A stretch of DNA of 64,000 nucleotides. It comes from Bacteroidota bacterium. Lineage in GTDB: Bacteria; Bacteroidota; Ignavibacteria; UBA10030; UBA8401. The notes under the pieces are model-generated. The model saw only the letters and a list, made by a program, of their open reading frames with translations, ran no database searches and was not told the DNA's origin. The first letter of the stretch is position 1, and every line of letters begins with the position of its first letter. Below are positions 1 through 64,000 of the stretch, piece by piece. The stretch lies in contig JBAYIS010000002.1 of the NCBI GenBank assembly GCA_041665525.1, positions 80,040-144,039 of the forward strand, read 5' to 3'. The position numbers and the translations under genes were made by a program.

Positions 1-194
1 ACCGTACTGTATGCCGTTGTCTGACCTGATGCAACATCATTAATATTGACGGTATTGCCCCCCGACGTCTGGATCTGAACATTTGCTTTATCCAAGCGTT
101 CATTTCGAATGCGGAATTGCGGGTCCTCTTCCGAGCAGCCGATCATTGCAAGGACTATTACAACAGCAAGAATATGTGCGAGAATTTTTTTCAT
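1..194 (-). CDS. lipoprotein, partial (N-terminal 64 aa in window; C-terminus lies beyond the left edge)
   Basis: ATG at 194-192 on the minus strand, preceded by AAGGAGAA about 8 nt upstream. It translates to MKKILAHILAVVIVLAMIGCSEEDPQF..., a signal peptide plus lipobox (LAMIGC). The reading frame stays open to position 1. Confidence 0.4.
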   Translation of the reverse strand, partial: MKKILAHILAVVIVLAMIGCSEEDPQFRIRNERLDKANVQIQTSGGNTVNINDVASGQTTAYST

Positions 195-513
195 ATGTTT
201 TTTCTCCTTTGACGAAATAGTGCATCATTGATTTCATTCTGACCAGCATTTACCAAAATTCCGGAACTTTGTTTACTCAGTGTACACACTTGTATATTTC
301 GCTTGTGTATAGTCCGAAATTGACCACAAGCCTCCTGTTCTGATATCTAATAAGGAATAATTTTCCGGCATAATAATTGTCTGATTTTTTCGGCCCGGAA
401 CGACAGACGGCACAGTGTTGTTCGATTCGGCATCCGTTGCCTGCAGGCTCGAACTTCCCCGCAGCTTTTTGTTGTGAGAGATGTTCATATGCTTTTCTTC
501 CTTCATCAATGCG

Positions 514-1269
514 TTATAAACCAAACAAAAGGCTGACAGTGAAGAGCATCGAATGGATGCTTCTGTCGTTGGAAATAAAATGTTTATCGTCCCCGACAGC
601 ATAGAGCGGATCTTTGCTGTCATTCAGCGCCAGATACGAATCGATTCGCTCATTGCCGGCAGGATTCATATCCAGCCATTCATTCCCGGAAATGTTCATA
701 AAATTATACGCCGTAGTGAAGTCGAGAGAAAGTAAAGGACCGATCGATACTTCGGCGCCAATGGTAAATCCTGCACCCAGGCGCGTGGCTTCTTTGACAC
801 TGTATGTTGCGCTGGGAATTTTTGAGACTCCCTGAAAATTTGCCTCACCGCTGAACCTGTTCCATGCCAGATTCACTCCGGCATACGGCCTGATCGGCAG
901 TGCCGGTATCGTGATATGGAATTCCGGCCCGACCTTCAATGATAGGATCTTCTGCGTTATTTCCACACTTCCCTGTCCCGGTTCACTGTTGCCGGTGTTT
1001 CCCAGCGATGAAAAATTTATCTCTCCAACCAGATCCACTCTTCCCAACCCCACTTTTCCTTTGCCGTGAATGTTTAATCCGCTGTTCTGTCCATATTTGG
1101 TACCGGTATAATATTCCATCGTGGAACCGTTTAGATCAGAAACAGCGCTGGTAATACCCACACCGGCCCCCGCTTTGAGATCCACCTGCGCCGTCATGAG
1201 CGGTGCAGTGATCATTGTCAGAAGAGCGATCGCGCCGATACATTTGGCGAGATATTGAATAATTGTCAT
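514..1269 (-). CDS. outer-membrane beta-barrel (porin-like/OmpA-like barrel) protein
   Basis: The ORF has a signal peptide (MTIIQYLAKCIGAIALLTMITAPLMTAQ) followed by alternating amphipathic beta strands rich in G/Y/N. Start moved to the internal Met that begins the signal peptide. Confidence 0.55.
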   Translation of the reverse strand: MTIIQYLAKCIGAIALLTMITAPLMTAQVDLKAGAGVGITSAVSDLNGSTMEYYTGTKYGQNSGLNIHGKGKVGLGRVDLVGEINFSSLGNTGNSEPGQGSVEITQKILSLKVGPEFHITIPALPIRPYAGVNLAWNRFSGEANFQGVSKIPSATYSVKEATRLGAGFTIGAEVSIGPLLSLDFTTAYNFMNISGNEWLDMNPAGNERIDSYLALNDSKDPLYAVGDDKHFISNDRSIHSMLFTVSLLFGL

Positions 1270-1370
1270 ACTTCCTCCGCTAACATTGTCGTGCGGTAAA
1301 TAATCTCTCGTTCTCAACAGATGCTGAGAACGAGAGTATCCGTATGTCTGCTATTCTTTTCAATTTTAGG

Positions 1371-3875
1371 TCACTTCAGCAAAACCATTTTCTTCATTGA
1401 AGAGAACGATCCGGATTCCAGACGGTAAAAATATACGCCACTGGCAAGGTTCAGTGCATCTGTCGAAAATGCAACGGCATATGTTCCGGCATCTTGCGAA
1501 CTATTCACCAGTGTTGCTACTTCTTCTCCAAGAATCGAATAGACCTTCAGCGTCACCTGAGCACCAATACTGATACTGTATTCAATCGATGTGGATGGAT
1601 TGAACGGATTCGGATAATTCTGTTGTAGTGCAAACTGAACGGGGATTGCATCCTGATTCGTGACTCCCGTTGTTCTTGGAAGTGAAATGGTTTTGTATGT
1701 TCCGCCCCATTCGCTCCCCCACCACGATTTGAAATACGAACCGCGTGCACTATCCCATGCTGCCATCGGATGCTGATATCCATCCGGATCGAAAATGGTC
1801 ATAGCAACCTTCAGATTGACGGTGCTTGTTGATGCTGTAAACCCGAGCGTACTTAGTTTGATCTTCAGTTCAGCCGTATATCCGTTGTCGATGTTCAATG
1901 TATCGTTCACTGTTGAACCTGCGGTTAAGAATCCCGCACCGGCGCCGGAATTCAGCACCTGTTCTTCGTAACGGATCGTATCTTTGTTGGCATCGGTATT
2001 CTGCCAGTACAATTTGAATTCTTTATCGTCTCCCGCCGAGTTTTTGATCTTCAAGAACAAACCGTCCGCTTCCCAATCGAATTTGCAGATAGATTTATCC
2101 GGAGACTGGATACCGATAAACAGTTCGTTTCCTTTCACAAGGAATTTTACTTTGGTATAGCTGGTGTCCTTGTACGGCAGATAGTATTGCACGCCGTTGA
2201 CGTTGAAACTATTTTTCACGTCGATTCCTCCGGTGACGGTTTTTTCCGTTCCGGTTGTGGGTGCAGTGGAAGGGCCGAAGACCAGTGTGTTTGCCGTGGC
2301 CCAATCCGTTTCCGTCAGTTTGCCGTCCATGGTGATGACGGAAGAAGAGATCTTTGCGGCAATCGTATCGGTATTGTCATACTCTTTGATGAAACCAAGC
2401 GTTCTGTACGTGCCGCCCCATTCGCTTCCCCACCACGATTTGTAGTATGAACCGCGGGCAGAATCCCACGAGTTCATCGGATGCTTGAATCCATCCGGAT
2501 CGAAGATCGTCATCGCCAATTCCAGCGAACTGAGCGATTGTGCATATCCCAGCGAACCCAATTTCAATTTCATTTCCGCGGTGTACCCGTTGTCGGTATT
2601 CGCCGTGTCGTTCACCGTAGAACCGACCGGCAGGAAACCTGCACCTGCGCCGGAATTCAAAACTCCTTCTTCGTATTTGATGGAGTCTTTATTTGCGTCG
2701 ATATTCTGCCAGTACAATTTATATTCTTTATCGACTCCAACGGAGTTTTTCACTTTCATGAAGAGGCCGTCTGCTTCCCAATCGAATTTGCAGATGGATT
2801 TGTCGTTCGACTGCAGACCGATATAGAGATCGGAACCGCGGCGGAGAAATTTTACCCGCGTCCACGAACTATCCTTGTTCGGCACATGATAGGTCACAGC
2901 ATTAACGTCAAATGATGCCTTCAGATCGAAGCCGGCTGTCACCGATTTGTCCCCTTCCAGTTTGCGTCCATCGGCTCCTTTGCCGAACAGCAGCGACGGC
3001 GCGCCGTTCCAATCTGCTTCGTCCAGCTTCCCGTCCAGGAGAACCGGTGCACCGGCATTCTTCACGATAAGCTTCAAAGGATCGTCGAATGGTTCAACCA
3101 CCGGCGGCAGTGTGACGGTGCTGGAGGCCAGTGTCACCGCAGCATTACTCGCGAGTGCCCTGCCGTCCAATGTTGCTCCTGTTCCAAGAGTTATGGATTG
3201 TGCCGCCAGGATCGTTCCTTTCATGATAGAGGTCGTGCCAAGCGCAGCAGATGTACCGACCTGCCAAAAAATATTTGATGCCTGCGCACCGCCGGAAAGA
3301 ACTACGTGAATGCCGTTGCCGACATTCAATGCTGCAGAGATCTGGAATATCCACACATCGGTTGCGGTACCGGTCAACGTTAGATCAGATCCGGTAATCA
3401 GCGCATCGCTGGTGAACTTATACAGTCCCGGGACGAGTGTTAAGCCTCCCATGTTGCCGGATCCCGGATTGAGGAATGTTCCGGTCGGTACTGGTGTGCG
3501 TCCTGCTGCTTCGTTAAAGGCAATCGTCAGATCCCCTTTTGCCGCTGTAAGCTGCGCCGGTGCCATGATGGAACCAACCGGCCCCGTAGCATCAACGGTG
3601 TAGATATTCCCGGTGATCTCGGTCAGACCAAAACCGGTGATCGCGCTTCCTGCAGCCGGACTTAAACCGATATTTCCCGTCACGTTTGATGTTGGTACGT
3701 TGGAGATCAATGATCCGGCAAGGATCACATAATCAGCCGTTGAACCTAAGTTCAGAGGTGCAATCGGTTGCGCGGAGACCGTTGCGCTGACCGCAATGAA
3801 GGCAGCAATACATAGACCGGTGAAACGCAACCAGAATGTTGAGCCCCGTGTTGGTGTTTTCGTAGTAATATTCAT
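1371..3875 (-). CDS. secreted DUF3494 (ice-binding-like beta-helix) protein with two tandem ~239-aa repeat domains and a T9SS C-terminal sorting domain
   Basis: GGGAGG RBS 6 nt upstream of ATG at 3875. Signal peptide, then DUF3494 hallmarks (YVILAGSLISN..TGNIGLSPAAGSAITGF ... ASNIFWQVGTSAALGTTS..GTILAAQSITLGTGATLDGRALA). Two near-identical ~239-aa modules (KSICKFDWEADGLF...WGSEWGGTY) follow. The T9SS CTD is NYPNPFNPSTSIEY...GVYFYRL...KKMVLLK. Confidence 0.85.
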   Translation of the reverse strand: MNITTKTPTRGSTFWLRFTGLCIAAFIAVSATVSAQPIAPLNLGSTADYVILAGSLISNVPTSNVTGNIGLSPAAGSAITGFGLTEITGNIYTVDATGPVGSIMAPAQLTAAKGDLTIAFNEAAGRTPVPTGTFLNPGSGNMGGLTLVPGLYKFTSDALITGSDLTLTGTATDVWIFQISAALNVGNGIHVVLSGGAQASNIFWQVGTSAALGTTSIMKGTILAAQSITLGTGATLDGRALASNAAVTLASSTVTLPPVVEPFDDPLKLIVKNAGAPVLLDGKLDEADWNGAPSLLFGKGADGRKLEGDKSVTAGFDLKASFDVNAVTYHVPNKDSSWTRVKFLRRGSDLYIGLQSNDKSICKFDWEADGLFMKVKNSVGVDKEYKLYWQNIDANKDSIKYEEGVLNSGAGAGFLPVGSTVNDTANTDNGYTAEMKLKLGSLGYAQSLSSLELAMTIFDPDGFKHPMNSWDSARGSYYKSWWGSEWGGTYRTLGFIKEYDNTDTIAAKISSSVITMDGKLTETDWATANTLVFGPSTAPTTGTEKTVTGGIDVKNSFNVNGVQYYLPYKDTSYTKVKFLVKGNELFIGIQSPDKSICKFDWEADGLFLKIKNSAGDDKEFKLYWQNTDANKDTIRYEEQVLNSGAGAGFLTAGSTVNDTLNIDNGYTAELKIKLSTLGFTASTSTVNLKVAMTIFDPDGYQHPMAAWDSARGSYFKSWWGSEWGGTYKTISLPRTTGVTNQDAIPVQFALQQNYPNPFNPSTSIEYSISIGAQVTLKVYSILGEEVATLVNSSQDAGTYAVAFSTDALNLASGVYFYRLESGSFSSMKKMVLLK

Positions 3876-4033
3876 AGAAGACCTCCCTAACAAGTGTGAA
3901 AGAAGATCAGTGCCGAACCGACGATGGGAATATCTCCGGTTCAGCACTGATCTTTAGATCTGATGAATTAAGTAATACTATTTCAGGAATCTTATATAGT
4001 CGGCATGAACCAACTTCATAATCAGGACCATGC

Positions 4034-5323
4034 TTAATGATTTTGTTTCTTCTCATCCTTGCAGTCTTTGTGCAACTGTATGTTACCGCCCAACAGCATT
4101 CCCGACAACTGGTATCCGTTGGAGAGTTGAATACTGAAACTATCCGAACGACCCGGTTCACCATTGTCAACCACAGTCACGGAATAGGAATAGGAACCAT
4201 TTCCGTTGACGGTTGCAAGCCCTTCAATACGACGCGTGACGGCATCGATAACAAAGTATCCGGTAACGCTCGTGCTTTTTACTTTTACGCCGTTTGCACT
4301 GTGGTCATCGTACGAGAGCTGACCCCAGAACTCATTGTGCTTGATCCCGCCGGAAACACCGAAAGTGGCCTTGGTATCCTTGTCATTCTTTTGTCCATCC
4401 GCTTTGATCCATCCTCCGCCGGTGATGAAATCATCACACACGGGTTGCGGGGGTAACGGTCCGCCATTGGAACTGCCGCAGACCGAGATGGTATCTTCGA
4501 TCATGGTCACGGCTCCATTCAACGCCAAGATTCTTCCATCAACGCTCGCACCGGAAGTCATTGTGATGGTGGTTGTCGCTATGACAGTTCCGATGAACTC
4601 AGCTCCGTCGATCGTTGCCGAAGAACCGATCGTCCAGTACACGTTCGATCCTGTGCAGGTCTGATTGGAACTGTTCAGTGCCACGACCTTGGAACCGGTC
4701 ATCGTGACCAGAGTCGAGCCCATTTGGAAAATGAAGAGAGCGTCATTGTTTCCCTGGAAATCAAGATAGATCGTACCGTTCACCTGAAGATTGGCAGATG
4801 GTGAAAAACTGTACACACCGGGAGTGAACGTCATACCATCCAGTTGCGTAACACCCGAATAGACCGTATTGGGTGTCTGAGCGATGAGATAATTGTAAGC
4901 AATCACTGCATCGTTATGCGCCTGAGCTGCTACTGGACCGCCGGCATAGATCGTGCCGTTGACGATACCCAAACCGGCTGTCACTGTTCCCGGCCCTGAA
5001 ATCAAGTTGATGGGTGAAGGTTGAAAACCTGTGATTGCGGTTCCCGGACTGACACCCAAATCACCATTGACCACGGAAGCGCCGTCGTTGGTAACGGTGG
5101 TTGCTCCCAAAACTGCGAACGTTGATGCCGTTCCCAGAATCGATATTTCTGAAGCCTTCAAAAGTGAACCAGAACGGCTTGCGTCATTTTGGTTATTGAG
5201 TGCCGTTGGTGTGTTTGAATCGCATCCGGCCAGGATTATCATAGCCGTAAAGAATATTAGAATACCAACCGCACGCGCCACATGATCAGCGGATGACCGG
5301 TGTCGAAGATTTACATTATTCAT
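4034..5323 (-). CDS. DUF3494 (ice-binding-like) lipoprotein with a distinct ~130-aa C-terminal domain, no T9SS CTD
   Basis: ATG at 5323 with GAGGA upstream. Lipobox ILAGCDS. DUF3494 motifs (FAVLGATTVTN..GDLGVSPGTAITGF ... TGSNVYWTIGSSATIDGAEFIGTVIATTTITMTSGASVDGRILALNGAVTM). Confidence 0.8.
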   Translation of the reverse strand: MNNVNLRHRSSADHVARAVGILIFFTAMIILAGCDSNTPTALNNQNDASRSGSLLKASEISILGTASTFAVLGATTVTNDGASVVNGDLGVSPGTAITGFQPSPINLISGPGTVTAGLGIVNGTIYAGGPVAAQAHNDAVIAYNYLIAQTPNTVYSGVTQLDGMTFTPGVYSFSPSANLQVNGTIYLDFQGNNDALFIFQMGSTLVTMTGSKVVALNSSNQTCTGSNVYWTIGSSATIDGAEFIGTVIATTTITMTSGASVDGRILALNGAVTMIEDTISVCGSSNGGPLPPQPVCDDFITGGGWIKADGQKNDKDTKATFGVSGGIKHNEFWGQLSYDDHSANGVKVKSTSVTGYFVIDAVTRRIEGLATVNGNGSYSYSVTVVDNGEPGRSDSFSIQLSNGYQLSGMLLGGNIQLHKDCKDEKKQNH

Positions 5324-5634
5324 GGTGTCCTCAATAGTTGTGTGAAAGAAATTGATGCTTTTGAATAAGCACTCAATACTTTCAAAAAAGTATCTCATTG
5401 TGAGATTGAATGGTAAATCATAATCAAGGGCGTTGTAACCAGTATTGTCCGGAGCAATCACCCCCGCGGAAACCGCGCACTAAAAACGCAATCACATGCT
5501 TCGGACTGATGGAAGTTGTTCGTCGCCCCCGGTTTACCTCATGTCTTAATGAATGGATACGTGAGAGAACACAAATATTGGAACATGAAAAAAATTACCC
5601 CGCCCTGACGGACGGGATATTCATTTCTCATTTG

Positions 5635-7632
5635 TTATTTCATCAGGACCAATTTCTTGGTAGAGATGAACTGATCCGCCTGCAGCCGGTAAAAATAGAT
5701 ACCGCTGGCAAGATTATTCACATCCGCAGTGAACCGGACAGTGTACACTCCTGCTTGCTGACGGTTGTTTACCAGCGTTGCGACTTCCTCTCCCAGAATG
5801 GAATAGACCATCAGCGATACCTGTGCAGCTGCGCCGATGCTGTATTCGATTGTGGTAGAAGGATTGAACGGATTCGGATAGTTCTGCGACAACGTGAATC
5901 CATCAGGCACAGTGGCCAATTGAACTTCATTAACAATCGGAATTCCGCCGATTGTTGTCGCATTCAACACTATCGAATCGGTTTTCGCCAATAATCGTCC
6001 ATAGACAACTGCTCCGTTGTTTGCTGTTATGGAAGATGAAGCCATAATGTTGCCACTGAATGTTGAGTTGGCTCCAAGTGTTGCCGAGGTTCCTACCTGC
6101 CAGAATATGTTGAACCATTGTGCACCATTGACGAGCTTCACATAACTTTCAGTCGCTGTGGTCAGCGCACCGGTCATTTTAAAGACCCATACTGCGCTCG
6201 CGTCACCCTTTGCATCAAGTGTCAGCGTATCGGTTACACCGAATGTGCCAAGACTGGAAGTATACACGCCTTGTGTATAGACTTTCCCGCTCAATTCAGA
6301 AGAGATGGTTGAATCGTTGCCACGGTCAACCGTACTGTCGTACGCCGCCTTCAACGCAAGCTGTGCAGCAGCAGAAGTTGCATTCCCCGGATGTTTTGCA
6401 CCTGTCACTGTTGCCGGTGGAAATCCTGTGATGACCGTGCTCGGGCTGACACCGATATCGCCGGTGATCGCTGTAAGACCGGTACTGACGATCTTTGAGC
6501 CGGCAAGGACTCTAAAATTAGCGGCTGTGCCAAGAAATACTGCCGGAGAAATTGTTGCTGTCGCTGTTCCCCCGATCGTATTGGATTGCAAAGTAACCGA
6601 TGCGGTCCGCGACATTGCTCTCCCTTCCAGCGATGCGCCGGTAGCAAACGTCACTGCCGTGTGCGCTAAGATTGTCCCTTTCATTTTGCACGTGGTACCG
6701 AACGTGGCCGCACTTCCGACCTGCCAGAAAATATTGGAAGCATTCGCGCCGCCGGCGAGAAAAATCTGGCGCCCTGATGTCATATTGAAGTTGGAAGCAA
6801 TCTGGAAAATCCACACCGCATTCACATCTCCTTGTGAATCAAGCGTAAGGTCACCATCGGTGATCTCCAGAGAACCGTTGGATTTATAGAGACCCGGGTA
6901 AAGCGTTCTGCCGCCAAGATTTCCGGAAACTCCGATCGGATCGACCGTCCGGCCCGCTGCATCGTTAAATGCAATTGTCAGATCGCCCATGGCAACGGTC
7001 AGCATCACCGGATATGGGATCGAACCGGATGGTCCGGTCGCATCAACTCCATAAATAGTTCCGACAACATTCGGTGTACCAAATCCGGTCATATACGATC
7101 CGGCAAGAGGACTTACCCCGACATTTCCGGTAATGACCGAAGGGCCCGTATTAGTGATTCCGGCATACGAAAGAATTGCAAATCCGCCGGACATACCGAG
7201 TGTAACCGGTAAGAGTGGTGTTATGGGAGTGATATTCCATGTCGTGAATTTCCGGGCGGTTGAGAAGGCGCTTTTTAATCCGCCATTCTTTGCACTATCC
7301 CGCACACTCACTCGCCAGTAATACGTGACAGAGTTTTTTAGTCCGGTGATGGAATGGGAAACTCCCGCAAGTGTGGAATCGTTATACAATGCGGTACCAA
7401 AGATATTGCTGGTATCAATTTGAAGATGATACGCACTATCGCCGGAAGCAGCCTGCCATTGTAATTGGATTGTAGTTGATTGATTGATTGCCCCATTGGC
7501 AGGTGATAATAGCACCGGCACTAACTGGGCAACAGCGGTTGTGCTGATCAACAGCACAGTGACAAGTGCGGTTCCGAAGAACCGTTTCATGCGTCCGCTA
7601 AGCGGTTTGGAATACAGTGAATTCGTTTTCAT
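5635..7632 (-). CDS. secreted protein: FN3-like domain, two tandem DUF3494 domains, T9SS C-terminal sorting domain
   Basis: Signal peptide. N-terminal FN3-like module (LLSPANGAINQ..YYWRV). Two DUF3494 copies (ASNIFWQVGSAATFG.. and QWFNIFWQVGTSATLG..). CTD QNYPNPFNPSTTIEY..GIYFYRL..KKLVLMK. Confidence 0.85.
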   Translation of the reverse strand: MKTNSLYSKPLSGRMKRFFGTALVTVLLISTTAVAQLVPVLLSPANGAINQSTTIQLQWQAASGDSAYHLQIDTSNIFGTALYNDSTLAGVSHSITGLKNSVTYYWRVSVRDSAKNGGLKSAFSTARKFTTWNITPITPLLPVTLGMSGGFAILSYAGITNTGPSVITGNVGVSPLAGSYMTGFGTPNVVGTIYGVDATGPSGSIPYPVMLTVAMGDLTIAFNDAAGRTVDPIGVSGNLGGRTLYPGLYKSNGSLEITDGDLTLDSQGDVNAVWIFQIASNFNMTSGRQIFLAGGANASNIFWQVGSAATFGTTCKMKGTILAHTAVTFATGASLEGRAMSRTASVTLQSNTIGGTATATISPAVFLGTAANFRVLAGSKIVSTGLTAITGDIGVSPSTVITGFPPATVTGAKHPGNATSAAAQLALKAAYDSTVDRGNDSTISSELSGKVYTQGVYTSSLGTFGVTDTLTLDAKGDASAVWVFKMTGALTTATESYVKLVNGAQWFNIFWQVGTSATLGANSTFSGNIMASSSITANNGAVVYGRLLAKTDSIVLNATTIGGIPIVNEVQLATVPDGFTLSQNYPNPFNPSTTIEYSIGAAAQVSLMVYSILGEEVATLVNNRQQAGVYTVRFTADVNNLASGIYFYRLQADQFISTKKLVLMK

Positions 7633-7707
7633 AAAGCCTCTTTCGATTGGATAGTTGTGGAGTGTATCAAATATCGGACGGAGATTCGTATCCGTCGATC
7701 AGAGATA

Positions 7708-8787
7708 CTACTTCAACAGGGTAAATTTTTTCGTTGAAACGAATGATCCTGCGTTCAAACGGTAAAAATACACACCGCTCGATATATTGTCCGCAAGAGT
7801 ATTGGTATTAAATTGAACTGCATACACACCGCCCACTTGTTCCTCCTGCACCAGTGTGGCCACTTCTCCGCCGATCAGATTGTACACTTTCAAGGAAACG
7901 TGGACAGGTTTCTCAATTGAGTATTGGATAACAGTGGAGGGGTTGAACGGATTCGGATAATTCTGTTCCAGGGCAAAGACTTTCGGCACAACTGTTCCGA
8001 CAGCCGCGGTGACTGAAGAAGGCAATGTAATTACATTGGCCGCCAACGTAACAGCCGCACTGCTGGCGAGCGCTCGTCCTTCTAATGCGGCTCCCGTTGC
8101 CAGAGAGATAGATTGCGCAGCCATGATCGTACCTTTAAATACTGAAGTGGTCCCAAGCGTTGCCGAAGTGCCCACCTGCCAGAAGATATTTGACGCTTTT
8201 GCGCCGCCGGCAAGGATCACCTTAATTCCTGTCCCTACATTCAGCGTGGTGCCAATTTGGAATATCCACACAGCAGTAGAGTTGCCGCTCAGCGTCACGT
8301 CCGATCCGGTAATCGCAGCTGTTGTGGTGAATTTGTACAGTCCCGGTACCAATGTCATACCGCCGATATTGCCTGTCCCCGGATTCAGGAATGTTCCCGA
8401 GGGAATTGGTGTCCGGCCGGCTGCATCATTATAGGCGATGGTAAGATCACCCTTTGCAGCAGTAAGAATTACTGGGGAAATTGTCGCACCGACAGGTCCG
8501 GTCGCATCGACAGTGTAAAATTTCCCGTTCAATTCAAGCAGTCCGAATCCGGTAATGCCGCTCCCGGCGGCAGGACTGAGACCGATATCGCCGGTGACGT
8601 CCGAAGTCGGAACGTTCGACACAAGCGAACCGGCAAGAACGACAAAATTTGCAGTCGAATTCAGATCGACCGGTTGGAGCACTTGTGACTGGACTGTCCC
8701 GGAGATCATCAGCAAAAATGCCAATGAGGCGGCGACGAAACGTATCGTTGACCGGATTGTTGTTATGTTGTTTGTAAGAATGTTCAT
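7708..8787 (-). CDS. secreted DUF3494 (ice-binding-like) protein with T9SS C-terminal sorting domain
   Basis: AGAGG RBS upstream of ATG at 8787. Signal peptide, a single DUF3494 domain with about 80% DNA identity to the 1371-3875 paralog. CTD EQNYPNPFNPSTVIQY..GVYFYRL..KKFTLLK. Confidence 0.85.
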   Translation of the reverse strand: MNILTNNITTIRSTIRFVAASLAFLLMISGTVQSQVLQPVDLNSTANFVVLAGSLVSNVPTSDVTGDIGLSPAAGSGITGFGLLELNGKFYTVDATGPVGATISPVILTAAKGDLTIAYNDAAGRTPIPSGTFLNPGTGNIGGMTLVPGLYKFTTTAAITGSDVTLSGNSTAVWIFQIGTTLNVGTGIKVILAGGAKASNIFWQVGTSATLGTTSVFKGTIMAAQSISLATGAALEGRALASSAAVTLAANVITLPSSVTAAVGTVVPKVFALEQNYPNPFNPSTVIQYSIEKPVHVSLKVYNLIGGEVATLVQEEQVGGVYAVQFNTNTLADNISSGVYFYRLNAGSFVSTKKFTLLK

Positions 8788-8909
8788 AATGCCTCTGGTA
8801 GATGGTGTACTGACGACGCGTCCTGTGTTCATGTACGCATTCTCCTCCGGAGGGGAGAATGCGCTGCTCATACTTAAGCTCAGGACAATAAAAAATATTT
8901 TTCCTGCGG

Positions 8910-10181
8910 CTATTTCATCAATAGCATTTTCTTTGTCTCAACAAACGCTCCTGATTGGAGCCGATAAAAATAGACACCGCTCGTTAATATGCCTGATCCG
9001 GACGATGCTGTGAACGGGACCGAATAATTCCCCGCTTCCTGACTGCTGTTCACAAGGTCAGCCACTTCTTCACCGATGACATTATAGACTTTCAGCGAAA
9101 CCTTTGCGGTGTTTGCAAGACTGTAATGAATCATGGTAGACGGATTGAATGGATTAGGAAAATTATTCATAAGCGCATATTCTTTCGGAGCGCCGGTAAT
9201 TGTTACTTCCACTGCTTGCGAATATTCAAACTTTCCATCACGATCGATTTGTTTCAGTCGGTAAGAATATTTCCCTTCTAAAAGACTTTCGTCGGAAAAG
9301 GAATATTGCTTCGGTGCGTTGGTTGTTCCGCTTCCTTCCACAAAACCTAATTTGTTCCAACTGATAACTGATGACTGGCGACTGACATCTGTTCTTTCTA
9401 TTTCAAATCCATAATTATTCACTTCCGTGGCCGTTGACCATTGAAGTAAACTGCCCGCACGGTGAGCGGTTGCGGTAAATGTCGAGAGCTCCACAGGAAG
9501 AGTTGAAGTACCTGTTAACGTCACTCCGGCGTCTCGCGCCAATGTTCTTCCTTCAATGGTGCCGGTATTTTGTGTAATAGCAGTATTTGCAAGAATAACT
9601 CCTTTGAATGTCCCATCAATGGTCGCGGAACTGCCAAGCTGCCAAAACACATTAGACCACACTGCACCGCCGGTGAGCAATACGTTGCATGTTACTCCGG
9701 TAATCAGGGTCGTACTCGCCTGGAAGATAAAAATGTCGCTTGCGGAACCGTTCAATGTCAGCGTTCCATTAATCCCAAATGTTCCGGAGGAGTAGATTCC
9801 GCGGCCTAATGTTAATCCTCCCAATTCCACTCCCAATGCCTCATCGGCGGAGCGCACCGATACATCCGCAATAACGGTTGCAAGATCTGCGAGAGCCGTC
9901 GTCACGACTCCGCCGGCTGTATAGATCGAACCGGTAATGACACCATTGTTCGTCACCGATGTACCGCCCGCATCTCCGGTGATGGTTGATGCGGCACCGT
10001 TCGTCAGCGCGGTACCGGCAAGCGCACGGAAATTACCCGCTGTTAAGAGATCAACAGGTGCCGGATTGGTGTGCTGTGAAAACGTGATGAGCGGCAGAGT
10101 TAATGCACACACCAAAAGCGTTCCTATGGTGCGCATATTCACTATGCGCTGTTGCAAGTTATTCTTAAGAGAGTATTTCAT
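8910..10181 (-). CDS. secreted DUF3494 protein with an ~80-aa linker domain and T9SS C-terminal sorting domain
   Basis: Signal peptide. DUF3494 motifs (FRALAGTALTN..TGDAGG ... WSNVFWQLGSSATIDGTFKGVILANTAITQNTGTIEGRTLA). A linker domain (LPVELSTFTATAHRAGSLLQWSTATEVNNYGFEIER...) precedes the CTD (NFPNPFNPSTMIHYSL..GVYFYRL..KKMLLMK). An alternative start exists at the internal Met at 10136. Confidence 0.8.
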   Translation of the reverse strand: MKYSLKNNLQQRIVNMRTIGTLLVCALTLPLITFSQHTNPAPVDLLTAGNFRALAGTALTNGAASTITGDAGGTSVTNNGVITGSIYTAGGVVTTALADLATVIADVSVRSADEALGVELGGLTLGRGIYSSGTFGINGTLTLNGSASDIFIFQASTTLITGVTCNVLLTGGAVWSNVFWQLGSSATIDGTFKGVILANTAITQNTGTIEGRTLARDAGVTLTGTSTLPVELSTFTATAHRAGSLLQWSTATEVNNYGFEIERTDVSRQSSVISWNKLGFVEGSGTTNAPKQYSFSDESLLEGKYSYRLKQIDRDGKFEYSQAVEVTITGAPKEYALMNNFPNPFNPSTMIHYSLANTAKVSLKVYNVIGEEVADLVNSSQEAGNYSVPFTASSGSGILTSGVYFYRLQSGAFVETKKMLLMK

Positions 10182-10220
10182 TGTTGCCCCCGATATTATT
10201 GTGGAGAATTTTCTCCCGTA

Positions 10221-11990
10221 CTATTTCAGAAGGATCATTTTTTTTGTGGAAACAAAACCATTAACATTCAAACGATAGAAATACATACCGCTCGTCAGAG
10301 ATTTGGAATCTTGGTGTGCAACAAAAGGAATGGAATATTGTCCTGCGCGCTGCATTTTATTCACCATTGTCGATACTTCTCTTCCCATCGCATCATACAC
10401 GATTAATGATACATGTCCATTTACCGCTACTTGATATGATATCATCGTTGTGGGATTGAATGGATTCGGATAGTTTTGAAACAGTATGTAATCAGAAGGA
10501 GCTGCACTACCCATTCCGACGGATGTTGTTACTCCGCTTTTCATGATACGTGAAGCATAAATATCAAAATTTCCGGATCGCTGATCCTGCCAGGCAATAA
10601 TCACTCCGCCGCTGCCGTCGCTGGCAGTGCTCGGATTTGTTTGCGTGCTGTCCGCCGTGCCGATCGGCATTCCGTTGGCTGTCCATGGAAAAGCAAAACT
10701 GCCGGTGATCCGCGACGCATACACATCGTATGTATTGTGGTTGATGCTGCTGTCCCGTTTATCGATCCATGTGATCACCGCGCCATTGCTGCTGTCCGTG
10801 ACAATAGTCGGATGCGACTGGTTTCCGGCAGCACTGCTGACGATGATCCCATTCACATTCCAACCTGTTGCAACAACTCCGGTTGAATCGACACGCTGGG
10901 CATAGATGTCGGACGTAATTCCGGTTCGGAAATCTTCCCATGTCATCAATGCACCGCCAACACCATCGCTCACCAGTCGAGGATTGATCTGATCATACGC
11001 CACATTGTTATTCATCACCGTTCCGTTTACCACCCATCGAATGGCGACTTCTGCTGTCATCCGCTGGACCCAAATATCGATTGATGTGGTGCTGCGGAAA
11101 TCTTCCCATACAATAATCGCGCCGCCGTTGCCGTCGGCGCAAATGTCCGGATTGGTTTGATCTGTTGCCATGGTGCAGACCGCTCCGCCGTTGGCGATGC
11201 CGATGACACCGCCGATGGCGCTGACGTGTTGTGTATAGATATCATAATTTCCCGCACGCTGATCGTACCATGTAAGATATGCCCCGCCGCTGCCGTCATC
11301 GATAATTCTCGGTCCATGCTGCGCTGCAGCTTCGGTGCATACTCCGATGCCGTTAGCGGTCCATTGAGAAACACCGGCTGCATTTACTCGCTGAATGTAG
11401 ATATCAGCAAGCCCGGGACCGGCGTTGCTGCGAAAATCTTCCCACGCAAATAATGCTCCTCCCTTGCCGTCGCTCACCATGGCAATGTTTGTTTGATCAA
11501 ATACCGTTACGCACACAGGGGTACCGGATGCCGGTCCCCATTGCAACACACCGGATGCATTGACCCGCTGGGTATAAATGTCATAATTGCCGCTTCGCTT
11601 GTCCTGCCACGAGATAATAGCTCCACTGTTCCCGTCGCCGATGATGGTTGGATTGATTTGATTGCTGTCCGCCGCACAGATTACTATCCCATTCGCCGCC
11701 CATTGTACCGATCCGGCGGCATTGATTCGCTGTGCATACAGATCATAATTCCCATTCCGTTTATCCTGCCAGACAATAAACGCGCCGCCGGCACCGTCGC
11801 CGACAGCAGCGGGATTGATCTGATCGTTGGCAGAGTTGCTGATTAGTGTATTCACTTTGGGATCGCCGGACCATTGCGAATGAAGGAGGGTCGGAATCAT
11901 TAGAAAAATTCCGCCGAATACGATACTGGAAAATAGTCGGCGCAGAGAGGATGTTTGTAAGAGAACAGTGGTGATGGTATAAATTTTCAT
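10221..11990 (-). CDS. repeat protein (~10 tandem ~55-aa beta-propeller-like repeats) with T9SS C-terminal sorting domain
   Basis: Signal peptide. The repeated motif G(D/N)G.GGA.I.W.D.R.GNYDIY.QRV...G...W..NG recurs about 10 times. The C-terminus is a CTD (FQNYPNPFNPTTMISY...GMYFYRL..KKMILLK). Confidence 0.8.
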   Translation of the reverse strand: MKIYTITTVLLQTSSLRRLFSSIVFGGIFLMIPTLLHSQWSGDPKVNTLISNSANDQINPAAVGDGAGGAFIVWQDKRNGNYDLYAQRINAAGSVQWAANGIVICAADSNQINPTIIGDGNSGAIISWQDKRSGNYDIYTQRVNASGVLQWGPASGTPVCVTVFDQTNIAMVSDGKGGALFAWEDFRSNAGPGLADIYIQRVNAAGVSQWTANGIGVCTEAAAQHGPRIIDDGSGGAYLTWYDQRAGNYDIYTQHVSAIGGVIGIANGGAVCTMATDQTNPDICADGNGGAIIVWEDFRSTTSIDIWVQRMTAEVAIRWVVNGTVMNNNVAYDQINPRLVSDGVGGALMTWEDFRTGITSDIYAQRVDSTGVVATGWNVNGIIVSSAAGNQSHPTIVTDSSNGAVITWIDKRDSSINHNTYDVYASRITGSFAFPWTANGMPIGTADSTQTNPSTASDGSGGVIIAWQDQRSGNFDIYASRIMKSGVTTSVGMGSAAPSDYILFQNYPNPFNPTTMISYQVAVNGHVSLIVYDAMGREVSTMVNKMQRAGQYSIPFVAHQDSKSLTSGMYFYRLNVNGFVSTKKMILLK

Positions 11991-12094
11991 AGTATTGGTA
12001 TTGGTAAAAATTTGGTGTCTATAGTTCTATTGTGAATTTCTCCTCCCCCGTCGTTTTGATTTTAACGGGGGTGAGCAATTCACACGATCGTAAA

Positions 12095-12919
12095 TTATAA
12101 TGCTGTCTTTACCACTGTACTGCCGGCCATGGTTATTCCGCCGATTCGCGCTAATAAATGTCCTTCAACAGACGCTCCGGTATTCAATGAGATCGATTGA
12201 TCGGCCATGATTGTACCTTTAAAAACCGATGTGGTTCCGAGCGTTGCAGACGTACCAACCTGCCAGAAGATATTCGAAGCCAGCGCGCTCCCTTTCAAAA
12301 TTATTTTCCGACCGGAGGTCATGCTGAGAGTGGAGGCAATCTGAATGATGAATACGGCATTTGCATTTCCTTTTGCATCGAATGTTAGTTCGCCGGAAGA
12401 GATTTCCAACGAGCCGCTTGATTTATAGAGTCCGGGCGTGAGTGTCACACCGCCGATGTTGCCGGCAAGTAGAACAATGTCTGTTGCTGTTCGCCCTGCA
12501 GCATCATTATAGGCTGTTGTCAGATCCCCTTTTGCAGCAGTTAGCATTGCCGGTGTGCCGACAGGCGAAACGTCATCGGCTGCATAAATAGTCCCGGTTA
12601 CTTCCGTTAACCCGAAGCCGGTAATGAACGATCGCGCTGCGGGGCTGATCCCGATGTCGCCTGTGATTGCTGATGTGGGAACATTCGAAATAAGCGATCC
12701 CGCCAGAAGTGCAAATCGTGCGGTGGTGCGGAGATTCACTTTGGCCTGTACTGTGGTCTGGAGCGGTATAACGATCGGCGTCGTGCCGACAACTGTTCCG
12801 TCGTCGTTACCACAACCGGTAAATACCAGTCCCATGAATATTGCAACCGATAGTGCAATAATAGCGCTATGCTTCCAAGTGATTGGCCGAAGAGAATTAT
12901 GTATGTGCATGATGTTCAT
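12095..12919 (-). CDS. DUF3494 (ice-binding-like) lipoprotein, single domain, no CTD
   Basis: GGAG RBS upstream of ATG at 12919. Lipobox VFTGCGND. DUF3494 motifs (FALLAGSLISNVPTSAITGDIGISPAARSFITGF ... ASNIFWQVGTSATLGTTSVFKGTIMADQSISLNTGASVEGHLLA). Confidence 0.75.
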   Translation of the reverse strand: MNIMHIHNSLRPITWKHSAIIALSVAIFMGLVFTGCGNDDGTVVGTTPIVIPLQTTVQAKVNLRTTARFALLAGSLISNVPTSAITGDIGISPAARSFITGFGLTEVTGTIYAADDVSPVGTPAMLTAAKGDLTTAYNDAAGRTATDIVLLAGNIGGVTLTPGLYKSSGSLEISSGELTFDAKGNANAVFIIQIASTLSMTSGRKIILKGSALASNIFWQVGTSATLGTTSVFKGTIMADQSISLNTGASVEGHLLARIGGITMAGSTVVKTAL

Positions 12920-13370
12920 GTGATACTCCATATAAAAATTGATGAGCCAAAGAATACCGTGATGGCCTTTGGCACTGGAACAACATACAGACTCGTTCAA
13001 GAGAAATATATCGCCCAGAAGGATGAAAGAATGATTAGACCTTTAGGACGAGTGTTCCGCAGCATGATGGTGTCCGAAGACACACGCCGGTATGAAAATT
13101 GACTCATACACCAAATGGGAAGAAGAGCCGTGTGCCTCTTCCTGTTCGTCATTTCTATCCGGATGAAGGGTCTATTTTCATCCCAAGGATGAGCGAGAAA
13201 TGCTCTTCGTTCCCAACGTAATGGAAAGAAGAGCATTTCCTCGCCGAATTTACTATCCTATTGCCGTTTCAATTAAATCTGATTGTAAAACAAAAACTGT
13301 TATCCTGAGCGAGCCGTAATTCCCTTGACGCCGAGTCGAAGGATGATCCTTAATACACAAGGTTACTTTT

Positions 13371-13531
13371 CTAGAAGTGGTCTCAAAAATGAATTTTATT
13401 TGTCATTCCGAACGACGACCCAATTGGTCAAGTGAGGAATCTCGATTTTACTATTGAAGATAAAAACAAGATTTCTCGATGCTTCGCATCTCGAAATGAC
13501 AGTGATTAGGTATTTTTGAGACCACTTCTAG
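13371..13531. repeat. MITE-like palindromic element with perfect 20-bp terminal inverted repeats
   Basis: CTAGAAGTGGTCTCAAAAAT at 13371-13390 is the exact reverse complement of ATTTTTGAGACCACTTCTAG at 13512-13531. There is additional internal imperfect dyad symmetry (TGTCATTCCGA / TCGAAATGACA). No ORF lies inside. Confidence 0.5.
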
Positions 13532-13581
13532 TTACAGCACTCATTCACCGGATTGATGGAGCCCGGTACTCAAGACATTCT

Positions 13582-15570
13582 TTATTCCGGAACTATATCA
13601 ATAATGACAGACCTATTATAGAAGCGTTGCTCCGGGAAATAATTGTCAAACGGTGCATACTGACTGTCTTCACCGAATGCAATGGTTTCGAAAGTCACAG
13701 TCTGTTTTTTGCTTTTCGAAAGACTGTTTTCGATGATCCGGCGAACACCTTCAACGCGCTCACTGGACAGATTCTCATTATATTCTTCTTCGCCGATGAT
13801 ATCGGTATAACCATGAATCACCACAATACCGCTGTCGGGAATCTGCGGCACAATCACTTCCGTCAAAAATTTTTCATAGCTGGCGACTGTTTTCGATTTA
13901 TCAAAATCAAAGAGGATGCTGTACCGTACTGCTTCACGTTTCGGAGCATCTCTGCGGATTAAGTGTACGGTAGATTCTTTGCGGACAGATTTCCCGCTCT
14001 TGGTCTGTGCCAGCATCACCACAGTATAGTTACCCTGGGCCCTGCCGCCGAGAATGGTATTCCCCGGAATAGTCATTCGTTCTTTGGTGTATGGCCCGAA
14101 CCGCTGAACTTTTCCGGCACTGTCTATTACCTCAATTGACCATGAGGAAAATGCCTCTTTCGCACCGGGGGCGTCGAAGAACACATGACTATCCAACGGA
14201 TCTTCCACAACGGCGACAATTTGAACCGGTTTTAACATATAATGTGGACCGCCGCCGACTTGTATCATCAGTTCCGGCGAAGCGCTCTCAATATCTACTC
14301 TATTATCACCTTCACGGATCAATATCAGTTCTTTTGTTCCGCCGATGATCTCCGAAGGGACTTTGGGTTTGTCGCGTCCTTCGGTCGTGATTCTTGCAGA
14401 ATCTATTCCAAAGACATTGACCAAATAGAGTTTTACCGATTCAGCACGTTCTTTTCCCTGCAATTCCCCGGCACCCGACGAACCACTCAAGTGAACTGAC
14501 GTTCCCGGATTCCGTCTCATCCTGTCCCCAACAACATTTAGAATGTTGTAATAGACGGTCATTTGGCGAAGCGAGCGGCCGGTATTATTTTTCGGCTGCA
14601 CTTCCTGTAACTCTTCTTCCTTAAAATTCACCGCTTCTGCCTTCGTCAGCTTCTCATACCGCATCGGGATAGCCGCTGATCCTTCTTCGAAGAAAACATA
14701 ATCTCGCATCGGGAATGATTCACGCACTCTCCGTTTTACCGGAACTGCTTTCGGAGCCCGGACAGAAAACTTCACATCCTTTTCGATAATGACTGCTTCC
14801 GGCGGCACATACGCTTGTTCTACAACATCACCGCTGCCGAATGTCAACGATACACCAACACGAACAGTGGAAACTGCCCACGTCTCAACAGAACGGGGAT
14901 CCTGTCCAAAATACGGTTGGAATGAAACGAACGGCGACAATTCCCATTGGGTCTCGGCATCCGACGCGCTGAGCGGAATTGCATATCCCACGCCGATCTG
15001 ACCGGATAACACAAGGCTGTTCATATCGCTGAACTCTCCCTGTGTGGTCGATTGTCCTTCGTGAACAAAAAGAAATTTCTTCTCATCCGGTGAGGAGAAC
15101 GAAAAATTATACCCGATCCTCGGGCCGCCGAAAATGTAGAATTCATCTTCAAAGGGAGAGAAACGGAGACTGGGTTCAAATGAAATGTAACTGATCGTTG
15201 CGTTCAGGGTCGAGTTTTCACCGCAGGGACACGGAACATCGAAAAATGCTGCGCGTCGATCGTCATATCCTAATTGCAGTATGCCGCCCCACATGGTATT
15301 CGGTCGATATTCTAAAACGGGCGCGAGATAAATGCCCGCACCAAATCCTTTATGAAATGCCGTTGGTACCGATAATCCGGAATTCAGCATCTGTGTTGTT
15401 CCGCCGTAGAAATTCAAGTTGACCGCTCCGGCTCCGCCATACCACCATACCGGAGTGGAATACTGTTCCTCCTGTGCCGGTGCGGTGGCTGCGACAAACA
15501 CCATTGCGCAAGCAATCATGAGACTGCGTACGAGTGCTGATTTTTTACTGTTCGATTGAAATTGATACAT
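13582..15570 (-). CDS. OmpA-family outer-membrane protein (N-terminal beta-barrel, central domain, C-terminal OmpA peptidoglycan-binding domain)
   Basis: Signal peptide (ACAMVFVAATAPAQ). G/Y-rich barrel strands. The C-terminus carries the OmpA-C signature (VIHGYTDIIGEEEYNENLSSERVEGV). Confidence 0.8.
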   Translation of the reverse strand: MYQFQSNSKKSALVRSLMIACAMVFVAATAPAQEEQYSTPVWWYGGAGAVNLNFYGGTTQMLNSGLSVPTAFHKGFGAGIYLAPVLEYRPNTMWGGILQLGYDDRRAAFFDVPCPCGENSTLNATISYISFEPSLRFSPFEDEFYIFGGPRIGYNFSFSSPDEKKFLFVHEGQSTTQGEFSDMNSLVLSGQIGVGYAIPLSASDAETQWELSPFVSFQPYFGQDPRSVETWAVSTVRVGVSLTFGSGDVVEQAYVPPEAVIIEKDVKFSVRAPKAVPVKRRVRESFPMRDYVFFEEGSAAIPMRYEKLTKAEAVNFKEEELQEVQPKNNTGRSLRQMTVYYNILNVVGDRMRRNPGTSVHLSGSSGAGELQGKERAESVKLYLVNVFGIDSARITTEGRDKPKVPSEIIGGTKELILIREGDNRVDIESASPELMIQVGGGPHYMLKPVQIVAVVEDPLDSHVFFDAPGAKEAFSSWSIEVIDSAGKVQRFGPYTKERMTIPGNTILGGRAQGNYTVVMLAQTKSGKSVRKESTVHLIRRDAPKREAVRYSILFDFDKSKTVASYEKFLTEVIVPQIPDSGIVVIHGYTDIIGEEEYNENLSSERVEGVRRIIENSLSKSKKQTVTFETIAFGEDSQYAPFDNYFPEQRFYNRSVIIDIVPE

Positions 15571-15710
15571 ACAAACCTCCTGTGAAAAGTATTTTTAATC
15601 ATTAATCCACAATCTACTTCTGCAATGAGCGGACCAATCAACCATTGCAGATTCCATGCCCCGGGAAACTCCTGCATACACCAAAGGTTGCTGTATGCAG
15701 GATGTCGATA

Positions 15711-18700
15711 TTATGGTGTTGGAACATATACTGTTGAAGCAGCACCATCCAAAGCAAGCGTACTGGCACCGAGCGCGCCGGCTAATAATCTGCCATAAAC
15801 CGTTGTTCCGCCGGCAAGCGTAAGGTCCCCGCCAGCCAGAACATTTCCGTAGAAGATTGTTCCCGATCCTATCGACGCAGCCGCTGTCGGTACGAAGAAC
15901 ACATTCTTCTGCTGAGCCGATCCGGTGAGTGTCACATCGCCCCCCGGTGCTCCGGAGAATGTCGACAATGAGGAACCGATCTGGAAGACCCAGACGGCAT
16001 CCGCATTGCCGCCGCCGTCGAGAATGACCGGTGTATTGATCAATAAAGTACTGCTGGAAGTATAGGTTCCCGGAGGAAGACGACCCGGAGGATTTGCACC
16101 AACAATAAACGAACCTAAGTCCTGACCATCAGGCACGGTGATACCTACTGGTTTATTCTTGGCAAAATTAAATGCTGTTGTCAGATCGGTATATACCGCC
16201 GAAGCGACTCCATCGGCAATGTGTAATTCACCATGCACTTGCGCTGCCAATAATCCATTGGAATTGCCCGGGAACATTGCGACATCACCCCATATTTGGG
16301 AGGCTCCGCTGGCATCGGTGATCGCAGATGACGATAAGATTCCATATGTGCTGGCTAAGCCAAGCGGTACCGCACCCGGTGCCAGACCATCGCCGGTGGT
16401 AAAGCGCCAAACCGTTGAATAAGCACTTGTTCCGCCGCTGTTCTTTGCATTCACACGCCAGTAATATGTGGTATTGATTTTCAAGCCTGTAACGGGTTTT
16501 ATCAGACCTAGTACCGTAGAATCATTCACGACTGGATTCGCAAAGACTTGACTCGTATCCAGCTGCACTCTGTACGATGAGGCTCCGTTCGAAGCGAGCC
16601 AGCTCAGTGACAGATTCAATTTCTGATCGATCGCTGCATCCAGCGGTGCTGAGAGAATCGGCGGCTGTGGAACAGTAAGTATTACTGTAAAGCTCCGCAC
16701 GATGGAATATGGGCTGGTTCCGGAACCATTCTTTGCATTGACACGCCAGAAGTATGTCGTTCCGTTCACCAGACCGGTAATAGGCTGTGATGTGCCGGTA
16801 ATAGTTGAATCATTGAAGAGCGTTGTCGCAAAGGTATTGCTCGTGGAAAGCTGCAAGCGATACGTATTGGCACCGATCGATGCGTTCCAGCTGAGTGACG
16901 GATTTGTCGGTCGGTTTGTCGCCAAATCACTCGGTGCGATTAATGTAGGCGCTAACGGTACGGCGGTTGTATTAAAGCTCCAAACCGTTGAAAACACGCT
17001 TGTTCCAGCCGCATTCTTTGCGTTCACACGCCAGAAGTAAGTTGTTCCAACCGATAAGCCGGAAATTAGCTGCGATGTGCTTGTGCGGGTGGAATCATTA
17101 TAGAGTGTTGTTGCAAAAGTATTGACGGTGGAAACCTGTACACGGTATGTCGATGCACCGGCGACGGAATTCCATATCAGTGTCGGATTTGCCGATTGGT
17201 TGGTTGCGCTATTAAGCGGCGCCACTAACACCGGCGCTGATGGCGCAACGATGGTCGTGAAGCTACGAATGGAAGAGTACACGCTTGTACCGGCAGCATT
17301 TTTTGCATTCACACGCCAGAAATATTGTGTTCCGACAGCGAGTCCACTTACCTGCTGCGACGTACTGGTGAGTGTTGAGTCATTATAGGTTGTTGTCGCA
17401 AACGTGTTCACCGTCGACACCTGCAATCGATACGTCGACGCACCGGAGACAGCAAGCCAGATCAGTGAAGGATTCACCGACTGATTGATCGCTGCATCGG
17501 TCGGAGCAAAGAGCACCGGCGCTGCGGGTGCAACAATGGTCGTAAAGCTTCGGATCGTTGAATAGGCACTCGTTCCGGCAAGGTTCTTGGCATTCACTCT
17601 CCAGAAGTATGTGGTGCCGATCGCCAGGCCAGTAACCTGTTGTGATGTACTGGTGCGGGTCGAATCATTATAGACTGTTGTCGCAAACGTATTGCTGGTG
17701 GAAACCTGCAGACGATACGTTTCGGCTGCCGGCACATCGTTCCAGATGAGTGTCGCTATGACGGGTTGATTGATCGCCGCATTAAGCGGAGTAACCAGTG
17801 TGGGTACTGCCGGCGCGGCAATCGTCGTAAAGCTCCAAACATCCGAATACTCGCTAGTCTGTCCGGATATTTTGGAATTCACACGCCAGAAATACGTGGT
17901 GCCAATGGAGAGTCCGGATATCAATTGCGATGTATTGGTCAGCGTCGAATCGTTGAAGAGTGTTGATGCAAAAGTATTGGACGTGGAAACTTGTAATCGA
18001 TATGAACCGGCTCCGGGAACTACATTCCACACAAGCGTCGAATTGACAGCCTGATGAAGTGCTCCGTCAAGCGGAGCAACGAGTGTCGGAGTTCCTGCGC
18101 TGATTGTTGTAAAGCTGCGTGATGAATACGTGCTTGTTCCTGCCGCATTCTTTGCACTAACGCGCCAGAAATATCCGGTTCCCCCGACTAATCCGGTCAC
18201 CTGCTGCGATGTCCCGGTAATTGTAGCATTGTTATAGACGGTGTTCACAAACGAACTGGAAGTCGAAACTTGCAGTGTGTATGAACTTGCTCCCGGTGAC
18301 GCTGTCCAACTAAACGTAGGACTGGTGGAAATATTTATTGCAGAAGCATTCGGTGTAACGAGCACCGGTGCTGCCGGAACAGCGATTGTCGAAAAATTCC
18401 AGACATTGGAATAGGCGCTTGTTCCGCCGGAAATCTTTGAATTCACTCTCCAATAATATGTTGAACCTACGGTCAGCCCCGATACCACGGTGGAAGTGTT
18501 GGTCAGTGTTGAATCATTGAAAACGGTAACAACAAATCCCGGATCAAGCGATACCTGCAGACGGTAGGATGATGCGCTCTGCACAGTATTCCAGGTGAAT
18601 GTCTGAATTATTGATTGATTGATTGCCCCGTCGATCGGCGAAACAAGCACCGGCGTGCCGGCAGCAATGGTCGTAAAGGACCAGACATACGCAGCCGCAA

Positions 18701-19187
18701 GCGGTGTGCCGACTCTATCTTTTACGCCGGTCGTGAGTGTGCACGTATAAGTGAGATTTGGAGCAAGCCCGTCCTGAACGACCAAGATCGCAGTAGTATC
18801 CGAGTACGATACGTTGGAAAGCAGAACTGTCGTTCCCTGTTTGATGATGAATGTCGACGAGTTTATGGTTCGTGCATCCATCGGAGTGCTGAATGTTGCG
18901 GTAACAATTTTAACGGCGACGGGTTTTAGTATTTTCGTGCCGCCCATTTTTTTACTCAATGACTCATTCGTCCCTCCGTCAACAGGAGAGGTCCGAATAA
19001 CAGTCGGGGCTGCGCAGACGTTCACTGTTCCGACCACTTCATCTCTGCATCCGCTCATAAACAGCACGGAAAGAATGGTGGTGGTAAAAAAAATCGCTGC
19101 AACAGTTCCGAGAAGTTTCCGATGTGTGCGGGGATAACCGGACCGTCGGTTGATTGGTGATGTTTGGTGTGTTGTGAGAGTATTCAT
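15711..19187 (-). CDS. giant lipoprotein: Ig/Big-like domain, 8 tandem FN3-like repeats, C-terminal DUF3494 (ice-binding-like) domain
   Basis: Lipobox LFMSGCRD. Big-like N-terminal domain. Eight ~94-aa repeats each ending in ..T(Y/F)(Y/F)WRVN(A/S)KN..G.S.YS. The C-terminal ~230 aa are DUF3494-like (ADAVWVFQIGSSL ... KNVFFVPTAAASIGSGTIFYGNVLAGGDLTLAGGTTVYGRLLA). No T9SS CTD. Confidence 0.85.
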   Translation of the reverse strand: MNTLTTHQTSPINRRSGYPRTHRKLLGTVAAIFFTTTILSVLFMSGCRDEVVGTVNVCAAPTVIRTSPVDGGTNESLSKKMGGTKILKPVAVKIVTATFSTPMDARTINSSTFIIKQGTTVLLSNVSYSDTTAILVVQDGLAPNLTYTCTLTTGVKDRVGTPLAAAYVWSFTTIAAGTPVLVSPIDGAINQSIIQTFTWNTVQSASSYRLQVSLDPGFVVTVFNDSTLTNTSTVVSGLTVGSTYYWRVNSKISGGTSAYSNVWNFSTIAVPAAPVLVTPNASAINISTSPTFSWTASPGASSYTLQVSTSSSFVNTVYNNATITGTSQQVTGLVGGTGYFWRVSAKNAAGTSTYSSRSFTTISAGTPTLVAPLDGALHQAVNSTLVWNVVPGAGSYRLQVSTSNTFASTLFNDSTLTNTSQLISGLSIGTTYFWRVNSKISGQTSEYSDVWSFTTIAAPAVPTLVTPLNAAINQPVIATLIWNDVPAAETYRLQVSTSNTFATTVYNDSTRTSTSQQVTGLAIGTTYFWRVNAKNLAGTSAYSTIRSFTTIVAPAAPVLFAPTDAAINQSVNPSLIWLAVSGASTYRLQVSTVNTFATTTYNDSTLTSTSQQVSGLAVGTQYFWRVNAKNAAGTSVYSSIRSFTTIVAPSAPVLVAPLNSATNQSANPTLIWNSVAGASTYRVQVSTVNTFATTLYNDSTRTSTSQLISGLSVGTTYFWRVNAKNAAGTSVFSTVWSFNTTAVPLAPTLIAPSDLATNRPTNPSLSWNASIGANTYRLQLSTSNTFATTLFNDSTITGTSQPITGLVNGTTYFWRVNAKNGSGTSPYSIVRSFTVILTVPQPPILSAPLDAAIDQKLNLSLSWLASNGASSYRVQLDTSQVFANPVVNDSTVLGLIKPVTGLKINTTYYWRVNAKNSGGTSAYSTVWRFTTGDGLAPGAVPLGLASTYGILSSSAITDASGASQIWGDVAMFPGNSNGLLAAQVHGELHIADGVASAVYTDLTTAFNFAKNKPVGITVPDGQDLGSFIVGANPPGRLPPGTYTSSSTLLINTPVILDGGGNADAVWVFQIGSSLSTFSGAPGGDVTLTGSAQQKNVFFVPTAAASIGSGTIFYGNVLAGGDLTLAGGTTVYGRLLAGALGASTLALDGAASTVYVPTP
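16380..18700 (-). repeat. DNA-level tandem array, about 8 copies of a ~285-bp unit encoding the FN3-like repeats
   Basis: The block ttcacacgccagaa(a/g)ta recurs at about 16451, 16741, 17025, 17311, 17594, 17880, 18160 and 18445, a period of 283-290 bp. This causes the spurious repeated plus-strand ORFs (FFAFTRQKY...). Confidence 0.8.
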
Positions 19188-19251
19188 GGATCCCTCTGTA
19201 AGATGGTATTGGTGATAGATAATACTTGCATAGCTCGTATCATGCCGGTGA

Positions 19252-19578
19252 TCAGGCAGATCGGCGTTTCGTCGTTCGTTGCGTTGTTGATAATTTCGTA
19301 GCGGTCGTTTTCATTTTCTTCTTTTTTGATCGCGTTTCGCTTTTCATTTTCATCAGATTGGCGTTAGATTTTTTTAATTGCTCCATAATCTTTTTATACA
19401 CAGTCACATGGCGTTTTACTTCTTCCTTGGCAATGCCGTATTTCTCCTGAAGCATGCCAACAACCTGTTCGTGTTTTCCGGCAATTGCGGCAAGTTCATC
19501 ATTCATCAGTTTTCCCCAGTGATGCACTGCCTTGCCTCGACGTTGTTTCCACTGTCCTTCAATTCTATCCCAGTTCAT
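19252..19578 (-). CDS. CsbD-like general stress protein with Lys-rich C-terminal tail
   Basis: The N-terminus MNWDRIEGQWKQRRGKAVHHWGKLMNDELAAIAGKHEQVVGMLQEKYGI matches the CsbD family pattern. A basic KKKKMK tail follows. Confidence 0.65.
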   Translation of the reverse strand: MNWDRIEGQWKQRRGKAVHHWGKLMNDELAAIAGKHEQVVGMLQEKYGIAKEEVKRHVTVYKKIMEQLKKSNANLMKMKSETRSKKKKMKTTATKLSTTQRTTKRRSA

Positions 19579-20026
19579 CGCGTCAATCCTTTACTTAAAT
19601 GATGTGCGTTAAAAGCGTTAAGAGGCAATAACAATGAAGGAATCCTCCTGTGCACCGGTGCATAAGTATACCAATGCCAGAAGTAAGAGAGAATAGATCA
19701 AAAGGATGGAAAAAGGGTTAATCCTTTACTATTAGATACCACTCTGCAGAAAGTTGACTTGAGTAATCAGAAGTTTCGAATGAATACCCTCGCCGCTTCG
19801 AAAGAGTTTTTCCCGAAGGGACACATCGTGTTGGACTCGCGACGGGGTATTAGACCCAATGGAGAATAATAAAGGACAGACAAAGATTTAAATAGGTGAA
19901 AATGGAAGGTGCACTTTAGTGACACGATACAACGTGCGCATGCTGGAAAACAACTGAACGAAGATGAGATGTCTGGAAAGTATAAGTGAATGTCGGAAAA
20001 ACTATTGTGCAGAAAGGCGGAACGAA

Positions 20027-20671
20027 TTACTCTTCGCGGGCGTATGAAGCAATCTGCAGCCGGCTGTGGAGTGCCAGCTTCTCGAGGATATTGTGAACGT
20101 GACTTTTTACTGTAAAGGTGGCGATATTCAATGATTCGGCTATTTCCTTATTGCTCATTCCCTCAACAATGAGTGCAATAATTTCTTTTTCGCGCTGTGT
20201 CATCCGGATTGAACCCTTGAGGCCTTTTTTCCCCTTCACTAAAGCATGCTCCACCACTTGAAGGAACAGCGAACCGGTCATCGGCGGCGGCAGCACGGTC
20301 TCGCCGTCGGCAACTGCCCGAATCGTTTTGATCACTTCTTCCATGGAAGCATCTTTAAGAATAAAACCGTCGGCGCCGGACTGGACGAATTCCATAATGT
20401 CCGTTTGCGACGCGACCAGTCCCATACCAACGACCTTCACATTGGGGAATGTACTCCGCACTGATCGCACTATATCTAGACTGTTCTTGCTGGCGATCCC
20501 AAGATCCATCAGAATCACATTTGGCTTCACCGCTTGTATTTTCTTGATCGTATCGTCTCTGCCGTCAGAAACAGCCGCAACCATAACATCCGCATGCTTG
20601 TTGATCATGACGGTGATACCTTCACGTAAAATACGATTATCCTCAAGAAGTAAGACGCGAATCTTCGCCAT
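20027..20671 (-). CDS. two-component response regulator, NarL/FixJ (LuxR-type HTH) family
   Basis: Receiver domain (RVLLLEDN...LMDLGI with the phospho-acceptor Asp) plus a C-terminal LuxR HTH (EKEIIALIVEGMSNKEIAESLNIATFTVKSHVHNILEKL). ATG at 20671 is preferred over the upstream TTG. Confidence 0.85.
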   Translation of the reverse strand: MAKIRVLLLEDNRILREGITVMINKHADVMVAAVSDGRDDTIKKIQAVKPNVILMDLGIASKNSLDIVRSVRSTFPNVKVVGMGLVASQTDIMEFVQSGADGFILKDASMEEVIKTIRAVADGETVLPPPMTGSLFLQVVEHALVKGKKGLKGSIRMTQREKEIIALIVEGMSNKEIAESLNIATFTVKSHVHNILEKLALHSRLQIASYAREE

Positions 20672-21281
20672 AGGTAACAATATTGAAATTGTGAGTTTCG
20701 CGGTGACGAGACAATCTGAAAAGAATCCCTATAGGATCAAAGCCGTAAGTTATTTCTTGGGACTTGGACATGACGAGAGTGGAAAAATTAACCACTGAAA
20801 GTATTCAAAATTGAATATTTTCGGTCATTCACTCTATTCTTGGTCTTTAATCTCATTTTTTTTTTTTTAAAAATCAAGCTTTATTTCAGAAGCTGTATGA
20901 TTCACTCTATACAACAAAACGAAGCCTTGGCTCATTATTTTGAGTCGGATCAAATTTTTGAAACTGATGATGTTCAATTGGCAATACTCACACGCTATTC
21001 AAACAATATTTCGGCTTCCGAATCGGGAGAGAAAAAGGGTTTTCCTGCGTACGCATTTACTAAAATCAAAAGGCTTTTCGGCATTGAGTGATAGATTGAA
21101 ACACCGGCGCAGTTATAAAGTGAAATTGCAGAAGATTTTCAGGTTTGGGAATATTGTAATAAACCGCATACTTTTTTATATTGAACCAATATTACTGGTA
21201 ATTTCATTTGTGAAACTTTTCAAAAATCCTATATTGCCAATCCATAGTCACATTTTAGGGTTTTTATAACAGGAAATATCC

Positions 21282-21355
21282 GGCCCCGTAGCTCAACTGG
21301 ATAGAGCAACAGCCTTCTAAGCTGTGGGTTGCAGATTCGAATTCTGCCGGGGTCA
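21282..21355 (+). tRNA. tRNA-Arg (anticodon TCT)
   Basis: Cloverleaf: acceptor GGCCCCG/CGGGGTC, D-stem GCTC/GAGC, anticodon stem ACAGC/GCTGT with loop CTTCTAA (anticodon TCT), T-arm GCAGA-TTCGAAT-TCTGC, discriminator A. CCA is not encoded. Confidence 0.85.
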
Positions 21356-21540
21356 CAACAGGTATCACCGTTTATATTGTAAAGAATTACTTTCTTACCG
21401 TTTCTGCTATCGGAAAAACATTTTCAAAGAAATTTCGAAATCAACGCGCTTCACATCTGAATTATCAACATTGTATCCCTGACAAATACTCAAGTTCTCA
21501 AACGTTTCTTACCTGTAGTCGGCGACAGTTTGGAAACGGA

Positions 21541-24500
21541 TTATTGATTTCCTTTAAGGACTGACGAAATGAGGTTCATCAGTTTTTCTGCCGTAAACGG
21601 TTTTTCGAGATAACCGTCAACCTTCAGCTTATCCCCTTCAAGTTTTTTCGTGGCGTCGATCAATCCGCTGGAGGCAATGATCTTAAGCGAAGGCTTGATT
21701 TTCCGCAGAGTGATGATCAAATGGTGACCGTCCATCAACGGCATCATCATATCTGTCAGCACCAAGGCAACCTTCTCCCGCAGTTCGGCAAAGCGTGCAA
21801 CGCCCTCCGCTCCGTCGGAAGCCGTAACAACAGTGTAGTTGTACCCTTCCAGAGTATGTCTCGTCACTTCCCGGACCGAAGCTTCGTCGTCGACCACAAG
21901 GATCAATTCTCCGTGCCCCAAATATTCTTCGCTGCTTTTTTTCTCACTCGGTTCCACTGCCGATGATTCGGATGCAGGAAGGTACACATTGAAGAGAGTC
22001 CCCTTGTTGACCTCGCTGGTTACCTTGATGAATCCCTTATGGCTTTTTACGATTGTGTATACTGTTGAAAGCCCCAGTCCGGTCCCTTTGCCGATCTCTT
22101 TGGTTGTAAAGAACGGTTCGAAAATATGATCCTGCGTCTGCGGAGACATGCCGATACCGGTATCCCGGATTGTGAACATCACATACCGGCCGATCTTAGC
22201 ATCGATGTTCATTCTGGTATATTGTTCGTCGATCTCCACATTGGTTGCGGTGATCGACAGTATCCCGCCGTCCGGCATAGCATCTCTCGCGTTCAATCCC
22301 AGGTTCATGATCAGTTGATGGAAGTGTGTCGGGTCACCCATTATCGGCCAAGTGGAATTCGGTATGTTGCTGTCAATGGTGATGGACCGGGGGAAGGTCT
22401 CTTTAAAAATAGCGACGATCTCCTTGATAAGATGTCGCGGCTGGATGAGGATCTTCTGCGTTTCGACTCCGCGCGCAAATGTCAGAATCTGCTTTACGAT
22501 CTCCGACCCGCGGCGGGAACTGGATTCGACTGAGTCCAGTATCTTCTGCGACGTTTCGTTCACGTAGGTCTTTTTCAAAAATTCCACCGCCAACAGAATC
22601 GGCGAGAGTACATTGTTCAGATCGTGGGCGATTCCGCCGGCAAGCGTACCAAGGCTTCCCATCCGCTGGGTGCGCAGAAACTGGATTTCGATCTTTTTCT
22701 TTTCGGTGATATCTTCCAGAATCGACAGGATGGATTTTGGATTCCCCTCCTCGTCATAGATCATGCTCATCCGGACATCCGTGATGATGATTTTCTTATC
22801 GCGGGTTTGCAGCTGGAACTCGCCGGAAAAATTCCCATCCCGCAGCAACTCCGCCATCTCTTTGTGATGATCGTCCCGTTCCCGATAGATCAGTTCGCGA
22901 ATATCCTTGCCGATCGTTTCCTCTTCACTCCAGCCGAACAACCGTTCAGCCCCTTTATTCCAGTACATGATTGTATCGTTCATATCCCGGAGGATGATCG
23001 CATCGTGCGCTTCATCCAGAAGCATTGCCTGCTCCTTGATCCTCTGAATCGACTTGTTCCGTTCCGTCACATCCTGTTTAACCGCCACAAAATGCGTAAT
23101 AATATTCTGCGAATTGCGGACCGGTGTGATCGTCATTTCATCGTCGTACAGCGTCCCGTCCTTCCGTTTATTGATGATGTTCCCGGACCATATCCTTCCA
23201 GACTGAATCGTATTCCACATTTGATTGTAGAATTCCTTCGAATGCTTGCCGGACTTGAGGAGGCTTGGTTTTCCACCGATAACTTCAGTCCGGGAATATC
23301 CGGTGATATTGGCGATGGCATTATTTGCCCACACAATGGTGCCGTCCAAACCGGTAATGACGATACCGTTTGCCGCAGATTCAAGAGCAGTCGAAAGCAG
23401 GATCTGGCTCTCTTCAGCTTGTTTCATATCGTCGATATCGGTATGCGTTCCCATCATCCGCAGAGGATTCCCATCCGATGTATATTCAATGATTTTCCCT
23501 ATCGAGAGTATCCATTTCCATTTGCCGGTACCCGTCTTCTGACGGAATTCCACACGGTATTCGTCCAATTTTCCGCCGACATAATCCTTGAAGACCTTTG
23601 CCGCCCTCTCCTTGTCGTCCGGATGCAGCCGTTCTATCCACGCCGCATTCGTTTCAACAAATGTAGCCGGATTATACTCCAGCATGGTTGCATATTCGTT
23701 GTTCACAATCGCCTTTCCGGTCTGGATATTAAGATCGAATAGGCCCTGATTGGCAGCAGCCAACGATAACCGCAGCCGTTCTTCGTTCTCGCGCAGATTA
23801 TCTTCGGCGCGTTTTCGTTCCGTGATGTCGTTCAGGGAACCGACAATGGAGACGGTTACTCCGTTCTCCATCACCGGCGCTTCGTGCACCTCAACCCAAA
23901 CATGGTGGCCATCCTTATGCCGCAGTTCCAATTCGTACGGTCCCTGCGGTATGCCTGTCTCTATGGCCCGCAATGTTTTTTCAAAGCCGCTGGTGTTTAC
24001 CGGATTATCAGTTGCCAATGTCATCCATTCCACAAGGGCTTCATCTACGTCATATCCCAACAGTCTTTTGATTTGAGGGCTGATAAAATGGATAACATGA
24101 TTGGTGTCGTGCGAGTAGAACACATTTGTACTGTTATCGAAAATGTTCTTCAATTTTATTTCATTCTCGCGCATGATCCGTTCAATATGTTTCCGTATGG
24201 TAATATCCTGCGCGACGCCGATCATCGCGATCCCTTCGCCGAAAGTGTTCCGGACGACGGAGGTGGACAACTCGATATAGAAATCCTCCCCGGTCTTCTT
24301 CCGGTTCATCAGTTCGCCGTGCCATCCTCCCTCCTCTGTCCTCGGCAGGATGTCCGAAATAACCGTTGGATCGTTGACCGGCGAGCGGAGCATTGTGATG
24401 TTCTTACCCAGCACTTCGTGCTCCTCGTAACCGTACGTGGTGCAGAAGGCTTTGTTGACGAAAATAATGTTGTCCTTCAGATCCGTCACCGAGACGCATT

Positions 24501-27195
24501 CACTAATGCTCCGGAGCGCCTGGGCAAGCATTTCGATCTGTCCCTCCGCTTCTTTCCGTTCGGTGACGTCCCGGATAATCGACTGGATGTAGGACGCTTC
24601 ACCGATTTCGAATTTATTGAGGCTCACTTCGGCGTCGAACAAGGTGCCGTCGTACCGGAGATGTTTCCATTCGAAGAATTGAGGATTGCCGTTCAGCGTC
24701 TCCCGGATTAACTCGGCGGACATTGTCGAAGAAAGTTTCCCTTTCGGCTGTACCGCCGGCGAAAATGCAAGCGGCGAACGTCCGACAATCTCTTCCTTCC
24801 TGCAGCCGAACATCCTTTCCGTTTTGTGGTTGCAGTCGATGAACACGCCGTCGCGCATAATCAGGATGGCATCGTTCGCCTTTTCGAACAGCGTCTTAAA
24901 CCTGGCCTCGCTCTCTTTAATCATTTCATCCGCAATCTTCCGCTCGGTGATGTCGTGCGAAAATCCGGTCGTTCCGATCACGATTCCCTGTTCATCGAAC
25001 ACCGGTGCCTTGTACGTTTCGAACCATTTTTCGGTACCGCGGAACATAGCACGTTCCTCAACGACAACAGCTTTCCTGCTGATCATGATGTTCGCATCTT
25101 CCGTCCGGTATTGTTCCGCCTTTTCCTTCGGCCACAGGTCCAGATCGGTCAAACCGGTCAACTCTGCCGGTGCCGCTTTGCCGCAGGCATCGGTATATAT
25201 TTGATTCACCGTAAGATACCGTCCTTCAATATCTTTCAACCACACTCTTCCCTGCTGGTTCTCTACAATGGCCGAAAGGTATGATTCGCGCAGACGTATC
25301 GTCTTCTCTGCGATCTTGCGTTCATTGATGTCGCGCAGGAAGTTGGTCGCCTTCACAAGCCGTCCCTGCGAATCATAGTCGAAATGTGATGACTGCTCGA
25401 CCCAAAATTGTTCGCCGTTCTTCTTGACGACGATAAATTCCATCGAAGCAACATCGCGGTGTTCCAACACCCACTGCCGGTATTGCGCGGCAACCGATGC
25501 CCGTTGCTCTTCGATAACGAGACGGAACGATGATTTCCCGATGAGTTCGCTCTCCGAGTATCCGCTGATGATAAGCAGTCCGGGATTGCAATAGGTGAAC
25601 AACGATTTCTTATCTGCTTCATAATATGCCTGACGGACGTTTTCCACGATTGTACGGTACCGTTTCTCACTTTCGCGCAATTGTTTCTCTTTCATTTTCT
25701 GATCCGTGATATCGACGGTAAATCCGGCCAGGAAACGCGCTTCGCCTTTATAATGAATCGGAAACTTCACCGTGTTATAGATCCGGCCGCCCAACTCTTC
25801 CTCAATATCAACCTGTTTTCCTTCCTTAAGAATCCTCTTGTCGTCCTCGATCATCTTCTTCGCCAACTCCGATGGGAATAGTTCGTCCATCGACTTGCCG
25901 ATCGATTCATCCAACGGCCGGCCGAGCATCTGTTCAAAGTTTCTGCTTAATCGCAGAGATCGCATCTGGTCATCTTTGAAGAAGACGTAGATAGGGCTGT
26001 GTTCCATGAACTGTGAAAAGATCAGTTCTGTTTCCTGCAGCGCATCGAATGTCCGCAGGCGCTCCTCTTCAATACTGCGCACTTCCATCGCAAACGATAT
26101 ATCAACAGCAAGTTCGTCCAGCAGTTCAAGCTCTTTCTTCGTAAAGAAATTTTTCTCTCCGGCATACAGGGTAAAAGCTCCAACAACCTTGCCCTTCAAT
26201 CGCAGAGGGAATGCTGCCGAACTTTTATACCCAAGCCGGACAGCGTCTGTGCGCCACGCCGACATGGACGGATCGCTCTCGATATCGGTAGTGAAGTGAT
26301 GTTCGCCCGTGAGCACAGTCATTCCGGACGGGCCGCTCGAACGGGCTTCATCATTAAAGTTGATATCAATCTTTTTCAAATAGTCTTCTGTCACGCCTGA
26401 ATGTGCCACCACATCCAACGAGTTCGTCGTTTCATTCCGGATGCCGATCCACGCCATCACAAAATTGCCGTCCTCAACGGCAATGGAGCAGGCTTTCTGA
26501 AAGACTGTCTGGATATCTTTGGTATACACGATCAACTGATTGATATTGCTCAGGACGGCATACACACGGTTCATATTCCGCAGTTTTTCGTCCGCACGAA
26601 TCCTGTCGGTGATATCGATAGAGAGTATAAATATTCCTTCGGGGACCGGTTGTACGCGAAGGTCGAACCATCGCCGGGTACCATCCACAAAGGTGAACTC
26701 GGTTTCGAACTGCAGATATTTCCGTTCTTCCATACTGGTTTTTAATTTTCCAAACAGTGCAGTCGATTCTATGCCAGGCCAGAGGTCTTGATATCGTTGT
26801 CCGAGTAATTCTTTGTTAGGACGCCGGTTGTGCTTTTCGGCCGTTTTATTCAGATAGCGGTACTTCCAGTCAAAGGCGATAATCTGACATCCTTCCAACA
26901 TATTTTCCATTGTTTCGCGGTACGATTCTTCCGTCTCGTTCAATCTAATTTCGGACTGCACTCGAACGGTTCGCTCCCGATCGACTGCCAGTAACCGCTG
27001 TCGAAGCACAATAAACAAAATACCGGCAGTGGCTGTAACGAAGAACAATCCTTTATACGTTTGCAGAGTTTCAATCAGCGAAATGTCCGTAGTAATGGAA
27101 TTGATGAATGCATCGGAAAACAGTATCCACAAAAATCCTATTCCGGCATAGACCGATGCAGTGTGCAATGCGATGGCTGTCGTGTTTCTGTTCAT
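21541..27195 (-). CDS. multi-sensor hybrid histidine kinase (2 TM helices, GAF, about 9-10 PAS/PAC domains, HisKA, HATPase, C-terminal receiver), 1,884 aa
   Basis: GGGGAG RBS upstream of ATG at 27195. TM segments at the N-terminus. Repeated PAS S-box motifs. H-box IAHDLNNVLSPI. HATPase G-boxes (DTGIGM, GTGLGL). C-terminal REC (ILVVDDE...TDMMMP). Confidence 0.9.
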   Translation of the reverse strand: MNRNTTAIALHTASVYAGIGFLWILFSDAFINSITTDISLIETLQTYKGLFFVTATAGILFIVLRQRLLAVDRERTVRVQSEIRLNETEESYRETMENMLEGCQIIAFDWKYRYLNKTAEKHNRRPNKELLGQRYQDLWPGIESTALFGKLKTSMEERKYLQFETEFTFVDGTRRWFDLRVQPVPEGIFILSIDITDRIRADEKLRNMNRVYAVLSNINQLIVYTKDIQTVFQKACSIAVEDGNFVMAWIGIRNETTNSLDVVAHSGVTEDYLKKIDINFNDEARSSGPSGMTVLTGEHHFTTDIESDPSMSAWRTDAVRLGYKSSAAFPLRLKGKVVGAFTLYAGEKNFFTKKELELLDELAVDISFAMEVRSIEEERLRTFDALQETELIFSQFMEHSPIYVFFKDDQMRSLRLSRNFEQMLGRPLDESIGKSMDELFPSELAKKMIEDDKRILKEGKQVDIEEELGGRIYNTVKFPIHYKGEARFLAGFTVDITDQKMKEKQLRESEKRYRTIVENVRQAYYEADKKSLFTYCNPGLLIISGYSESELIGKSSFRLVIEEQRASVAAQYRQWVLEHRDVASMEFIVVKKNGEQFWVEQSSHFDYDSQGRLVKATNFLRDINERKIAEKTIRLRESYLSAIVENQQGRVWLKDIEGRYLTVNQIYTDACGKAAPAELTGLTDLDLWPKEKAEQYRTEDANIMISRKAVVVEERAMFRGTEKWFETYKAPVFDEQGIVIGTTGFSHDITERKIADEMIKESEARFKTLFEKANDAILIMRDGVFIDCNHKTERMFGCRKEEIVGRSPLAFSPAVQPKGKLSSTMSAELIRETLNGNPQFFEWKHLRYDGTLFDAEVSLNKFEIGEASYIQSIIRDVTERKEAEGQIEMLAQALRSISECVSVTDLKDNIIFVNKAFCTTYGYEEHEVLGKNITMLRSPVNDPTVISDILPRTEEGGWHGELMNRKKTGEDFYIELSTSVVRNTFGEGIAMIGVAQDITIRKHIERIMRENEIKLKNIFDNSTNVFYSHDTNHVIHFISPQIKRLLGYDVDEALVEWMTLATDNPVNTSGFEKTLRAIETGIPQGPYELELRHKDGHHVWVEVHEAPVMENGVTVSIVGSLNDITERKRAEDNLRENEERLRLSLAAANQGLFDLNIQTGKAIVNNEYATMLEYNPATFVETNAAWIERLHPDDKERAAKVFKDYVGGKLDEYRVEFRQKTGTGKWKWILSIGKIIEYTSDGNPLRMMGTHTDIDDMKQAEESQILLSTALESAANGIVITGLDGTIVWANNAIANITGYSRTEVIGGKPSLLKSGKHSKEFYNQMWNTIQSGRIWSGNIINKRKDGTLYDDEMTITPVRNSQNIITHFVAVKQDVTERNKSIQRIKEQAMLLDEAHDAIILRDMNDTIMYWNKGAERLFGWSEEETIGKDIRELIYRERDDHHKEMAELLRDGNFSGEFQLQTRDKKIIITDVRMSMIYDEEGNPKSILSILEDITEKKKIEIQFLRTQRMGSLGTLAGGIAHDLNNVLSPILLAVEFLKKTYVNETSQKILDSVESSSRRGSEIVKQILTFARGVETQKILIQPRHLIKEIVAIFKETFPRSITIDSNIPNSTWPIMGDPTHFHQLIMNLGLNARDAMPDGGILSITATNVEIDEQYTRMNIDAKIGRYVMFTIRDTGIGMSPQTQDHIFEPFFTTKEIGKGTGLGLSTVYTIVKSHKGFIKVTSEVNKGTLFNVYLPASESSAVEPSEKKSSEEYLGHGELILVVDDEASVREVTRHTLEGYNYTVVTASDGAEGVARFAELREKVALVLTDMMMPLMDGHHLIITLRKIKPSLKIIASSGLIDATKKLEGDKLKVDGYLEKPFTAEKLMNLISSVLKGNQ

Positions 27196-27483
27196 GATGA
27201 AACTCCCCATTAATCTCTCTATGATACGATATGCAGATGACAATGTCATTGTACTTAAAACCCGTGATCATTACTGATTTTTCGCAAAGACGATGCCACA
27301 GAAAAATTGTTGGAAATCCCCGAAAATACCATACTATTGAATGGATGAATTTTCAGAATTGAAGATGGCCCTTCAGGAATTGTAAAATTGAGAATTTACA
27401 CTTTTATTTACATTGGTTTTTTAATGGTTTGCGTGGCATATTATATGTGACATCATTCAATGATGGCTCAAGGGGGATTCATC

Positions 27484-28683
27484 ATGAATACAACATCGAA
27501 TCTGCATCAACGTTCTTCTACGGAAGAACTCTACCGTCAGTCGCAATATTTCACCCGACAGCTTCCGTTCCAATATTTTTCGGATTCGCTGACAGAATTC
27601 GTTACGATATTAAACAAAAACCGGCAGATCGTTTTTTGCAACCGGCCGCTGATATCGTATCTGAAAGCCGACGACGTGAACGGACTGATCGGCAAGCGAC
27701 CCGGAGAAGCACTGCAATGCCAGCATGCGGATAATACATGCGGCGGATGCGGTACAACGGAATTCTGCACGATGTGCGGCGCCAATATTGCAATCCGACA
27801 CAGCCAGAATGGAATTGAGGATATTCAGGAATGCCGGATCATTTCGGAACCCGACACGAAAGCGCTGGAATTTCAAGTGCATGCAACTCCCTTCACCTAC
27901 AATAATGATTTCTTCACAATCTTCTCACTCACCGATACCAGCGATGAAAAACGGAGGAAGGTGCTCGAGAGCCTTTTCTTTCACGATGTGATGAACATGG
28001 TCGGCGGGTTGCTGGGGTATTCCGAACTTTTGCAAGATGCAACGACGGAGGAAGCGAAAGAATACGGAGCAGTCATTCACAAACTGGTAAACGATTTGAG
28101 TGACCAGATCATCGGACAACGGGAACTGACCTATGCGGAACATCATGAGACCAAAGTCCGTGCCTCTTTGATACACGCCAAAACGTTCCTGACTTCCATT
28201 CTGATCGCATTTGAGAAACATCGGATCTCGAAGAACAAGACAATCGAGATCGATCCTGCCGTAGAGGATTTTCTCTTTGTCAGCGATGAACATATTCTGC
28301 GCCGTGTGCTCGGCAACCTGACAAAGAATGCGCTGGAGGCGACGGACTTCCATTCCTCCATCCGACTGTCTTGTTCGATAAGTGATACGTCTGTGATTTT
28401 CAGTGTGCACAATCATCAGTCAATGCTGCATGACGTTCAGATGCAGGTCTTCCAACGATCATTCTCCACGAAAGGCCAGGGGCGTGGTCTTGGGACGTAC
28501 AGCGTGAAGCTGTTCACCGAGCAATATCTAAAAGGCACTGTTACGTTCCTCTCGAACGAAGAAATCGGTACAACATTCACAGTTGCACTGCCGATTGCAT
28601 TGAAAGGGATTGGAGCCGACGAACTCAATTTATCAGAAGGCACGGAAAAGATATTACTATCTGATGTTACGCAAAACAAGTAA
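27484..28683 (+). CDS. sensor histidine kinase with N-terminal cysteine-cluster sensor domain (cytoplasmic, no TM)
   Basis: GGGGG RBS 7 nt upstream of ATG at 27484. Cys cluster C-x-H...C-x2-C-x5-C-x2-C (CQHADNTCGGCGTTEFCTMC). H-box FFHDVMNMVGGLLGYSELL. HATPase C-terminus (GRGLGTYSVKL). Confidence 0.8.
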   Translation: MNTTSNLHQRSSTEELYRQSQYFTRQLPFQYFSDSLTEFVTILNKNRQIVFCNRPLISYLKADDVNGLIGKRPGEALQCQHADNTCGGCGTTEFCTMCGANIAIRHSQNGIEDIQECRIISEPDTKALEFQVHATPFTYNNDFFTIFSLTDTSDEKRRKVLESLFFHDVMNMVGGLLGYSELLQDATTEEAKEYGAVIHKLVNDLSDQIIGQRELTYAEHHETKVRASLIHAKTFLTSILIAFEKHRISKNKTIEIDPAVEDFLFVSDEHILRRVLGNLTKNALEATDFHSSIRLSCSISDTSVIFSVHNHQSMLHDVQMQVFQRSFSTKGQGRGLGTYSVKLFTEQYLKGTVTFLSNEEIGTTFTVALPIALKGIGADELNLSEGTEKILLSDVTQNK

Positions 28684-28899
28684 ATTAGTCATGGTGAGCA
28701 AGGCGCAGGTTAAATTATTGAGGTCATCCTTCCCCCGCCACAAAGTGGTCCCGTTGGGAAAGGGGCCCCCTTGGGGGACGCATCCTTTCCCGAAGGGATT
28801 CCTTCGGAACAAACAACAAAGGATTTGCCCAGGATGACTACCGTTTCTGCGCCGCGTCGAACCATTTTATGATAAAAATATCTTTCTGCGTAACATCAG
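28661..28899. repeat. MITE/REP-like intergenic element bounded by 13-bp inverted repeats; member of a repeat family shared with 38240-38460
   Basis: CTGATGTTACGCA (28661-28673, which encodes the last codons of the HK) is the reverse complement of TGCGTAACATCAG (28887-28899). Inside are a GC-rich hairpin CCGAAGGGATTCCTTCGG and the block CACAAAGTGGTCCCGTTGGG. Both recur with minor changes near 38259-38276 and 38440-38460, together with TTCTGCGCCGC and TGCGTAACATCAGTTA. Confidence 0.45.
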
Positions 28900-29131
28900 T
28901 TACTATAATAGATATGATCAATCTCACCGACTGAGAAAAATATAATGCTACTCTCTCCGGTCTTTCCCCGCGAACAATTAATGTTTGCGAAATGTCAATA
29001 AAAAACATCCTCGCCGCACTGAAAGAGTCCTTAGAACAAGCATCGGAGTATTAGGCCAAAAGAGAATAAAAAAGGAACCGGCAGAATCGGCTCCTATATG
29101 TACTCCGAAATACTTTTGAACAGAAGTTTAT

Positions 29132-29500
29132 TTATTTTGCAGCCAGCGGCGTTGCATTTGCAAGAAGAATCTCACTATCCATCACGCTTACCTGGCAGAA
29201 TTCCAGTGTGTTCTTGTCAAAATAACTGTGGATTACTGCATCAGTCGTGTAGGCAGCGGCAATCCGGAGATGATTGTTTTGAATGTCCATTGTAATTTTT
29301 TCAAGGCAATTTGTGGAAATTCCAACGTCAATCGTTTCGATACTTTTGGACGGATTTGCCTTATCAAACTTTGATAACATAACATTACCGTTCTGCTCGT
29401 AACAAACATACGAAAATTGTGTGTTTTCATTGGCTTCGAGGGTGGAAAGCAGATTAGTCGAAAACATTGTTGCGAAAAGGGTGATCATTAATGCGTCCAT
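29132..29500 (-). CDS. hypothetical small protein (possible signal peptide), between HK and sigma54 regulator on opposite strand
   Basis: Only an ORF of 122 aa with a hydrophobic N-terminus. No recognisable motifs. Confidence 0.3.
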   Translation of the reverse strand: MDALMITLFATMFSTNLLSTLEANENTQFSYVCYEQNGNVMLSKFDKANPSKSIETIDVGISTNCLEKITMDIQNNHLRIAAAYTTDAVIHSYFDKNTLEFCQVSVMDSEILLANATPLAAK

Positions 29501-29654
29501 GATGAGCTCCTGTGTCTTGTGTTTCCAGTATGGATTTCAAAACGCGTGCCATAATAATTTCGGGTAAGGGACTGAGAGCTCCAATTTCTTCCGGCAATAC
29601 AGCCACTTTACTTTTGCAGGTCAGAGGATAAACATCTATATTTCACACACTCTT

Positions 29655-31031
29655 ATGGCAAAGTCAAAAAACATCGGAAAAATACTCGTTGCGGATGATG
29701 AAAGTGATTTTCGAATGATTCTTCAGTCGTTTCTCGAAACTGAAGGACATATCGTAACAACTGCAGAGGATGGGGCTGATGCGATTAATAAATTGCAGGA
29801 AAATACATTCGACCTGGTATTGCTCGACATCCGTATGCCCAGGGTAGACGGTGTGGAGGTTCTTCAATTCATCAAGCAACAATACATCGATACACAGGTA
29901 ATCATACTCACCGCGGTGGACGATGTCCGCATTGCTGTGGACTGCATGAAGCTGGGCGCCTTTCATTTCTTGACCAAGCCGTATTCCGTTGATGAATTGC
30001 ATTCGCTGGTGAACCGTGCATTGGATCTACGTGCAATGGCGATAGAGTTAAAAGTGATGAAGACGGCCATTTCGCGTTTGTCGTTTTCAACACAATTAAT
30101 CGGAGAGAGCAAAGAATTTCAAAAAGTACTTGAACTTGCGGGGAAAGTTGCGCCGAGCGATTCTACCGTTCTTCTGGAGGGCGCCAGCGGTACGGGAAAA
30201 GAGGTCTTTGCAAATTTTCTTTATAAAAATTCTCCGCGCGCTGAAAAACCTTTCGTCGCGCTCAATTGCGCTTCCATCCCGGACACATTAATTGAAAGTG
30301 AACTGTTCGGGCATGAAAAAGGGGCTTTTACCGATGCGAGTTCCATGCGGCAGGGATTGGTAGAAATCGCCAACGGCGGCACGCTCTTCCTGGATGAGAT
30401 CGGCGAGATCAGTCCGGTATTTCAGCCAAAACTGCTCCGTTTTATACAATCCGGCGAATACCGTCGTGTCGGTGGAAATAAAAATTTAAAGTCCGATGTC
30501 CGTCTGATTTCCGCAACGAATAAAAACCTTTTTAATGAGGTTGCGGCGGGCCATTTCCGTGAGGATTTGCTCTACCGTCTGAATGTGATCACCATCCAGC
30601 TCCCCTCGCTTATCGAACGGAAAGATGATATCCCCCTTCTGGCTCAGAACATCCTGGAACGGAAGAATAAACTGCGCGAGAAAAAAGAGCTCCATCCGGA
30701 TGCACTTGTGTCGCTGAAAGAATATCATTGGCCGGGAAATATTCGTGAACTGGAAAATGTACTGGAAAGAGCGATCATCTTAAGTACAGATGAATTCATC
30801 CGACCCAAGGACCTGCTGCTTCCGCAGCATATGAATGTGAGACAGGCCAACTCCGAAAACGGCGCTCAAAAGATTGGATCGGCAATGTCACTGGAAGAGC
30901 TGGAAAAAGAACATATTGCTTCGGTCCTTGTAAATACCAAATGGAATAAAAACCTTGCAACAAAGATCCTCGGGATCTCTTTAAAAACACTCTATACAAA
31001 GATCCATCAATACAACCTGAAAGAATCGTAA
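29655..31031 (+). CDS. sigma54-dependent response regulator (NtrC family: receiver, AAA+ sigma54-activator, Fis-type HTH)
   Basis: REC (KILVADDE..LLDIRMP). Walker A GASGTGKE. GAFTGA-like motif ESELFGHEKGAFTDA. Arg finger region. C-terminal HTH. Confidence 0.9.
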   Translation: MAKSKNIGKILVADDESDFRMILQSFLETEGHIVTTAEDGADAINKLQENTFDLVLLDIRMPRVDGVEVLQFIKQQYIDTQVIILTAVDDVRIAVDCMKLGAFHFLTKPYSVDELHSLVNRALDLRAMAIELKVMKTAISRLSFSTQLIGESKEFQKVLELAGKVAPSDSTVLLEGASGTGKEVFANFLYKNSPRAEKPFVALNCASIPDTLIESELFGHEKGAFTDASSMRQGLVEIANGGTLFLDEIGEISPVFQPKLLRFIQSGEYRRVGGNKNLKSDVRLISATNKNLFNEVAAGHFREDLLYRLNVITIQLPSLIERKDDIPLLAQNILERKNKLREKKELHPDALVSLKEYHWPGNIRELENVLERAIILSTDEFIRPKDLLLPQHMNVRQANSENGAQKIGSAMSLEELEKEHIASVLVNTKWNKNLATKILGISLKTLYTKIHQYNLKES

Positions 31032-31519
31032 TGCGGTAATTCTGTATTCACGCGCAAAAACTCTTTCCGCTCTTCAATCCTCGAACAACGTCGAAATCAT
31101 ATCCTGCAGTACTGTTTTGCTCACCGCACTTTCATTTGATCACTTTCATGCCAATTATTCCATATAGTAAATCGCAAGAAACATAATCCCGCTCCAACTC
31201 TCCTTCTGTCCATTTGTCCTTCGTTCAAAAATTCAACCATACAGTAATCAAATAATTAGATAAGAATGTCTTTAAAAAGGATTTTCCAAATTTCTTATCT
31301 GGTTGCAATTCATCGTTTTTAACGTTGTTTTCAGCAATTCTGCGTTTTTCTCTCGTTGCCCGCTCCTTCCAGACCATTTTTGATAAATCCCCAAGAAACC
31401 GGCAATCTGAACAGATTCACGGATTGTAGTTTCTACAATGAATCGGCAAACTCGTAAAAAAAATCCCTCCGCAAAAGCAAAACAGTAAAAAAAGCCAATA
31501 AAATGGCTTGGTTTTTCAC

Positions 31520-31535
31520 TGGCACTGGCATTGCC
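31520..31535 (+). promoter_or_regulatory. sigma54 (RpoN) -24/-12 promoter, near-consensus TGGCAC-N5-TTGC
   Basis: TGGCACtggcaTTGCc at 31520-31535. This lies 28 nt upstream of the ATG at 31563, with a GGAG RBS in between. It is immediately downstream of the sigma54-dependent regulator gene. Confidence 0.6.
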
Positions 31536-31562
31536 AAAATGTATGGCATGGAGCCAAGCACA

Positions 31563-32099
31563 ATGAAAAACTTCTTCCTATATTTCGCACAAGTAACCTT
31601 CGCATTGACCTCGATCGTTTACTCCCAGGAATTTGACTTGATGAACGTTCAATCGTCAGACAAAGCCGCAGTGAGCTCCCACTTCACCGTTACCGAAAGC
31701 GGAATAGAACAATATCGCGCTACCGCAACAGCAACGCCGTTCGCCATTGTCACCGGCGAAACGCTGTTTGTGGCAAAAGAACAGACAACAACATCTGTTT
31801 CGGACGGAGGATCCATGCTGACATCATCAACGCTTCAACAGAATTATCCGAATCCTTTCAATAATTCCACCGTCATCCGCTATTCTGTAGACGAGATGAG
31901 CGATGTAACGATAAAAGTATTCGACATTACCGGCCGCGAAGTAACAACGCTGGTAAATGAAACTAAGAACTCCGGAACCTTCAGCATCGGTTTCTCAAAC
32001 GACAATATCTCCTCCGGCACATATATCTACCGCATGATCTCCCGCAGCAACACCGGTAAGACCACCGTAGAGACAAAAAAAATGATCGTCATGAAATAA
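31563..32099 (+). CDS. mini T9SS cargo: signal peptide, ~70-aa segment, T9SS C-terminal sorting domain
   Basis: Signal peptide MKNFFLYFAQVTFALTSIVYSQE. The C-terminal ~85 aa are a T9SS CTD (QQNYPNPFNNSTVIRY...GTYIYRM...KKMIVMK). The track ORF start at 31503 overlaps the sigma54 promoter, so the start was moved to 31563. Confidence 0.7.
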   Translation: MKNFFLYFAQVTFALTSIVYSQEFDLMNVQSSDKAAVSSHFTVTESGIEQYRATATATPFAIVTGETLFVAKEQTTTSVSDGGSMLTSSTLQQNYPNPFNNSTVIRYSVDEMSDVTIKVFDITGREVTTLVNETKNSGTFSIGFSNDNISSGTYIYRMISRSNTGKTTVETKKMIVMK

Positions 32100-32100
32100 T

Positions 32101-34461
32101 ATGAATAAACTCCTCTCATTTATTATTGCGCTTTGTTCCCTTGCAGCCGCACAGCAGTTGGTGGTGAAAACCAATGGCGTGGCCAAAAACTTTCCTGTAA
32201 AAACCACGGAGATTTCCGTCTCTTCCATTGAGAATGCCATCATCCCCGCTGAAGCACCGAGTGCCGCGGTTCGCCTGATCGTCGAATTGAAAACTCCTTC
32301 GAAAATTGAAAAACAATTAAGCGGCGGAATATTTTCCAGAACAACCGCTGTCGCCGCGAAACAACAATTATCCGCTGTTGGAAGCGGCACTCGTATCGAA
32401 CGGGAATTCGAAATTGTGATGAACGGCTTTGCGGTCACAACGCAGCGCGAAAATATCCGATCTATCGCATCCCTGCCGGATGTAAAAACAGTTTTTATGG
32501 ATGTCACCGTAAGCGCATCTCCCGTCTCAACATCAACATCTGGAATGCCGGTAGTGCCGCAACGTACTGCATCTGTCGCAACAGGAAAAGGCATCCGCAT
32601 CGGCATTATCGACACAGGAATTGATTATATGCATGAATCGCTTGGCGGAGGTTTTGGCGCGGGATTTACTGTCGCAGGCGGATTTGATTTTGTGAATAAT
32701 GATGCCGATCCGATGGACGACAACGGACATGGAACCCATGTTGCCGGTATCATCAGCGGCAATTCGGCCGTCATCACCGGTGCGGCGAAAGATGCGCAAT
32801 TGTTTGCATACAAAGTGCTTGATCAGAACGGAAGCGGTTCTGCGTCTTCCGTTATTTCAGCTATCGAGCGCGCCATCAGCGACAGCGTGCAAATATTAAA
32901 CTTGAGTCTTGGTTCGCCCGGCGGTTCTGCAGATGATCCTTTATCCTCCGCGGTGAACCGTGCTGTGCGCGCCGGTATTGTTGTGGTCGTGGCAGCAGGA
33001 AATACCGGTGAGTACGTTACCATCAACTCTCCCGGCGTTGCAGAACTCGCTTTGACCGTCGGCGCTGCAGACGGCAACACTATTGCTTCTTTCAGTTCTA
33101 AAGGACCGGAAACCGATCGCTATAATATCAAACCGGATGTTGTTGCCGCGGGCGTGAATATTCTCTCTGCGAAAATCGGCGGCGGATATGTACAAATGAG
33201 CGGAACCTCCATGGCAACACCGTTCGTCACCGGCATCGCCGCGGCAATGTTGGAACTGCATCCTCACTGGAATGCTCTGCAAATTCGCGACGCGATTATC
33301 TCGAATACCGTCGATCTTGGCACTCCGCTTTTCTCTCAGGGACATGGGAAAGTGAACAGTGCCGAGCTTTCCGCAACTGTTTTTACCAGCCCTGCTCAAC
33401 TCAGTTTTGGATTCAATCCACCGGGTGAAACAACTTGGAGAGAACAGCGTCCGGTTACTGTTTATAATGAAAGCGCCGTGAACAAAACATATCGATTCAT
33501 CTCAACAACAACAAATGCTGCGCTTAACTTTCAGTTTACCCCCGCATCGGTAACAATTGCTCCTAATAGTTCTGCAGAGATCATCATCCAGCTGGAAACG
33601 AACAATACACTTTTGACCAATAATAATTCTTTTGAAAGCGGGTATTCGGGGAAACTTCTTGCCGTCGGAACGTCGGACTCTCTTGTGATTCCTTTTGCGT
33701 TTATCAAAGCTCCAATCCTGCAGCTGAAATTCTCCGAAGTCCCCTGGCTGGTGATGATACATAACGGAAGCAACTTTTCAAAAACATATTCTCCAAAGAT
33801 CAATACGCTCTCGATAATCCTGAAAGACGGCACGTATGATGTTGTATCAACTTTCTTCGGTTCCCGGTATGTGATTAACGAAGGGGTAAAGGTCGGTGGA
33901 AAAGCGAATGTGGAAATCTCCAGTCTCAGTGCAGAATATCCGGTCAGTTTTTTACCGGTGGATGAACGCGGGGAGAATATCGATCTTGGTGCGGTAAAAG
34001 GAACCTACAGTTATCTGGAAACAATCGTGCATAATCCGACGGGATATGCCGTCGTCGGCATGGGGGGCGGAAAAACCACCGCGCATACCAATCGTCCGAA
34101 ATACTTCTCAACGGTAAGCAACAACTATACATTTGGATATTCGATATCGTTGCAGCCAAACAATTTTAAATCATATACCTATGATGTCATCATCGATTCA
34201 GGTATTACTGCTCCTACACCGATTAATTTCACTGCAGGCGACATGAAACATGTGCAGGTGAAATATACACTGGCATCGTCGGTGCAGCGTGCATTTCCAA
34301 TTACCTGGACAACCTTTATTGGAAAGTATTCGAGTTTGGGTGTGACGTTTTATGATGGGAATGCTGAACCAATGACGTTCCCTTTTACACAAGAGACTTT
34401 CTATACTCAGCGGAAAGTGCAATTCCCCATCTTCCATCAACGCGAAGCATATAGTTTCTAA
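32101..34461 (+). CDS. subtilisin-like serine protease (peptidase S8) with N-terminal propeptide and ~400-aa C-terminal extension
   Basis: Signal peptide. Catalytic triad motifs DTGIDYMH (Asp), HGTHVAGII (His), GTSMATPFVTGIAAAM (Ser). The start is separated by 1 nt from the upstream stop (operonic). The C-terminus ends ...EAYSF. Confidence 0.9.
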   Translation: MNKLLSFIIALCSLAAAQQLVVKTNGVAKNFPVKTTEISVSSIENAIIPAEAPSAAVRLIVELKTPSKIEKQLSGGIFSRTTAVAAKQQLSAVGSGTRIEREFEIVMNGFAVTTQRENIRSIASLPDVKTVFMDVTVSASPVSTSTSGMPVVPQRTASVATGKGIRIGIIDTGIDYMHESLGGGFGAGFTVAGGFDFVNNDADPMDDNGHGTHVAGIISGNSAVITGAAKDAQLFAYKVLDQNGSGSASSVISAIERAISDSVQILNLSLGSPGGSADDPLSSAVNRAVRAGIVVVVAAGNTGEYVTINSPGVAELALTVGAADGNTIASFSSKGPETDRYNIKPDVVAAGVNILSAKIGGGYVQMSGTSMATPFVTGIAAAMLELHPHWNALQIRDAIISNTVDLGTPLFSQGHGKVNSAELSATVFTSPAQLSFGFNPPGETTWREQRPVTVYNESAVNKTYRFISTTTNAALNFQFTPASVTIAPNSSAEIIIQLETNNTLLTNNNSFESGYSGKLLAVGTSDSLVIPFAFIKAPILQLKFSEVPWLVMIHNGSNFSKTYSPKINTLSIILKDGTYDVVSTFFGSRYVINEGVKVGGKANVEISSLSAEYPVSFLPVDERGENIDLGAVKGTYSYLETIVHNPTGYAVVGMGGGKTTAHTNRPKYFSTVSNNYTFGYSISLQPNNFKSYTYDVIIDSGITAPTPINFTAGDMKHVQVKYTLASSVQRAFPITWTTFIGKYSSLGVTFYDGNAEPMTFPFTQETFYTQRKVQFPIFHQREAYSF

Positions 34462-34533
34462 ATACACACTATGCAGCAGAATACTTGCTTGTAAAAACAC
34501 CTTATGAAGGTATTCTACAAGTAATAAAAAACC

Positions 34534-34554
34534 ATTTCTCGCAGTGCGAGAAAT
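34534..34554 (+). terminator. rho-independent terminator after S8 protease gene
   Basis: Perfect hairpin ATTTCTCGCAGTGCGAGAAAT followed by a T-rich tract. Confidence 0.6.
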
Positions 34555-34832
34555 TTAAGCATTTTCTTTTACAAGATAGTGTTGTCCGGTTCAAAAACTA
34601 AAAACTGTTTTTTCTAGTTGCCCCCCCGTAATACATTACATTTGTATATGAAATAGGTATATTTCAGTCCGACGTGATGTATCGCTTTCACCATTGAAAG
34701 ATGAACTCCGTTAAAAACACATTTCCCTCTTTCCCTAACTATTCCATCCTTAGTATTTTTTTTCATGTGTATGTAAAACACTTCATGGAAAAGTGTGTTG
34801 TGCTGCGAACGATTCCGTTCAAGGAGGTCGTT

Positions 34833-36134
34833 ATGAAACAAATTATTCTTCTTCTCATGATGCTTATCCCGGTAGCAGATCTATCATCACAATGGGTATC
34901 ACAAAAAACCAATCTGTCGCCATTCACTTCAGGTTTCGCAATGGATGCACTGAATGACTCACATATTGTCGCTGGCATCGAAACGGGAATGATACGTTCC
35001 ACAGATGGAGGAACAACGTGGAATACTATCTTCCCCAAATCAACCTATGGCAATGTCGTTACACTTTCAATAACCGACAGTGTCCATATTTGGGCAGGAA
35101 CGATGAACGGAGATATTTATTCCTCAACCAACGGTGGTGTAGACTGGGTGCAGCAATTTCATGATCCGTCAAAAACAACATACCTCAATTACTTGAAAAT
35201 GTTTAATCTCACAGAAGGAGTTGCCATAGGTGATGCGTTAAGCGGCACTCTTCCAGCGGTTATACTTAAAACAAACGATGGAGGTGCGCATTGGATCTCC
35301 ATCAACGATTCCTCTTTCGGAGGCTTTTCCAGTGATACATGGAGAATGATTGATTTCATTTCACCTGCAGTCGGATTCTTTAAATCAACCTATGGCGATG
35401 GTATTACTCCTTCGTATATTTGGAAAACTACCGACAGCGGTTACACTTGGACACAGTTGGACTTTTCCAAATCAATTCAAGTATTACGATTCTATAATGA
35501 CAAGATCGGCATCGTCAGTTGTTATAATTATCCCTCTCCCGGATATTCTTTTCATCGGACTGTTGACGGCGGCACCACATGGGAAGTTGTGACACCTCTT
35601 TCTCCCGGCGCATATCAAAATGATTTCTTTTTCTGTCAAGAAGATCCGTCGCTAGTGTGGATGACCGATAATCAGAAACTCTTTTTCAGTGCGGATACCG
35701 GAAGGACCTGGAAAGAACAATGCGCTGTTAAAGGAAGAGATATTGATTTTGGCTCTCGTCTTGTTGGATGGGTGCTGGGTGATGGTGATATTCTCAGAAC
35801 AACAGAAGGGGGAATTACTTCGATATCGATGAACAACAATTCAGGAAGACCAGCTACATTTTCATTGCTCCAAAATTTCCCAAATCCTTTCAATCCTTCA
35901 ACGATTATCGAATATGAATTACCGGAAGCAGGCAATGTTCGTATAACGATTTTCAATCCTTTGGGACAACTAATTATGGAGTTGTTTCACGGAGAGCAAT
36001 CTGCAGGACGACATTCGATACCATGGAAAGCCTTTGTTACGTCCGGAGTCTATTTCTATAGCATGGAAGCAGTCAGCACCTCGAATCCGCAAAACAGTTT
36101 TGTGCAGGTAAAAAAAATGGTACTGTTACGGTAA
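34833..36134 (+). CDS. BNR/Asp-box repeat (sialidase-like / Ycf48-like beta-propeller) protein with T9SS C-terminal sorting domain
   Basis: AAGGAGG RBS 5 nt upstream of ATG at 34833. Signal peptide. Repeated S/T-x-D-G-G-x-T-W Asp-boxes. CTD LQNFPNPFNPSTIIEY...GVYFYSM...VKKMVLLR. Confidence 0.8.
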   Translation: MKQIILLLMMLIPVADLSSQWVSQKTNLSPFTSGFAMDALNDSHIVAGIETGMIRSTDGGTTWNTIFPKSTYGNVVTLSITDSVHIWAGTMNGDIYSSTNGGVDWVQQFHDPSKTTYLNYLKMFNLTEGVAIGDALSGTLPAVILKTNDGGAHWISINDSSFGGFSSDTWRMIDFISPAVGFFKSTYGDGITPSYIWKTTDSGYTWTQLDFSKSIQVLRFYNDKIGIVSCYNYPSPGYSFHRTVDGGTTWEVVTPLSPGAYQNDFFFCQEDPSLVWMTDNQKLFFSADTGRTWKEQCAVKGRDIDFGSRLVGWVLGDGDILRTTEGGITSISMNNNSGRPATFSLLQNFPNPFNPSTIIEYELPEAGNVRITIFNPLGQLIMELFHGEQSAGRHSIPWKAFVTSGVYFYSMEAVSTSNPQNSFVQVKKMVLLR

Positions 36135-36146
36135 GAATACGCATCA

Positions 36147-36178
36147 TTGTAGGACACCTTACAAAGGTGTCCTACAAT
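36147..36178. terminator. bidirectional rho-independent terminator between convergent genes
   Basis: 14-bp perfect stem TTGTAGGACACCTT / AAGGTGTCCTACAA with a 4-nt loop. Confidence 0.65.
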
Positions 36179-36213
36179 TGATACAACAGTCGACATTGGT
36201 CGGTTGTTGTTTT

Positions 36214-36804
36214 TCAGAACTTTGCAGGGATTTCACCGGGGACGAATTTCAGCGATTCGGAATTCATACAATACCGCAATCCGGTAGGACGCGGACCGTC
36301 ATCGAACACATGTCCCAGATGAGAGTCGCATCGCGCGCAATTGACTTCCACTCTTTTCATTCCGTAGCTATTATCCGCCTTCTCGGCAATATGGTCCTTA
36401 TTGACAGGTTGAAAGAAACTCGGCCATCCGGTCCCAGAATCAAACTTGGCATTGGACGCAAACAACGGCAAATCGCAGCAGGCGCAAAGATAGATCCCCT
36501 CTTTCTTATGATCGTAAAATGCACCGCAGAATGCACGTTCCGTCCCCGCTTCACGCGTTACGGCGTATGTTTCGGGAGGAAGGAGTTTTTTCCATTCTGC
36601 TTCTGTCTTCACAACTTTTGGCATCCCCGGTTTGTACACATCCTTCAAATATTCGGCAATTGGTTTCATGGTCGTATCCTTTTGTGTGGGTGGCAATTTC
36701 CGTTTCTGCATCATGCTTGCCAGCGGTTTTTGCGAGAATGCGCTGACCAGTACAATAAGCAGTATGCCTGCAAGCAGGATGATGGTTGTCGTTTGAATCT
36801 TCAT
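36214..36804 (-). CDS. msrB: peptide-methionine (R)-S-oxide reductase MsrB with N-terminal signal/TM extension
   Basis: AAGGAGAA RBS upstream of ATG at 36804. SelR/MsrB motifs (two CxxC pairs: CGAFYDH...CACC...CARC; RYCMNS catalytic Cys). N-terminal hydrophobic segment. Confidence 0.85.
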   Translation of the reverse strand: MKIQTTTIILLAGILLIVLVSAFSQKPLASMMQKRKLPPTQKDTTMKPIAEYLKDVYKPGMPKVVKTEAEWKKLLPPETYAVTREAGTERAFCGAFYDHKKEGIYLCACCDLPLFASNAKFDSGTGWPSFFQPVNKDHIAEKADNSYGMKRVEVNCARCDSHLGHVFDDGPRPTGLRYCMNSESLKFVPGEIPAKF

Positions 36805-36870
36805 AATGGTGATTCTCCTTTTCACCCCGTATAACACTCAGCCTGGACGTTTAGTTTTCACAAATTCATA

Positions 36871-36906
36871 AAAAAAGTCTCACGAAAATGTGAGACTTTT
36901 TTTTGC
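36871..36906. terminator. bidirectional rho-independent terminator
   Basis: A7-AGTCTCAC-GAAAAT-GTGAGACT-T9. Confidence 0.75.
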
Positions 36907-36928
36907 TTTGCGTTCAGGCCAGAGCAGT

Positions 36929-38110
36929 TTATGCAAAGTGTTTTTGTAACGTGTCGAGATCGACGATCTCGTTCATTTCCACTGCTGATGCGATGATCGA
37001 TCTGCCGATCCCATTCCATTGTTCGTTTGCGGAAAAGACGGAAAGATCCCCGAAATCGACGATTCTTCCCTTCCAGGTAAATCCGGAAGAATCTCGTACC
37101 TCTTCCAGATTTATCCCGATATCGGCAACAATCGGTGCTCGGCCGTCGGGAAACGTGATCGTCGCCTGCTTAATGATAATATCGTACAGCAACTTGGTGT
37201 TCATTGGTATCTGTTCGTAAACATCGATGCTTGTTTTTTCAAACGCTTTTGTTGCAATGGAGTGAGTGACTGCAAGAATTGCAACACAATTCAATTTCCG
37301 GATAAACATCTTTTCCGGATCACCTTTCCATCCGCCTGATTCTACAAGGACGGTGCTGGTCCCCCACTTTTGGATGTTGTCCCCGAAAGCACGCGGTTCG
37401 AATGAATCGTCATATTTTGCGATGTGCTTCTTCACGAATTGGCCCAGCACCAGCGCGAATTCCGACGCCAGTTTTTTAGAACGAAGCCGAACGGCGTTAT
37501 CCGATTTTTCCACATTGAACGCCGGTGAAAGAAGCGATATTACGGCCACTGTTCCCTGATCTCCCACAGAGTACCGCGGATCCTGGTCGTGCAGATTGAA
37601 ACCAATCTCCGGATTGAACCTGTCCCGTGTCGCTTTCAGAAGCTTCGCTTCCGGTGTCTGCAGTTGAAGGGCATCGCGATTCATATCTATTCCTTGGGAG
37701 GTACGGCGCTGGAACCGTTCTGCGCCGTCCGGATTAAGCATCGGAATAATGAGGAGCGTCGTTTCTCTCAGGATCGTTGAGATCTCCGATGAATTTTTAT
37801 TGATCGCGATGTAATTTAAAAGATCGAGCAGCGCCATGGTAGCGGACGGTTCGTCTCCGTGCATTTGTGACCACATAAAGACTTTTGTCGGTCCGGTACC
37901 CAGTGTCAGCAGATTGATGGATCGATTCTCAGCAGAACTTCCGATCTGCTGCATCTGCATTGTATCACCAAGAGCATTCTTTAGTGTTGCAAGAAACTTC
38001 ATCAGGTCAGCATGTTTGAACCGTCGCGTGATGATTCCAGAAAATTTAAATGTTTCGTATGTGTCAAAAAGTGTTTTGGAAAACTGCGGATTGTTTAGTG
38101 TAGTACTCAT
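36929..38110 (-). CDS. M14-family zinc carboxypeptidase-like protein (succinylglutamate desuccinylase/aspartoacylase-type fold)
   Basis: H-G-D-E zinc-ligand motif (WSQMHGDEPSAT) and a second His-containing region. No signal peptide. Family assignment is approximate. Confidence 0.5.
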   Translation of the reverse strand: MSTTLNNPQFSKTLFDTYETFKFSGIITRRFKHADLMKFLATLKNALGDTMQMQQIGSSAENRSINLLTLGTGPTKVFMWSQMHGDEPSATMALLDLLNYIAINKNSSEISTILRETTLLIIPMLNPDGAERFQRRTSQGIDMNRDALQLQTPEAKLLKATRDRFNPEIGFNLHDQDPRYSVGDQGTVAVISLLSPAFNVEKSDNAVRLRSKKLASEFALVLGQFVKKHIAKYDDSFEPRAFGDNIQKWGTSTVLVESGGWKGDPEKMFIRKLNCVAILAVTHSIATKAFEKTSIDVYEQIPMNTKLLYDIIIKQATITFPDGRAPIVADIGINLEEVRDSSGFTWKGRIVDFGDLSVFSANEQWNGIGRSIIASAVEMNEIVDLDTLQKHFA

Positions 38111-38681
38111 AAAAGATTAAAAAAATAGTGATTAAAACTGCAAACGCAGTCCGTTTCGAACAGGAACTGCGCTCTTTATAATAGAGTGTACCAAAAAATT
38201 TCCTCAATTACAGCATCCGGCTGATAAACAGGATAAAATTCATTCTGCGCCGCATCTCCCGAAGGGATGCCTTCGGCAGAACCACTTCTACCTCTTTGCG
38301 TAACATCAGTTATTAGAGCGTATCTCAAAAATACTTTTAAGCGTCATCGCGAGGAACCCCCGCATATTCATTGATAGGGTGACGAAGCGATCGGTGCGGT
38401 AGGTGCGTGATTTTTTTTTACCCCCTACACAGATTGCGTCGGCAAAAAACGCCTCGTCACGAAGTGACCCCTTTGGGGCAATGACAATTTTGGGTTTTTG
38501 AGACCTGTTATAATGTGAAATGGCTGACTCGCCGGGTCTTTAAGCAATTCACAGAGTAGAGAGAAAAACAGGTAACTATTTTTCGCTTTAAATGTGTTTT
38601 CAGCAATTTTCTGCAATAAATACAGGTGAAAGTACCTCTTGGGATTTTAGCCATATTTTCGTATTTTTATGAACATTTTGA

Positions 38682-38706
38682 ATCCCGAGACTTCGGGATT
38701 TTTTTA
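38682..38706 (+). terminator. rho-independent terminator immediately upstream of tig (possible sRNA terminator or leader)
   Basis: ATCCCGAGACTTCGGGAT followed by T7. It is oriented for the plus strand, 38 nt before the tig start. Confidence 0.6.
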
Positions 38707-38743
38707 TCATTATTGAACAACAGTACAAGTAAGGAGTTTTTCA

Positions 38744-40015
38744 GTGGAAGTAACCGTAAACAATGTGAATGATTGCGTTCGTGAAATGACCGTGACAATG
38801 ACACAGGAGGAATTGGCTCCGCATTTTGAAAAAGCATATAAAGAGGCGGCCCCGGCATTGGAGATAAAAGGATTCCGCAAAGGAAAAGTACCGATGCATA
38901 TGGTGAAGAAGATGTTCGGACCAAGCATTGAGTATCAGGCAGTGGAAGAGATTACGAACGATGTATTCCGCACAGAGATGGAATCGCGCAATATCAACCC
39001 TATTGGCACACCGCAGATCAATAAGATCGATTTCAAACCGGGCACACCTCTCACATTCATTGTGAAGTTCGAAATTCGTCCCGAATTCGAGCTGAAGGAT
39101 TACTCCTCCATCGCCATCGAACGGTATTCGCATAAAGCGACCGATACAGAACTGGAAAGCGAAGTTGAACGGCTGCAGCAGATCAATTCCACAACGGAAG
39201 TTGCATCAAAGGTTGACAGCGAATACCACATTGTCACCGTGGATATGAAGGATATGGATGAACACGGCCATTCACGCGAAGATATGAAAATCTATCTTCG
39301 TGAAAAATCAACTGAGAAGGAAGTCAAAGAAGCATTGATGGGTGCATCCGTCGGCGATGTGAAAGAGGCAAAATTCAGCCATCAACACGGCGACCATTCG
39401 CACGATGTCCATTTGCAACTGACGGTGAAGAAAATCGAGAAAGTGATTCTTCCGCCGTTGGATGACGCGCTTGCCCAAAAAGTGAGCAACGGCAAATTCC
39501 AGACTGCAGAAGAAATGAAACAGAACATTAAAAAGGATCTGGAAGAGTTCTGGAAGGAACGCAGTGAACGCCGTTTCGAGAACGATCTGCTCTCTGCAAT
39601 CGTCAAACAATACGAATTCACCGTCCCAGAAGCGCTGATCCAAAATGTGACGGACACGTTTATTGAAGATGCAAAGAATCAGCAGCCAAACAGGCAATTA
39701 CCGAAGAATTTCAATGAAAAAGCATACCGTGAACAGTCCCGGGAAACAGCCATCTGGCAGTCCAAATGGCTATTGATTAAAGAACAGTTCATCGCCAAGG
39801 AAAAAATTGAGATCTCCGACTCCGAAATCGAGAAGATTGCGGAGGAAGAATCAGCAAAATTGAATATTGATAAAGAACGGCTTGTGAATTTCTACAAAAG
39901 TTCCGATAATGCGCTGGAGCGTTTGAAGTATAATCGTCTTATTGATATTCTCAAACAAAATGTTAAGATTACGGACGTTGAGACAGACGACTACAGTAAA
40001 TTTGCAACGAACTGA
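38744..40015 (+). CDS. tig: trigger factor (ribosome-associated peptidyl-prolyl isomerase chaperone)
   Basis: N-terminal ribosome-binding signature (GFRKGKVP), a central FKBP-like region, and the conserved tig-clpP-clpX gene order. AAGGAG RBS. Confidence 0.9.
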   Translation: MEVTVNNVNDCVREMTVTMTQEELAPHFEKAYKEAAPALEIKGFRKGKVPMHMVKKMFGPSIEYQAVEEITNDVFRTEMESRNINPIGTPQINKIDFKPGTPLTFIVKFEIRPEFELKDYSSIAIERYSHKATDTELESEVERLQQINSTTEVASKVDSEYHIVTVDMKDMDEHGHSREDMKIYLREKSTEKEVKEALMGASVGDVKEAKFSHQHGDHSHDVHLQLTVKKIEKVILPPLDDALAQKVSNGKFQTAEEMKQNIKKDLEEFWKERSERRFENDLLSAIVKQYEFTVPEALIQNVTDTFIEDAKNQQPNRQLPKNFNEKAYREQSRETAIWQSKWLLIKEQFIAKEKIEISDSEIEKIAEEESAKLNIDKERLVNFYKSSDNALERLKYNRLIDILKQNVKITDVETDDYSKFATN

Positions 40016-40133
40016 TCTGGCGAACCGTTGTCAAGGCTCTAAACTTTGACAACGGTATTGCACAATTTTTCCCCGCATCATTCGTCTTATGGGTAGTTCG
40101 CATTCCCGCAAATTTACTAACGCAAGGAGTTTT

Positions 40134-40799
40134 ATGATCATCCAACACCCCCAACACATGATTCAAACAAAGCCGTACGAATTATACAATCAGCTTGTTC
40201 CGATGGTGGTTGAACAGACCAGCCGCGGCGAGCGTGCGTATGACATTTTTTCCCGTCTGTTAAAAGAACGCATCGTGTTCATCGGCACTGCGATTGATGA
40301 TTATGTTGCATCGCTTGCCATTGCGCAGATGCTCCATCTGGAAGCGGAAGATCCGGACAAGGATATTTCCGTCTACATCAATTCACCCGGCGGATCGGTG
40401 ACCGCAGGTCTCGCGATCTATGACACCATGCAGATCATCCGGCCGCAGGTTGCGACCATTTGCGTCGGTATGGCGGCAAGTATGGGAGCAATTCTTTTAT
40501 TGGCCGGTGAAAAAGGAAAACGACAGGCACTGCCGAATGCTCGCATTATGATTCATCAGCCATGGGGCGGTGTGCAGGGAACTGCTTCCGACATCAGCAT
40601 TCAGGCAGAGGAGATTCTGAAAACAAAGAAACGCCTGAACGAGATTATTGCACAGCATACGGGGAAATCAATCGCCGAAGTGGAAAAGGATACTGACCGC
40701 GATAACTATATGTCATCGCAACAGGCGGCCGACTACGGTCTTATTGACAAAGTGTTGACAAAACGTCCCACCGATGCAAAAAAGGATAAAGAGAAATAA
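40134..40799 (+). CDS. clpP: ATP-dependent Clp protease proteolytic subunit
   Basis: AAGGAG RBS upstream of ATG at 40134. ClpP signatures [32 protein letters not shown], and catalytic Ser/His/Asp context (MAASMGA). Confidence 0.9.
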
Positions 40800-40802
40800 T
40801 CA

Positions 40803-42059
40803 ATGGGTAAGCAAAAGAGCGAAGATAAGGTTCGGTGTTCCTTCTGCGGCCGCAGGCCGGAAGAGGTGACAAGCATTATTGCAGGTCCCGATGTCTACAT
40901 CTGCGATATGTGCGTTTCCACCTCTATGGATATTATCCGCAATAATCTTTCTTCAGCACGTACGAAACGGATCAAGAATAAAGGACTCCTCACACCGACG
41001 CAGATTAAGTCTTCGCTGGATGAATATGTGATCGGTCAGGAACAGGCAAAGAAAACACTCGCCGTTGCTGTGTACAATCATTACAAACGGATCGACACAC
41101 AGGATCAGTTTGCCGATCCGGAGAATGTGGAAATCGAAAAGAGCAACATTCTGCTCATCGGATCGACCGGAACAGGAAAGACATTGTTGGCGCAGACATT
41201 GGCCCGCATTCTTGATGTGCCTTTCGCGATCGCCGATGCCACAACGTTGACCGAAGCCGGCTATGTTGGTGATGATGTCGAAACGGTGTTGGTCCACCTA
41301 TTGCAGAATGCTGAATACAACGTAGAACGTGCCGAGCGCGGTATTGTCTACATCGACGAGATCGACAAGATCGCGCGAAAAAGTGATAGTGCTTCTATCA
41401 CTCGTGATGTTTCCGGCGAAGGCGTGCAACAGGCGTTGCTAAAGATTCTGGAAGGAACTATTGCCGGTGTACCGCCGAAAGGTGGACGCAAACATCCTGA
41501 ACAAAGCTTGATCAATCTCAATACCAAGAACATTCTCTTTATTTGCGGCGGAGCGTTCGAAGGACTGGAAAAGATTATCTCCCGCCGGGTTCATAAAAAT
41601 GCACTTGGTTTCGGCGCAGAGATTAAAAGTAAAAAGGAACAAACGGCGGATGCCTATATCCAAATGGCAGAACCGGATGACCTGCTGAAATTCGGCCTGA
41701 TTCCGGAATTCATCGGCCGTCTGCCGATGCTCACCACGCTCCACTCACTGGATGAAGTGGCGTTGATGAATATTCTCGTGGAACCGCGTAATGCCATCGT
41801 GAAACAGTTTAAAAAACTGTTTAAATACGAGGGAGTCGAGCTGGATTTCGAAGAAGCGGCACTGAAACAGATCGTTACAAAAGCGATGGCCCGCGGAACC
41901 GGCGCCCGTGCACTCCGATCCGTTGTGGAAGAGATTATGCGGGATATTATGTATGAATTGCCTTCCAAAGCAAACGTCACGAAGTGCGTCGTCACGAAAG
42001 AGACAGTAGATAAAAAGAAAGAACCTATCTACGTATTAGAAGAACGCAAATCGGCATAA
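40803..42059 (+). CDS. clpX: ATP-dependent Clp protease ATP-binding subunit ClpX
   Basis: N-terminal C4 zinc finger (CSFCGR...CDMC). Walker A GSTGTGKT. Sensor motifs. Confidence 0.95.
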
Positions 42060-42102
42060 CACGTCCAGCGCAAAGTTGCTAAGAACGCAAAGAGTAAATA
42101 TA

Positions 42103-42139
42103 AAAAATCCCATCCAGTTTTTTGGATGGGATTTTTTTT
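42103..42139. terminator. bidirectional rho-independent terminator between clpX and rsmE
   Basis: A6-TCCCATCCA-GTTTTT-TGGATGGGA-T8. Confidence 0.75.
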
Positions 42140-42159
42140 GTGACAATACAGGTAAAGTG

Positions 42160-42879
42160 TTATTCGTTTCCAACAACCCAACTCAGCGAAATGATCGCCG
42201 CCGTTTCCGTTCGCAACCGGCGCCGTCCTAATGAGACTTGTGTAAACTCCGCTTTCTCCGCCAACTGCACTTCTTCGTCCGTAAATCCTCCTTCGGGACC
42301 GATCAGAATCATAGCAGACCGGGGTGGTTTCCGATGTTTCAGCGCCTCGGCAATAAAGAGGACATGATCTGTCCGTTCGTACGGTATGAGTTTCATATCA
42401 TAACCCGTGGAATTTGCGATAACAAGATCAAAATCCGTCGGCGGTGCAATTTTCGGAAGGATGCATCGTCCCGACTGTTTCATCGCCGCAAGTGCAATGT
42501 TGTTCCACCGGTCCTCTTTCGGGGAACGGGCGATCGTTCTGGTCGTCTGTAAAGGAATGATGGTCCGCACTCCCAACTCCGTCGCTTTTTCAATAATCCA
42601 ATCCATCCGTGAAGGGTTCTTCAGCTGGGCAACCGCAAGTGTCACATCAATATCCGGTTCATGAAGATGGTGATGCTCATACAGAATTTCGCATTCGATC
42701 ATTTCCGGCGCAACCAAACGAATGATCACTTCAAAGGCGCGGCCTGCGCCATCAACAACCCAGATCAGATCGCCGGGCTGTTTCCGTAACACGCGGGAGA
42801 TATGTCTCGCCTCTTCGCCTTCAATAGCAATATGCTGGTCGATGATAAATTCAGCAGGAACGTAGAAGTATTCACTCAT
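42160..42879 (-). CDS. rsmE: 16S rRNA (uracil1498-N3)-methyltransferase RsmE
   Basis: PUA-like N-terminus (EGEEARHISRVLR), SPOUT C-terminal domain, typical length of 239 aa. Confidence 0.75.
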   Translation of the reverse strand: MSEYFYVPAEFIIDQHIAIEGEEARHISRVLRKQPGDLIWVVDGAGRAFEVIIRLVAPEMIECEILYEHHHLHEPDIDVTLAVAQLKNPSRMDWIIEKATELGVRTIIPLQTTRTIARSPKEDRWNNIALAAMKQSGRCILPKIAPPTDFDLVIANSTGYDMKLIPYERTDHVLFIAEALKHRKPPRSAMILIGPEGGFTDEEVQLAEKAEFTQVSLGRRRLRTETAAIISLSWVVGNE

Positions 42880-42990
42880 ATGGTATTGTGTATTGAAGTC
42901 GTGAAATTGAAATCTTTAATGCAGAACTCAAAAACAGAATTTTTTCATAGCAGCGCACCGCTCCAATACCCATCGACACAATTGTTTTGC

Positions 42991-44316
42991 CTACAACGCT
43001 GCCCCTAAATCTAAAATAATTTCCCCTTTGGAGAAAGACTTTCCGTATGGTATTCCAAATTCAACTCTTGCCACTGCACTGTAGGCAAGCAGCAGATGCA
43101 GCCCTGCCCCGTACCCTGAATACCAGCGATTGAGTGCGATCGGATCTTTGCGGTACCATGTATTTCCTGCATCTGCAAAAATGGCAAAATTCAAAGCATA
43201 CCGGACATCTTTAAACTGTTCGAACGGAATGAATTCAAACCGGACATAGCGCGGTGATATGAGAGGGACATGCATTTCCACCGTTGTTCCTGCAATCTGT
43301 TCTGCTTCGAGAACCGTTTTGAAATGTCCGCGTATCCTTTCGCTGTACCCAAAAAATGAATGTCCGTAATTGGGAACGGCACCGCCCCACGCAAAACTGC
43401 CGAACACTCTTCCGGCGAAAACAACATCGCTCCAGGCCGGTACATACCGTCGAAAATCAATGCCAAACCGTTGATAATCGATTTCATTTTCCAGAATTCC
43501 ATATTTCGAAAGTCCCAGATTCACGAACGTTCCGTACTGCGCGTATTCTTTCAGATCGCGTGTATCGTAAAAGTATGAAAGATGTAGCGAATAGAATTCA
43601 TCCCTCCCGTTTGCAGATAATGTTCTGCCGGCGCGCACATCACTTACTTTCAAATTCAGAAATTCCCCTTTCAGTGTGATCAATGTAAAGAGTGATGTTC
43701 GTCTCCCGATGGTCACATCGACACCGGAGCGCTGTTCATCGAAATTTGGAGCACCGGCAAGGGAAAGCAGGCTGCGGTTTCGTTGTTCGGTATAATATGC
43801 ATGGAAGCCAAAAAAGATCCGGTTTTCTACATCGATATGCGGATTGATATAGTTGATCGCAACAAACGGATCATACCCAAGGGCGAATGCGCCGTATAAT
43901 TGAACATTCTCCCCGGCAACATTATTATGTGCTACTCCCAGACCGTAATAATATTTGGCAAAATCGCGGTCCTTAATCCCTAGGAGGGGAAATGGATAGA
44001 AATACCAGCGTTCAACAACATTTACCATCAGCATCGCGGCATTGCCGGAGTCCGGAATCACTTCAATATCCACTTTGGTGAACAGTCCAAGGCTGTAGAT
44101 TCTATTAATATCGAACTGAACTGTTTCGTAGGTAACAAGAGAATCCTGCTTCAGCAACATCTCCTGCACAATCACATAATCCTTCGTCAATGTATTGCCG
44201 ATACAGATAATTTGCCCCACACGATAGACCGAATCGGGAAAACTAAATTGCGGTCCGCTGGTCTCCTGTGCATGGCTGACGGCGAACAGAAATATGATGG
44301 ACCAGATTACTCTCAT
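42991..44316 (-). CDS. Omp85-family outer-membrane protein (one POTRA plus surface-antigen beta-barrel; BamA/TamA-like)
   Basis: Signal peptide from ATG at 44316. A POTRA-like N-terminus, then a G/Y/F-rich barrel ending in an aromatic-rich C-terminal strand. Confidence 0.65.
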   Translation of the reverse strand: MRVIWSIIFLFAVSHAQETSGPQFSFPDSVYRVGQIICIGNTLTKDYVIVQEMLLKQDSLVTYETVQFDINRIYSLGLFTKVDIEVIPDSGNAAMLMVNVVERWYFYPFPLLGIKDRDFAKYYYGLGVAHNNVAGENVQLYGAFALGYDPFVAINYINPHIDVENRIFFGFHAYYTEQRNRSLLSLAGAPNFDEQRSGVDVTIGRRTSLFTLITLKGEFLNLKVSDVRAGRTLSANGRDEFYSLHLSYFYDTRDLKEYAQYGTFVNLGLSKYGILENEIDYQRFGIDFRRYVPAWSDVVFAGRVFGSFAWGGAVPNYGHSFFGYSERIRGHFKTVLEAEQIAGTTVEMHVPLISPRYVRFEFIPFEQFKDVRYALNFAIFADAGNTWYRKDPIALNRWYSGYGAGLHLLLAYSAVARVEFGIPYGKSFSKGEIILDLGAAL

Positions 44317-44385
44317 GAAAACCAATATAATAAAATTAAAAAGGCAGAACATCGGTTCTGCCTTAATGGACACTTTCGGAACATG

Positions 44386-44805
44386 TTACCGAATTAATGC
44401 GCGGTGTTCAACAGCAATACAATGATCCATAACTACATCAAGTCCCGCATTTTTCGCTTTTGCCGCAGCAATTTCATTAATCACGCCCAGTTGCATCCAA
44501 ACCGCTTTGGCGCCGACGGCAATCGCTTCTTCGATCACCGGCACAACGTCGTCCGGATTCCGGAAGATATCGACAAGATCGATCTTTTCGGGGAGCGATT
44601 TTAAGTCGGGATAGCACTTCATTCCAAGTACTTCCTGGTATTGCGGATTCACCGGATATACACGGTATCCTTTTTTGCTTAGATACTCCGCAATTGCTCC
44701 ACTGTCTCGCCATGGTTTCGGCGATGCGCCGACCACAGCGATAGTTTTGGTGGTCGTCAGGAGTAAGTAAAGTTCTTCATCTGTAGATAACATATATTTT
44801 ACCAC
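44386..44805 (-). CDS. CoA-binding domain protein (YccU/YneT-like)
   Basis: Rossmann motif KTIAVVGASPKPWRDS. 139 aa. GTG start. Confidence 0.75.
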   Translation of the reverse strand: MVKYMLSTDEELYLLLTTTKTIAVVGASPKPWRDSGAIAEYLSKKGYRVYPVNPQYQEVLGMKCYPDLKSLPEKIDLVDIFRNPDDVVPVIEEAIAVGAKAVWMQLGVINEIAAAKAKNAGLDVVMDHCIAVEHRALIR

Positions 44806-44882
44806 GGAGACACAGAGGCACAGAAATAGTTATAAAACAATTCTCTTAATTCCCGATTTAATAACTGCAACATTGAAATTGA

Positions 44883-45221
44883 TCAATAATCCCAAACGTT
44901 TTTTGACAGTTTCATATACGATAATAATTGTGCTTCATGAACTGGTAACAAATGGTCAACTGATTTTAACTCAACAATAATTTTATCTTCAACTAAAACA
45001 TCTATTCTTAAATTTGCATCCACATCATGGTGTTTATATTGAAGAGGGATCCGAGCTTCTGTAACGACAGAAACACCTTTCTCCTTCAATTCGATAAACA
45101 TGCATTTCTGATACACCGATTCGAGAAGATCTGGACCAAGTGTTGAATGGACTTGATATGCAGCCTCAACAATCAAACCTGATATTTTGTTCAGTTTTGG
45201 ATCTATTGGTATAAAATCCAT
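44883..45221 (-). CDS. GxxExxY family protein (PD-(D/E)XK-like small protein)
   Basis: GLIVEAAYQVHSTLGPDLLESVYQ matches the G-x-x-E-x-x-Y signature. 112 aa. It is flanked by related ~32-bp repeats (see findings). Confidence 0.8.
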   Translation of the reverse strand: MDFIPIDPKLNKISGLIVEAAYQVHSTLGPDLLESVYQKCMFIELKEKGVSVVTEARIPLQYKHHDVDANLRIDVLVEDKIIVELKSVDHLLPVHEAQLLSYMKLSKNVWDY

Positions 45222-45256
45222 CCGTCTTCTGTGTCACCGTGCCTCTGTGGTAATAG

Positions 45257-48136
45257 TTATGATTTTTCTTCCATATACGATTCCATCGGCGGACAGACAC
45301 AGACCAGCTGCCGGTCTCCGTAAGTATCGTTGATGCGGCCGATGCTCGGCCAGAACTTCCGGGCGCGAACCCACGGTGTCGGAAAGGCAGCTTTTTCTCG
45401 CGAGTACGGCCGTTTCCATTCATCACTCATCACAATTTGTGCCGTATGCGGTGCATGTTTCAGGACGTTGTCGTCTTTGGGATACTTCCCTTGTTCGATC
45501 TCCTCGATCTCCTTTCGGATGTGGAGAAGTGCATCGCAGAATCTGTCCAGTTCCCCTTTCGATTCGCTTTCCGTTGGTTCGATCATCAGCGTGCCGGCAA
45601 CAGGAAAAGAAACGGTTGGAGCGTGGAAACCATAATCCATCAGCCGCTTAGCGATATCGGTCACTTCAATACCTGCGGATGTTTTGAACTTCCGCATATC
45701 GATAATCATCTCGTGCGCACATCGTCCGTTCTTACCGACATACAGAACGTCGAACTCTTTTTCCAGTCTGGATTTTATGTAGTTCGCGTTCAGTATGGCA
45801 TACTTCGTCGCATTCGTCAACCCATTCGCTCCCATCATTTTGATGTATGCGTACGAGATCAACAAAATGCTCGCGCTGCCCCATGGTCCCGAAGAGACCG
45901 CGCTCATGGAGTGCTCGCCGCCGATCTCAACAACAGAGTGTCCCGGAAGGAACGGAACAAGATGTTCAGCAACACAAATCGGTCCCACTCCCGGCCCGCC
46001 GCCGCCGTGAGGAATGCAAAATGTTTTGTGCAGGTTTAGATGACAGACATCCGCACCGATGCGAGACGGCGAGGTCAGTCCGACCTGCGCATTCATATTC
46101 GCGCCGTCCATATACACCTGACCGCCGTTCTTGTGAATGATCGCGCACATATCCTGAATACTTTCTTCAAATACGCCGTGTGTGGAGGGATAGGTGACCA
46201 TCAGGCAGGCAAGCGTATCCTTGTACTGATCTGCTTTCGCTTTCAGATCTTCTACTTCCACGTTTCCGTGGTCGTCGCATTTCACTACCACAACATGAAA
46301 TCCTGCCATCACTGCGCTGGCGGGGTTAGTTCCGTGAGCGGATGAAGGGATTAACGCGATGTTTCTGTGTGATTGTTTTTTTGATTTGAAATATTCGCGG
46401 ATCACGAGCAATCCAGTATACTCACCTTGCGCACCGGCATTCGGCTGCAGCGACACACCGGCAAACCCGGTAATCTCTTTTAGATCGTTCGACAGTTCTT
46501 CGAAGATCTGTGTGTATCCCATCGCCTGTTCCTGCGGAATGAACGGATGGAGCGAAGAAAACTCCGGCATGGTGATTGGAAGCATTTCTGTTGTCGCGTT
46601 TAACTTCATCGTGCACGATCCGAGTGGGATCATGGAGAAGTTAAGCGAGAGATCTTTGATTTCCAGTGAATGGATGTACCGCAACATTTCATGTTCCGAA
46701 TGGTGCGTATTGAAAACGGGATGCAGCATAAAATTGCTTTTGCGAACAAAGTTATTTTTCCATTCCAGTTGAAGATTTTTTGATATTTCAGCAACAGAAA
46801 CTACCTTGTTTTTTACCGATGCAAAAACGGACAAGATCGTTTCCACTTCTTTCACCGTCGTCGTTTCATCAACAGAGATGCCGATCGTCGTTTCGCTGAT
46901 CTGCCGGAAGTTCATCAGTGCGCCGGCAGCGCGATTGATAATGGATGCCGTTGCATTTCCCGTTTCGATGAGCAGTGTATCAAAGTATGTTTCGTTCAGC
47001 TGTTTGAACTCGAGTTTTTTTAATCCTTTGTCTACCACTTTGGCAAGACCATGAACGCGGGATGCGATTTTTTTCAATCCTTCCGGTCCATGATACACAC
47101 CATACATGCTCGCCATGATTGCAAGAAGAACCTGTGCTGTGCAGATATTGCTTGTAGCTTTTTCACGCCGAATATGCTGCTCGCGCGTCTGCAATGCCAT
47201 ACGATACGCTTTGTTTCCGTTGGCATCAATGGAAACACCGATAATGCGTCCCGGCATTACTCGTTTGTATTCATCTTTCGTTGCCATAAATGCTGCATGC
47301 GGCCCGCCGTAGCCCATCGGCACACCGAATCGCTGTGCACTGCCAACGACGATGTCGGCGCCGAACTCACCCGGAGGAGTCAACATCGTCAATGACAGCA
47401 GATCCGCCGCAACTGTGATCAAAACATTGTTCGATTTTGCCTTGGCGATGAAATCAGAATAATCGTAGATCGCTCCTTTCCCTGCAGGATATTGCAGCAA
47501 AACGCCAAACACTTTATCACCGAATTTCACTGTGCGATGATCACCGATAATAATTTCGATGCCGTGGGGTTCCGCACGTGTTTTCAATACATCAATCGTT
47601 TGCGGAAAGCATTCTTCAGAAACGAAAAACTGGTTCCCTTTCTTTTCGTGATTGATGGAGTACATCATGAACATCGCTTCCGCTGCCGCAGTCCCTTCAT
47701 CCAGCAGCGATGCGTTGGCAATCTGCATTCCGGTCAGATCGATGATCATCGTTTGATAATTCAGCAATGCTTCCAGCCGTCCCTGAGAAATTTCCGCCTG
47801 GTATGGCGTGTACTGCGTGTACCAGCCTGGATTCTCGAGAATATTCCGCTGAACGACAGGAGGAGTGACCGTACCGTAATATCCCGCTCCAATAAATGAA
47901 CGAAACACTTTATTCCGTGATGCAATACCACGGATATAATTTATCGTTTCAAGTTCTGTCATCGCCGGATTGATTTTCATCGGCGCTTCCAGGCGGATTT
48001 GCGCCGGCACCGTCTGATCAATCAGTTCATCCAGCGATGATACACCGATTGTGGTGAGCATCTCTTTGGTTTCTGTTTCGTTCGGACCGATGTGACGGGG
48101 TTCGAAAATGTCTGTGGGGGTAAGGGTAATGTTCAT
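45257..48136 (-). CDS. gcvP: glycine dehydrogenase (decarboxylating), single-chain P-protein of the glycine cleavage system
   Basis: 959 aa. PLP-dependent family motifs. The ORF start and end are typical for single-chain GcvP. Confidence 0.95.
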
Positions 48137-48256
48137 AAGTCTTTGGGATAGGAAAAAAGTTAAGTAAACAGTTCTCAGTTCTGAGTAGTAGTAAAAGTTA
48201 TAAGGCGTTTGTGTTCATATGCCAACAATTTCTGGAAAATAATCCTGCGTCGCTTT

Positions 48257-49027
48257 TTATGGTTTCTGCAATTTACCGACCGCTTCTTCTGCGGCCGCTT
48301 GTTCCGCTTCTTTTTTATTCTTTCCGACACCGATGCCCATCGGATCACTCCCAACCAGCACCTGAATGGTAAACGTGCGGTCGTGATCGGGGCCTTCTTC
48401 CTTCAGCGTTTGATAACGCGGTATTCCTTTTCCCATTGCCTGTGAGAGTTCCAGCAATTCGCTTTTAAAATTTTGGTCACTCCCTTTCAAGTAACCGTTC
48501 TTCAGTGCGGATTGCAATCGTTCCAGAATAAATTTTTTGGCGATTTCCATCCCACCGTCCAGATAGAGTGCCGCAATTACTGCTTCGTACGCATCGGCGA
48601 GAATCGTGTCGAATCCCTTTTCTTGCACACCGGCGGAATTTGTATGGGTGAGCATAAACTTCTTCAGATTGATCTCTTTCGCGCAGAATGCCAACGCTTT
48701 TCTGTTCACCAACCGAGCACGGAGAATCGTCAACTCCCCCTCTTCCTTTTCCGGATAGGTTTGAAACAGGTATTCCGCCACGACAAAATTCAAGATGGAA
48801 TCTCCGATGAATTCCAGCCGCTCGTTCGATTCCAGCGAATCAATGTGGGAAACAGGGATGAATGAGCGATGCACCAGCGCGCGGACGAAGAGATCCTTAT
48901 TCTGGATTGGATAGTGCAGCTCCGATTCCAATTTGTTCCAGTCAACACGGGGGTAGAGAACGAGGAGCTTTCGGTCAGAACTGCCGAAGTATGAATTCAG
49001 GAATTGACGAAATCGCGATAAAAACAC
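48257..49027 (-). CDS. rnc: ribonuclease III
   Basis: RNase III signature ERLEFIGDSIL and a C-terminal dsRBD (KNKKEAEQAAAEEA). Confidence 0.85.
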   Translation of the reverse strand: MFLSRFRQFLNSYFGSSDRKLLVLYPRVDWNKLESELHYPIQNKDLFVRALVHRSFIPVSHIDSLESNERLEFIGDSILNFVVAEYLFQTYPEKEEGELTILRARLVNRKALAFCAKEINLKKFMLTHTNSAGVQEKGFDTILADAYEAVIAALYLDGGMEIAKKFILERLQSALKNGYLKGSDQNFKSELLELSQAMGKGIPRYQTLKEEGPDHDRTFTIQVLVGSDPMGIGVGKNKKEAEQAAAEEAVGKLQKP

Positions 49028-49247
49028 AAACTGTTCGAGTTGGTGAGATTAACCTGTTCGCGCTGAAATATTGGGCGGAACTGCTGTTCCACCTTATATG
49101 GACCGAACCGACCTGCCTTCCGGCGGAATAGATTCGACCTACATAATTCTTTCAAGTGTGAACTATTGATTGGTGTAAATATAAGGAAAATTGGGAAAAG
49201 ATGCTGAAGGGTTTTACGATTACACAGATTCAATTTATAAATAACAA

Positions 49248-49269
49248 GGGACGGACTTGCGTCCGTCCC
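49248..49269 (-). terminator. rho-independent terminator of the acpP-fabF transcription unit
   Basis: Perfect palindrome GGGACGGAC-TTGC-GTCCGTCCC, followed on the minus strand by a T-rich tract (TTGTTATTTAT). Confidence 0.65.
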
Positions 49270-49370
49270 GACAAAACATTTCCCTTTCGAAAAACTTACT
49301 CCTAAAATTTCATTATTGCAGCGTCGTCCCGATAAAGAGCGTCTAGATTTCTTTGGTCTACTAATTGGAA

Positions 49371-49484
49371 AACTTCTTAAATGCCAAGGTGGCCCCGATT
49401 AAAATCATCGGGACTACTGAGGTCTTCTAGTCTGAGAACTTCTTAAATGCTAAGGTAGCCCCGATTAAAATCATCGGGACTACT
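49371..49484. repeat. two 48-bp direct repeats, each with a small hairpin, between fabF stop and its terminator
   Basis: AACTTCTTAAATGCCAAGGTGGCCCCGATTAAAATCATCGGGACTACT at 49371-49418 matches 49437-49484 at 46 of 48 positions. Each contains the hairpin CCCGAT-TAAAATC-ATCGGG. Confidence 0.7.
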
Positions 49485-49491
49485 TTTCGTT

Positions 49492-50748
49492 TTATGAAGA
49501 AAACTTTTTGAAAGCAAGAGTAGCATTATGTCCGCCGAAACCGAACGCATTGCAAATTGCTGCGTTCACCCTCTTTTTGATGGCGTTGTTCGGCACGTAG
49601 TTCAAATCGCATTCGGGATCTGGTGTTTCGTAGTTGATCGTCGGATGCACTTCGTCCGTCACAACGCTCATCACCGTGGCAATTGCCCCGATAACGCCGG
49701 CGGCGCCGAGCAAATGGCCGATCATAGATTTCGTTGAGTTTACAACAAGCTTTTGCGCATGATCGCCGAAAACAGTTTTGATCGCGTTCGTTTCGTACTT
49801 GTCGTTATAATATGTGGACGTTCCGTGCGCGTTTACATAATCAATATCGGTCGGGTTCAACCCCGCATCTGCCAGCGCCATTTTGATTGACCGCTGCGCT
49901 CCTTCGCCGCCCGGCGCCGGTTCAGTGATATGGTGTGCATCGCCGGTAAATCCCATTCCGGCAAGCTCTGCGTAAATCTTTGCACCGCGTGCTTTTGCAT
50001 GTTCCAATTCTTCCAAAATCAGTACGCCGCCCCCTTCGCCCATGACGAACCCGTCACGGTGTTTTTCAAATGGACGGCTCGCTTTTTCCGGAGCGTCGTT
50101 CCTCGTAGACAATGCTTTCAGCGCATTGAACCCTCCAATACCCATTTCACAGATTCCTGCTTCCGATCCTCCGGCAACCATCACATCTACAACGCCGCGC
50201 TGGATAAGCATCATTGAATCGCCAATGGCATGCGACGCAGTTGCACACGCAGAAACGGTTGCATAGTTCGGGCCTTTCAGTCCGTACTTAATCGAAATTC
50301 TACCCGCCGCGATATCCGGAATCATCATTGGAATAAAGAACGGGCTGATGCGGTGCGGGCCTTTGGCTTCGAACAAGTTTTGCGTTTGTGTCTGAAACGT
50401 TTTGAATCCGCCGATACCGGAGCCAAACACAACACCAACCCGCTCTTTGTTCACAGTTTCAAAATTGAGCGCAGAGTCCTTGATCGCCTCTTCGGAAGCA
50501 GCCAGCGCATATTGGGTGTATTGATCAACGCGCTGCGCCAATTTTCGGTCCATATAATTGTGCGGATCGAATCCCTTCAACTCACCGGCGAATTTGGTAT
50601 CATATTGCGTTGTATCAAAATACGTGATGTTCGCAATGCCGCTTTTTCCGGCTAATGCATTTGCCCAAAATTCTTTTACAGTAAGGCCGATGGGAGTAAC
50701 GGCGCCCATTCCGGTAACGACAACGCGGCGCATTTGACGTAATGCCAT
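49492..50748 (-). CDS. fabF: 3-oxoacyl-[acyl-carrier-protein] synthase II
   Basis: KAS II active-site Cys context (ATVSACATASHAIGD) and His-His motifs. 418 aa. Confidence 0.95.
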   Translation of the reverse strand: MALRQMRRVVVTGMGAVTPIGLTVKEFWANALAGKSGIANITYFDTTQYDTKFAGELKGFDPHNYMDRKLAQRVDQYTQYALAASEEAIKDSALNFETVNKERVGVVFGSGIGGFKTFQTQTQNLFEAKGPHRISPFFIPMMIPDIAAGRISIKYGLKGPNYATVSACATASHAIGDSMMLIQRGVVDVMVAGGSEAGICEMGIGGFNALKALSTRNDAPEKASRPFEKHRDGFVMGEGGGVLILEELEHAKARGAKIYAELAGMGFTGDAHHITEPAPGGEGAQRSIKMALADAGLNPTDIDYVNAHGTSTYYNDKYETNAIKTVFGDHAQKLVVNSTKSMIGHLLGAAGVIGAIATVMSVVTDEVHPTINYETPDPECDLNYVPNNAIKKRVNAAICNAFGFGGHNATLAFKKFSS

Positions 50749-50851
50749 GACAAAATCCTATCTATTGATGACAAAATCCTATAAACAAAAAACCACATCG
50801 TCACAATAAATGTTGTGCATACAGCGACGGTGTGGTTCTATAATGATGATC

Positions 50852-51085
50852 TTACTTTTTGGAAGAGATGTAGGTGATCGCATCACCAACGGTGCCGATC
50901 TTCTCTGCATCTTCGTCCGGAATGCTCAGACCAAAGGTCTTTTCGAATTCCATCACCAGTTCAACCGTATCGAGCGAATCCGCGCCGAGGTCGTTGGTGA
51001 ACGATGCTGTTTCGGTCACTTGTGCTGCATCAACGCCAAGTTTGTTGACGATGATTTCTTTTACTTTTGCTGCTACATCTGACAT
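50852..51085 (-). CDS. acpP: acyl carrier protein
   Basis: Phosphopantetheine-attachment motif [16 protein letters not shown]. 77 aa. Confidence 0.95.
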
Positions 51086-51212
51086 GGTGTTTCTCCTTAT
51101 TGGTTAACTGAAAAATGATACGTTATTATCGAAAAAATAGTCTATTGATTCATAGGAACATTGAATCATTGAACCAATCATACAATGATGCAATTCACAG
51201 GTTTTTCCCTTG

Positions 51213-51965
51213 TTACATGGCCATCCCGCCGTCAACATTAATCGTCTGGCCGGTGATGTAGTTAGAGTCAGACGAAGCCAGGAAACAGACCACCGACGCA
51301 ATTTCTTCCGGTTTGGCGATTCGTTTCTGCGGAATGACGGTCAAGATACCTTCTTTTTGCTTTTCATTCAACTTTTCGGTCATATCTGTTTCAATGAATC
51401 CCGGAGCAATGCAATTCGCTTGAATATTGCGAGAAGCCAGCTCTTTAGCAACAGATTTCGTAAATCCGATGACCCCTGCTTTGGATGCAACATAATTTGC
51501 CTGTCCTGCATTGCCGATAACCCCTACAATGGACGCAATATTGACGATTTTGCCCGATTGCTGACTCATCATTTGACGGCACACAGCTTTGGTAAAATTG
51601 AAAACGCCTTTCAGGTTTGTATCGATAACGACATCCCAATCCTGTTCGCTCATCCTCATCAACAGACCGTCTTTTGTTACTCCTGCATTATTCACAAGAA
51701 TATCAATCCGGCCGAAATCTTTGATCACATTTTGCACAACTTCGTTCGCCTGCGTTGTATTCGCGGCATCGGACTGATACGCTGCCGCTTTGCGTCCTTT
51801 GGATTGTAGTTCCGCTACAAGCGCATTTGCTTCATCTACTTTACTGCGATACGTGAAAGCGACATCCGCGCCGGAGTTTGCAAGGTGAAGGACAATGGAA
51901 CGGCCGATACCGCGAGAGCCGCCGGTAACCAATGCCACTTTGCTCGTAAGGTTATAATTTGTCAT
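51213..51965 (-). CDS. fabG: 3-oxoacyl-[acyl-carrier-protein] reductase
   Basis: SDR motifs [15 protein letters not shown], and the Y-x3-K catalytic dyad (YVASKAG). Confidence 0.95.
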
Positions 51966-52016
51966 AGATAAATAAAGATATAAATGTCATTCCGGCGTAC
52001 GCCGGAATCCAGAACA

Positions 52017-52298
52017 TCATAATTCAAAAGCCAAATCTTTCCATTGAGGATTGAAAGATTCTATCAAATCCAATTTCCAACTACGTCTCCACCACTTCAA
52101 CTGCTTCTCTCTTGCTATCGCATCTCTAGGATCAGCATATTCTTCAAAATATACCAACATGTGTACTTTGTATTTCTGTGTAAATCCAGGAATTAGTCCT
52201 TGTTTATGTTCATCCACCCGCCGCCGCAAATCATTTGTCATCCCAATATATAGTGTACCATTTCGTTGACTTGCTAAAATATACACATGATATTTCAT
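52017..52298 (-). CDS. GIY-YIG nuclease family protein (small, stand-alone)
   Basis: MKYHVYILASQRNGTLYIGMTNDLRRRVDEH... fits the GIY-x(10)-YIG motif with the conserved Arg and Glu. 93 aa. It is inserted between fabG and the upstream gene. Confidence 0.85.
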   Translation of the reverse strand: MKYHVYILASQRNGTLYIGMTNDLRRRVDEHKQGLIPGFTQKYKVHMLVYFEEYADPRDAIAREKQLKWWRRSWKLDLIESFNPQWKDLAFEL

Positions 52299-52333
52299 TC
52301 CTGGATGCCAGCGTTCGCTGGCATGACAACGTT

Positions 52334-52399
52334 TTATAATTCAACATTAAATCTACCAGTAACTAACGCCACTTTACCGGTAAGATTATAGTTTGTCAT
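52334..52399 (-). pseudogene. duplicated 5' fragment of fabG (22 codons, MTNYNLTGKVALVTG then stop)
   Basis: 52361-52399 matches 51927-51965 (the real fabG start and upstream) at about 80% identity. Its ATG overlaps the TGA of the upstream gene (ATGA), and it is truncated after 21 aa. Confidence 0.5.
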
Positions 52400-52971
52400 T
52401 TTGATAATTTCGAAATTTTAAGATCGTGCAATTGTTTGTATCCTTCTTTCCCCAACACAAACTCCAACTCCGCTTTGCATGAATCGACCAATGTTGTATC
52501 GGTATCGCTGACAATGGTGCAACATTGCGTTTTTCCATGCTGGTAATCGTCATAGGTCAACACACCATTATCCACCGAAATGGGGAATGCAATGCAATAG
52601 AACGGCTTAATCTTCCACGGATCGTTATATTTTTCCGTGCTCACTACCTGTACGCTGCAACGTCCGTCCTTGCGCAGGAAAACGCATTTGTCGTTGAAGA
52701 CTTCCGTGCCGACGGCAAAACCGGAGGGGAAATCGATATCCTCTTCACGCCTGTTATCAAACCAGACAGCATCATTGGTTGTCTGCGTTTCGTCCATCGC
52801 CAGTTTCACTTCATCCTTGTGCTGTAGAATCACATCGCGGTCTGCTGGATCCAGAAACACGCCGGAGGAACAGCAGGTAGTTTCACATTGATACGGCCCG
52901 CATCCTTTGGTGAATCCTTTTTCGAAGAGGACGGGGTCAATCGTATATTTTCCGATAACTAGTTCAGGCAT
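52396..52971 (-). CDS. conserved Cys-rich hypothetical protein (DUF3109-like)
   Basis: 191 aa with several conserved-looking Cys pairs (CGPYQCETTCC, CVFLRKDGRC, CC). Family assignment is tentative. Confidence 0.5.
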   Translation of the reverse strand: MPELVIGKYTIDPVLFEKGFTKGCGPYQCETTCCSSGVFLDPADRDVILQHKDEVKLAMDETQTTNDAVWFDNRREEDIDFPSGFAVGTEVFNDKCVFLRKDGRCSVQVVSTEKYNDPWKIKPFYCIAFPISVDNGVLTYDDYQHGKTQCCTIVSDTDTTLVDSCKAELEFVLGKEGYKQLHDLKISKLSK

Positions 52972-53050
52972 TTTTTTTGGGAGTATCTATTCTCATTGCA
53001 AATAGTCCCAGCAGGTTGGGACGATGGAGCAATGACTCAATATTTAAAAA

Positions 53051-53956
53051 TTATTTTTTAATATCTGTTGCTTTATCGATTCCTGCAGTTTCAGCAGCTG
53101 CGATCGTTCGTTTCACCAGACCCTGGAGCACCTTGCCCGGTCCGACCTCGATGAATTTCACCGCACCGGCGGCAGACATATTCATCACTGATTCTTCCCA
53201 GCGGACCGGACTGGTCACCTGTTCAAACAGGAGTCTCCGTATCTCATCCGCAGACTGCACCGTTTTCGCCGTTACATTGGCAAAGATCGGAATTTTTGCG
53301 TCGCGCACAACCGTATTCTCCAATGCAGTTTTCAGAGCGTCTTTGGCGCTTTGCATCAACGGAGAATGGAATGCACCGCTCACCACAAGTTCTTTCACTA
53401 ATTTTGCACCGCGTTCTTTTGCAATTTCCATTGCTTTCCGCACTCCGCCCACAGAACCGGATATGACGATTTGTCCGGGTGAATTGAAGTTCGCCGGTTG
53501 AACTATCCCAGCCGCCGAAGCGATTGTGCAGAGTTCCGTCACAACCGCGGGATCAAGTCCAACAATTGCTGCCATCGTACCCGGATTCTCTTCTCCCGCT
53601 TTCTGCATCAACTCACCGCGCAAGCGGACGAGTTTGATCGCATCGGTGAACGAAAGTGCTTCCGCTGCAACTAACGCCGAGTATTCGCCCAACGAGTGTC
53701 CTGCAACCATGGATGCATCGGTCGGCTTCAGCACATTCCACAGTGCGACACTATGCAGGAAGATAGCGGGTTGCGTGTTCCGTGTCTGCTTCAGTTCTTC
53801 ATCCGGTCCGTTGAAACAGATATTCGAAAGAGAAAATCCTAACACACTATCTGCTTCATCAAAAATTCTTTTCGCTTCCGGAAACTGTTCGCACAGATCT
53901 TTTCCCATCCCCACATACTGCGAACCTTGTCCCGGAAAAATGTATGCTATGCTCAT
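53051..53956 (-). CDS. fabD: malonyl CoA-acyl carrier protein transacylase
   Basis: N-terminus IFPGQGSQYVGMG and active-site GHSLGEYSA. Confidence 0.95.
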   Translation of the reverse strand: MSIAYIFPGQGSQYVGMGKDLCEQFPEAKRIFDEADSVLGFSLSNICFNGPDEELKQTRNTQPAIFLHSVALWNVLKPTDASMVAGHSLGEYSALVAAEALSFTDAIKLVRLRGELMQKAGEENPGTMAAIVGLDPAVVTELCTIASAAGIVQPANFNSPGQIVISGSVGGVRKAMEIAKERGAKLVKELVVSGAFHSPLMQSAKDALKTALENTVVRDAKIPIFANVTAKTVQSADEIRRLLFEQVTSPVRWEESVMNMSAAGAVKFIEVGPGKVLQGLVKRTIAAAETAGIDKATDIKK

Positions 53957-54028
53957 AAAAAAAACTAATTGATAATTGATAATGCATAATTGAAAATGAA
54001 ATTATTCATTATCAATTATCCATTGCTC

Positions 54029-55021
54029 TTAATACGCCCACTTCACATACACTGCACCCCAGGTATATCCCGCGCCAAAACTTGCAAGGACGAGATTTTG
54101 TCCCTTCTTCACTTTTCCTTCGTGCCACCATTCGGAAAGGCACAGCGGAATTGTTGCCGCTGTGGTGTTTCCGTACTTATTGATATTAATCATCACTTTG
54201 GACTTATCGAGTCCCATCCGGTCCGCCGTTGCGTCGATGATGCGGAGATTCGCTTGATGCGGAACAAGCCAGTCAACATCCGATCCTTTCAAATTATTAC
54301 GCGTCAGGATCTCCGCAGACACATCGGCCATTCCCATCACCGCCACTTTGAATACTGCTTTACCGTCCTGTACCAGATAGTGCATTTTCTGATCGATCGA
54401 TTCATGCGAAGGAGGATTCAGGCTTCCGCCCCCCTTCATGTACAAATACTGCCCGCCGCTGCCATCCGAATACAGTTTATGGTCGATCACTCCAAGCGCA
54501 GGATCGCTGCTTGGCTCCAGCAGCACTGCGCCGGCGCCGTCGCCAAATAGGATAGCAGTATTGCGGTCGGTATAATCCATAATGGAACTCATCTTATCAG
54601 CTCCGACCACCAACACTTTTTTATATGCGCCGGTTTCAACCAGCTGCGTTCCGACGGATAATGCATAGACAAATCCGGAGCAGGCCGCAGAGATATCGAA
54701 TCCCCATGCTTTTTTCGCGCCGATCTTTTCCTGCAGCACGCATGCGGTAGCGGGAAAGAACATATCCGGCGTTACGGTGGCGAAGATAATCACATCTATT
54801 TCGTCTGCCGTAATACCGCGATTCTTTAGTACCATTTGTACGGCAGGAATTGCGAGATCGGAGGTTGCGCCCCCCTCAAACACGCGACGTTCGCTGATGC
54901 CGGTCCGAGTACGGATCCATTCATCGTTCGTATCGACCATTTTTTCAAGATCAAAATTTGATAAAACTTTGGGCGGAACATAGTGACCGACCGATGTAAT
55001 TGCTGCTCTTATCTTATTCAT
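54029..55021 (-). CDS. fabH: 3-oxoacyl-[acyl-carrier-protein] synthase III
   Basis: KAS III motifs: active Cys in AACSGFVYAL, C-terminal GAGYTWGA. Confidence 0.95.
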   Translation of the reverse strand: MNKIRAAITSVGHYVPPKVLSNFDLEKMVDTNDEWIRTRTGISERRVFEGGATSDLAIPAVQMVLKNRGITADEIDVIIFATVTPDMFFPATACVLQEKIGAKKAWGFDISAACSGFVYALSVGTQLVETGAYKKVLVVGADKMSSIMDYTDRNTAILFGDGAGAVLLEPSSDPALGVIDHKLYSDGSGGQYLYMKGGGSLNPPSHESIDQKMHYLVQDGKAVFKVAVMGMADVSAEILTRNNLKGSDVDWLVPHQANLRIIDATADRMGLDKSKVMININKYGNTTAATIPLCLSEWWHEGKVKKGQNLVLASFGAGYTWGAVYVKWAY

Positions 55022-56040
55022 TGTCCCTGTAATTTCTCTTGTATATGTTGGTTGATTCTGTATTGCACCACTTCTTCAGCACGGAAGAGCATATTCTTGA
55101 TCGCTTTGGGCGGTGAACCGCCGTGACCGATAATCGTTACGCCGTTAACACCGAGCAGCGGAATGCCGCCGTGTTCCGTATAATCCATATCCTTGAAAAT
55201 TTCCTTGAGCGAACCCCGAAGGATCCCGATCATCAATGTGTTGAAAATATTTTTCACCGCGAACTTTTTAAATTGGAACTTCAGATATCCTGGAATGCTT
55301 TCGGCGAATTTCAGCAGCACATTCCCCACGAATCCGTCACAGACGACAACATCAGCATGTCCCTTCAAGATATCCCGCCCTTCAATGTTGCCGATAAAAT
55401 TGAATTTGTCTTTTCGTTCGGAAATATACTTGAACGATTCTTTCGCGAGTTCGTTCCCCTTCGTCTCCTCTTCGCCGATGTTCAGCAATCCAACGCGCGG
55501 GTTCTTCTTCTTAAACATGTACTCGGAATAGATACTTCCCATCACGCCGAACTCGAACAGAAATTGCGGCCGGCAGTCCGATACGGCGCCCGCATCAACA
55601 ATAAGCGTCGGCCCCTGTTCGCTCGGAAAGATTGCAGCAACGGTCGGACGACTGACTCCAGGGATCCGGCCAAGAATAAGCGTTGATGCTGCTGTAACAG
55701 CGCCGGTATTACCCGGTGAAACGAATCCATCGACTGCACCCTCTTTGTGCATGGTGATCCCTTTCACCAATGAGGAGTTCGGCTTCGTTTTAATCGCCAC
55801 AACCGGCGAATCATGCATATCAATCACATCGGGAGCATGGACGATGGAATAATCCAATCCTGCCGCATTGTTCTTGCGCAGAACGGCATTAATCCGTTCC
55901 TCATCGCCGACCAGCACAACGTGGAATCGGTTATTGCATTGTCGCAGGCAGTCGATTGCGCCGAGAACTTCGTTCTCCGGTGCAAAATCGCCTCCCATGG
56001 CGTCCAGGGCAATGCGGATTTTTTTAACAGGTTGAGTCAA
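55018..56040 (-). CDS. plsX: phosphate acyltransferase PlsX
   Basis: PlsX signature (IALDAMGGDFAP...) and a 4-nt overlap with fabH. Confidence 0.95.
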   Translation of the reverse strand: MTQPVKKIRIALDAMGGDFAPENEVLGAIDCLRQCNNRFHVVLVGDEERINAVLRKNNAAGLDYSIVHAPDVIDMHDSPVVAIKTKPNSSLVKGITMHKEGAVDGFVSPGNTGAVTAASTLILGRIPGVSRPTVAAIFPSEQGPTLIVDAGAVSDCRPQFLFEFGVMGSIYSEYMFKKKNPRVGLLNIGEEETKGNELAKESFKYISERKDKFNFIGNIEGRDILKGHADVVVCDGFVGNVLLKFAESIPGYLKFQFKKFAVKNIFNTLMIGILRGSLKEIFKDMDYTEHGGIPLLGVNGVTIIGHGGSPPKAIKNMLFRAEEVVQYRINQHIQEKLQGQ

Positions 56041-56124
56041 TTCGATCGCGGCGGTTATGAATGGAAATGTACAAAAAAGCCACTGCAGAACATTCGGCAG
56101 TGGCTGATGGTAATTCCAACATTC

Positions 56125-56316
56125 TTATGCTTGTTTCTTTTCTTTGATCACGCGGCCGTTGTACATCAGTTTTCCTTCCGATGTCCAGACTGCGCGATGG
56201 CTCAAATGGGCTTCGCCCGATGCTTTATCGATCGCAACGGTCGGCTTTTCCGCTTTATAATGTGTGCGACGCTTGCGTCCGCGTGTTTTGGAATGTCGTC
56301 GTTTTGGATTTGGCAT
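56125..56316 (-). CDS. rpmF: 50S ribosomal protein L32
   Basis: [21 protein letters not shown] is the bL32 signature. Start moved to the internal Met at 56316. Confidence 0.85.
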
Positions 56317-56342
56317 TGCTTCGTTCCCTTCAGAATTATGTA

Positions 56343-56816
56343 TTAGTTTTTTTCTGTCTGTTTCAAAATTTTCAGCTTTTCCCAACGCGGATCGATTGTC
56401 TCTTTCTGTGCTGCCACGCTCTTCGGTATCTCGCAATTGTTCAGGCATAACAACTTCGCAGGAACGGATATCAGGAGATATTCCTTTACTGCAGAAGAGA
56501 GATCGATGATGTTCTCGTCGCCTCTTAGCACATGGAAATCATCATCCTCTTCGGTCTCTTCCGTCTGTTCCCATGAATAGACAACTGTGAATGATCTTTT
56601 CACATCGTCCGTAAACTCTTCGGCGCACCGGTCACAGATAAAAACGCCCTTGACAGAAGCATTCACCATCACCACAATTTGATGAATACTCTTCTCAAGG
56701 GTAATGTTCGCTGTGACGTTACCTATGAAATTCGGTCCTAACCCCAGTTCAGAAGCTGTAGCGACAAGATCGTACTGATGACTGCCCTCTGAAAGCCCCG
56801 ATATATTGATTTTCAT
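56343..56816 (-). CDS. yceD: YceD/DUF177 family protein (large ribosomal RNA accumulation protein)
   Basis: Conserved position upstream of rpmF-plsX. A C-x2-C...C-x3-C zinc-ribbon-like arrangement (CDRCAEEF ... CLNNCE). Confidence 0.75.
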
Positions 56817-57075
56817 TCTGTTTCCCCGGCCATTTTCAGAGAGAATTGCCGTTTTTCTTCAAATTTTCAAAGAAAAGACAAAAAAGTCAGCACAAATATA
56901 GAAAGTTTGAGGGTGAGAGTCAAGAAATTGGTCATCGGGGTAGTGAATTGTCAAAAAGCCGCAATGGCTCTGCCGGTCGGCTTTATTAAGATTTGAAGTG
57001 AACATTTTGAGACAATTACGTACGCTTCATCCTAAATCCCTGCCGGATTCCTCAGCCAGAAATGATTCCCCGCGG

Positions 57076-57111
57076 TTTTAAAACAGCAACGCTCTCACAT
57101 GGAGAGCGTTG
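57076..57111 (-). terminator. rho-independent terminator after the DUF3276 gene
   Basis: Hairpin CAACGCTCTC-ACAT-GGAGAGCGTTG with a flanking T/A-rich tract. Confidence 0.55.
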
Positions 57112-57138
57112 TTGATAAGAAAAAGTGTCTCAACTGGA

Positions 57139-57534
57139 TTATGCCTGTTCCAGAGCGGGTTCGGCTGCCGGAACCTCGTCTGCAACAGGTGCAGTCAGAG
57201 GGAGCCCCTGTTTTCCCAGTTCATCGTGAACAAAATCAACGGCTTCTGCCAATGCATCAGCGAATTTCTCGAAATCTTCTTTATACAGGAAGATCTTGTG
57301 CTTCTTAAACTCGTCTTCTGCAATTTTTTTGCTCTCCGTGATCGTAATGTAAAAGTCTTTTTCGGATTTCGTCGCTTTTACATCGAAGAAGTAAGTGCGC
57401 TTTCCCGCACGTACACGTCTGCTAAATACCTCTTCTTTTTTTTCCGTCGATTGTGTAGTAGAAGTTTCCAAATCTACCCCTCCTGTATTTTGATGATTGA
57501 AAAAGTGTGCAGCACTTCTGCACATTGTAAACAC
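57139..57534 (-). CDS. DUF3276-family (PUR-like nucleic-acid-binding) protein
   Basis: Core FSRRVRAGKRTYFFDVKATKSEKDFYITITESKK...HKIFLYKEDFEKF matches the DUF3276 pattern. The true start may be an internal Met. Confidence 0.55.
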   Translation of the reverse strand: MFTMCRSAAHFFNHQNTGGVDLETSTTQSTEKKEEVFSRRVRAGKRTYFFDVKATKSEKDFYITITESKKIAEDEFKKHKIFLYKEDFEKFADALAEAVDFVHDELGKQGLPLTAPVADEVPAAEPALEQA

Positions 57535-57579
57535 ACATTCTGCCGATCCGTATCCAGGATACGGATCGGTCGAATCCTA

Positions 57580-59865
57580 TTATTGCTGGATTACTGCTAC
57601 TTTCGCCGTGGCAACCTGATCTCCTGCCCTGTTATGAGCAACGATGATGTAGATCCCGCTTGCCACCAATCTTCCTTCACCGTCGCGACAGTCCCAAAAT
57701 GCACGTCCACCCCCCTGGGAGGGGAACTGCCGGATCACGGAACCATTCAGACCGAGCACTTTGATTGTTGTTTCATCCACCAGTCCTCGTATCTCCACCG
57801 ATGAATGGTTGGGAAGATAAACCGGATTTGGTGAAAGGTCAATTGTCGTAAAACTATTTTTTGACGTCACCGCTGCAATCTCCAGACTGGAAAGGCCTTT
57901 ATCCGTACCGAAGTAGACGACGCCTTTTTTTCCGTCGATTGCGATAGAGAGAATATTGTTGTCCGCCAGCTGTCCGCCGGTATTCTCAACAGTATATTGA
58001 TGCAGGGACTGCGTTCCATCCGGCGACAAGACGAAAACGCCTCGCGAAGTCCCTATCCATTTATTGTTCAGCGGATCCACCGCGATGCAATTAATGAAAA
58101 GGTCACGAACGGACAGATCAAACACTTTAGTAATCCGTTGAGCGGGATTCAATGGTTCATTGATTATGGTAATTCCGACCCCGGTTCCCATCCAGATATT
58201 CCCTTCACGGTCGACAACGATATCTTGAATGCGCTGGTTCGTTACTCCGTCGCTTTCCGTCAGAGTACCCCAATCACCAGGTACGCCTCCGATGGACCGT
58301 TCTTCATTGTAATACACAATTGTTTGCGATTCAGTCCTGCTGATTAACGCATTGGTGAACCATTTTGTGTTGTTCTGATCGATGACAACTCCGAACATAA
58401 ATGCGTAATCTGCGGAAAACGGCGAACCAGGATAACTTTCCCATGTCGAATCCGGCCTCATTTTCCACAACACTTTATTGCGGTCCGCGGAATAGACGCC
58501 GGCCAACCAGACATTGCCTGAACGATCCATTGCGACTCTGGAGGGGACTGTATACGACGGTGGACCACCCGGCGTACGAACAACTCCCACCAAACCGGGA
58601 TCACTGTAATCAAAACGCCGTACCGGAACGCCGTCGGAATTCACAACAATAACGCCCTCGCCCCACGTGCTGATCCACTTCGAATTATTCGGGCCTAATG
58701 CAATCGCATAACAATCATAATTCAGCAACAGCGGTGTATTGGAGGGTGTATAATTCGTCCATTTGCTTCCGTCGAAACGGTAAAATCCCGAACCTGCAGC
58801 ATGCCCACCCGAAGCAGACCATAGTTCACCTTTCTCGTCGACGATGATTTGAAAGAACGTGTTAGAGTATGGGCCGTTGGGATAATAGGTTTGCCACTGC
58901 GAATGTTCGTCCATTGCGCCTATACCATCGAAAGGAAAACCGGCGAAGATCCTGCCTCCGGTTGTTACTGCGCCAGACGTGGCAGTTGTGGGTAATGATG
59001 AAGCAACAGTCGAGACTATGTTAGCCGTATTCAGAGAACGAACACTCGTGCCTTCGATGAACAGAAGAGAAGTATCGAGTGTTGCGATAATGGTGACGCC
59101 GGAGATCAATCCGCCGGTTACGCTCCAGGTATTGTTCAGATACTTCAGCATCCCGTTTGCGGAGGATGCATACAGGGTATCATTAAATTCTGATAAATTA
59201 TTTGCGGTGGTAACAGCTGGCAACGCCACGGTCCAGGAAGCAGGATCCGCAAGATTCACAGCACCGGCATTTGACGAAATGATACCGGCACTTGTCGTTA
59301 GAAAGACCCTGTTGTGATAGACGCGTACTGCCGTTACGTTCGGCAGGGAGACTGTAAGACCGAAACTTGTGAACGTATCAACAAATTCGAATTTGGAGAT
59401 GGAAAAGACTGTAACACCGAATGCTGTGGCAATATACAGCAGGTCACCGTGTTGATAGAACCGGTTAATAGTCTTGTGAATGTTTAGCGAGTTGGAAATG
59501 TCGGAGATATATCGCCACTGTTTCGTCTGCGGATCATACAGATCGATGTTTCCAGTCTGATGGCCGATCCATAAACGGTGGGAGGCATCAATAGTGATTG
59601 CCGTGACGTCGTTTGTTGAGAGGCCGTCGGAGTTGACGAATTTTTGGTAAGTAGAGTCTGCAGGATCAAAGCGGAACACTCCGCCGGAAGTGGCGGCCCA
59701 AATCGTTTCTCCGTCCGCCGCGATGGAACGGATCCGTTTCATATCGGTATAATTCTTCCACCCGCCCACGCCGGCCACACTATTCTGCGGAATGACACAG
59801 CAGTAAAAACCCATCACTATAACGAACAACCAACGACTCTTCATGAACTCGATTCCAGCACGCAT
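57580..59865 (-). CDS. two-component-regulator-propeller (Reg_prop) repeat protein with T9SS C-terminal sorting domain
   Basis: Signal peptide. Repeated W..T..G.. ~45-aa propeller blades (IWMGTGVGI, KWIGTSRGV). The C-terminal CTD ends in AKVAVIQQ. Confidence 0.75.
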   Translation of the reverse strand: MRAGIEFMKSRWLFVIVMGFYCCVIPQNSVAGVGGWKNYTDMKRIRSIAADGETIWAATSGGVFRFDPADSTYQKFVNSDGLSTNDVTAITIDASHRLWIGHQTGNIDLYDPQTKQWRYISDISNSLNIHKTINRFYQHGDLLYIATAFGVTVFSISKFEFVDTFTSFGLTVSLPNVTAVRVYHNRVFLTTSAGIISSNAGAVNLADPASWTVALPAVTTANNLSEFNDTLYASSANGMLKYLNNTWSVTGGLISGVTIIATLDTSLLFIEGTSVRSLNTANIVSTVASSLPTTATSGAVTTGGRIFAGFPFDGIGAMDEHSQWQTYYPNGPYSNTFFQIIVDEKGELWSASGGHAAGSGFYRFDGSKWTNYTPSNTPLLLNYDCYAIALGPNNSKWISTWGEGVIVVNSDGVPVRRFDYSDPGLVGVVRTPGGPPSYTVPSRVAMDRSGNVWLAGVYSADRNKVLWKMRPDSTWESYPGSPFSADYAFMFGVVIDQNNTKWFTNALISRTESQTIVYYNEERSIGGVPGDWGTLTESDGVTNQRIQDIVVDREGNIWMGTGVGITIINEPLNPAQRITKVFDLSVRDLFINCIAVDPLNNKWIGTSRGVFVLSPDGTQSLHQYTVENTGGQLADNNILSIAIDGKKGVVYFGTDKGLSSLEIAAVTSKNSFTTIDLSPNPVYLPNHSSVEIRGLVDETTIKVLGLNGSVIRQFPSQGGGRAFWDCRDGEGRLVASGIYIIVAHNRAGDQVATAKVAVIQQ

Positions 59866-59935
59866 ACGAAAGTCTCCTCAACAGTGAAAAATAAGTGAAC
59901 ACTGTAGCAAAGAGTCTTTCGCGCTTTCCTTTTGT

Positions 59936-60418
59936 TTATTGTGAAATAATTTTCCCGAACAGATTCGCCATCTCTATTGCACCGAGTGCCGTATCATATC
60001 CTTTGTTGCCGACACTCCCTCCCGCTCGTTCCATAGCCTGTTCAAATGTATTTGTCGTAAGCACGCCGAACAGAACCGGTATTCCCCGTTCATAGGACAC
60101 ATGACCGATCCCCCGCGCACATTCTTGACAGATATAATCAAAATGCGGCGTTTCACCGCGAATCACTGCGCCAAGGCAGAGAACTGCATCATATTTTTTT
60201 TGCTGAGTGATGAGAGAAGCCACTTGCGGCAGCTCGAATGCCCCAGGGCAGCGAAATACATCCACCGTGGATGCTCCATTCTTCCGGAAACACTGCAACG
60301 CACCATCGAGAAGTTTCTGCGTCACGGTTTGGTTGAATGTGCTGACAATGATCGCAAATGTTTTATTCTGTGCGCTGACGCCCCCTTCGATCACTCTTGG
60401 AATTACTTCGGTAGCCAT
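59936..60418 (-). CDS. ribH: 6,7-dimethyl-8-ribityllumazine synthase
   Basis: Lumazine synthase motifs (FAIIVSTFN, GAFELP, LGAVIRGETPHFDY). Confidence 0.9.
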   Translation of the reverse strand: MATEVIPRVIEGGVSAQNKTFAIIVSTFNQTVTQKLLDGALQCFRKNGASTVDVFRCPGAFELPQVASLITQQKKYDAVLCLGAVIRGETPHFDYICQECARGIGHVSYERGIPVLFGVLTTNTFEQAMERAGGSVGNKGYDTALGAIEMANLFGKIISQ

Positions 60419-60439
60419 GTTCTGCGGATGCTATACCTT

Positions 60440-61282
60440 CTATTTGTTGGATGAGTTGTTGGAGAACAACCGGTGCTTCATCATGTTCACCCGGTCCTCT
60501 TCAATATAGAAATTCCCCAGCACCTCTTCATCATTTTTCTTGCCGCCGTGGAAATCCGACCCGCCGCTTTCCAGCAGGAAATATTCGTTAACCACACCGC
60601 GGTAGTACGCCGTGTGGCTTGGCTGATGAGAGGGATGGATCACTTCGATTCCGTCTAAACCGGACTTAATGGTATGATGAAGCAGTTCTTCCGTGGTGTA
60701 GCGTCCAGGATGCGCCAGAAAGGAAAGGCCTCCGGATGACGAGATGAGTTTAATCGCATCTGTAATAGTTAATTGGAACTTCTTTTCGTACGCCGGTCCG
60801 CCGTTCCCGATGAATTTTTCAAATGCCTGATGATATGAATCGATATAGCCACCATCCACCATTGCCGATGCGATATGCGGACGGCCGACAGCACCTTTTC
60901 CCGCGCGCACCATCACCGATTCGAACTTCAACGGCACATTGATGCTGTTCAGTTTTGCTACAATCCGTTCGGCGCGTTTTACCCGTTCCATCCGGAAAAA
61001 TTCGAGATATTCCAGCAAACGGGGATTGGTGTAGTCCACAAAATAGCCGAGAATGTGCACATCTTTTTCTTCAACGAGGGCGCTCAATTCAACTCCGGGA
61101 ATCACTTCAACGCCGAATTCCTTTCCGTATTCAATCGCATCCGGAAACGCCTCGACGCTATCATGGTCCGTAATGCTTATTACCGACAGACCGTGCTGCT
61201 TGCACTTCTTGATCAATTCGTACGGAGACAACATCCCGTCCGAAAACGTTGTGTGCATATGCATGTCTGCTTTTATTGTCAT
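60440..61282 (-). CDS. PHP-domain metal-dependent phosphoesterase (TrpH/YciV-like)
   Basis: N-terminal H-x-H (ADMHMHTTFSDG), ITDHDS, and C-terminal His ligands. Confidence 0.8.
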   Translation of the reverse strand: MTIKADMHMHTTFSDGMLSPYELIKKCKQHGLSVISITDHDSVEAFPDAIEYGKEFGVEVIPGVELSALVEEKDVHILGYFVDYTNPRLLEYLEFFRMERVKRAERIVAKLNSINVPLKFESVMVRAGKGAVGRPHIASAMVDGGYIDSYHQAFEKFIGNGGPAYEKKFQLTITDAIKLISSSGGLSFLAHPGRYTTEELLHHTIKSGLDGIEVIHPSHQPSHTAYYRGVVNEYFLLESGGSDFHGGKKNDEEVLGNFYIEEDRVNMMKHRLFSNNSSNK

Positions 61283-61310
61283 ACTGGATGAAATGGGGAG
61301 GCGTAAAAGA

Positions 61311-61994
61311 TCAGGAATGAAGTGATTTGAAGTTCTCGTAATCGTTGATGATCAATTTGCTCCCCTGCAACTGAACATATCCCTTTTTTATGAATTTATG
61401 AATCATGCGGGAGATAGTTTCTCGGGATGTTCCGGCCATGTTTGCCAAATCCTGCTGCAGCGGAAGTTCATCGATCTCCACTTTCCCTTTGCGAAATACA
61501 CCGACATCATCCGCCAGTTGAAGCACAACATTCGCCACTCGGCCCGCGGCATCCTTCAGAGACAGGCTCTTGATCTGTGCATCGGCTTTTCGCAATCGTC
61601 CGGTCAGTTCCCGCAAAAGTCCGATCGCCACCGAAGGATAATCAGTCATCGATTTGAGGAAATCACCGCGATGAATCATAAACAGTTCAGACTTTGACGT
61701 AGCTACAACACTGGCGGAGCGCGTAGATCCGTCCAGAATTGCCATTTCACCAAAAAAATCGCTCTCTCCCAGAATCGACAGGATCACTTCCCTGCCGTCA
61801 TCGTCCATGCGGACGATTTTGACCTTGCCCGATATAATGACAAAAAGGGCCGCACCGGTCTCTTCTTCCAGAAGTATGATGCTTCCCTTTTTATATTTCT
61901 TTCGGACGCCGAGTGCCGCAATATGCTCCAGGTCCTTGTCGCTGAGTTCAGTGAAAATAGGAACATTTCGCAGTACTTCTACTTCTTCCATCAT
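61311..61994 (-). CDS. Crp/Fnr-family transcriptional regulator (cNMP-binding plus HTH)
   Basis: cNMP-binding beta-roll (GESDFFGEMAILDG..RSASV) and a C-terminal HTH (RETISRMIHKF). Start taken at MMEEVEV. Confidence 0.85.
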   Translation of the reverse strand: MMEEVEVLRNVPIFTELSDKDLEHIAALGVRKKYKKGSIILLEEETGAALFVIISGKVKIVRMDDDGREVILSILGESDFFGEMAILDGSTRSASVVATSKSELFMIHRGDFLKSMTDYPSVAIGLLRELTGRLRKADAQIKSLSLKDAAGRVANVVLQLADDVGVFRKGKVEIDELPLQQDLANMAGTSRETISRMIHKFIKKGYVQLQGSKLIINDYENFKSLHS

Positions 61995-62093
61995 TGGAGT
62001 CACCGTCAAGTAATTGTTGTAGTTAACGCGGCTGAATAGCGTCAATATAGAGCGTGTTGTGATGAAAGTCAAGTTAAGGGCGGAGACTAAGAA

Positions 62094-63287
62094 TCACCGA
62101 AAACAGGTGATAGTTTTATTCTCTGCAGCAATAATGAGGAAATTTCTCCAGACAAGAGGTGTTGTCTTCATGCGGCTGTCCATATGTTGTTTCCATAGTA
62201 CGCTGCCGTCGGTCGGCGATAGCGCATAGATATATTCATCGAGCGCTGCAACGAAAATTGCGGTCGGGGTAATGACAGGAGTGGTGTTCACCGCACTTTT
62301 CGCTTGAAATTTCCATTGCAGTGTACCGTCCGACACTTTGTAGGTAGAAACAGTTCCATCCAGGGAAGACACATAGACGATTCCATTATTGACGGAAGGA
62401 GTTGACATGATCTTGTCCCCGACGGGGATCTTCAAATAAAGTGACCCTGTTGCTGCATCTATAATGTAAAGATTTGAGTCCCGCGAACCGACGAACAGTT
62501 TTCCATCCGAAATTGTCAAACCAGCGAAGACGGCATTACCGGTGGAGAATTTCCACAGTTCTGTTCCTGTATATTGGTCAAATGCGAACACTATCCCATC
62601 GGAATTCGCACAATAAACGGCATTGTCCTCAGCACAGGGTGATGAACGGATAGGTGATCTGGTATCAACCGACCAGCGCACAGTGCCCAATGCTGGTTGG
62701 AAGCAATAAAATTTGCCGTCCAGTCCTCCCGCAAATAGTCCGTTATCGGTGACCAACGGAGACGAAGCAACTCCACCGATATCCGCGCTCCATTGCACCT
62801 CTCCATTGTCCGTATTTATTGCGGTCAGATTTTCATCGGTAGATTCCGTTCCGAAATAGAGGAATCGCTCGAAAAACACCGGTGAAGAAGATATGGGGGA
62901 AAAACTCTTGATGTATTTTATCCTTTTGCCAGACTTGATATCCACCGCGTGTAATTCCCCCTGCAGTGTACCCATGAACAACACATCTCCGATGACGATT
63001 GGCGATCCGTTGCCGAAACCGGCAGAGGCTTCATACTCCCATGCTGTCTGCAGAGGAAATGCGAAAATGGAAGAATCACTGTACTGCCGTGCGGGTGTTT
63101 TTCCTGCCATCGGCACATCGTACGGTGAATGGTCCAACTCCGTCTGCAATTTCAGCGACGAACCGCATCCGATAATGAGGATGGAAAGGAAACCGGTGAA
63201 TCCTTTGAGGAAAGCGGAAACAGTCCTATGCACTTTCAATGATTGCCGAAACTGAAATTGTTGCGCTTGCTGCATTAGAAATCCCAT
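62094..63287 (-). CDS. PQQ-like beta-propeller repeat lipoprotein (BamB-like)
   Basis: Lipobox LIIGCGSS. Repeated A..G.LY/V..D..G..W-type PQQ blades. Confidence 0.7.
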   Translation of the reverse strand: MGFLMQQAQQFQFRQSLKVHRTVSAFLKGFTGFLSILIIGCGSSLKLQTELDHSPYDVPMAGKTPARQYSDSSIFAFPLQTAWEYEASAGFGNGSPIVIGDVLFMGTLQGELHAVDIKSGKRIKYIKSFSPISSSPVFFERFLYFGTESTDENLTAINTDNGEVQWSADIGGVASSPLVTDNGLFAGGLDGKFYCFQPALGTVRWSVDTRSPIRSSPCAEDNAVYCANSDGIVFAFDQYTGTELWKFSTGNAVFAGLTISDGKLFVGSRDSNLYIIDAATGSLYLKIPVGDKIMSTPSVNNGIVYVSSLDGTVSTYKVSDGTLQWKFQAKSAVNTTPVITPTAIFVAALDEYIYALSPTDGSVLWKQHMDSRMKTTPLVWRNFLIIAAENKTITCFR

Positions 63288-64000
63288 CCGAAAAAGAATT
63301 GATAAAATAATCCTGTCTGCAGCTCATTGAAATCATCCAATATCCGTTTTCCTACATCATAGCGCAGGACCAGGAATCCTCCAATATTCCACCGCAAGCC
63401 AGTACCGATGCTGCCGATGGTTGAGTGATATGTCTTATCCCACGCAGACCCGGCATCGAAGAATGCAGCCGCACGGAAGGAACCAAGGCCAAAATTCGCA
63501 AACGGGAATTTTACCGCAAGCTGATCGATAAATGGAAAGCGGAGTTCATGGCTCATCAGCCACAATTTTTTTCCCCGGATGGACCATCGCGGCCAGCCGC
63601 GCAAATCCCAACTGCCTCCCATGAAAAATCTCCGCGCCTCCTCCCCTTCGTTCATCATCACCGTGAACCGCGACGCCAGGGACGTTCTATCGCTCATCCT
63701 GTTATACATCCTGTAATCAGCGATGGCGGTATAATATCCCACATTCCCGTATTGCACATCCTGAGTATACGCCATCGTCGTCAGAAAACGGGAACCATCG
63801 ATCGGCCCCGTTTGCATCCACAGGGAATTGTCATGTACAAATGTGACTGAATTGGAGAGGATGAGTGCCTTCCGCGGACGCAGACTGATATAATTGTCCT
63901 TGTCCGAATTACTGAAACTGATGCCGGCTTCGATCCGCTCGAATTTGGAAAGCGGATAACTCAGAACGAAATAACTGCCGAAGCTCCGTTCGTAGTAGTA
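63275..64000 (-). CDS. outer-membrane beta-barrel protein, C-terminal part only (Omp85/BamA-like); gene continues beyond right edge
   Basis: The frame is open from 64000 down to the stop at 63275. It is G/Y/F-rich and ends in ...FYQFFFGWDF, an aromatic terminal beta-signal. It lies adjacent to the BamB-like lipoprotein. Confidence 0.5.
   Translation of the reverse strand, partial: YYYERSFGSYFVLSYPLSKFERIEAGISFSNSDKDNYISLRPRKALILSNSVTFVHDNSLWMQTGPIDGSRFLTTMAYTQDVQYGNVGYYTAIADYRMYNRMSDRTSLASRFTVMMNEGEEARRFFMGGSWDLRGWPRWSIRGKKLWLMSHELRFPFIDQLAVKFPFANFGLGSFRAAAFFDAGSAWDKTYHSTIGSIGTGLRWNIGGFLVLRYDVGKRILDDFNELQTGLFYQFFFGWDF

Follow-up and report, generated by a model that had tools for sequence, protein, structure and literature searches.

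A conserved locus encoding eight DUF3494 domains in an uncultured soil bacterium: a putative surface display system, probably for ice

Seven DUF3494 genes lie together near one end of the window, the 64-kb stretch of DNA from an uncultured soil bacterium of the Bacteroidota group (FCB) that was analysed here. Our preferred interpretation, held with modest confidence, is that they form a surface display system under stress control, probably for ice, with three anchoring routes. The locus itself is old, chromosomal, vertically inherited and conserved in related bacteria. Tandem, domain-shuffled DUF3494 arrays and tethered forms have already been published, and the bare observation of such an array is not new. 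DUF3494 is the commonest microbial ice-binding fold and is also abundant in organisms of habitats that rarely or never freeze. The present locus gives a concrete handle on that abundance: it is conserved and operon-like, includes a response regulator and a stress protein, and combines three display routes with an OmpA-like protein, gO.

Organisation of the locus

Seven minus-strand genes within positions 1371-19187 of the window contain eight PF11999 (DUF3494) domains in all, two of them in the gene starting at 7632, as a preliminary description of this DNA had stated. When the proteins were searched against Pfam, the profile check proposed there, all seven matched PF11999 far above its gathering score of 28.7 bits (102.9-385.8 bits, E 2.5e-29 to 6e-116). 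An HMM made from the eight copies found exactly eight domains across the window, every one of them within 1-19250, at 3114-3725, 4487-5113, 5950-6510, 6574-7176, 8029-8640, 9507-10022, 12113-12706 and 15744-16340. The start codons assigned earlier (3875, 5323, 7632, 8787, 10181, 12919 and 19187) all give proper signal peptides, most are preceded by GGAGG-like ribosome-binding sites, and the 274-aa form of the 12919 gene (g6) matches the GenBank deposit. The features of the locus, from its head to its downstream end, are as follows.

20027-20680, minus strand: LuxR/NarL-type response regulator, receiver plus GerE HTH (Pfam Response_reg and GerE)
19252-19578, minus strand: small CsbD-like stress protein of 108 aa (PF05532, 56 bits; cutoff 40)
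15711-19187, minus strand: g7, stalked lipoprotein, a tethered binding module (lipobox, Big_5, eight FN3, terminal DUF3494)
13582-15570, minus strand: gO, 662-aa OmpA/OprF-like outer-membrane protein (Pfam OmpA and OMP_b-brl_2)
13371-13531, no strand: MITE-like insertion in the gO-g6 spacer, 161 bp, perfect 20-bp terminal inverted repeats
12095-12919, minus strand: g6, small lipoprotein with one DUF3494 domain (PF11999 3e-65)
10221-11990, minus strand: gP, T9SS cargo without DUF3494 (propeller-like repeats, type A C-terminal domain)
8910-10181, minus strand: g5, signal peptide, DUF3494, spacer, T9SS C-terminal domain (PF11999 2.3e-30; PF18962 29.5 bits)
7708-8787, minus strand: g4, signal peptide, DUF3494, T9SS C-terminal domain (PF11999 3.6e-59; PF18962 27.1 bits)
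5635-7632, minus strand: g3, signal peptide, FN3, two DUF3494, T9SS C-terminal domain (PF11999 6e-116, two stretches)
5596-5619, minus strand: terminator-like hairpin just 3' of g3, 10-bp stem and T run
4034-5323, minus strand: g2, lipoprotein, DUF3494, post-COAP-1 domain, without a T9SS C-terminal domain (PF11999 1.5e-46)
1371-3875, minus strand: g1, signal peptide, DUF3494, two CBM9-like units, T9SS C-terminal domain (PF11999 1.3e-58)
1305-1336, minus strand: strong terminator-like hairpin 3' of g1, 14-bp stem
514-1269, minus strand: gB, small outer-membrane beta-barrel protein, 251 aa (PF13505, 31.6 bits)

Lipoboxes were found in g2 (LAGC), g6 (FTGC) and g7 (MSGC). Type A C-terminal domains of the type IX secretion system (T9SS) were found in g1, g3, g4, g5 and gP (TIGR04183, 34.5-41.4 bits; cutoff 23 bits), so that these five proteins combine the C-terminal sorting domain and signal peptide that define type A cargo. 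These elements, the eight-FN3 stalk of g7 and the internal duplication of g1 were all present as first described, and so were the interleaved outer-membrane barrel, OmpA-like gene and cargo with propeller-like repeats. Features absent from that description are the post-COAP-1 domain of g2, the CBM9-like nature of the g1 unit and the g5 spacer.

The individual proteins differ in what accompanies the DUF3494 domain. In g1 (PF18962, 35 bits) a unit of about 235 aa is present twice, the copies being 75% identical at the nucleotide level over 438 nt, and this unit is CBM9-like (PF06452 / CBM9_1, 29.4 bits against 23.4). The DUF3494 domain of g2 is divergent, with an additional insertion of about 16 aa in the alignment, and is followed by the post-COAP-1 domain (NF041523, 142.6 bits; cutoff 40). 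The single FN3 of g3 shares 36-45% identity with the stalk repeats of g7, g4 is the minimal T9SS form (TIGR04183, 34.5 bits), and g5 has a divergent DUF3494 domain and a spacer domain of about 115 aa ahead of the C-terminal domain. The eight gP repeats, each of about 55 aa, follow the pattern DQxNP...W-x-D-x-R...DIYxQR; a single-sequence structure model of this protein was unsuccessful (pLDDT 32). Elsewhere the window encodes a PorZ-like N-terminal propeller at 57580-59865 (PF21544, 75 bits) and further cargo with C-terminal domains, and none of the T9SS core genes porK-N, sov and porV was found within the 64 kb.

The DUF3494 domains and their ligand

Judged by sequence, the array domains are genuine members of the DUF3494 / IBP-1 family, all eight exceeding the Pfam gathering score and being homologous to about 25 solved proteins of the IBP-1 fold. 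The most conserved array member, g6, matched 25 PDB chains of solved DUF3494 ice-binding proteins, the best being EfcIBP (PDB 6EIO; 53-55% identity over 232 columns, E 2.9e-65), for which thermal hysteresis and cryoprotection have been measured (PMC10992025). Both proteins have the fold without a capping insertion and an N-terminal export signal, and their identity extends to the linker before the domain. EfcIBP, however, occurs alone, as a secreted single-domain protein of a bacterium from the Antarctic Euplotes focardii consortium in a polar marine setting, whereas the lipoprotein g6 bears an export-signal-like motif and is encoded inside a seven-gene locus of a soil bacterium. A Nostoc protein sharing 52% identity with EfcIBP has been produced recombinantly and studied as an ice-binding protein (PMC7783341). 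IBPv of Flavobacteriaceae bacterium 3519-10 (PDB 5UYT) also matched g6 (8.5e-41, two stretches); like g3 it carries two DUF3494 domains in one secreted protein, to which g3 adds FN3 and the T9SS C-terminal domain.

In AnpIBP, mutation of S153/T156 lowers activity to 17%. Hydroxyls at the equivalent positions of this B-face motif, mapped by motif and not by structure, are kept in six of the eight domains (SSATLG versus TSATLG, SSATID or SAATFG). We predict from these sequence comparisons that the ligand is most likely ice. The domains would then coat the cell and the surrounding water film, inhibit recrystallisation, and allow ice adhesion or structuring during freeze-thaw in soil or sediment; they may also serve as recrystallisation inhibitors sourced from mesophiles. 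A lead on habitat is that Ignavibacteria of tundra become more active at temperatures below 0 °C (Gadkari 2020, as cited in PMC8445667).

A possible, if doubtful, alternative is that these proteins form a general surface adhesin or coat, in which DUF3494 binds an ordered surface other than ice, for example that of a mineral, of a crystalline polysaccharide or of another cell. Such an adhesin would have the same anatomy and export routes as a display system for ice. All scores against the NCBIfam ice-binding model NF045625 (IBP_CFB) fell between 57 and 255 bits, below the 400-bit equivalog cutoff, and the array proteins are relatives, not equivalogs, of the flavobacterial ice-binding proteins modelled by it. 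The CBM9-like carbohydrate-binding units indicate a non-ice ligand for at least g1, and a minimal stalk-plus-gO module is spread across many kinds of JGI metagenomes. Relatives of g6 at 70-91% identity number in the hundreds, those at 81% being Ignavibacteria MAGs of the 'CG' series. We take this series to be Crystal Geyser groundwater, that is, aquifer samples that do not freeze. The only sample traced for a close relative came from a temperate rice paddy in the growing season. As relatives come from temperate soil and groundwater, ice is a putative ligand, and the reservation voiced in the preliminary description was justified. The literature already labels the family 'ice-binding and substrate-binding', and Raymond placed DUF3494 proteins in the tropics and in hot springs and suggested other substrates (PMC7783341). 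Against a non-ice ligand stand the identity of g6 to a validated ice-binding protein and the conserved B-face motif; moreover, temperate soils freeze seasonally, and the literature cited demonstrates no alternative ligand for any PF11999 protein.

Export routes and the g7-gO module

Every array protein has an export and anchoring signal, and 'dedicated surface-coat or adhesion system', as the locus had been called, is therefore a fair reading. In the display system that we favour, these motifs would place the array proteins at and around the cell surface by three routes. By the first, a predicted Bacteroidota lipoprotein export signal would carry the lipoproteins g6 and g2 across the outer membrane to its external face and keep the domain near the membrane. 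In this signal, K-(D/E)2 or Q-A-(D/E)2 comes after the lipobox cysteine (Lauber et al. 2016; PMC5080379). In 102 of the 120 best g6 relatives the lipobox is followed by (S/K)-K-D-D, and the resulting consensus C-(S/K)-K-D-D fits K-(D/E)2, a signal whose definition comes from Capnocytophaga, Bacteroides and Flavobacterium, outside this lineage. The window's own sequences read C-G-N-D-D in g6, C-R-D-E in g7 and C-D-S-N in g2, those of g6 and g7 being approximations to K-(D/E)2. Each of the eight stalk proteins examined carries a basic/acidic motif behind its lipobox.

By the second route, the lipoprotein g7 would project a single domain, carried by the one Big_5 and exactly eight FN3 repeats (aa 178-939) that make up its stalk. 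Its DUF3494 domain lies at the extreme C-terminus (15744-16340) and matched 25 PDB sequences, the best being 6EIO (5.8e-20), with SfIBP_1 of Shewanella frigidimarina (6BG8) at 2.5e-15. The architecture of g7 is that of SfIBP_1, in which a membrane anchor, a beta-sandwich tether and a distal DUF3494 domain follow one another (Vance et al., as summarised in PMC9957290); for g7, ice adhesion is a prediction. It differs in having Big_5 and eight FN3 in place of BIg repeats, in its phylum, and in its pairing with a dedicated OmpA-like gene, which the literature cited here does not mention. A functional analogue is MpIBP of Marinomonas primoryensis, a 1.5-MDa RTX adhesin whose long stalk carries an ice-binding domain with which the cell clings to ice, but which has an unrelated ice-binding fold, type I secretion and >130 domains (PMC5550230).

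The partner gene, gO, encodes a signal peptide, a small beta-barrel, an additional alpha/beta domain, a beta-sandwich and a peptidoglycan-binding OmpA_C domain. Pfam matches were to OmpA (PF00691, 41.9 bits against 27.2) and OMP_b-brl_2 (PF13568, 29 bits against 27). An AlphaFold2 model built from 68 sequences (pLDDT 82.3) gave E. coli OmpA, the OprF C-terminal domain and OmpW/OpcA barrels as top Foldseek matches, with probability 1.00 for OmpA and OprF. The modelled barrel and OmpA_C domain place gO in the OmpA/OprF family. A DUF3494 gene lies directly upstream of the gO homolog in all 58 metagenome loci with enough upstream sequence, and in 54 of these 58 the upstream partner has DUF3494 at its extreme C-terminus. 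The two genes are adjacent in the window and in L082/83, L089, L090/91, L092/93, L094 and L096; in L095 a second DUF3494 gene sits between them. Thus g7 and gO form a tight two-gene module in which gO is the dedicated partner of g7. Gene order and motifs also suggest a physical link: the gO barrel would sit in the outer membrane with its periplasmic domains bound to peptidoglycan, and may stiffen or anchor the envelope where the g7 stalk pulls. In AtaA-TpgA of Acinetobacter sp. Tol5, a fibre adhesin gene lies immediately ahead of one encoding a protein with an OmpA_C domain, which anchors the adhesin site to the cell wall, and the proposed g7-gO arrangement may be analogous. The computed connection is a weak NCBIfam match (NF047726); AtaA is a trimeric autotransporter whereas g7 is a lipoprotein, and the sequence relation is limited to the OmpA_C domain.

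A bolder reading, which we consider rather unlikely as a whole, is that stalked DUF3494 lipoproteins and their OmpA-like partners of about 660 aa constitute a previously undescribed obligate adhesin module, widespread in Bacteroidota, Ignavibacteria and Fibrobacterota of soils, sediments and groundwater, with a ligand other than ice. If that were true, DUF3494 would be a general adhesion domain for flat ordered surfaces, and the polar ice-binding proteins a specialised offshoot.

By the third route of the favoured display system, g1, g3, g4 and g5 would be exported by the T9SS via their type A C-terminal domains and then attached to the cell surface or released, bearing one or two domains each; g1 would additionally present its CBM9-like units. 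T9SS cargo is either released or anchored. Sequence features do not separate anchored from released type A cargo. It is also conceivable, but improbable, that the array members exported by the T9SS leave the cell as soluble 'public-good' antifreeze proteins and that only the lipoproteins are cell-bound. Most characterised DUF3494 ice-binding proteins are indeed secreted and single-domain, and tandem genes have been proposed as a means to bulk secreted protein (PMC9957290). The three lipid-anchored members and the dedicated envelope anchor speak, however, for a system that is at least partly bound to the cell.

Conservation and regulation of the locus

L082, a contig from a rice-paddy metagenome, carries the complete locus in the same order, each gene being 72-96% identical at the amino acid level. 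Nine of the genes are shared as 1:1 orthologs at 72-91%, and every paralog has its own counterpart. Vertical inheritance is supported by these 1:1 orthologs. The fastest-evolving ortholog pair is g5 (72%), and gP has syntenic orthologs in L082 (84%), L084 (67%) and L092. Synteny holds in L082/83 and L092, similar arrays are present in L092, L089 and L097, and reduced or expanded versions were found in all nine further distinct contexts examined. The preliminary description had proposed an accessory island, to be abandoned if the cluster proved conserved and syntenic across the whole phylum; conserved synteny was found in the related lineages sampled, which is the range this conservation covers, not a whole phylum.

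Recent duplication or gene conversion had been suggested from about 80% DNA identity between 1371-3875 and 7708-8787. The actual value is 70.0% over 620 nt (67% at the amino acid level over 257 aa). The closest paralogs are 69-70% identical in DNA, and identities of 77-89% are confined to patches of 44-121 nt. Third codon positions are near saturation (31-37% identity among the four closest domains), and no conversion tracts were detected, the longest identical runs being 11-17 nt, which does not convincingly exceed column permutations (p 0.03-0.56, uncorrected, six pairs). The paralogs lie on long branches, and the g2, g3b, g5 and g7 domains are just 28-40% identical to the core clade.

Pfam annotation of the ORFs revealed no integrase or transposase at the locus, and its GC content (0.45-0.51) is unremarkable against 0.41-0.50 elsewhere in the window. 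By the usual marks of a genomic island (absence from close relatives, mobility genes, atypical composition, a flanking tRNA), the locus does not qualify as one. A strain-specific accessory island formed by recent duplication or gene conversion, as eight copies of one domain in 19 kb, the paralog patches and a tRNA-Arg gene at 21282-21356 might suggest, is very improbable given the orthologous nine-gene order, the comparable arrays, the nearly saturated third positions and the position of the tRNA gene beyond the regulator, oriented away from the locus. In its strong form it is refuted.

The head of the array is conserved among closer relatives. Orthologs of the response regulator lie upstream of DUF3494 genes in L082, L084, L087, L092, L095 and L096 (E 1e-41 to 1e-124), and CsbD-like orthologs (55-96%) lie directly before the first DUF3494 gene in L082, L084/85, L087/88, L092 and L095. 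The LuxR/NarL-type response regulator probably controls the locus. As this regulator and a CsbD-like protein head the locus, its expression is probably stress-induced, a prediction from gene order.

Arctic sea-ice MAGs contain up to nine tandem, domain-shuffled DUF3494 genes each (Winder et al. 2023; PMC9957290), with double domains, Ig-like tethers (pfam13205_pfam13205_pfam11999) and response-regulator genes nearby, as in the present locus. That survey was of polar marine MAGs, and its account includes neither T9SS C-terminal domains and lipoprotein export signals nor CsbD and an OmpA-like partner (PMC9957290); the present locus differs in coming from temperate soil or sediment and in having a gene order conserved across lineages.

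The MITE-like insertion between gO and g6 is present in a single copy in the window, is missing from the syntenic L082, and is probably not part of the DUF3494 system. At the downstream end of the array lies gB, a 56%-identical ortholog of which is found behind the DUF3494 genes in L087.

Composition and anchoring of the DUF3494 genes

Nine consecutive minus-strand genes extend across the first 19.2 kb of the window, and a tenth lies at 514-1269. In Pfam, PF11999 (Ice_binding, DUF3494) matches seven of these genes with E values of 2.5e-29 to 6e-116, the gene at 5635-7632 carrying two copies. An HMM made from the eight copies found eight domains and no more in the 64-kb window, every one of them within 1-19250. 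The array is real and non-random, and its genes are as follows.

Genes of the array (window positions, strand, content)
514-1269, minus: gB, small outer-membrane barrel
1371-3875, minus: g1, signal peptide, DUF3494, two ~235-aa CBM9-like units, T9SS C-terminal domain
4034-5323, minus: g2, lipobox LAGC, DUF3494, post-COAP-1 domain, without C-terminal sorting domain
5635-7632, minus: g3, signal peptide, FN3, two DUF3494 (g3a, g3b), T9SS C-terminal domain
7708-8787, minus: g4, signal peptide, DUF3494, T9SS C-terminal domain
8910-10181, minus: g5, signal peptide, divergent DUF3494, ~115-aa spacer, T9SS C-terminal domain
10221-11990, minus: gP, eight ~55-aa propeller-like repeats, T9SS C-terminal domain
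12095-12919, minus: g6, lipobox FTGC, DUF3494 alone
13582-15570, minus: gO, outer-membrane barrel and OmpA domain
15711-19187, minus: g7, lipobox MSGC, Big_5, exactly eight FN3, DUF3494 at the extreme C-terminus

The g6 product (274 aa) is GenBank MFA6467652.1, annotated 'ice-binding family protein'. The anatomy read from the raw sequence in the preliminary description was correct, and the start codons chosen there give proper signal peptides and mostly follow a GGAGG-like ribosome-binding site. At the C-terminus of g2 (4034-4430), a cysteine-containing post-COAP-1 domain of ~120 aa (NCBIfam NF041523, 142.6 bits against a cutoff of 40) stands in place of the T9SS C-terminal domain. The spacer of g5 (aa 226-340, window 8910-9500), between DUF3494 and the sorting domain, has the motif LPVEL..F......L.W.T..E.NN.GFEIER....W..LGFV.G.G......Y.F.D.....G.Y.YRLKQID.DG; it gave no profile matches but resembles a beta-sandwich module that is widespread in T9SS cargo. 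The eight repeats of gP share the motif DQxNP..DGxGG..W-x-D-x-R..DIYxQR, with a sub-threshold match only to the TIGR04275 beta-propeller repeat, and a single-sequence AlphaFold2 model (pLDDT 32) gave no usable fold.

Combinatorial anchoring of the DUF3494 domains, as first proposed, proved to be real and conserved, with lipoboxes, export-signal-like motifs and type A C-terminal domains. A lipobox was present in 102 of the best 120 members of the g6 family, and its cysteine is followed by (S/K)-K-D-D-(T/S), in agreement with K-(D/E)2, the signal by which lipoproteins of Bacteroidetes are exported to the cell surface (Lauber et al. 2016, PMC5080379). In each of the eight stalk proteins examined, the lipobox is followed by a motif such as C-R-D-E, C-K-E-E or C-A-K-E-E. 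The window copies of g6 (C-G-N-D-D) and g7 (C-R-D-E) approximate the export signal, and surface exposure of both is predicted. In the four T9SS members (g1, g3, g4 and g5) the type A C-terminal domain scores above cutoff, and the window also contains a PorZ-like gene. Three routes of anchoring can be told apart. One is a short lipid anchor, the second a long stalk that is lipid-anchored and has its own partner in the envelope, and the third export by T9SS. The locus is very probably a system for cell-surface display of DUF3494 binding domains.

Conservation, age and host of the locus

A rice-paddy metagenome contig from Newark, Delaware (L082; JGI 3300044712, 819 kb) repeats the gene order of the locus (response regulator, CsbD, g7, gO, g6, gP, g5, g4, g3, g2, g1), with genes 72-96% identical to those of the window. 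Further contexts were reached via g6 relatives at 73-81% identity.

Related metagenome and MAG loci
L092: response regulator, CsbD, stalk-DUF3494 (1142 aa), gO-like (667 aa), g6-like, gP-like, four DUF3494 genes with sorting domain, one more DUF3494
L084: response regulator, CsbD-like, g6-like, gP-like, two DUF3494 genes with sorting domains
L087: response regulator, CsbD-like, g6-like, two DUF3494 genes with sorting domains, gB ortholog
L089 (Fibrobacterota-labelled MAG): 1517-aa Big_5 stalk-DUF3494, OmpA barrel, g6-like, three multi-DUF3494 T9SS proteins
L090/91: DUF3494 with sorting domain, g6-like, Big_5-DUF3494 with sorting domain, 1291-aa stalk-DUF3494, OmpA barrel; one encoded protein is present also in Ignavibacteria 'CG' MAGs
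L086: two DUF3494 genes side by side

Orthologs of gP lie at 10911-12677 in L082, 10957-12738 in L084 and 10943-12742 in L092, and in the closer relatives gP always comes directly after the g6-type lipoprotein gene. At 7619-12935 of L089 (GCA_043802925.1), two T9SS proteins with three and four tandem DUF3494 domains adjoin the 1517-aa stalk protein and the OmpA barrel. At 75% identity to the window g6, the g6-type protein of this locus crosses a nominal phylum border; this points either to a transferred cassette or to a loosely applied MAG label.

The locus had been described as an accessory island. Gene-for-gene synteny in L082, the other related contexts, and the absence of integrase or transposase genes from the locus annotation and of a GC shift from its composition contradict that description; the opposite possibility then named, a conserved syntenic locus, holds in part. 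A MITE-like element of 161 bp (13371-13531) with perfect 20-bp terminal inverted repeats (CTAGAAGTGGTCTCAAAAAT) separates gO from g6 as part of a spacer of 660 bp; the window has a single copy of it, and the otherwise syntenic L082 lacks it.

Recent duplication or gene conversion had also been proposed, on the basis of ~80% DNA identity between paralogs. The closest pair, g1 and g4, is 70.0% identical over 620 nt (67% over 257 aa), and identities of 77-89% are confined to patches of 44-121 nt. The four closest domains, aligned by codon, had a third-position identity of 31-37%, and their longest identical runs, of 11-17 nt, were not convincingly above column permutation (p 0.03-0.56, uncorrected). 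The domains of g2, g3b, g5 and g7 are merely 28-40% identical to the others. In a neighbour-joining tree with domains from the related loci, each window domain has a 1:1 ortholog in one relative and the paralogs lie on long, separate branches. Low third-position identity, short identical runs, 1:1 orthologs and long branches all argue against the proposal: the window genes are old paralogs with no sign of recent duplication or conversion, and the 'recent, accessory' part of the earlier interpretation is wrong. Some exchange of modules can be seen inside the locus. The FN3 domain of g3 shares 36-45% identity with the stalk repeats of g7, and the C-terminal sorting domains share 55-67%, including cases in which the DUF3494 domains share 33-40%.

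The window belongs to a contig of 434.9 kb in the ENA metagenome assembly ERZ27249449, and its remainder is ordinary chromosome, with tig-clpP-clpX, fab genes, gcvP, rnc and the PorZ-like gene. More T9SS-related genes lie at 31503-36134 and 57580-59865; their products are a 198-aa protein that carries a T9SS C-terminal domain, an S8 subtilase whose gene comes immediately after, a BNR/sortilin-like propeller that also bears a C-terminal sorting domain, and the PorZ-like protein. The window ClpX is 85-97% identical to those of 'Bacteroidetes/Bacteroidota bacterium' MAGs and 75% identical to that of Ignavibacterium. TAnnTTTG, the Bacteroidia -7 promoter motif, was absent from eleven upstream regions (1-20700). 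Downstream of g3 (5619-5596) and g1 (1336-1305) lie terminator-like hairpins, and most genes are followed by weaker stem-loops. The Shine-Dalgarno sites, stem-loops and lack of TAnnTTTG suggest a style of transcription and translation unlike that of classical Bacteroidia. The ClpX identities, Shine-Dalgarno-like sites and missing TAnnTTTG therefore place the host in an uncultured FCB lineage near Ignavibacteria, rather than among classical Bacteroidia. A genome-contig scan with g4 as query gave no census of DUF3494 across species, being swamped by the T9SS C-terminal pattern EQNYPNPF, with 76 of 80 loci being unrelated T9SS cargo of Ignavibacteria/Bacteroidota MAGs and DUF3494 found only in L002-L005. 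The scan did show the C-terminal domain to be of the Ignavibacteria type.

A LuxR/NarL-type response regulator (20027-20680, minus) and a ~105-aa CsbD-like protein (19252-19578, minus) precede the first DUF3494 gene in the window and in L082, L084, L087, L092 and L095; L096 has the response regulator alone. No shared 9-mer or common operator motif was found across the eleven upstream regions, and a sigma-70 scan was below shuffle expectation. As neither a shared motif nor a promoter signal was found, no regulator binding site is proposed. Upstream of the response regulator lies a hybrid histidine kinase of 1902 aa (21541-27249; GAF, about seven PAS, HisKA/HATPase, receiver), with a tRNA-Arg(TCT) gene between them on the opposite strand (21282-21356). 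The kinase was considered as the cognate sensor. PAS-rich kinases occur upstream only in L084 (36% identical to the window kinase) and L090, and none is adjacent in L082; being not consistently linked, the kinase was not counted as part of the system.

The g7-gO pair

Searches with gO (662 aa) gave 2384 matches of ~650-700 aa, the best 120 of which are 55-89% identical. In three loci with gO homologs at 58-62% identity (L094, L095, L096), a Big_5-FN3-DUF3494 gene lies just upstream, directly so in L094 and L096, where no further DUF3494 gene was found nearby; in L095 a second DUF3494 gene lies between. A metagenome scan with the gO alignment yielded 79 loci at 47-62% identity, and those with more than 1.5 kb of upstream sequence (n=58) were scored. 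All 58 have a same-strand DUF3494 ORF adjacent upstream, with DUF3494 at its extreme C-terminus in 54. Of the upstream ORFs, 52 have an intact N-terminus, and in 29 of these a crude regular expression, which gives a lower bound, detected a lipobox with an acidic residue. Sixteen loci extend for 7 kb or more to either side; ten of them have one DUF3494 gene, three have two and three have three. These counts therefore indicate that the stalk-DUF3494 and gO pair is the widespread unit, of which seven-gene arrays are an expanded minority.

An AlphaFold2 model of gO from 68 sequences (pLDDT 82.3) has four parts.

Parts of the gO model
aa 42-246: barrel of ~10-12 strands
aa 279-430: alpha/beta domain
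aa 444-540: beta-sandwich
aa 547-660: OmpA_C domain

Foldseek matched the model to E. coli OmpA, to OprF and OmpA peptidoglycan-binding domains, and to small barrels (OmpW, OpcA). A role as translocon was rejected, gO being too small. We read gO as a probable outer-membrane-to-peptidoglycan staple dedicated to the stalked lipoprotein g7. AtaA and TpgA form an adhesin/OmpA-like pair, to which we liken g7-gO.

Known DUF3494 arrays and the ligand

Bare arrays of neighbouring DUF3494 genes with shuffled domains are already described. In Arctic sea-ice MAGs, DUF3494 genes stand next to one another (as many as nine in one MAG), and double or triple domains, response-regulator genes nearby, and Ig-like tethers including Big_5-Big_5-DUF3494 are described as well (Winder et al. 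2023, PMC9957290). A two-domain form is known from IBPv (5UYT), and a tethered form from SfIBP_1, proposed as an ice adhesin (Vance et al. 2018). In GenBank, proteins of this kind already bear the name 'ice-binding family protein'. T9SS or export-signal anchoring, the CsbD and response-regulator head, and the fixed pairing of a stalked DUF3494 protein with an OmpA-like protein were not found in the DUF3494 literature searched, whose incomplete coverage makes this absence of evidence only.

We put the chance that the DUF3494 ligand is ice at slightly better than even. In favour of ice, g6 shares 53-55% identity across 232 columns with EfcIBP (6EIO), which has measured thermal hysteresis and cryoprotective activity (PMC10992025). 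A Nostoc protein 52% identical to EfcIBP has been studied, in recombinant form, as an ice-binding protein (PMC7783341). In AnpIBP, mutation of S153 or T156 in the B-face segment S153-S-A-T156-L-G lowers activity to 17%; by motif, the matching segment is TSATLG in g3b, g4 and g6, SSATID in g2 and g5 and SAATFG in g3a, also favouring ice, and in the motif alignment g1 and g7 have each lost one hydroxyl there. The domains consist of 51-57% Thr/Ser/Ala/Gly/Asn with few charged residues, which likewise counts for ice, as does a report that tundra Ignavibacteria gain activity below 0 °C, as cited in PMC8445667.

Against ice, the sole relative traced to a sample (L082) came from a temperate rice paddy in the growing season. 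Relatives of g6 at 81% identity are named as coming from Ignavibacteria MAGs of the 'CG' series, which we take to be from the Crystal Geyser aquifer. The carbohydrate-binding-like units of g1 also speak for another ligand, at least of that protein, and every DUF3494 domain of the window falls below the NCBIfam ice-binding equivalog cutoff. DUF3494 proteins are moreover recorded in the tropics and hot springs (PMC7783341). Four recently solved structures with no PDB name other than 'DUF3494 domain-containing protein' (9LHS, 9LI0, 9LHN and 9LHR) match g6 at 1e-28 to 1e-40 and may bear on non-ice functions.

What the first reader, a model, noticed from the sequence alone, without database searches (positions are those of the whole stretch)
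15711..19187. Lipid-anchored stalk protein: lipobox, Big domain, 8 near-identical FN3 repeats, terminal DUF3494 head
The 1158-aa protein is predicted to be N-terminally lipid-anchored and has no T9SS CTD. It carries eight tandem ~94-aa FN3-like modules, encoded by a ~285-bp DNA tandem array at 16380-18700. The DUF3494 domain is the last ~230 aa. This recalls repeat-stalk ice-binding adhesins, which are built from unrelated folds. The DNA-level repeat identity makes copy-number expansion and contraction by slipped-strand or recombination events likely. That would tune stalk length.
Basis: partly seen in the sequence, partly recalled or inferred. Interest (0 to 1): 0.6.

Follow-up and report, generated by a model that had tools for sequence, protein, structure and literature searches.

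The report
Stalked surface ice-binding-like lipoprotein
This gene encodes a long bacterial surface protein with a probable lipid anchor, a rod of eight old and diverged FN3 modules and an ice-binding-type (DUF3494) tip; it resembles a known candidate "ice adhesin" design and is not a fast-changing repeat gene.

Summary
The ORF (15711-19187, minus strand, 1158 aa) and its domain order are real. It has a lipobox-like signal with Cys47, one Big_5 domain, eight FN3-like modules and a C-terminal DUF3494 domain, with no T9SS tail. The head models at pLDDT 96.6, and its best 31 PDB matches are all DUF3494 ice-binding proteins.

The "near-identical repeats" claim is wrong. The modules are 45-74% identical in protein and 52-69% in DNA. 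Synonymous sites are saturated, the longest shared exact word is 18 nt, and Tandem Repeats Finder finds nothing. In six orthologues each module matches the same-numbered module of the query, so the array is old and stable. Copy number does differ across the wider family (3, 5, 7, 8, 9, 11).

New points:
- The gene lies in a conserved island with seven other DUF3494 genes and an OmpA-like gene that is always downstream.
- Stalk and head have different histories. The stalk is 85% identical to its closest orthologue but the head only 53%. The head is 84% identical to heads carried on Big_5-repeat stalks.

The closest known analogue is SfIBP_1 of Shewanella frigidimarina. I rate this a new member of a known kind. 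Ice binding, lipidation and surface exposure remain inferred.

The parts
15711..19187 (-). Complete ORF of 1158 aa, identical to NCBI MFA6467654.1 'MAG: ice-binding family protein [Bacteroidota bacterium]'
19047..19187 (-). N-terminal signal, aa 1-47: a 24-aa basic n-region, a 22-aa hydrophobic stretch, and the lipobox-like F-M-S-G-C with Cys47
   Evidence: Sequence. No other start codon lies before V41. The Cys is invariant and the N-terminus is conserved in orthologues. Lipidation itself is inferred.
19035..19046 (-). R-D-E-V directly after Cys47, resembling the Bacteroidetes lipoprotein export signal (a basic or polar residue followed by two acidic residues)
   Evidence: E at +4 is invariant in the 15 aligned orthologues, D in one more distant homologue; +2 is R, K or Q in all but one homologue. 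Motif definition from PMC5080379.
18669..19010 (-). Big_5 bacterial Ig-like domain (aa 60-173)
   Evidence: 63.8 bits against a cut-off of 23.6
18372..18656 (-). FN3-like module R1 (aa 178-272)
18093..18371 (-). FN3-like module R2 (aa 273-365)
17808..18092 (-). FN3-like module R3 (aa 366-460)
17523..17807 (-). FN3-like module R4 (aa 461-555)
17238..17522 (-). FN3-like module R5 (aa 556-650)
16953..17237 (-). FN3-like module R6 (aa 651-745)
16665..16952 (-). FN3-like module R7 (aa 746-841)
16380..16664 (-). FN3-like module R8 (aa 842-936)
16365..16391 (-). Stalk/head junction (aa 933-941, T-G-D-G-L-A-P-G-A). Similarity switches here from the FN3-stalk orthologue to the type-B head lineage.
15714..16379 (-). 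DUF3494 (PF11999) beta-solenoid head, aa 937-1158, of head lineage 'type B'
13582..15570 (-). Conserved downstream partner gene of 662 aa: an outer-membrane beta-barrel plus an OmpA peptidoglycan-binding domain
   Evidence: It lies directly downstream, or after one inserted IBP gene, in every family locus where downstream sequence is available.
19252..19578 (-). Conserved upstream CsbD-like stress protein gene
20027..20680 (-). Conserved upstream LuxR/GerE-type response regulator gene
1371..13000 (-). Rest of the DUF3494 island, with seven further DUF3494-bearing genes: 1371-3947, 4034-5461, 5635-7632 (two domains), 7708-8871, 8910-10181 and 12095-13000. Gene 10221-11990 carries only a T9SS CTD.

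Best explanation
The gene encodes a cell-surface lipoprotein of an uncultured Bacteroidota/FCB-group bacterium that displays a DUF3494 ice-binding-type beta-solenoid at the end of a protein rod.

Proposed path:
1. Sec export, then lipidation and cleavage at Cys47 (inferred).
2. Transfer to the outer membrane, then flipping to the surface through the acidic R-D-E motif after the Cys (inferred by analogy to the Bacteroidetes lipoprotein export signal).
3. One Big_5 domain plus eight FN3 modules, joined by short proline-rich linkers, hold the head roughly 35-40 nm from the membrane. This length is my estimate, using about 3.5 nm per FN3 domain.
4. The head binds ice. This either tethers the cell to ice or keeps ice-structuring and recrystallisation-inhibiting activity at the cell surface.

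The T9SS-tailed DUF3494 paralogues next door would supply secreted or differently attached copies.

The stalk is an old spacer. Its length and its head have been exchanged as cassettes during evolution, not by rapid slippage.

Shown here: the domain order, the DUF3494 fold of the head, repeat divergence and positional orthology, island synteny, and stalk/head incongruence. Inferred: lipidation, surface exposure, ice binding, and adhesion versus shielding.
For: - Domain order and scores come from Pfam.
- The head models with pLDDT 96.6 and pTM 0.93. Its best 31 PDB hits are all DUF3494 ice-binding proteins at TM 0.73-0.83. They include EfcIBP 6eio, FfIBP 4nu2, ColAFP 3wp9, IBPv 5uyt and SfIBP_1 6bg8. 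Sequence matches to these reach E=7e-20.
- In the full-length model the FN3 modules score about pLDDT 80-90 with about seven strands each. Fold matches are to titin, contactin, fibronectin and GhpA bead-on-string arrays.
- The Cys and the acidic +4 residue are conserved, with R, K or Q at +2. The export-signal definition is from PMC5080379.
- The organism has T9SS parts and cargo, so the missing CTD on this protein marks a different route.
- The island contains a paralogue with a very strong match (E=4e-65, 223 bits) to EfcIBP (PDB 6eio), an ice-binding protein from an Antarctic consortium.
- Synteny LuxR-CsbD-stalk protein-OmpA-like-IBPs holds in many MAGs.
- Family members come from MAGs named for Stordalen fen, SPRUCE peat, Chersky permafrost, McMurdo Dry Valleys, glacier-fed streams and Laguna Lejia.
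- Literature describes Ig-like repeats as a tether between membrane and IBP in SfIBP_1 and MpIBP (PMC9957290).
- The stalk behaves as an interchangeable spacer. The same genomic slot and anchor carry FN3 x3-11 or Big_5 x7.
Against: - There is no experimental ice-binding test. The head is only about 25-31% identical to characterised IBPs. It scores 69 bits against a cut-off of 400 for the NCBIfam IBP_CFB equivalog.
- DUF3494 also occurs in proteins described as substrate-binding, from non-icy habitats (PMC12337378).
- The signal is atypical. Cys is at position 47, outside the 15-35 window of the PROSITE lipoprotein rule, and the h-region is 22 aa, so an uncleaved membrane anchor cannot be excluded. 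No dedicated signal-peptide predictor was available.
- The R-D-E motif sits one position closer to the Cys than the optimal C-X-K-(D/E)2.
- The source habitat of this particular MAG could not be established.
Confidence: 0.55

Rival explanations
1. The architecture is the same, but the DUF3494 head binds something other than ice, such as a polysaccharide, a mineral or organic particle surface, or another cell. The protein would then be a general surface adhesin of a peat or sediment bacterium.
For: [quoted passage not shown] The head is only about 30% identical to validated IBPs and fails the IBP_CFB equivalog cut-off. At least four divergent head lineages sit on the same anchor and stalk scaffold, which could reflect different ligands. 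One island paralogue carries a weak CBM9-like match.
Against: Every structural neighbour of the head is an ice-binding protein. The island holds a paralogue with a very strong match (E=4e-65, 223 bits) to EfcIBP. Family members come predominantly from habitats that freeze seasonally or permanently.
Confidence: 0.27
2. The protein is not surface-exposed. The long hydrophobic N-terminal segment acts as an uncleaved inner-membrane anchor, or as a periplasm-facing lipoprotein, and the protein works inside the envelope.
For: Cys47 lies beyond the usual lipobox position window and the hydrophobic stretch is 22 aa. The export-signal match is imperfect.
Against: The Cys, the small residues before it and the acidic residue after it are conserved across about 25 homologues. 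By my estimate the stalk plus head extends about 35-40 nm, which is at or beyond the usual width of a periplasm. A periplasmic ice-binding fold has no evident role.
Confidence: 0.08
3. One reading: a contingency-type gene whose tandem DNA repeats expand and contract frequently by slippage or homologous recombination, tuning stalk length within populations.
For: Copy number differs across the family: 3, 5, 7, 8, 9 and 11. A relative with the same head type has 7 modules, with one module replacing R5+R6 in the most similar block. In the sister Big_5-stalk family, two otherwise identical proteins differ by exactly one module.
Against: DNA identity between modules is 52-69%, the longest shared word is 18 nt, synonymous sites are saturated and TRF finds nothing. 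Six orthologues at 65-77% identity keep eight modules in one-to-one positional orthology. The 90%-identity clusters of the query and of its closest orthologue show no length variants other than a different start call.
Confidence: 0.04

Closest known systems
SfIBP_1 of Shewanella frigidimarina (Vance, Graham & Davies 2018, FEBS J 285:1511; head structure PDB 6bg8)
   Same: It has a C-terminal DUF3494 ice-binding domain preceded by tandem beta-sandwich domains and an N-terminal signal or membrane anchor. It was proposed to tether the cell to ice (as summarised in PMC9957290). The head fold matches at TM 0.77.
   Different: The stalk here is one Big_5 plus eight FN3 modules, not bacterial Ig-like repeats. 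The heads are only about 28% identical. The host is an uncultured Bacteroidota/FCB lineage from freshwater, peat or soil-type samples, not a marine gammaproteobacterium. Surface sorting would use the Bacteroidetes export motif. The original paper was not available in the library, so details of SfIBP_1 rest on citing papers and my own knowledge.
MpIBP, the 1.5-MDa RTX ice adhesin of Marinomonas primoryensis (PMC5550230)
   Same: The design logic is the same: a long rod of repeated Ig-like modules projects a small ice-binding domain away from the cell surface.
   Different: MpIBP is a type I secreted RTX adhesin with about 120 near-identical BIg repeats and a Ca-dependent beta-helix that is unrelated to DUF3494. 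Here there are no RTX repeats (no such Pfam hit) and only eight diverged modules. T1SS components were not looked for.
Secreted single- or double-domain DUF3494 IBPs (EfcIBP 6eio, FfIBP 4nu2, ColAFP 3wp9, IBPv 5uyt)
   Same: The head has the same fold and belongs to the same Pfam family. The island's paralogues resemble these directly. Gene 12095-13000 gives a very strong match to EfcIBP (E=4e-65), and gene 5635-7632 has two DUF3494 domains like IBPv.
   Different: Those proteins are free and soluble. This one carries a membrane-anchor signal and a 760-aa stalk.
Surface-exposed lipoproteins of Bacteroidetes carrying the lipoprotein export signal (PMC5080379)
   Same: The lipobox Cys is followed by a basic or polar residue and acidic residues (C-R-D-E here). 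The organism has T9SS, which is typical of the phylum.
   Different: The motif is shifted by one position relative to C-X-K-(D/E)2. The lineage is far from Capnocytophaga, Bacteroides and Flavobacterium, where the signal was tested. The signal peptide is unusually long.
PEP-CTERM-anchored Nostoc nIBP (PMC7783341)
   Same: It is a DUF3494 IBP thought to stay attached to the cell surface. The authors argue that this favours control of ice at the surface over adhesion.
   Different: The anchor is C-terminal PEP-CTERM and there is no stalk.

Membership tests
DUF3494 / Pfam PF11999 'Ice-binding-like' domain family | Sequence match above the Pfam gathering threshold | tested here: met
   102.9 bits against a cut-off of 28.7, aa 950-1137
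DUF3494 / Pfam PF11999 'Ice-binding-like' domain family | Discontinuous beta-solenoid braced by one long alpha-helix | tested here: met
   The AF2 model has pLDDT 96.6 and a helix at model residues 63-80 beside stacked short strands. The top 31 PDB hits are all DUF3494 IBPs, TM 0.73-0.83.
DUF3494 / Pfam PF11999 'Ice-binding-like' domain family | Ice-binding activity (ice shaping, thermal hysteresis, recrystallisation inhibition) | not testable with these tools
   This needs recombinant protein. No model coordinates were available to inspect the putative ice-binding face.
NCBIfam NF045625 IBP_CFB (equivalog of the Cytophaga-Flavobacterium-Bacteroides ice-binding protein) | Score at or above the curated cut-off | tested here: not met
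   69 bits against a cut-off of 400
SfIBP_1-type anchored tandem-beta-sandwich DUF3494 protein ('ice adhesin' candidate) | DUF3494 domain at the C-terminal end | tested here: met
SfIBP_1-type anchored tandem-beta-sandwich DUF3494 protein ('ice adhesin' candidate) | Run of tandem beta-sandwich (Ig-like) domains between the anchor and the head | tested here: met
   One Big_5 plus eight FN3-like modules. The Pfam families differ from the BIg repeats of SfIBP_1.
SfIBP_1-type anchored tandem-beta-sandwich DUF3494 protein ('ice adhesin' candidate) | N-terminal signal peptide plus membrane anchor | tested here: inconclusive
   The lipobox-type pattern and a conserved Cys47 are present, but the position is atypical. 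No SignalP or LipoP tool was available.
SfIBP_1-type anchored tandem-beta-sandwich DUF3494 protein ('ice adhesin' candidate) | Common descent of the whole protein (orthology) | tested here: not met
   Only the head is homologous, at about 28% identity. The resemblance is one of design.
T9SS cargo protein | C-terminal sorting domain (PF18962 or PF13585) | tested here: not met
   There is no hit, and only 21 residues follow the DUF3494 match. Neighbouring paralogues do have the domain.
Bacteroidetes surface lipoprotein with lipoprotein export signal | Two acidic residues preceded by a basic or polar residue within positions +2 to +6 after the lipidated Cys | tested here: met
   C47-R-D-E-V. +2 is R, K or Q in all but one homologue, and E at +4 is invariant in the 15 aligned orthologues (D in one more distant homologue). 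Motif definition from PMC5080379. The position is one residue off the optimum, and the function is untested in this lineage.
Contingency / phase-variable tandem-repeat gene | Near-identical DNA repeats that allow slippage or frequent unequal recombination | tested here: not met
   52-69% DNA identity, longest shared word 18 nt, no TRF array. Positional orthology of modules holds across orthologues.
RTX ice adhesin (MpIBP type) | RTX repeats and a type I secretion signal | tested here: not met
   No RTX or related Pfam hit. The N-terminal Sec/lipobox-type signal points to a different route.
Tat-exported protein | Invariant twin-arginine motif before the hydrophobic region | tested here: not met
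   The query has R-K. Homologues have RR, RG, RV, GK or RP at that place.

The most novel reading that the evidence does not exclude
The stalk protein and the OmpA-like outer-membrane, peptidoglycan-binding protein that always follows it form a two-gene, load-bearing surface anchoring module. On this module, FCB-group bacteria of freezing soils and waters swap stalk cassettes (FN3 x3-11 or Big_5 x7) and head cassettes (at least four DUF3494 lineages) by recombination at domain boundaries. That would make it a plug-and-play ice or particle adhesin system, and this gene would be one recombinant combination of it.
Probability: 0.2. Interest if true: 0.55.

Novelty: new member of a known kind. Interest (0 to 1): 0.3.

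Why it matters
If the head binds ice, uncultured Bacteroidota and Ignavibacteria-like bacteria of peat, permafrost and cold freshwater use the same strategy proposed for marine Shewanella: a tethered ice-binding head on a beta-sandwich rod. They would run it alongside a battery of T9SS-secreted paralogues. That is relevant to freeze-thaw survival in thawing permafrost soils. It also offers a natural series of stalk lengths and head types for testing how reach and head type affect ice attachment. The main corrective value is that this is not a hypervariable repeat locus.

Tried and rejected
- Tandem Repeats Finder on 15000-20000 found nothing. The array shows up only as 60-75% identical direct repeats.
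- Tat export was rejected because the twin arginine is not conserved.
- A T9SS CTD was rejected.
- I tested whether the domain-less 589-aa T9SS protein in the island (10221-11990) is a cryptic or non-canonical DUF3494. hhalign gave probability 0.3, so I rejected it.
- The promoter and terminator scan of 13300-21500 gave counts equal to the shuffles, so it says nothing about operon structure.
- I considered misassembly as the cause of the stalk/head incongruence.
  - The ENA MEGAHIT contig and a Logan contig are 100% identical over 7812 nt, though both probably derive from the same reads.
  - Both breakpoints fall on the domain boundary or gene end.
  - Other metagenome contigs (L087, L088) also carry FN3 stalks with type-B heads.
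  - On this evidence I rejected misassembly as the main explanation.
- Sample accessions (SRR6484324, ERZ27249449, SRR24010765) were not found in the paper library, so the habitat of this MAG is unknown.
- The SfIBP_1 paper and the DUF3494 review are not held.
- The head-only protein search returned only proteins under 400 aa and missed the query itself. It was used only to deepen the alignment for structure prediction.
Full report
**Observation.** The minus-strand ORF 15711-19187 encodes 1158 aa. Pfam finds Big_5 at aa 60-173, repeated fn3-type hits, and Ice_binding/DUF3494 (PF11999) at aa 950-1137 with 102.9 bits against a cut-off of 28.7. It finds no T9SS sorting domain. The motif Y-R-L-Q-V-S recurs eight times at 93-96-aa spacing. 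This defines eight modules at aa 178-936, window 16380-18656.

**The repeats are not near-identical.**
- Pairwise identity between modules is 45-74% in protein (mean 57%) and 52-69% in DNA (mean 61%).
- At codons whose amino acid is conserved, the third base agrees only about 47% of the time.
- The longest exact word shared by any two modules is 18 nt.
- Tandem Repeats Finder reports nothing. The general repeat finder sees only 60-75% identical copies at a 279-288-nt period.
- On my knowledge of slipped-strand mispairing and RecA-dependent recombination, this is too little identity for efficient exchange between modules.

**Age and stability of the array.** A database search found the identical protein (NCBI MFA6467654.1, "MAG: ice-binding family protein [Bacteroidota bacterium]") and about 30 proteins with the same architecture. 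In six orthologues with 65-77% overall identity, every module is the best match of the same-numbered module of the query. A 9-module protein has one extra module at the N-terminal side. So the 8-module array predates these lineages and has not been homogenised.

Across the wider family the number is 3, 5, 7, 8, 9 or 11. One metagenome relative (L088) has seven modules, with a single module in place of R5+R6. These lie within R4-R6, the most similar block of the array. Stalk length therefore changes, but rarely, and where modules are most alike. The 90%-identity clusters of the query and of its closest orthologue contain no length variant apart from an alternative start call.

**Head.** An AlphaFold2 model of aa 931-1158, built on a 125-sequence alignment, has pLDDT 96.6 and pTM 0.93. 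It shows stacked short strands and one long helix. Its 31 best PDB matches are all DUF3494 ice-binding proteins at TM 0.73-0.83 and 24-31% identity. They include EfcIBP, AnpIBP, FfIBP, ColAFP, IBPv and the SfIBP_1 head. Sequence search agrees, with E down to 7e-20. The head does not reach the NCBIfam IBP_CFB equivalog cut-off, scoring 69 against 400.

**Stalk.** In the full-length model the FN3 modules score pLDDT about 80-90 with about seven strands each. The overall pTM is 0.31, as expected for beads on a string. Fold matches are to titin/MyBP-C, contactin, fibronectin, and the GhpA grappling hook protein of the bacterium Aureispira. Linkers are short and proline-rich (sequence). Taking about 3.5 nm per FN3 domain, which is my own figure, the extended protein would reach about 35-40 nm.

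**Anchor.**
- ATG at 19187 is the only start codon upstream of V41.
- The N-terminus has a 24-aa basic region, a 22-aa hydrophobic stretch and F-M-S-G-C47.
- The Cys, the Gly before it and the Glu at +4 are invariant in the 15 aligned orthologues. Position +2 is R, K or Q in all but one of the homologues examined, and +4 is E or D in all of them.
[quoted passage not shown] It sits one position nearer the Cys than the optimum (PMC5080379).
- The Cys lies beyond the usual position window for lipoboxes, and no dedicated predictor was available. Lipidation and surface exposure are therefore well-motivated inferences, not results.

**Context.** The gene sits in a minus-strand island.
- Upstream are a LuxR-type response regulator (20027-20680) and CsbD (19252-19578).
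- Directly downstream is a 662-aa outer-membrane beta-barrel/OmpA-domain protein (13582-15570).
- Then come seven further DUF3494 genes, five of them with T9SS tails, and a domain-less T9SS protein.
- The paralogue at 12095-13000 gives a very strong match (E=4e-65, 223 bits) to EfcIBP (PDB 6eio), an ice-binding protein from an Antarctic consortium. It also has a lipobox-like T-G-C followed by G-N-D-D.
- The order LuxR-CsbD-stalk protein-OmpA-like-IBPs recurs in many MAGs. The OmpA-like gene follows the stalk gene in every locus with downstream sequence.
- IBP gene clusters and domain shuffling have already been reported in Arctic MAGs (PMC9957290).
- Family-bearing MAGs are named for Stordalen fen, SPRUCE peat, Chersky permafrost, McMurdo Dry Valleys, glacier-fed streams and Laguna Lejia, among others. 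This fits a cold role but is subject to sampling bias. The habitat of this MAG itself could not be established.

**Stalk and head have different histories.**
- Against its closest orthologue (P0002), the query is 81% identical in Big_5 and 76-92% in each FN3 module, but only 53% in the head.
- The head is 84%, 80% and 83% identical to the heads of P0078, P0080 and P0121. P0078 and P0080 sit on stalks of seven Big_5 domains (P0078 also has PF18998 repeats); P0121 is a short 348-aa Big_5-plus-head protein.
- At nucleotide level the switch occurs at about gene nt 2800 (aa about 934, the linker G-D-G-L-A-P-G). Similarity switches back at the stop codon. The intergenic region and the OmpA-like gene again resemble the P0002 locus.
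- The Big_5-stalk form occupies the same LuxR-CsbD-X-OmpA slot in other genomes.
- Heads of almost all other FN3-stalk proteins form one tight group, 64-97% identical to each other and 52-60% to the query. At least two further head lineages exist.
- FN3 stalks with type-B heads also occur on other metagenome contigs, L087 and L088. So this is a lineage and not an assembly accident.
- The direction of the exchange is unresolved.

**Comparison with what is known.** The nearest described design is SfIBP_1 of Shewanella frigidimarina. [quoted passage not shown] The present protein shares the head fold and the design, but not the stalk domain family, the host or the sorting route. Only the head is homologous. 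MpIBP shares only the logic of a repeat rod with an ice-binding tip. The protein is already deposited and named by automatic annotation.

I therefore class it as a new member of a known kind, with modest extra interest from three features: the cassette-like stalk/head exchange, the stalk-length series and the conserved OmpA-like partner.

**Verdict.** The architecture is confirmed. The "near-identical repeats, hence slippage" claim is refuted. Ice-related surface function is plausible but untested. Interest is 0.3.

Noticed in passing
window 1371-13000 (minus strand): There is a DUF3494 gene island with seven further DUF3494-bearing genes. One has two DUF3494 domains and one has a weak CBM9-like match. 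Five carry T9SS C-terminal sorting domains. The order is conserved in many MAGs.
   Followed up: partly
window 13582-15570 (minus strand): A 662-aa protein has an outer-membrane beta-barrel and a C-terminal OmpA domain. By eye there may be a second, degenerate OmpA-like region in the middle. It follows the stalk gene in every family locus with downstream sequence, which suggests functional coupling.
   Followed up: partly
window 12095-13000 (minus strand): This DUF3494 paralogue gives a very strong match (E=4e-65, 223 bits) to EfcIBP (PDB 6eio). It also has a lipobox-like L-V-F-T-G-C followed by G-N-D-D. It may be a second surface lipoprotein IBP, without a stalk.
   Followed up: partly
subject protein aa 225, 413, 508, 603, 698, 793, 889 (position 48 of modules R1 and R3-R8): D-S-T occurs at the same position in seven of eight FN3 modules and is conserved in orthologues. 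It matches the Bacteroidetes general O-glycosylation motif D(S/T)(A/I/L/V/M/T) (PMC8550257). The total motif count is 8 against 4.4 +/- 2.0 in shuffles, so the signal is positional conservation and not enrichment.
   Followed up: partly
L083 286-3279 versus L085 10001-13315 (sister Big_5-stalk family, Stordalen 'WOOD18' samples): Two otherwise identical proteins (P0246 with 997 aa, P0244 with 1104 aa) differ by exactly one Big_5 module. The difference is 107 aa or 321 nt, in register, with only 1 nt of microhomology at the junction and near-identical flanks. It is either a recent module deletion or a scaffolding artefact.
   Followed up: partly
window 10221-11990 (minus strand): A 589-aa protein has a T9SS sorting domain and no recognisable N-terminal domain. 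It is conserved inside the island. hhalign does not relate it to DUF3494 (probability 0.3).
   Followed up: yes
subject protein aa 1-24 and homologues: A cytoplasmic N-terminal extension (M-N-T-x-T-T-N-P ... R-W-x-H-F) is conserved before the hydrophobic segment. About half of the homologues have R-R-F-L-G there, which looks Tat-like, but the twin arginine is not conserved.
   Followed up: partly
window 21541-27249 (minus strand); 21282-21356 (+): A 1902-aa hybrid histidine kinase with GAF, about six PAS domains, HisKA/HATPase and a receiver domain lies just upstream of the LuxR-CsbD-IBP block. A tRNA-Arg(TCT) sits between them.
   Followed up: no
window 57580-59865; 34701-36134: There is a PorZ-like T9SS component and a further T9SS cargo protein (BNR/sortilin-like with CTD). 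This confirms that the organism has a type IX secretion system.
   Followed up: no
window 16138-18054 (+ strand): Several 88-112-aa ORFs lie antisense to the FN3 array (for example 16138-16422, 16702-17040, 17122-17388 and 17770-18054). They look like by-products of the repeated coding sequence on the other strand and not genes.
   Followed up: no
L013, L015, L056 (MAGs labelled Fibrobacteria/Fibrobacterota): The same anchor, Big_5, FN3 and DUF3494 architecture (five modules) followed by the OmpA-like neighbour also occurs in MAGs labelled Fibrobacterota. The family therefore spans more than one FCB phylum, or has been transferred between them.
   Followed up: no

Follow-up and report, generated by a model that had tools for sequence, protein, structure and literature searches.

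The window analysed here is a 64-kb stretch of DNA within a 435-kb contig from an uncultured bacterium of Ignavibacteria type, in which the gene of an NtrC-type response regulator, termed RR458, is followed by two closely spaced genes encoding a mini-CTD protein and a subtilisin-like S8 protease. This arrangement raises the question of how the mini-CTD/S8 pair is transcribed, and whether the neighbouring regulator controls it. Our overall reading, which we consider probable, is that RR458, an upstream dyad and a sigma-54 promoter constitute a dedicated enhancer-dependent switch for the operon. It is built upon the observed motifs, conserved at fixed spacing, upon the identities of the genes and upon the linkage of regulator and operon, as compared between the window and 17 related loci, with S8 identities of 41-86%.

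The mini-CTD gene (31563..32099, plus strand) encodes a protein of 178 residues, which consists of a signal peptide with a hydrophobic N-terminus (...SIVYSQ), a conserved N-terminal region of ~70 residues and a T9SS type A C-terminal sorting domain. The sorting domain scored above the cut-offs of both TIGR04183 (39.5 bits, cut-off 23) and PF18962 (38.9 bits, cut-off 27), and the protein is accordingly predicted to be T9SS type A cargo; a PorZ-like T9SS component is also encoded in the window at 57580-59865. We found ~60 full-length orthologues of 172-198 residues. The AF2 model shows a confident CTD and little order in the N-terminal part (pLDDT 43-72), where no domain is defined. The NCBI annotation of an identical protein gives the 178-residue form starting at 31563, and gene callers also use 31503. 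The true start may be five codons earlier, since the in-frame ATG at 31548 (MEPSTMKN...) is conserved as well, and the codon at 31563 specifies Ile or Leu in a few orthologues.

The S8 protease gene (32101..34461, plus strand) encodes 786 residues, arranged as a signal peptide, an I9 propeptide (Inhibitor_I9, 26 bits), a catalytic domain (Peptidase_S8, 192 bits) and C-terminal Ig-like and β-sandwich domains. The triad D171/H213/S370 and the oxyanion residue N301 are invariant in 46 sequences, and the AF2 model, with a pLDDT of 89.5, has its best Foldseek matches in Vpr, Tk-SP and pro-subtilisins. These features assign the predicted protein to the S8 subtilases. No match to PF18962, PF13585 or TIGR04183 was found on it at E<=0.01, and PF18962 is absent from ~90 orthologues of 777-834 residues; longer paralogues of 1185-1332 residues carry PF18962. 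The mini-CTD protein could not be aligned to the S8 C-terminus. As the first-pass annotation had noted, the two genes are separated by 1 nt, with the mini-CTD stop codon TAA at 32097-32099 and the S8 ATG at 32101. Across the loci the spacing ranges from a 4-nt overlap to 5 nt and the linkage is universal, so that every CTD-less S8 protease comes with a tiny CTD protein. Downstream of the S8 stop codon, a terminator scan revealed the palindromic, terminator-like hairpin ATTTCTCGCA-G-TGCGAGAAAT (34534..34554), at which the operon probably ends; related loci do not keep BNR/CTD (34701-36134), the gene that comes next.

Upstream of the mini-CTD gene, direct reading of the sequence places the sigma-54-type element TGGCAC-TGGCA-TTGC (TGGCACTGGCATTGC) at 31520..31534 on the plus strand, with the -24 GG at 31521-22 and the -12 GC at 31533-34. 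It matches the TGGCAC-N5-TTGC core at all ten positions, with the GG and GC doublets 10 nt apart, is correctly oriented, and is separated from the ATG at 31563 by 28 nt. This is the only exact match on both strands of the window, compared to 0.09 expected from shuffles, and at least one chance match occurred in 9 of 100 shuffles; taken alone, a single match in 64 kb is only suggestive. The evidence that appears decisive is conservation at the same place across orthologous loci. GG-N10-G(C/A) precedes the mini-CTD/S8 pair in all 18 loci, 22-36 nt from the start, with GC as the -12 doublet in 12 of them; the other six depart from the near-invariant GC and have GA. In the alignment of 13 loci, the TGG and TG columns are the same throughout, the N5 spacer varies, and the sole invariant islands are TGTA..TTCTACAA and TGG....-N-..TG. 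Given this comparison with 17 related loci, a chance origin of the element seems very unlikely. The relaxed pattern TGGCAY-N5-TTGM has three matches in the 64 kb, all inside 27284-31534, each correctly oriented and 28-36 nt before a start codon. The first-pass claim that the motif is the sigma-54 promoter of the mini-CTD/S8 operon therefore gained from the comparison, as it behaves as a genuine sigma-54-type promoter and is kept in 17 other loci. From the usual distance between -12 and +1, transcription is predicted to start at ~31545-31547. No RpoN box was found in the window or in 168 other loci with short flanks (1.5 Mb); sigma-54 is presumably present in this genome.

It was considered whether a housekeeping-sigma promoter or read-through from the RR gene drives the operon, the motif having another role as coding sequence from 31503 or as a 5'-leader element. 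Gene callers extend the mini-CTD ORF to 31503 or to the ATG at 31539 or 31548, which places the motif inside some called proteins, and sigma-70-like hexamers in the region are no rarer than chance. However, the conserved GG and G(C/A), 10 nt apart with five free spacer bases, do not form a codon-like pattern; several loci lack the ATG at 31503, and protein conservation starts at MKN. Moreover, there is no sigma-70-like match on the plus strand between 31032 and 31562, and the motif is preceded by a 530-bp non-conserved spacer and a hairpin/T-run. We thus regard this explanation as highly unlikely and retain the sigma-54 promoter.

A sigma-54 promoter requires a bEBP, and the first-pass annotation had pointed to 31050-31450 as the place for activator-binding dyads. 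The perfect dyad TTGTAG-TTT-CTACAA indeed lies there at 31424..31438. The window has no second exact TTGTA-N5-TACAA, and all related loci keep the dyad; we take it as a putative upstream activator sequence. The 15-bp dyad has the family consensus TTGTAATTTCTACAA and its centre is ~115 nt ahead of where transcription is predicted to start. It occurs upstream of the mini-CTD gene in 17 of the 17 other loci, exactly or with one mismatch, and forms invariant columns in the locus alignment; no further exact match was found elsewhere in the 249 kb of these loci. The distance from dyad start to TGGCAC start is 96 bp in 11 loci, 95 in two, 107 in one, 201 in two and 270/273 in two, where 107 and 201 bp are ~1 and ~10 helical turns off the 96-bp norm. 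Its 5-N5-5 arrangement shares the geometry of the odd-spaced NtrC sites (TGCACC-N5-GGTGCA). Tandem sites are common among bEBPs; the operon promoter shows a single dyad.

Outside the dyad and the promoter, the spacer is unalignable between loci. Between the two lies an A/T-tract region (31453..31515, plus strand), which is partly conserved in RR-adjacent loci only and comprises A8 (31453-31460), a CCAATAAAAT block with a weak hairpin (31492-31509, from the terminator scan) and T5 (31511-31515). The stem is not kept in L003, L005, L083 and L162. This region may act as an intrinsic bend or as the site of an architectural protein.

The RR458 gene occupies 29655..31031 on the plus strand and ends where the first-pass annotation had put it. 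Its product has the domain order of an NtrC-type response regulator and bEBP: a REC domain (Response_reg, 109 bits), an AAA+ sigma-54 interaction domain (Sigma54_activat, 229.5 bits, with AAA_lid_14) and a Fis-type HTH (HTH_8, 38 bits). The phospho-acceptor Asp58 in LVLLDIRMP and the Walker A and B motifs GASGTGKE and LFLDEIGE are all present. RR458 falls below every NCBIfam equivalog cut-off, its best hits being AtoC (428 vs 714 bits), NtrC (406 vs 559) and ZraR (394 vs 760), and so has no named regulator as its orthologue. In bEBPs, GAFTGA is the loop that contacts sigma-54; a regular-expression search found GAFTDA instead at residues 223-228. The 120 closest homologues all have G[AS]FTDA (GAFTDA in 109, GSFTDA in 11). 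GAFTDA is listed among the variants considered compatible with activation in the EBPs of D. vulgaris (PMC4641369), and for VfmH, a GAFTDA protein, interaction with sigma-54 was not detected (PMC10714721).

Orthologues of RR458 (66-92% identity, HTH near-identical) lie upstream on the same strand in nine loci and convergently downstream in two, so the linkage to the operon survives a rearrangement. The HTH segment L..KIL.ISLKTLYTKI.QY is kept where the orthologues are 66-71% identical overall and the S8 proteins down to 43-46%. This conserved linkage supports RR458 as the very likely activator of the mini-CTD/S8 promoter, and we infer that it is the protein bound at 31424-31438. For seven loci the link between dyad and regulator is an assumption, since no RR is present within their examined flanks.

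On the opposite strand, divergent from the RR gene, orf122 (29132-29500; 29132..29551 with its promoter) encodes a small protein with a hydrophobic N-terminus, for which no Pfam or NCBIfam family was matched; the gene has a GGAG ribosome site. A pattern match at 29537-29551 (minus strand), TGGCACG-CGTT-TTGA, suggests a second, weaker-looking sigma-54 promoter with TTGA at -12 that may drive orf122. The counterpart in L002 is TGGCAT-GCAGT-TTGA, and the more distant L169 has TGGCAT-TGCAT-TTGA before an ORF of 123 residues.

These data bear on a further explanation, in which the promoter is sigma-54-dependent but the dyad serves another factor, such as a repressor, a Crp/Fnr-type protein or a regulator of the divergent squalene-synthase genes, and RR458 acts elsewhere or on an unrecognised site. 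It would account for the seven loci with no RR nearby, and for the position of the dyad only a few nt from the start of a divergent SQS_PSY (hpnC-like) gene in L007, L008, L163, L167 and L168; in addition, the window encodes a Crp-family regulator (61311-62072), and no exact dyad lies near the orf122 promoter. Nevertheless, the 96-bp distance from dyad to -24 is fixed with or without hpn genes, and dyad and RR are found together in two gene orders. With its odd 5-N5-5 spacing the dyad resembles an NtrC-type site rather than those of Crp (5-N6-5) or Fnr (5-N4-5); the window encodes no bEBP other than RR458 to meet the need of a sigma-54 promoter. We consider it unlikely that another factor occupies the dyad, and keep RR458 as its putative ligand.

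Two kinases are candidate partners of RR458. HK407 (27460..28683, plus strand; HATPase_c) has a Cys-rich N-terminal sensor region, C-x7-C-x2-C-x6-C-x2-C, and no TM segment in the TM scan. The giant hybrid PAS/GAF histidine kinase of 1902 residues (21541..27298 including its upstream site, minus strand; Pfam and TM scan) has two TM segments connected by a loop of ~15 residues. A sigma-54-like site, TGGCAT-CGTCT-TTGC (27284-27298), was found by pattern match 34 nt before its ATG; with a degenerate counterpart in L002 (TGGCAA..TTTGT) and none in L162 and L169, it is weakly supported. The first-pass annotation had named the Cys-cluster kinase, and possibly the giant one, as controlling the protease. 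In that form the proposal was not supported, as the partner kinase differs between loci: an HK407 orthologue adjoins the RR only in the window, L002 (80%) and L083 (59%); L003 and L006 have REC-HisKA-HATPase kinases in its place; the giant PAS kinase neighbours the locus in the window, L002, L162 and L169; and the seven loci lacking the RR also lack such a kinase within the examined flanks. The same annotation had proposed that the local two-component system controls secretion of the protease; transcriptional control by the adjacent regulator is very probable, whereas nothing in our data bears on secretion.

A different role for the mini-CTD protein is suggested by PorA of Porphyromonas gingivalis, a small CTD protein composed of a signal peptide, a small domain and a CTD, the last of which binds the sensor kinase PorY and activates PorXY-SigP (PMC7712824, PMC12152298). 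By analogy, the mini-CTD protein might serve as a ligand that signals the status of the T9SS to the neighbouring two-component system in a feedback loop, and a tiny CTD protein is indeed genetically linked here to a response regulator and kinases. However, neither kinase has a periplasmic sensor domain, because HK407 is cytoplasmic and the TM helices of the giant kinase are joined by ~15 residues. The mini-CTD gene is linked most tightly, and universally, to the S8 gene rather than to a kinase, and the N-terminal region of its product has no confident lectin-like fold. With neither a periplasm-facing kinase in the TM scan nor a lectin-like N-terminal domain in the AF2 model, we regard a PorA-like ligand as highly unlikely and as the least probable of the readings.

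We propose that the enhancer-dependent switch works as follows. Some kinase, upon a presumed signal, would phosphorylate the receiver domain of RR458, and the activated protein would assemble on the dyad. A DNA loop over ~90 bp of A/T-tract DNA would then bring it to sigma-54 RNA polymerase waiting as a closed complex at 31520-31534, where ATP hydrolysis by RR458 would open the promoter for transcription from near 31546. The resulting single mRNA would carry the mini-CTD and S8 pro-subtilase genes, translationally coupled, and end at the downstream hairpin. This is an ordinary and well-supported kind of gene switch, and the target is new.

The switch resembles NtrC/glnAp2-type systems, including the AtoC and ZraR branch, in the order of REC, AAA+ and Fis-type HTH, the -24 GG/-12 GC promoter, an enhancer dyad of 5/6-N5-5/6 geometry lying ~100 bp upstream, and a regulator gene that adjoins its target. 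It differs in the family-wide GAFTDA of the RR458 relatives, in the single visible dyad, and in a target that is an exported protease operon rather than nitrogen, acetoacetate or zinc functions. Similar to PorXY-SigP-PorA (PMC4800418, PMC7712824, PMC12152298), a two-component system is linked to T9SS-related genes, and a very small CTD protein is involved. However, PorX of P. gingivalis is of the PglZ type and controls T9SS machinery genes via an ECF sigma factor, whereas RR458 is of the sigma-54 bEBP type; and PorA has a FimH-like domain and acts on a periplasm-facing kinase. None of these P. gingivalis features is seen at the mini-CTD locus. The S8 protein shares an I9-type propeptide, an Asp/His/Ser triad and C-terminal β-sandwich domains with Tk-SP (PDB 3afg), Vpr (8jmw) and fervidolysin (1r6v). 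Compared to these pro-subtilases, it has ~250 further residues with a strongly conserved FPIFHxREAY[SKRT][YF] terminus, and its gene is obligatorily coupled to the upstream mini-CTD gene; it has no CTD, though longer paralogues in related bacteria have one. Flavobacterium psychrophilum has three predicted bEBPs and experimentally supported -24/-12 sigma-54 (SM4) promoters, including one before the T9SS-cargo operon remFG-sprCDBF (PMC9723704). Both belong to the Bacteroidota/FCB group and have typical -24/-12 elements before exported T9SS-dependent surface and envelope genes. The present locus comes from a different class (an Ignavibacteria-like MAG) and has a subtilase plus a mini-CTD protein as its target, and here comparative genomics assigns the operon, a putative activator and the site that it would bind.

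The mini-CTD gene (31563-32099, forward strand) encodes a 178-residue protein that bears a signal peptide and ends in a T9SS type A C-terminal domain (CTD), and is followed 1 nt downstream by the gene of a 786-residue S8 pro-subtilase (32101-34461, forward strand). Upstream on the same strand are the genes of RR458, an NtrC-type response regulator (29655-31031), and HK407, a soluble kinase of 407 residues with a Cys-rich sensor region (27460-28683). The reverse strand carries orf122 (29132-29500), a 122-residue ORF without a family match that is divergent from the RR458 gene, and a giant hybrid PAS/GAF histidine kinase of 1902 residues assigned by Pfam (21541-27249). Many T9SS-tailed ice-binding-like proteins are encoded elsewhere in the window, together with a PorZ-like T9SS attachment-complex component that has the PorZ N-terminal β-propeller and Reg_prop repeats (57580-59865, reverse strand), which makes a working T9SS plausible.

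Several other features surround these genes. The ice-binding-like (PF11999) genes form a run of at least seven on the reverse strand (514-19187), most of them with T9SS CTDs and one encoding 1158 residues with fn3 repeats; genes of OmpA and β-barrel proteins are interspersed among them, and a LuxR-type response regulator is found at 20027-20680. Behind the mini-CTD/S8 operon, msrB (SelR) and an M14 carboxypeptidase gene occupy 36214-38110 on the opposite strand, a neighborhood kept in most loci with an adjacent response regulator (L002, L003, L005, L006, L083, L162 and L169). Between the stops of HK407 and orf122 lies a G+C-rich stretch of ~240 nt (28684-28920; RNA fold z = -2.5), which is missing from the 86%-related locus L002 and thus looks like an insertion; it has neither an Rfam match nor a second copy within the window. 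Rfam and tRNA scans of the locus found nothing relevant.

The window belongs to a metagenomic contig of 434,903 bp (ENA ERZ27249449, k141_1575172), and its nearest relatives are MAGs labelled Bacteroidota or Ignavibacteriae. Using the S8, mini-CTD and regulator proteins as queries, we gathered 18 non-redundant orthologous loci, including the window, with S8 identities of 41-86%. The mini-CTD gene directly precedes the S8 gene in all 18, the two overlapping by 4 nt at one extreme and lying 5 nt apart at the other. In nine loci, RR458 orthologues of 78-92% identity immediately precede the operon. In the distant loci L165 and L166, the orthologue (66-71% identity) is convergent downstream of the S8 gene, which itself shares 43-46% identity there. 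Seven loci have no response regulator within the examined flanks; their operon adjoins a cNMP/GAF kinase and squalene-synthase-like genes. In a second synteny class (L163, L167, L168, L007, L008 and L010), the operon diverges from two SQS_PSY genes and a FAD oxidase, an hpnCDE-like set for squalene synthesis, with a cNMP-binding/GAF histidine kinase nearby and the upstream dyad within a few nucleotides of the hpnC-like start codon.

The first-pass annotation had proposed sigma-54 control of the mini-CTD/S8 operon, and all its coordinates proved correct on direct re-reading of the sequence. The candidate promoter, TGGCACTGGCATTGC at 31520-31534, is the sole exact TGGCAC-N5-TTGC in the window on both strands, compared to 0.09 expected from shuffles (nine of 100 shuffles had at least one match); taken alone, this uniqueness is suggestive. 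Relaxing the pattern to TGGCAY-N5-TTGM gave three sites in 64 kb against 0.88 expected, all within 27284-31534, correctly oriented and 28-36 nt before the start codons of the giant kinase, orf122 and mini-CTD. Moreover, GG-N10-G(C/A) occurs 22-36 nt before the start codon in each of the 18 loci. Where synteny is close (six loci), the spacer of 260-530 bp behind the regulator gene can be aligned only over its last ~170 bp, and a promoter-proximal alignment of 13 loci retains only two invariant islands: TGTA..TTCTACAA, and TGG(C/T)A(C/T) followed ten positions on by TG. Between the promoter halves, the five bases are free to vary, a pattern that speaks for a signal in the DNA and against a coding constraint. 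A hairpin at 31492-31509 was rejected as a conserved terminator or RNA element, as its stem is not kept in L003, L005, L083 and L162.

The -12 doublet is GC in 12 loci and GA in the other six (L007, L008, L085, L167, L168 and L169). Together with the site at 29537-29551 of the window, GA thus occupies -12 in seven well-placed promoters, in the contexts ATGA, GTGA, TTGA and CTGA. GC at this position is near-universal in sigma-54-type promoters. Sigma-54 is presumably present in this organism; a regular-expression search for the RpoN box in six-frame translations of the window and 168 loci (1.5 Mb) gave no match, and Pfam annotation of nearly every large ORF in the window detected no sigma-54 domains. 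A literature search on Ignavibacteria with RpoN or sigma-54 found nothing useful.

Upstream of the promoter, a TTGTA-N5-TACAA dyad (consensus TTGTAATTTCTACAA) is present in 18 of 18 loci, exact or with one mismatch, and every exact match in 249 kb of these loci is upstream of a mini-CTD gene. The start-to-start distance from the dyad to TGGCAC is 96 bp in 11 loci and 95 bp in two, with 107 bp in one, 201 bp in two, and 270 and 273 bp in one each. The spacings of 107 and 201 bp are, respectively, about one and ten helical turns longer than 96 bp, which is consistent with, though not proof of, looping that depends on the face of the helix. A near-dyad inside orf122, TTGTAATTTTTTCAA at 29290-29304, is kept in L002 and missing from L169; it was not retained as a conserved site, since L002 is too similar to be informative.

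Pfam assigns three domains to RR458: receiver, AAA+ sigma-54 interaction and Fis-type helix-turn-helix. It scores under the equivalog cut-offs of AtoC, NtrC and ZraR, and thus belongs to an unnamed family. Its linkage to the operon outlasts gene rearrangement, its recognition helix region is near-invariant and the dyad is invariant, which together provide good evidence that RR458 acts at the dyad. Unlinked copies of the regulator also exist: a different contig of this metagenome (L170; ERZ27249449 k141_1319015) carries an orphan homologue of 73% identity, with no dyad, sigma-54 site or protease near it. This orphan has a DMT_6 gene on one side and dapD-like genes on the other.

The sigma-54 contact motif of RR458 is GAFTDA, not GAFTGA, and G(A/S)FTDA is found in 120 of its 120 closest homologues. 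The GA doublet at -12 and the GAFTDA/GSFTDA activators may represent a lineage-specific tuning of the sigma-54 system. GAFTDA is listed among the variants thought to keep activity in Desulfovibrio enhancer-binding proteins (PMC4641369); for VfmH of Dickeya, which also has GAFTDA, no sigma-54 interaction was detected (PMC10714721).

The core reading, a putative sigma-54 switch upstream of mini-CTD/S8, is strongly supported by phylogenetic footprinting, and the standard mechanism of bacterial enhancer-binding proteins is the best-supported reading for this operon. Phosphorylated RR458 would bind the dyad at 31424-31438, ~115 nt upstream of the predicted transcription start, loop over the A/T-tract-rich spacer and remodel the sigma-54 holoenzyme at 31520-31534. 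A bicistronic mRNA would then begin near 31546 and stop at a hairpin at 34534-34554. The earlier proposal that the local two-component system controls secretion of the protease needs correction, because the evidence bears on transcription, not on secretion.

In practical terms, the locus also revises the annotated start of mini-CTD, which gene callers place at 31503, 31539, 31548 or 31563. The start at 31563 is that of the NCBI annotation of an identical protein, and a GGAG stands 9 nt before it. A further in-frame ATG, at 31548, is kept in the group with an adjacent regulator, and the position of 31563 is Ile or Leu in three orthologues, so the mRNA could be almost leaderless. The 198-residue call from 31503 is not supported, as it would put the promoter inside the gene; since the sigma-54 promoter falls inside the longest calls, many mini-CTD database entries of 183-198 residues are probably N-terminally over-extended.

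As to the input, the first-pass annotation had placed HK407, and possibly the giant kinase, in the two-component system; the partner kinase is uncertain, as the kinase next to the regulator varies by locus. Only three loci (the window, L002 and L083) have HK407 beside the regulator, and L003 and L006 carry REC-HisKA-HATPase kinases in its place. The giant PAS kinase is a divergent neighbor in the window, L002, L162 and L169. HK407 has no HisKA Pfam match, although an H-box-like FFHDVMN is present. The cluster of Cys residues in its N-terminal PAS-like region, CQHADNTCGGCGTTEFCTMCG, suggests that HK407 has a metal or redox cofactor.

Two of the relaxed sites precede other genes of the locus. 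The promoter of orf122, TGGCACG-CGTT-TTGA at 29537-29551 on the reverse strand, is accompanied by a GGAG ribosome site, and orf122 is kept with a TGGCA(C/T)-N5-TTGA promoter in L002 and the more distant L169, suggesting a putative second sigma-54 unit. In L169, the giant PAS kinase gene follows the orf122 counterpart on the same strand, a gene order that hints at a possible sigma-54-dependent feedback on kinase expression. The third site, TGGCAT-CGTCT-TTGC at 27284-27298 on the reverse strand, stands 34 nt before the start codon of the giant kinase (ATG at 27249). Degenerate in L002 and missing from L162 and L169, this site is a doubtful promoter, weakly supported as a regulon member.

The AlphaFold2 model of the S8 protease (pLDDT 89.5) comprises a propeptide, a subtilase domain, and Ig-like and β-sandwich domains, and a Foldseek search with this model showed that it is structurally closest to Vpr and Tk-SP. 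The catalytic triad is invariant, and nearly so is the very C-terminus, FPIFHxREAY[SKRT][YF], with its aromatic last residue. No T9SS tail was found in the S8 protease or in about 90 orthologues (777-834 residues), whereas longer S8 paralogues (1185-1332 residues) do have a T9SS CTD. Nevertheless, translational coupling of the CTD-less S8 to mini-CTD is constant across 41-86% identity. This contrast raises the idea that mini-CTD is a detachable secretion or anchoring module giving S8 a T9SS signal or anchor in trans, which we regard as unlikely. The ~70-residue N-terminal region of mini-CTD would bind the C-terminal β-domains of S8 or its FPIFHxREAYxY terminus, and the T9SS would export the complex or anchor it at the cell surface. 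In the mini-CTD model the CTD is confident and this N-terminal region is poorly ordered though conserved, compatible with folding on a partner. Alignment of mini-CTD against the C-terminus of the 1185-residue paralogue P0219 reaches residue 30; as identity is weak outside the CTD, a Rosetta-stone fusion of S8 and mini-CTD was not accepted. Alternatively, mini-CTD might act as a PorA-like signalling ligand, a role disfavored by the lack of a periplasmic domain in either local kinase. The pairing of mini-CTD with a CTD-less protease may bear on T9SS cargo recognition, and is the aspect of this locus that most deserves further work.

In sediments, groundwater and bioreactors, Ignavibacteria and their uncultured Bacteroidota relatives are abundant degraders of proteins and polymers, and to our knowledge hardly anything is known of how they regulate their genes. 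The locus offers a complete, testable regulatory module of regulator, 15-bp enhancer, promoter and target, kept across a wide range of Ignavibacteria and relatives. Sigma-54 control of T9SS-related exported proteins has a precedent in Flavobacterium (PMC9723704), and the putative switch described here would extend such control to a deep branch of the group. Altogether, a two-component enhancer-binding protein acting with a sigma-54 promoter is a well-known kind of system; its target here is unusual.
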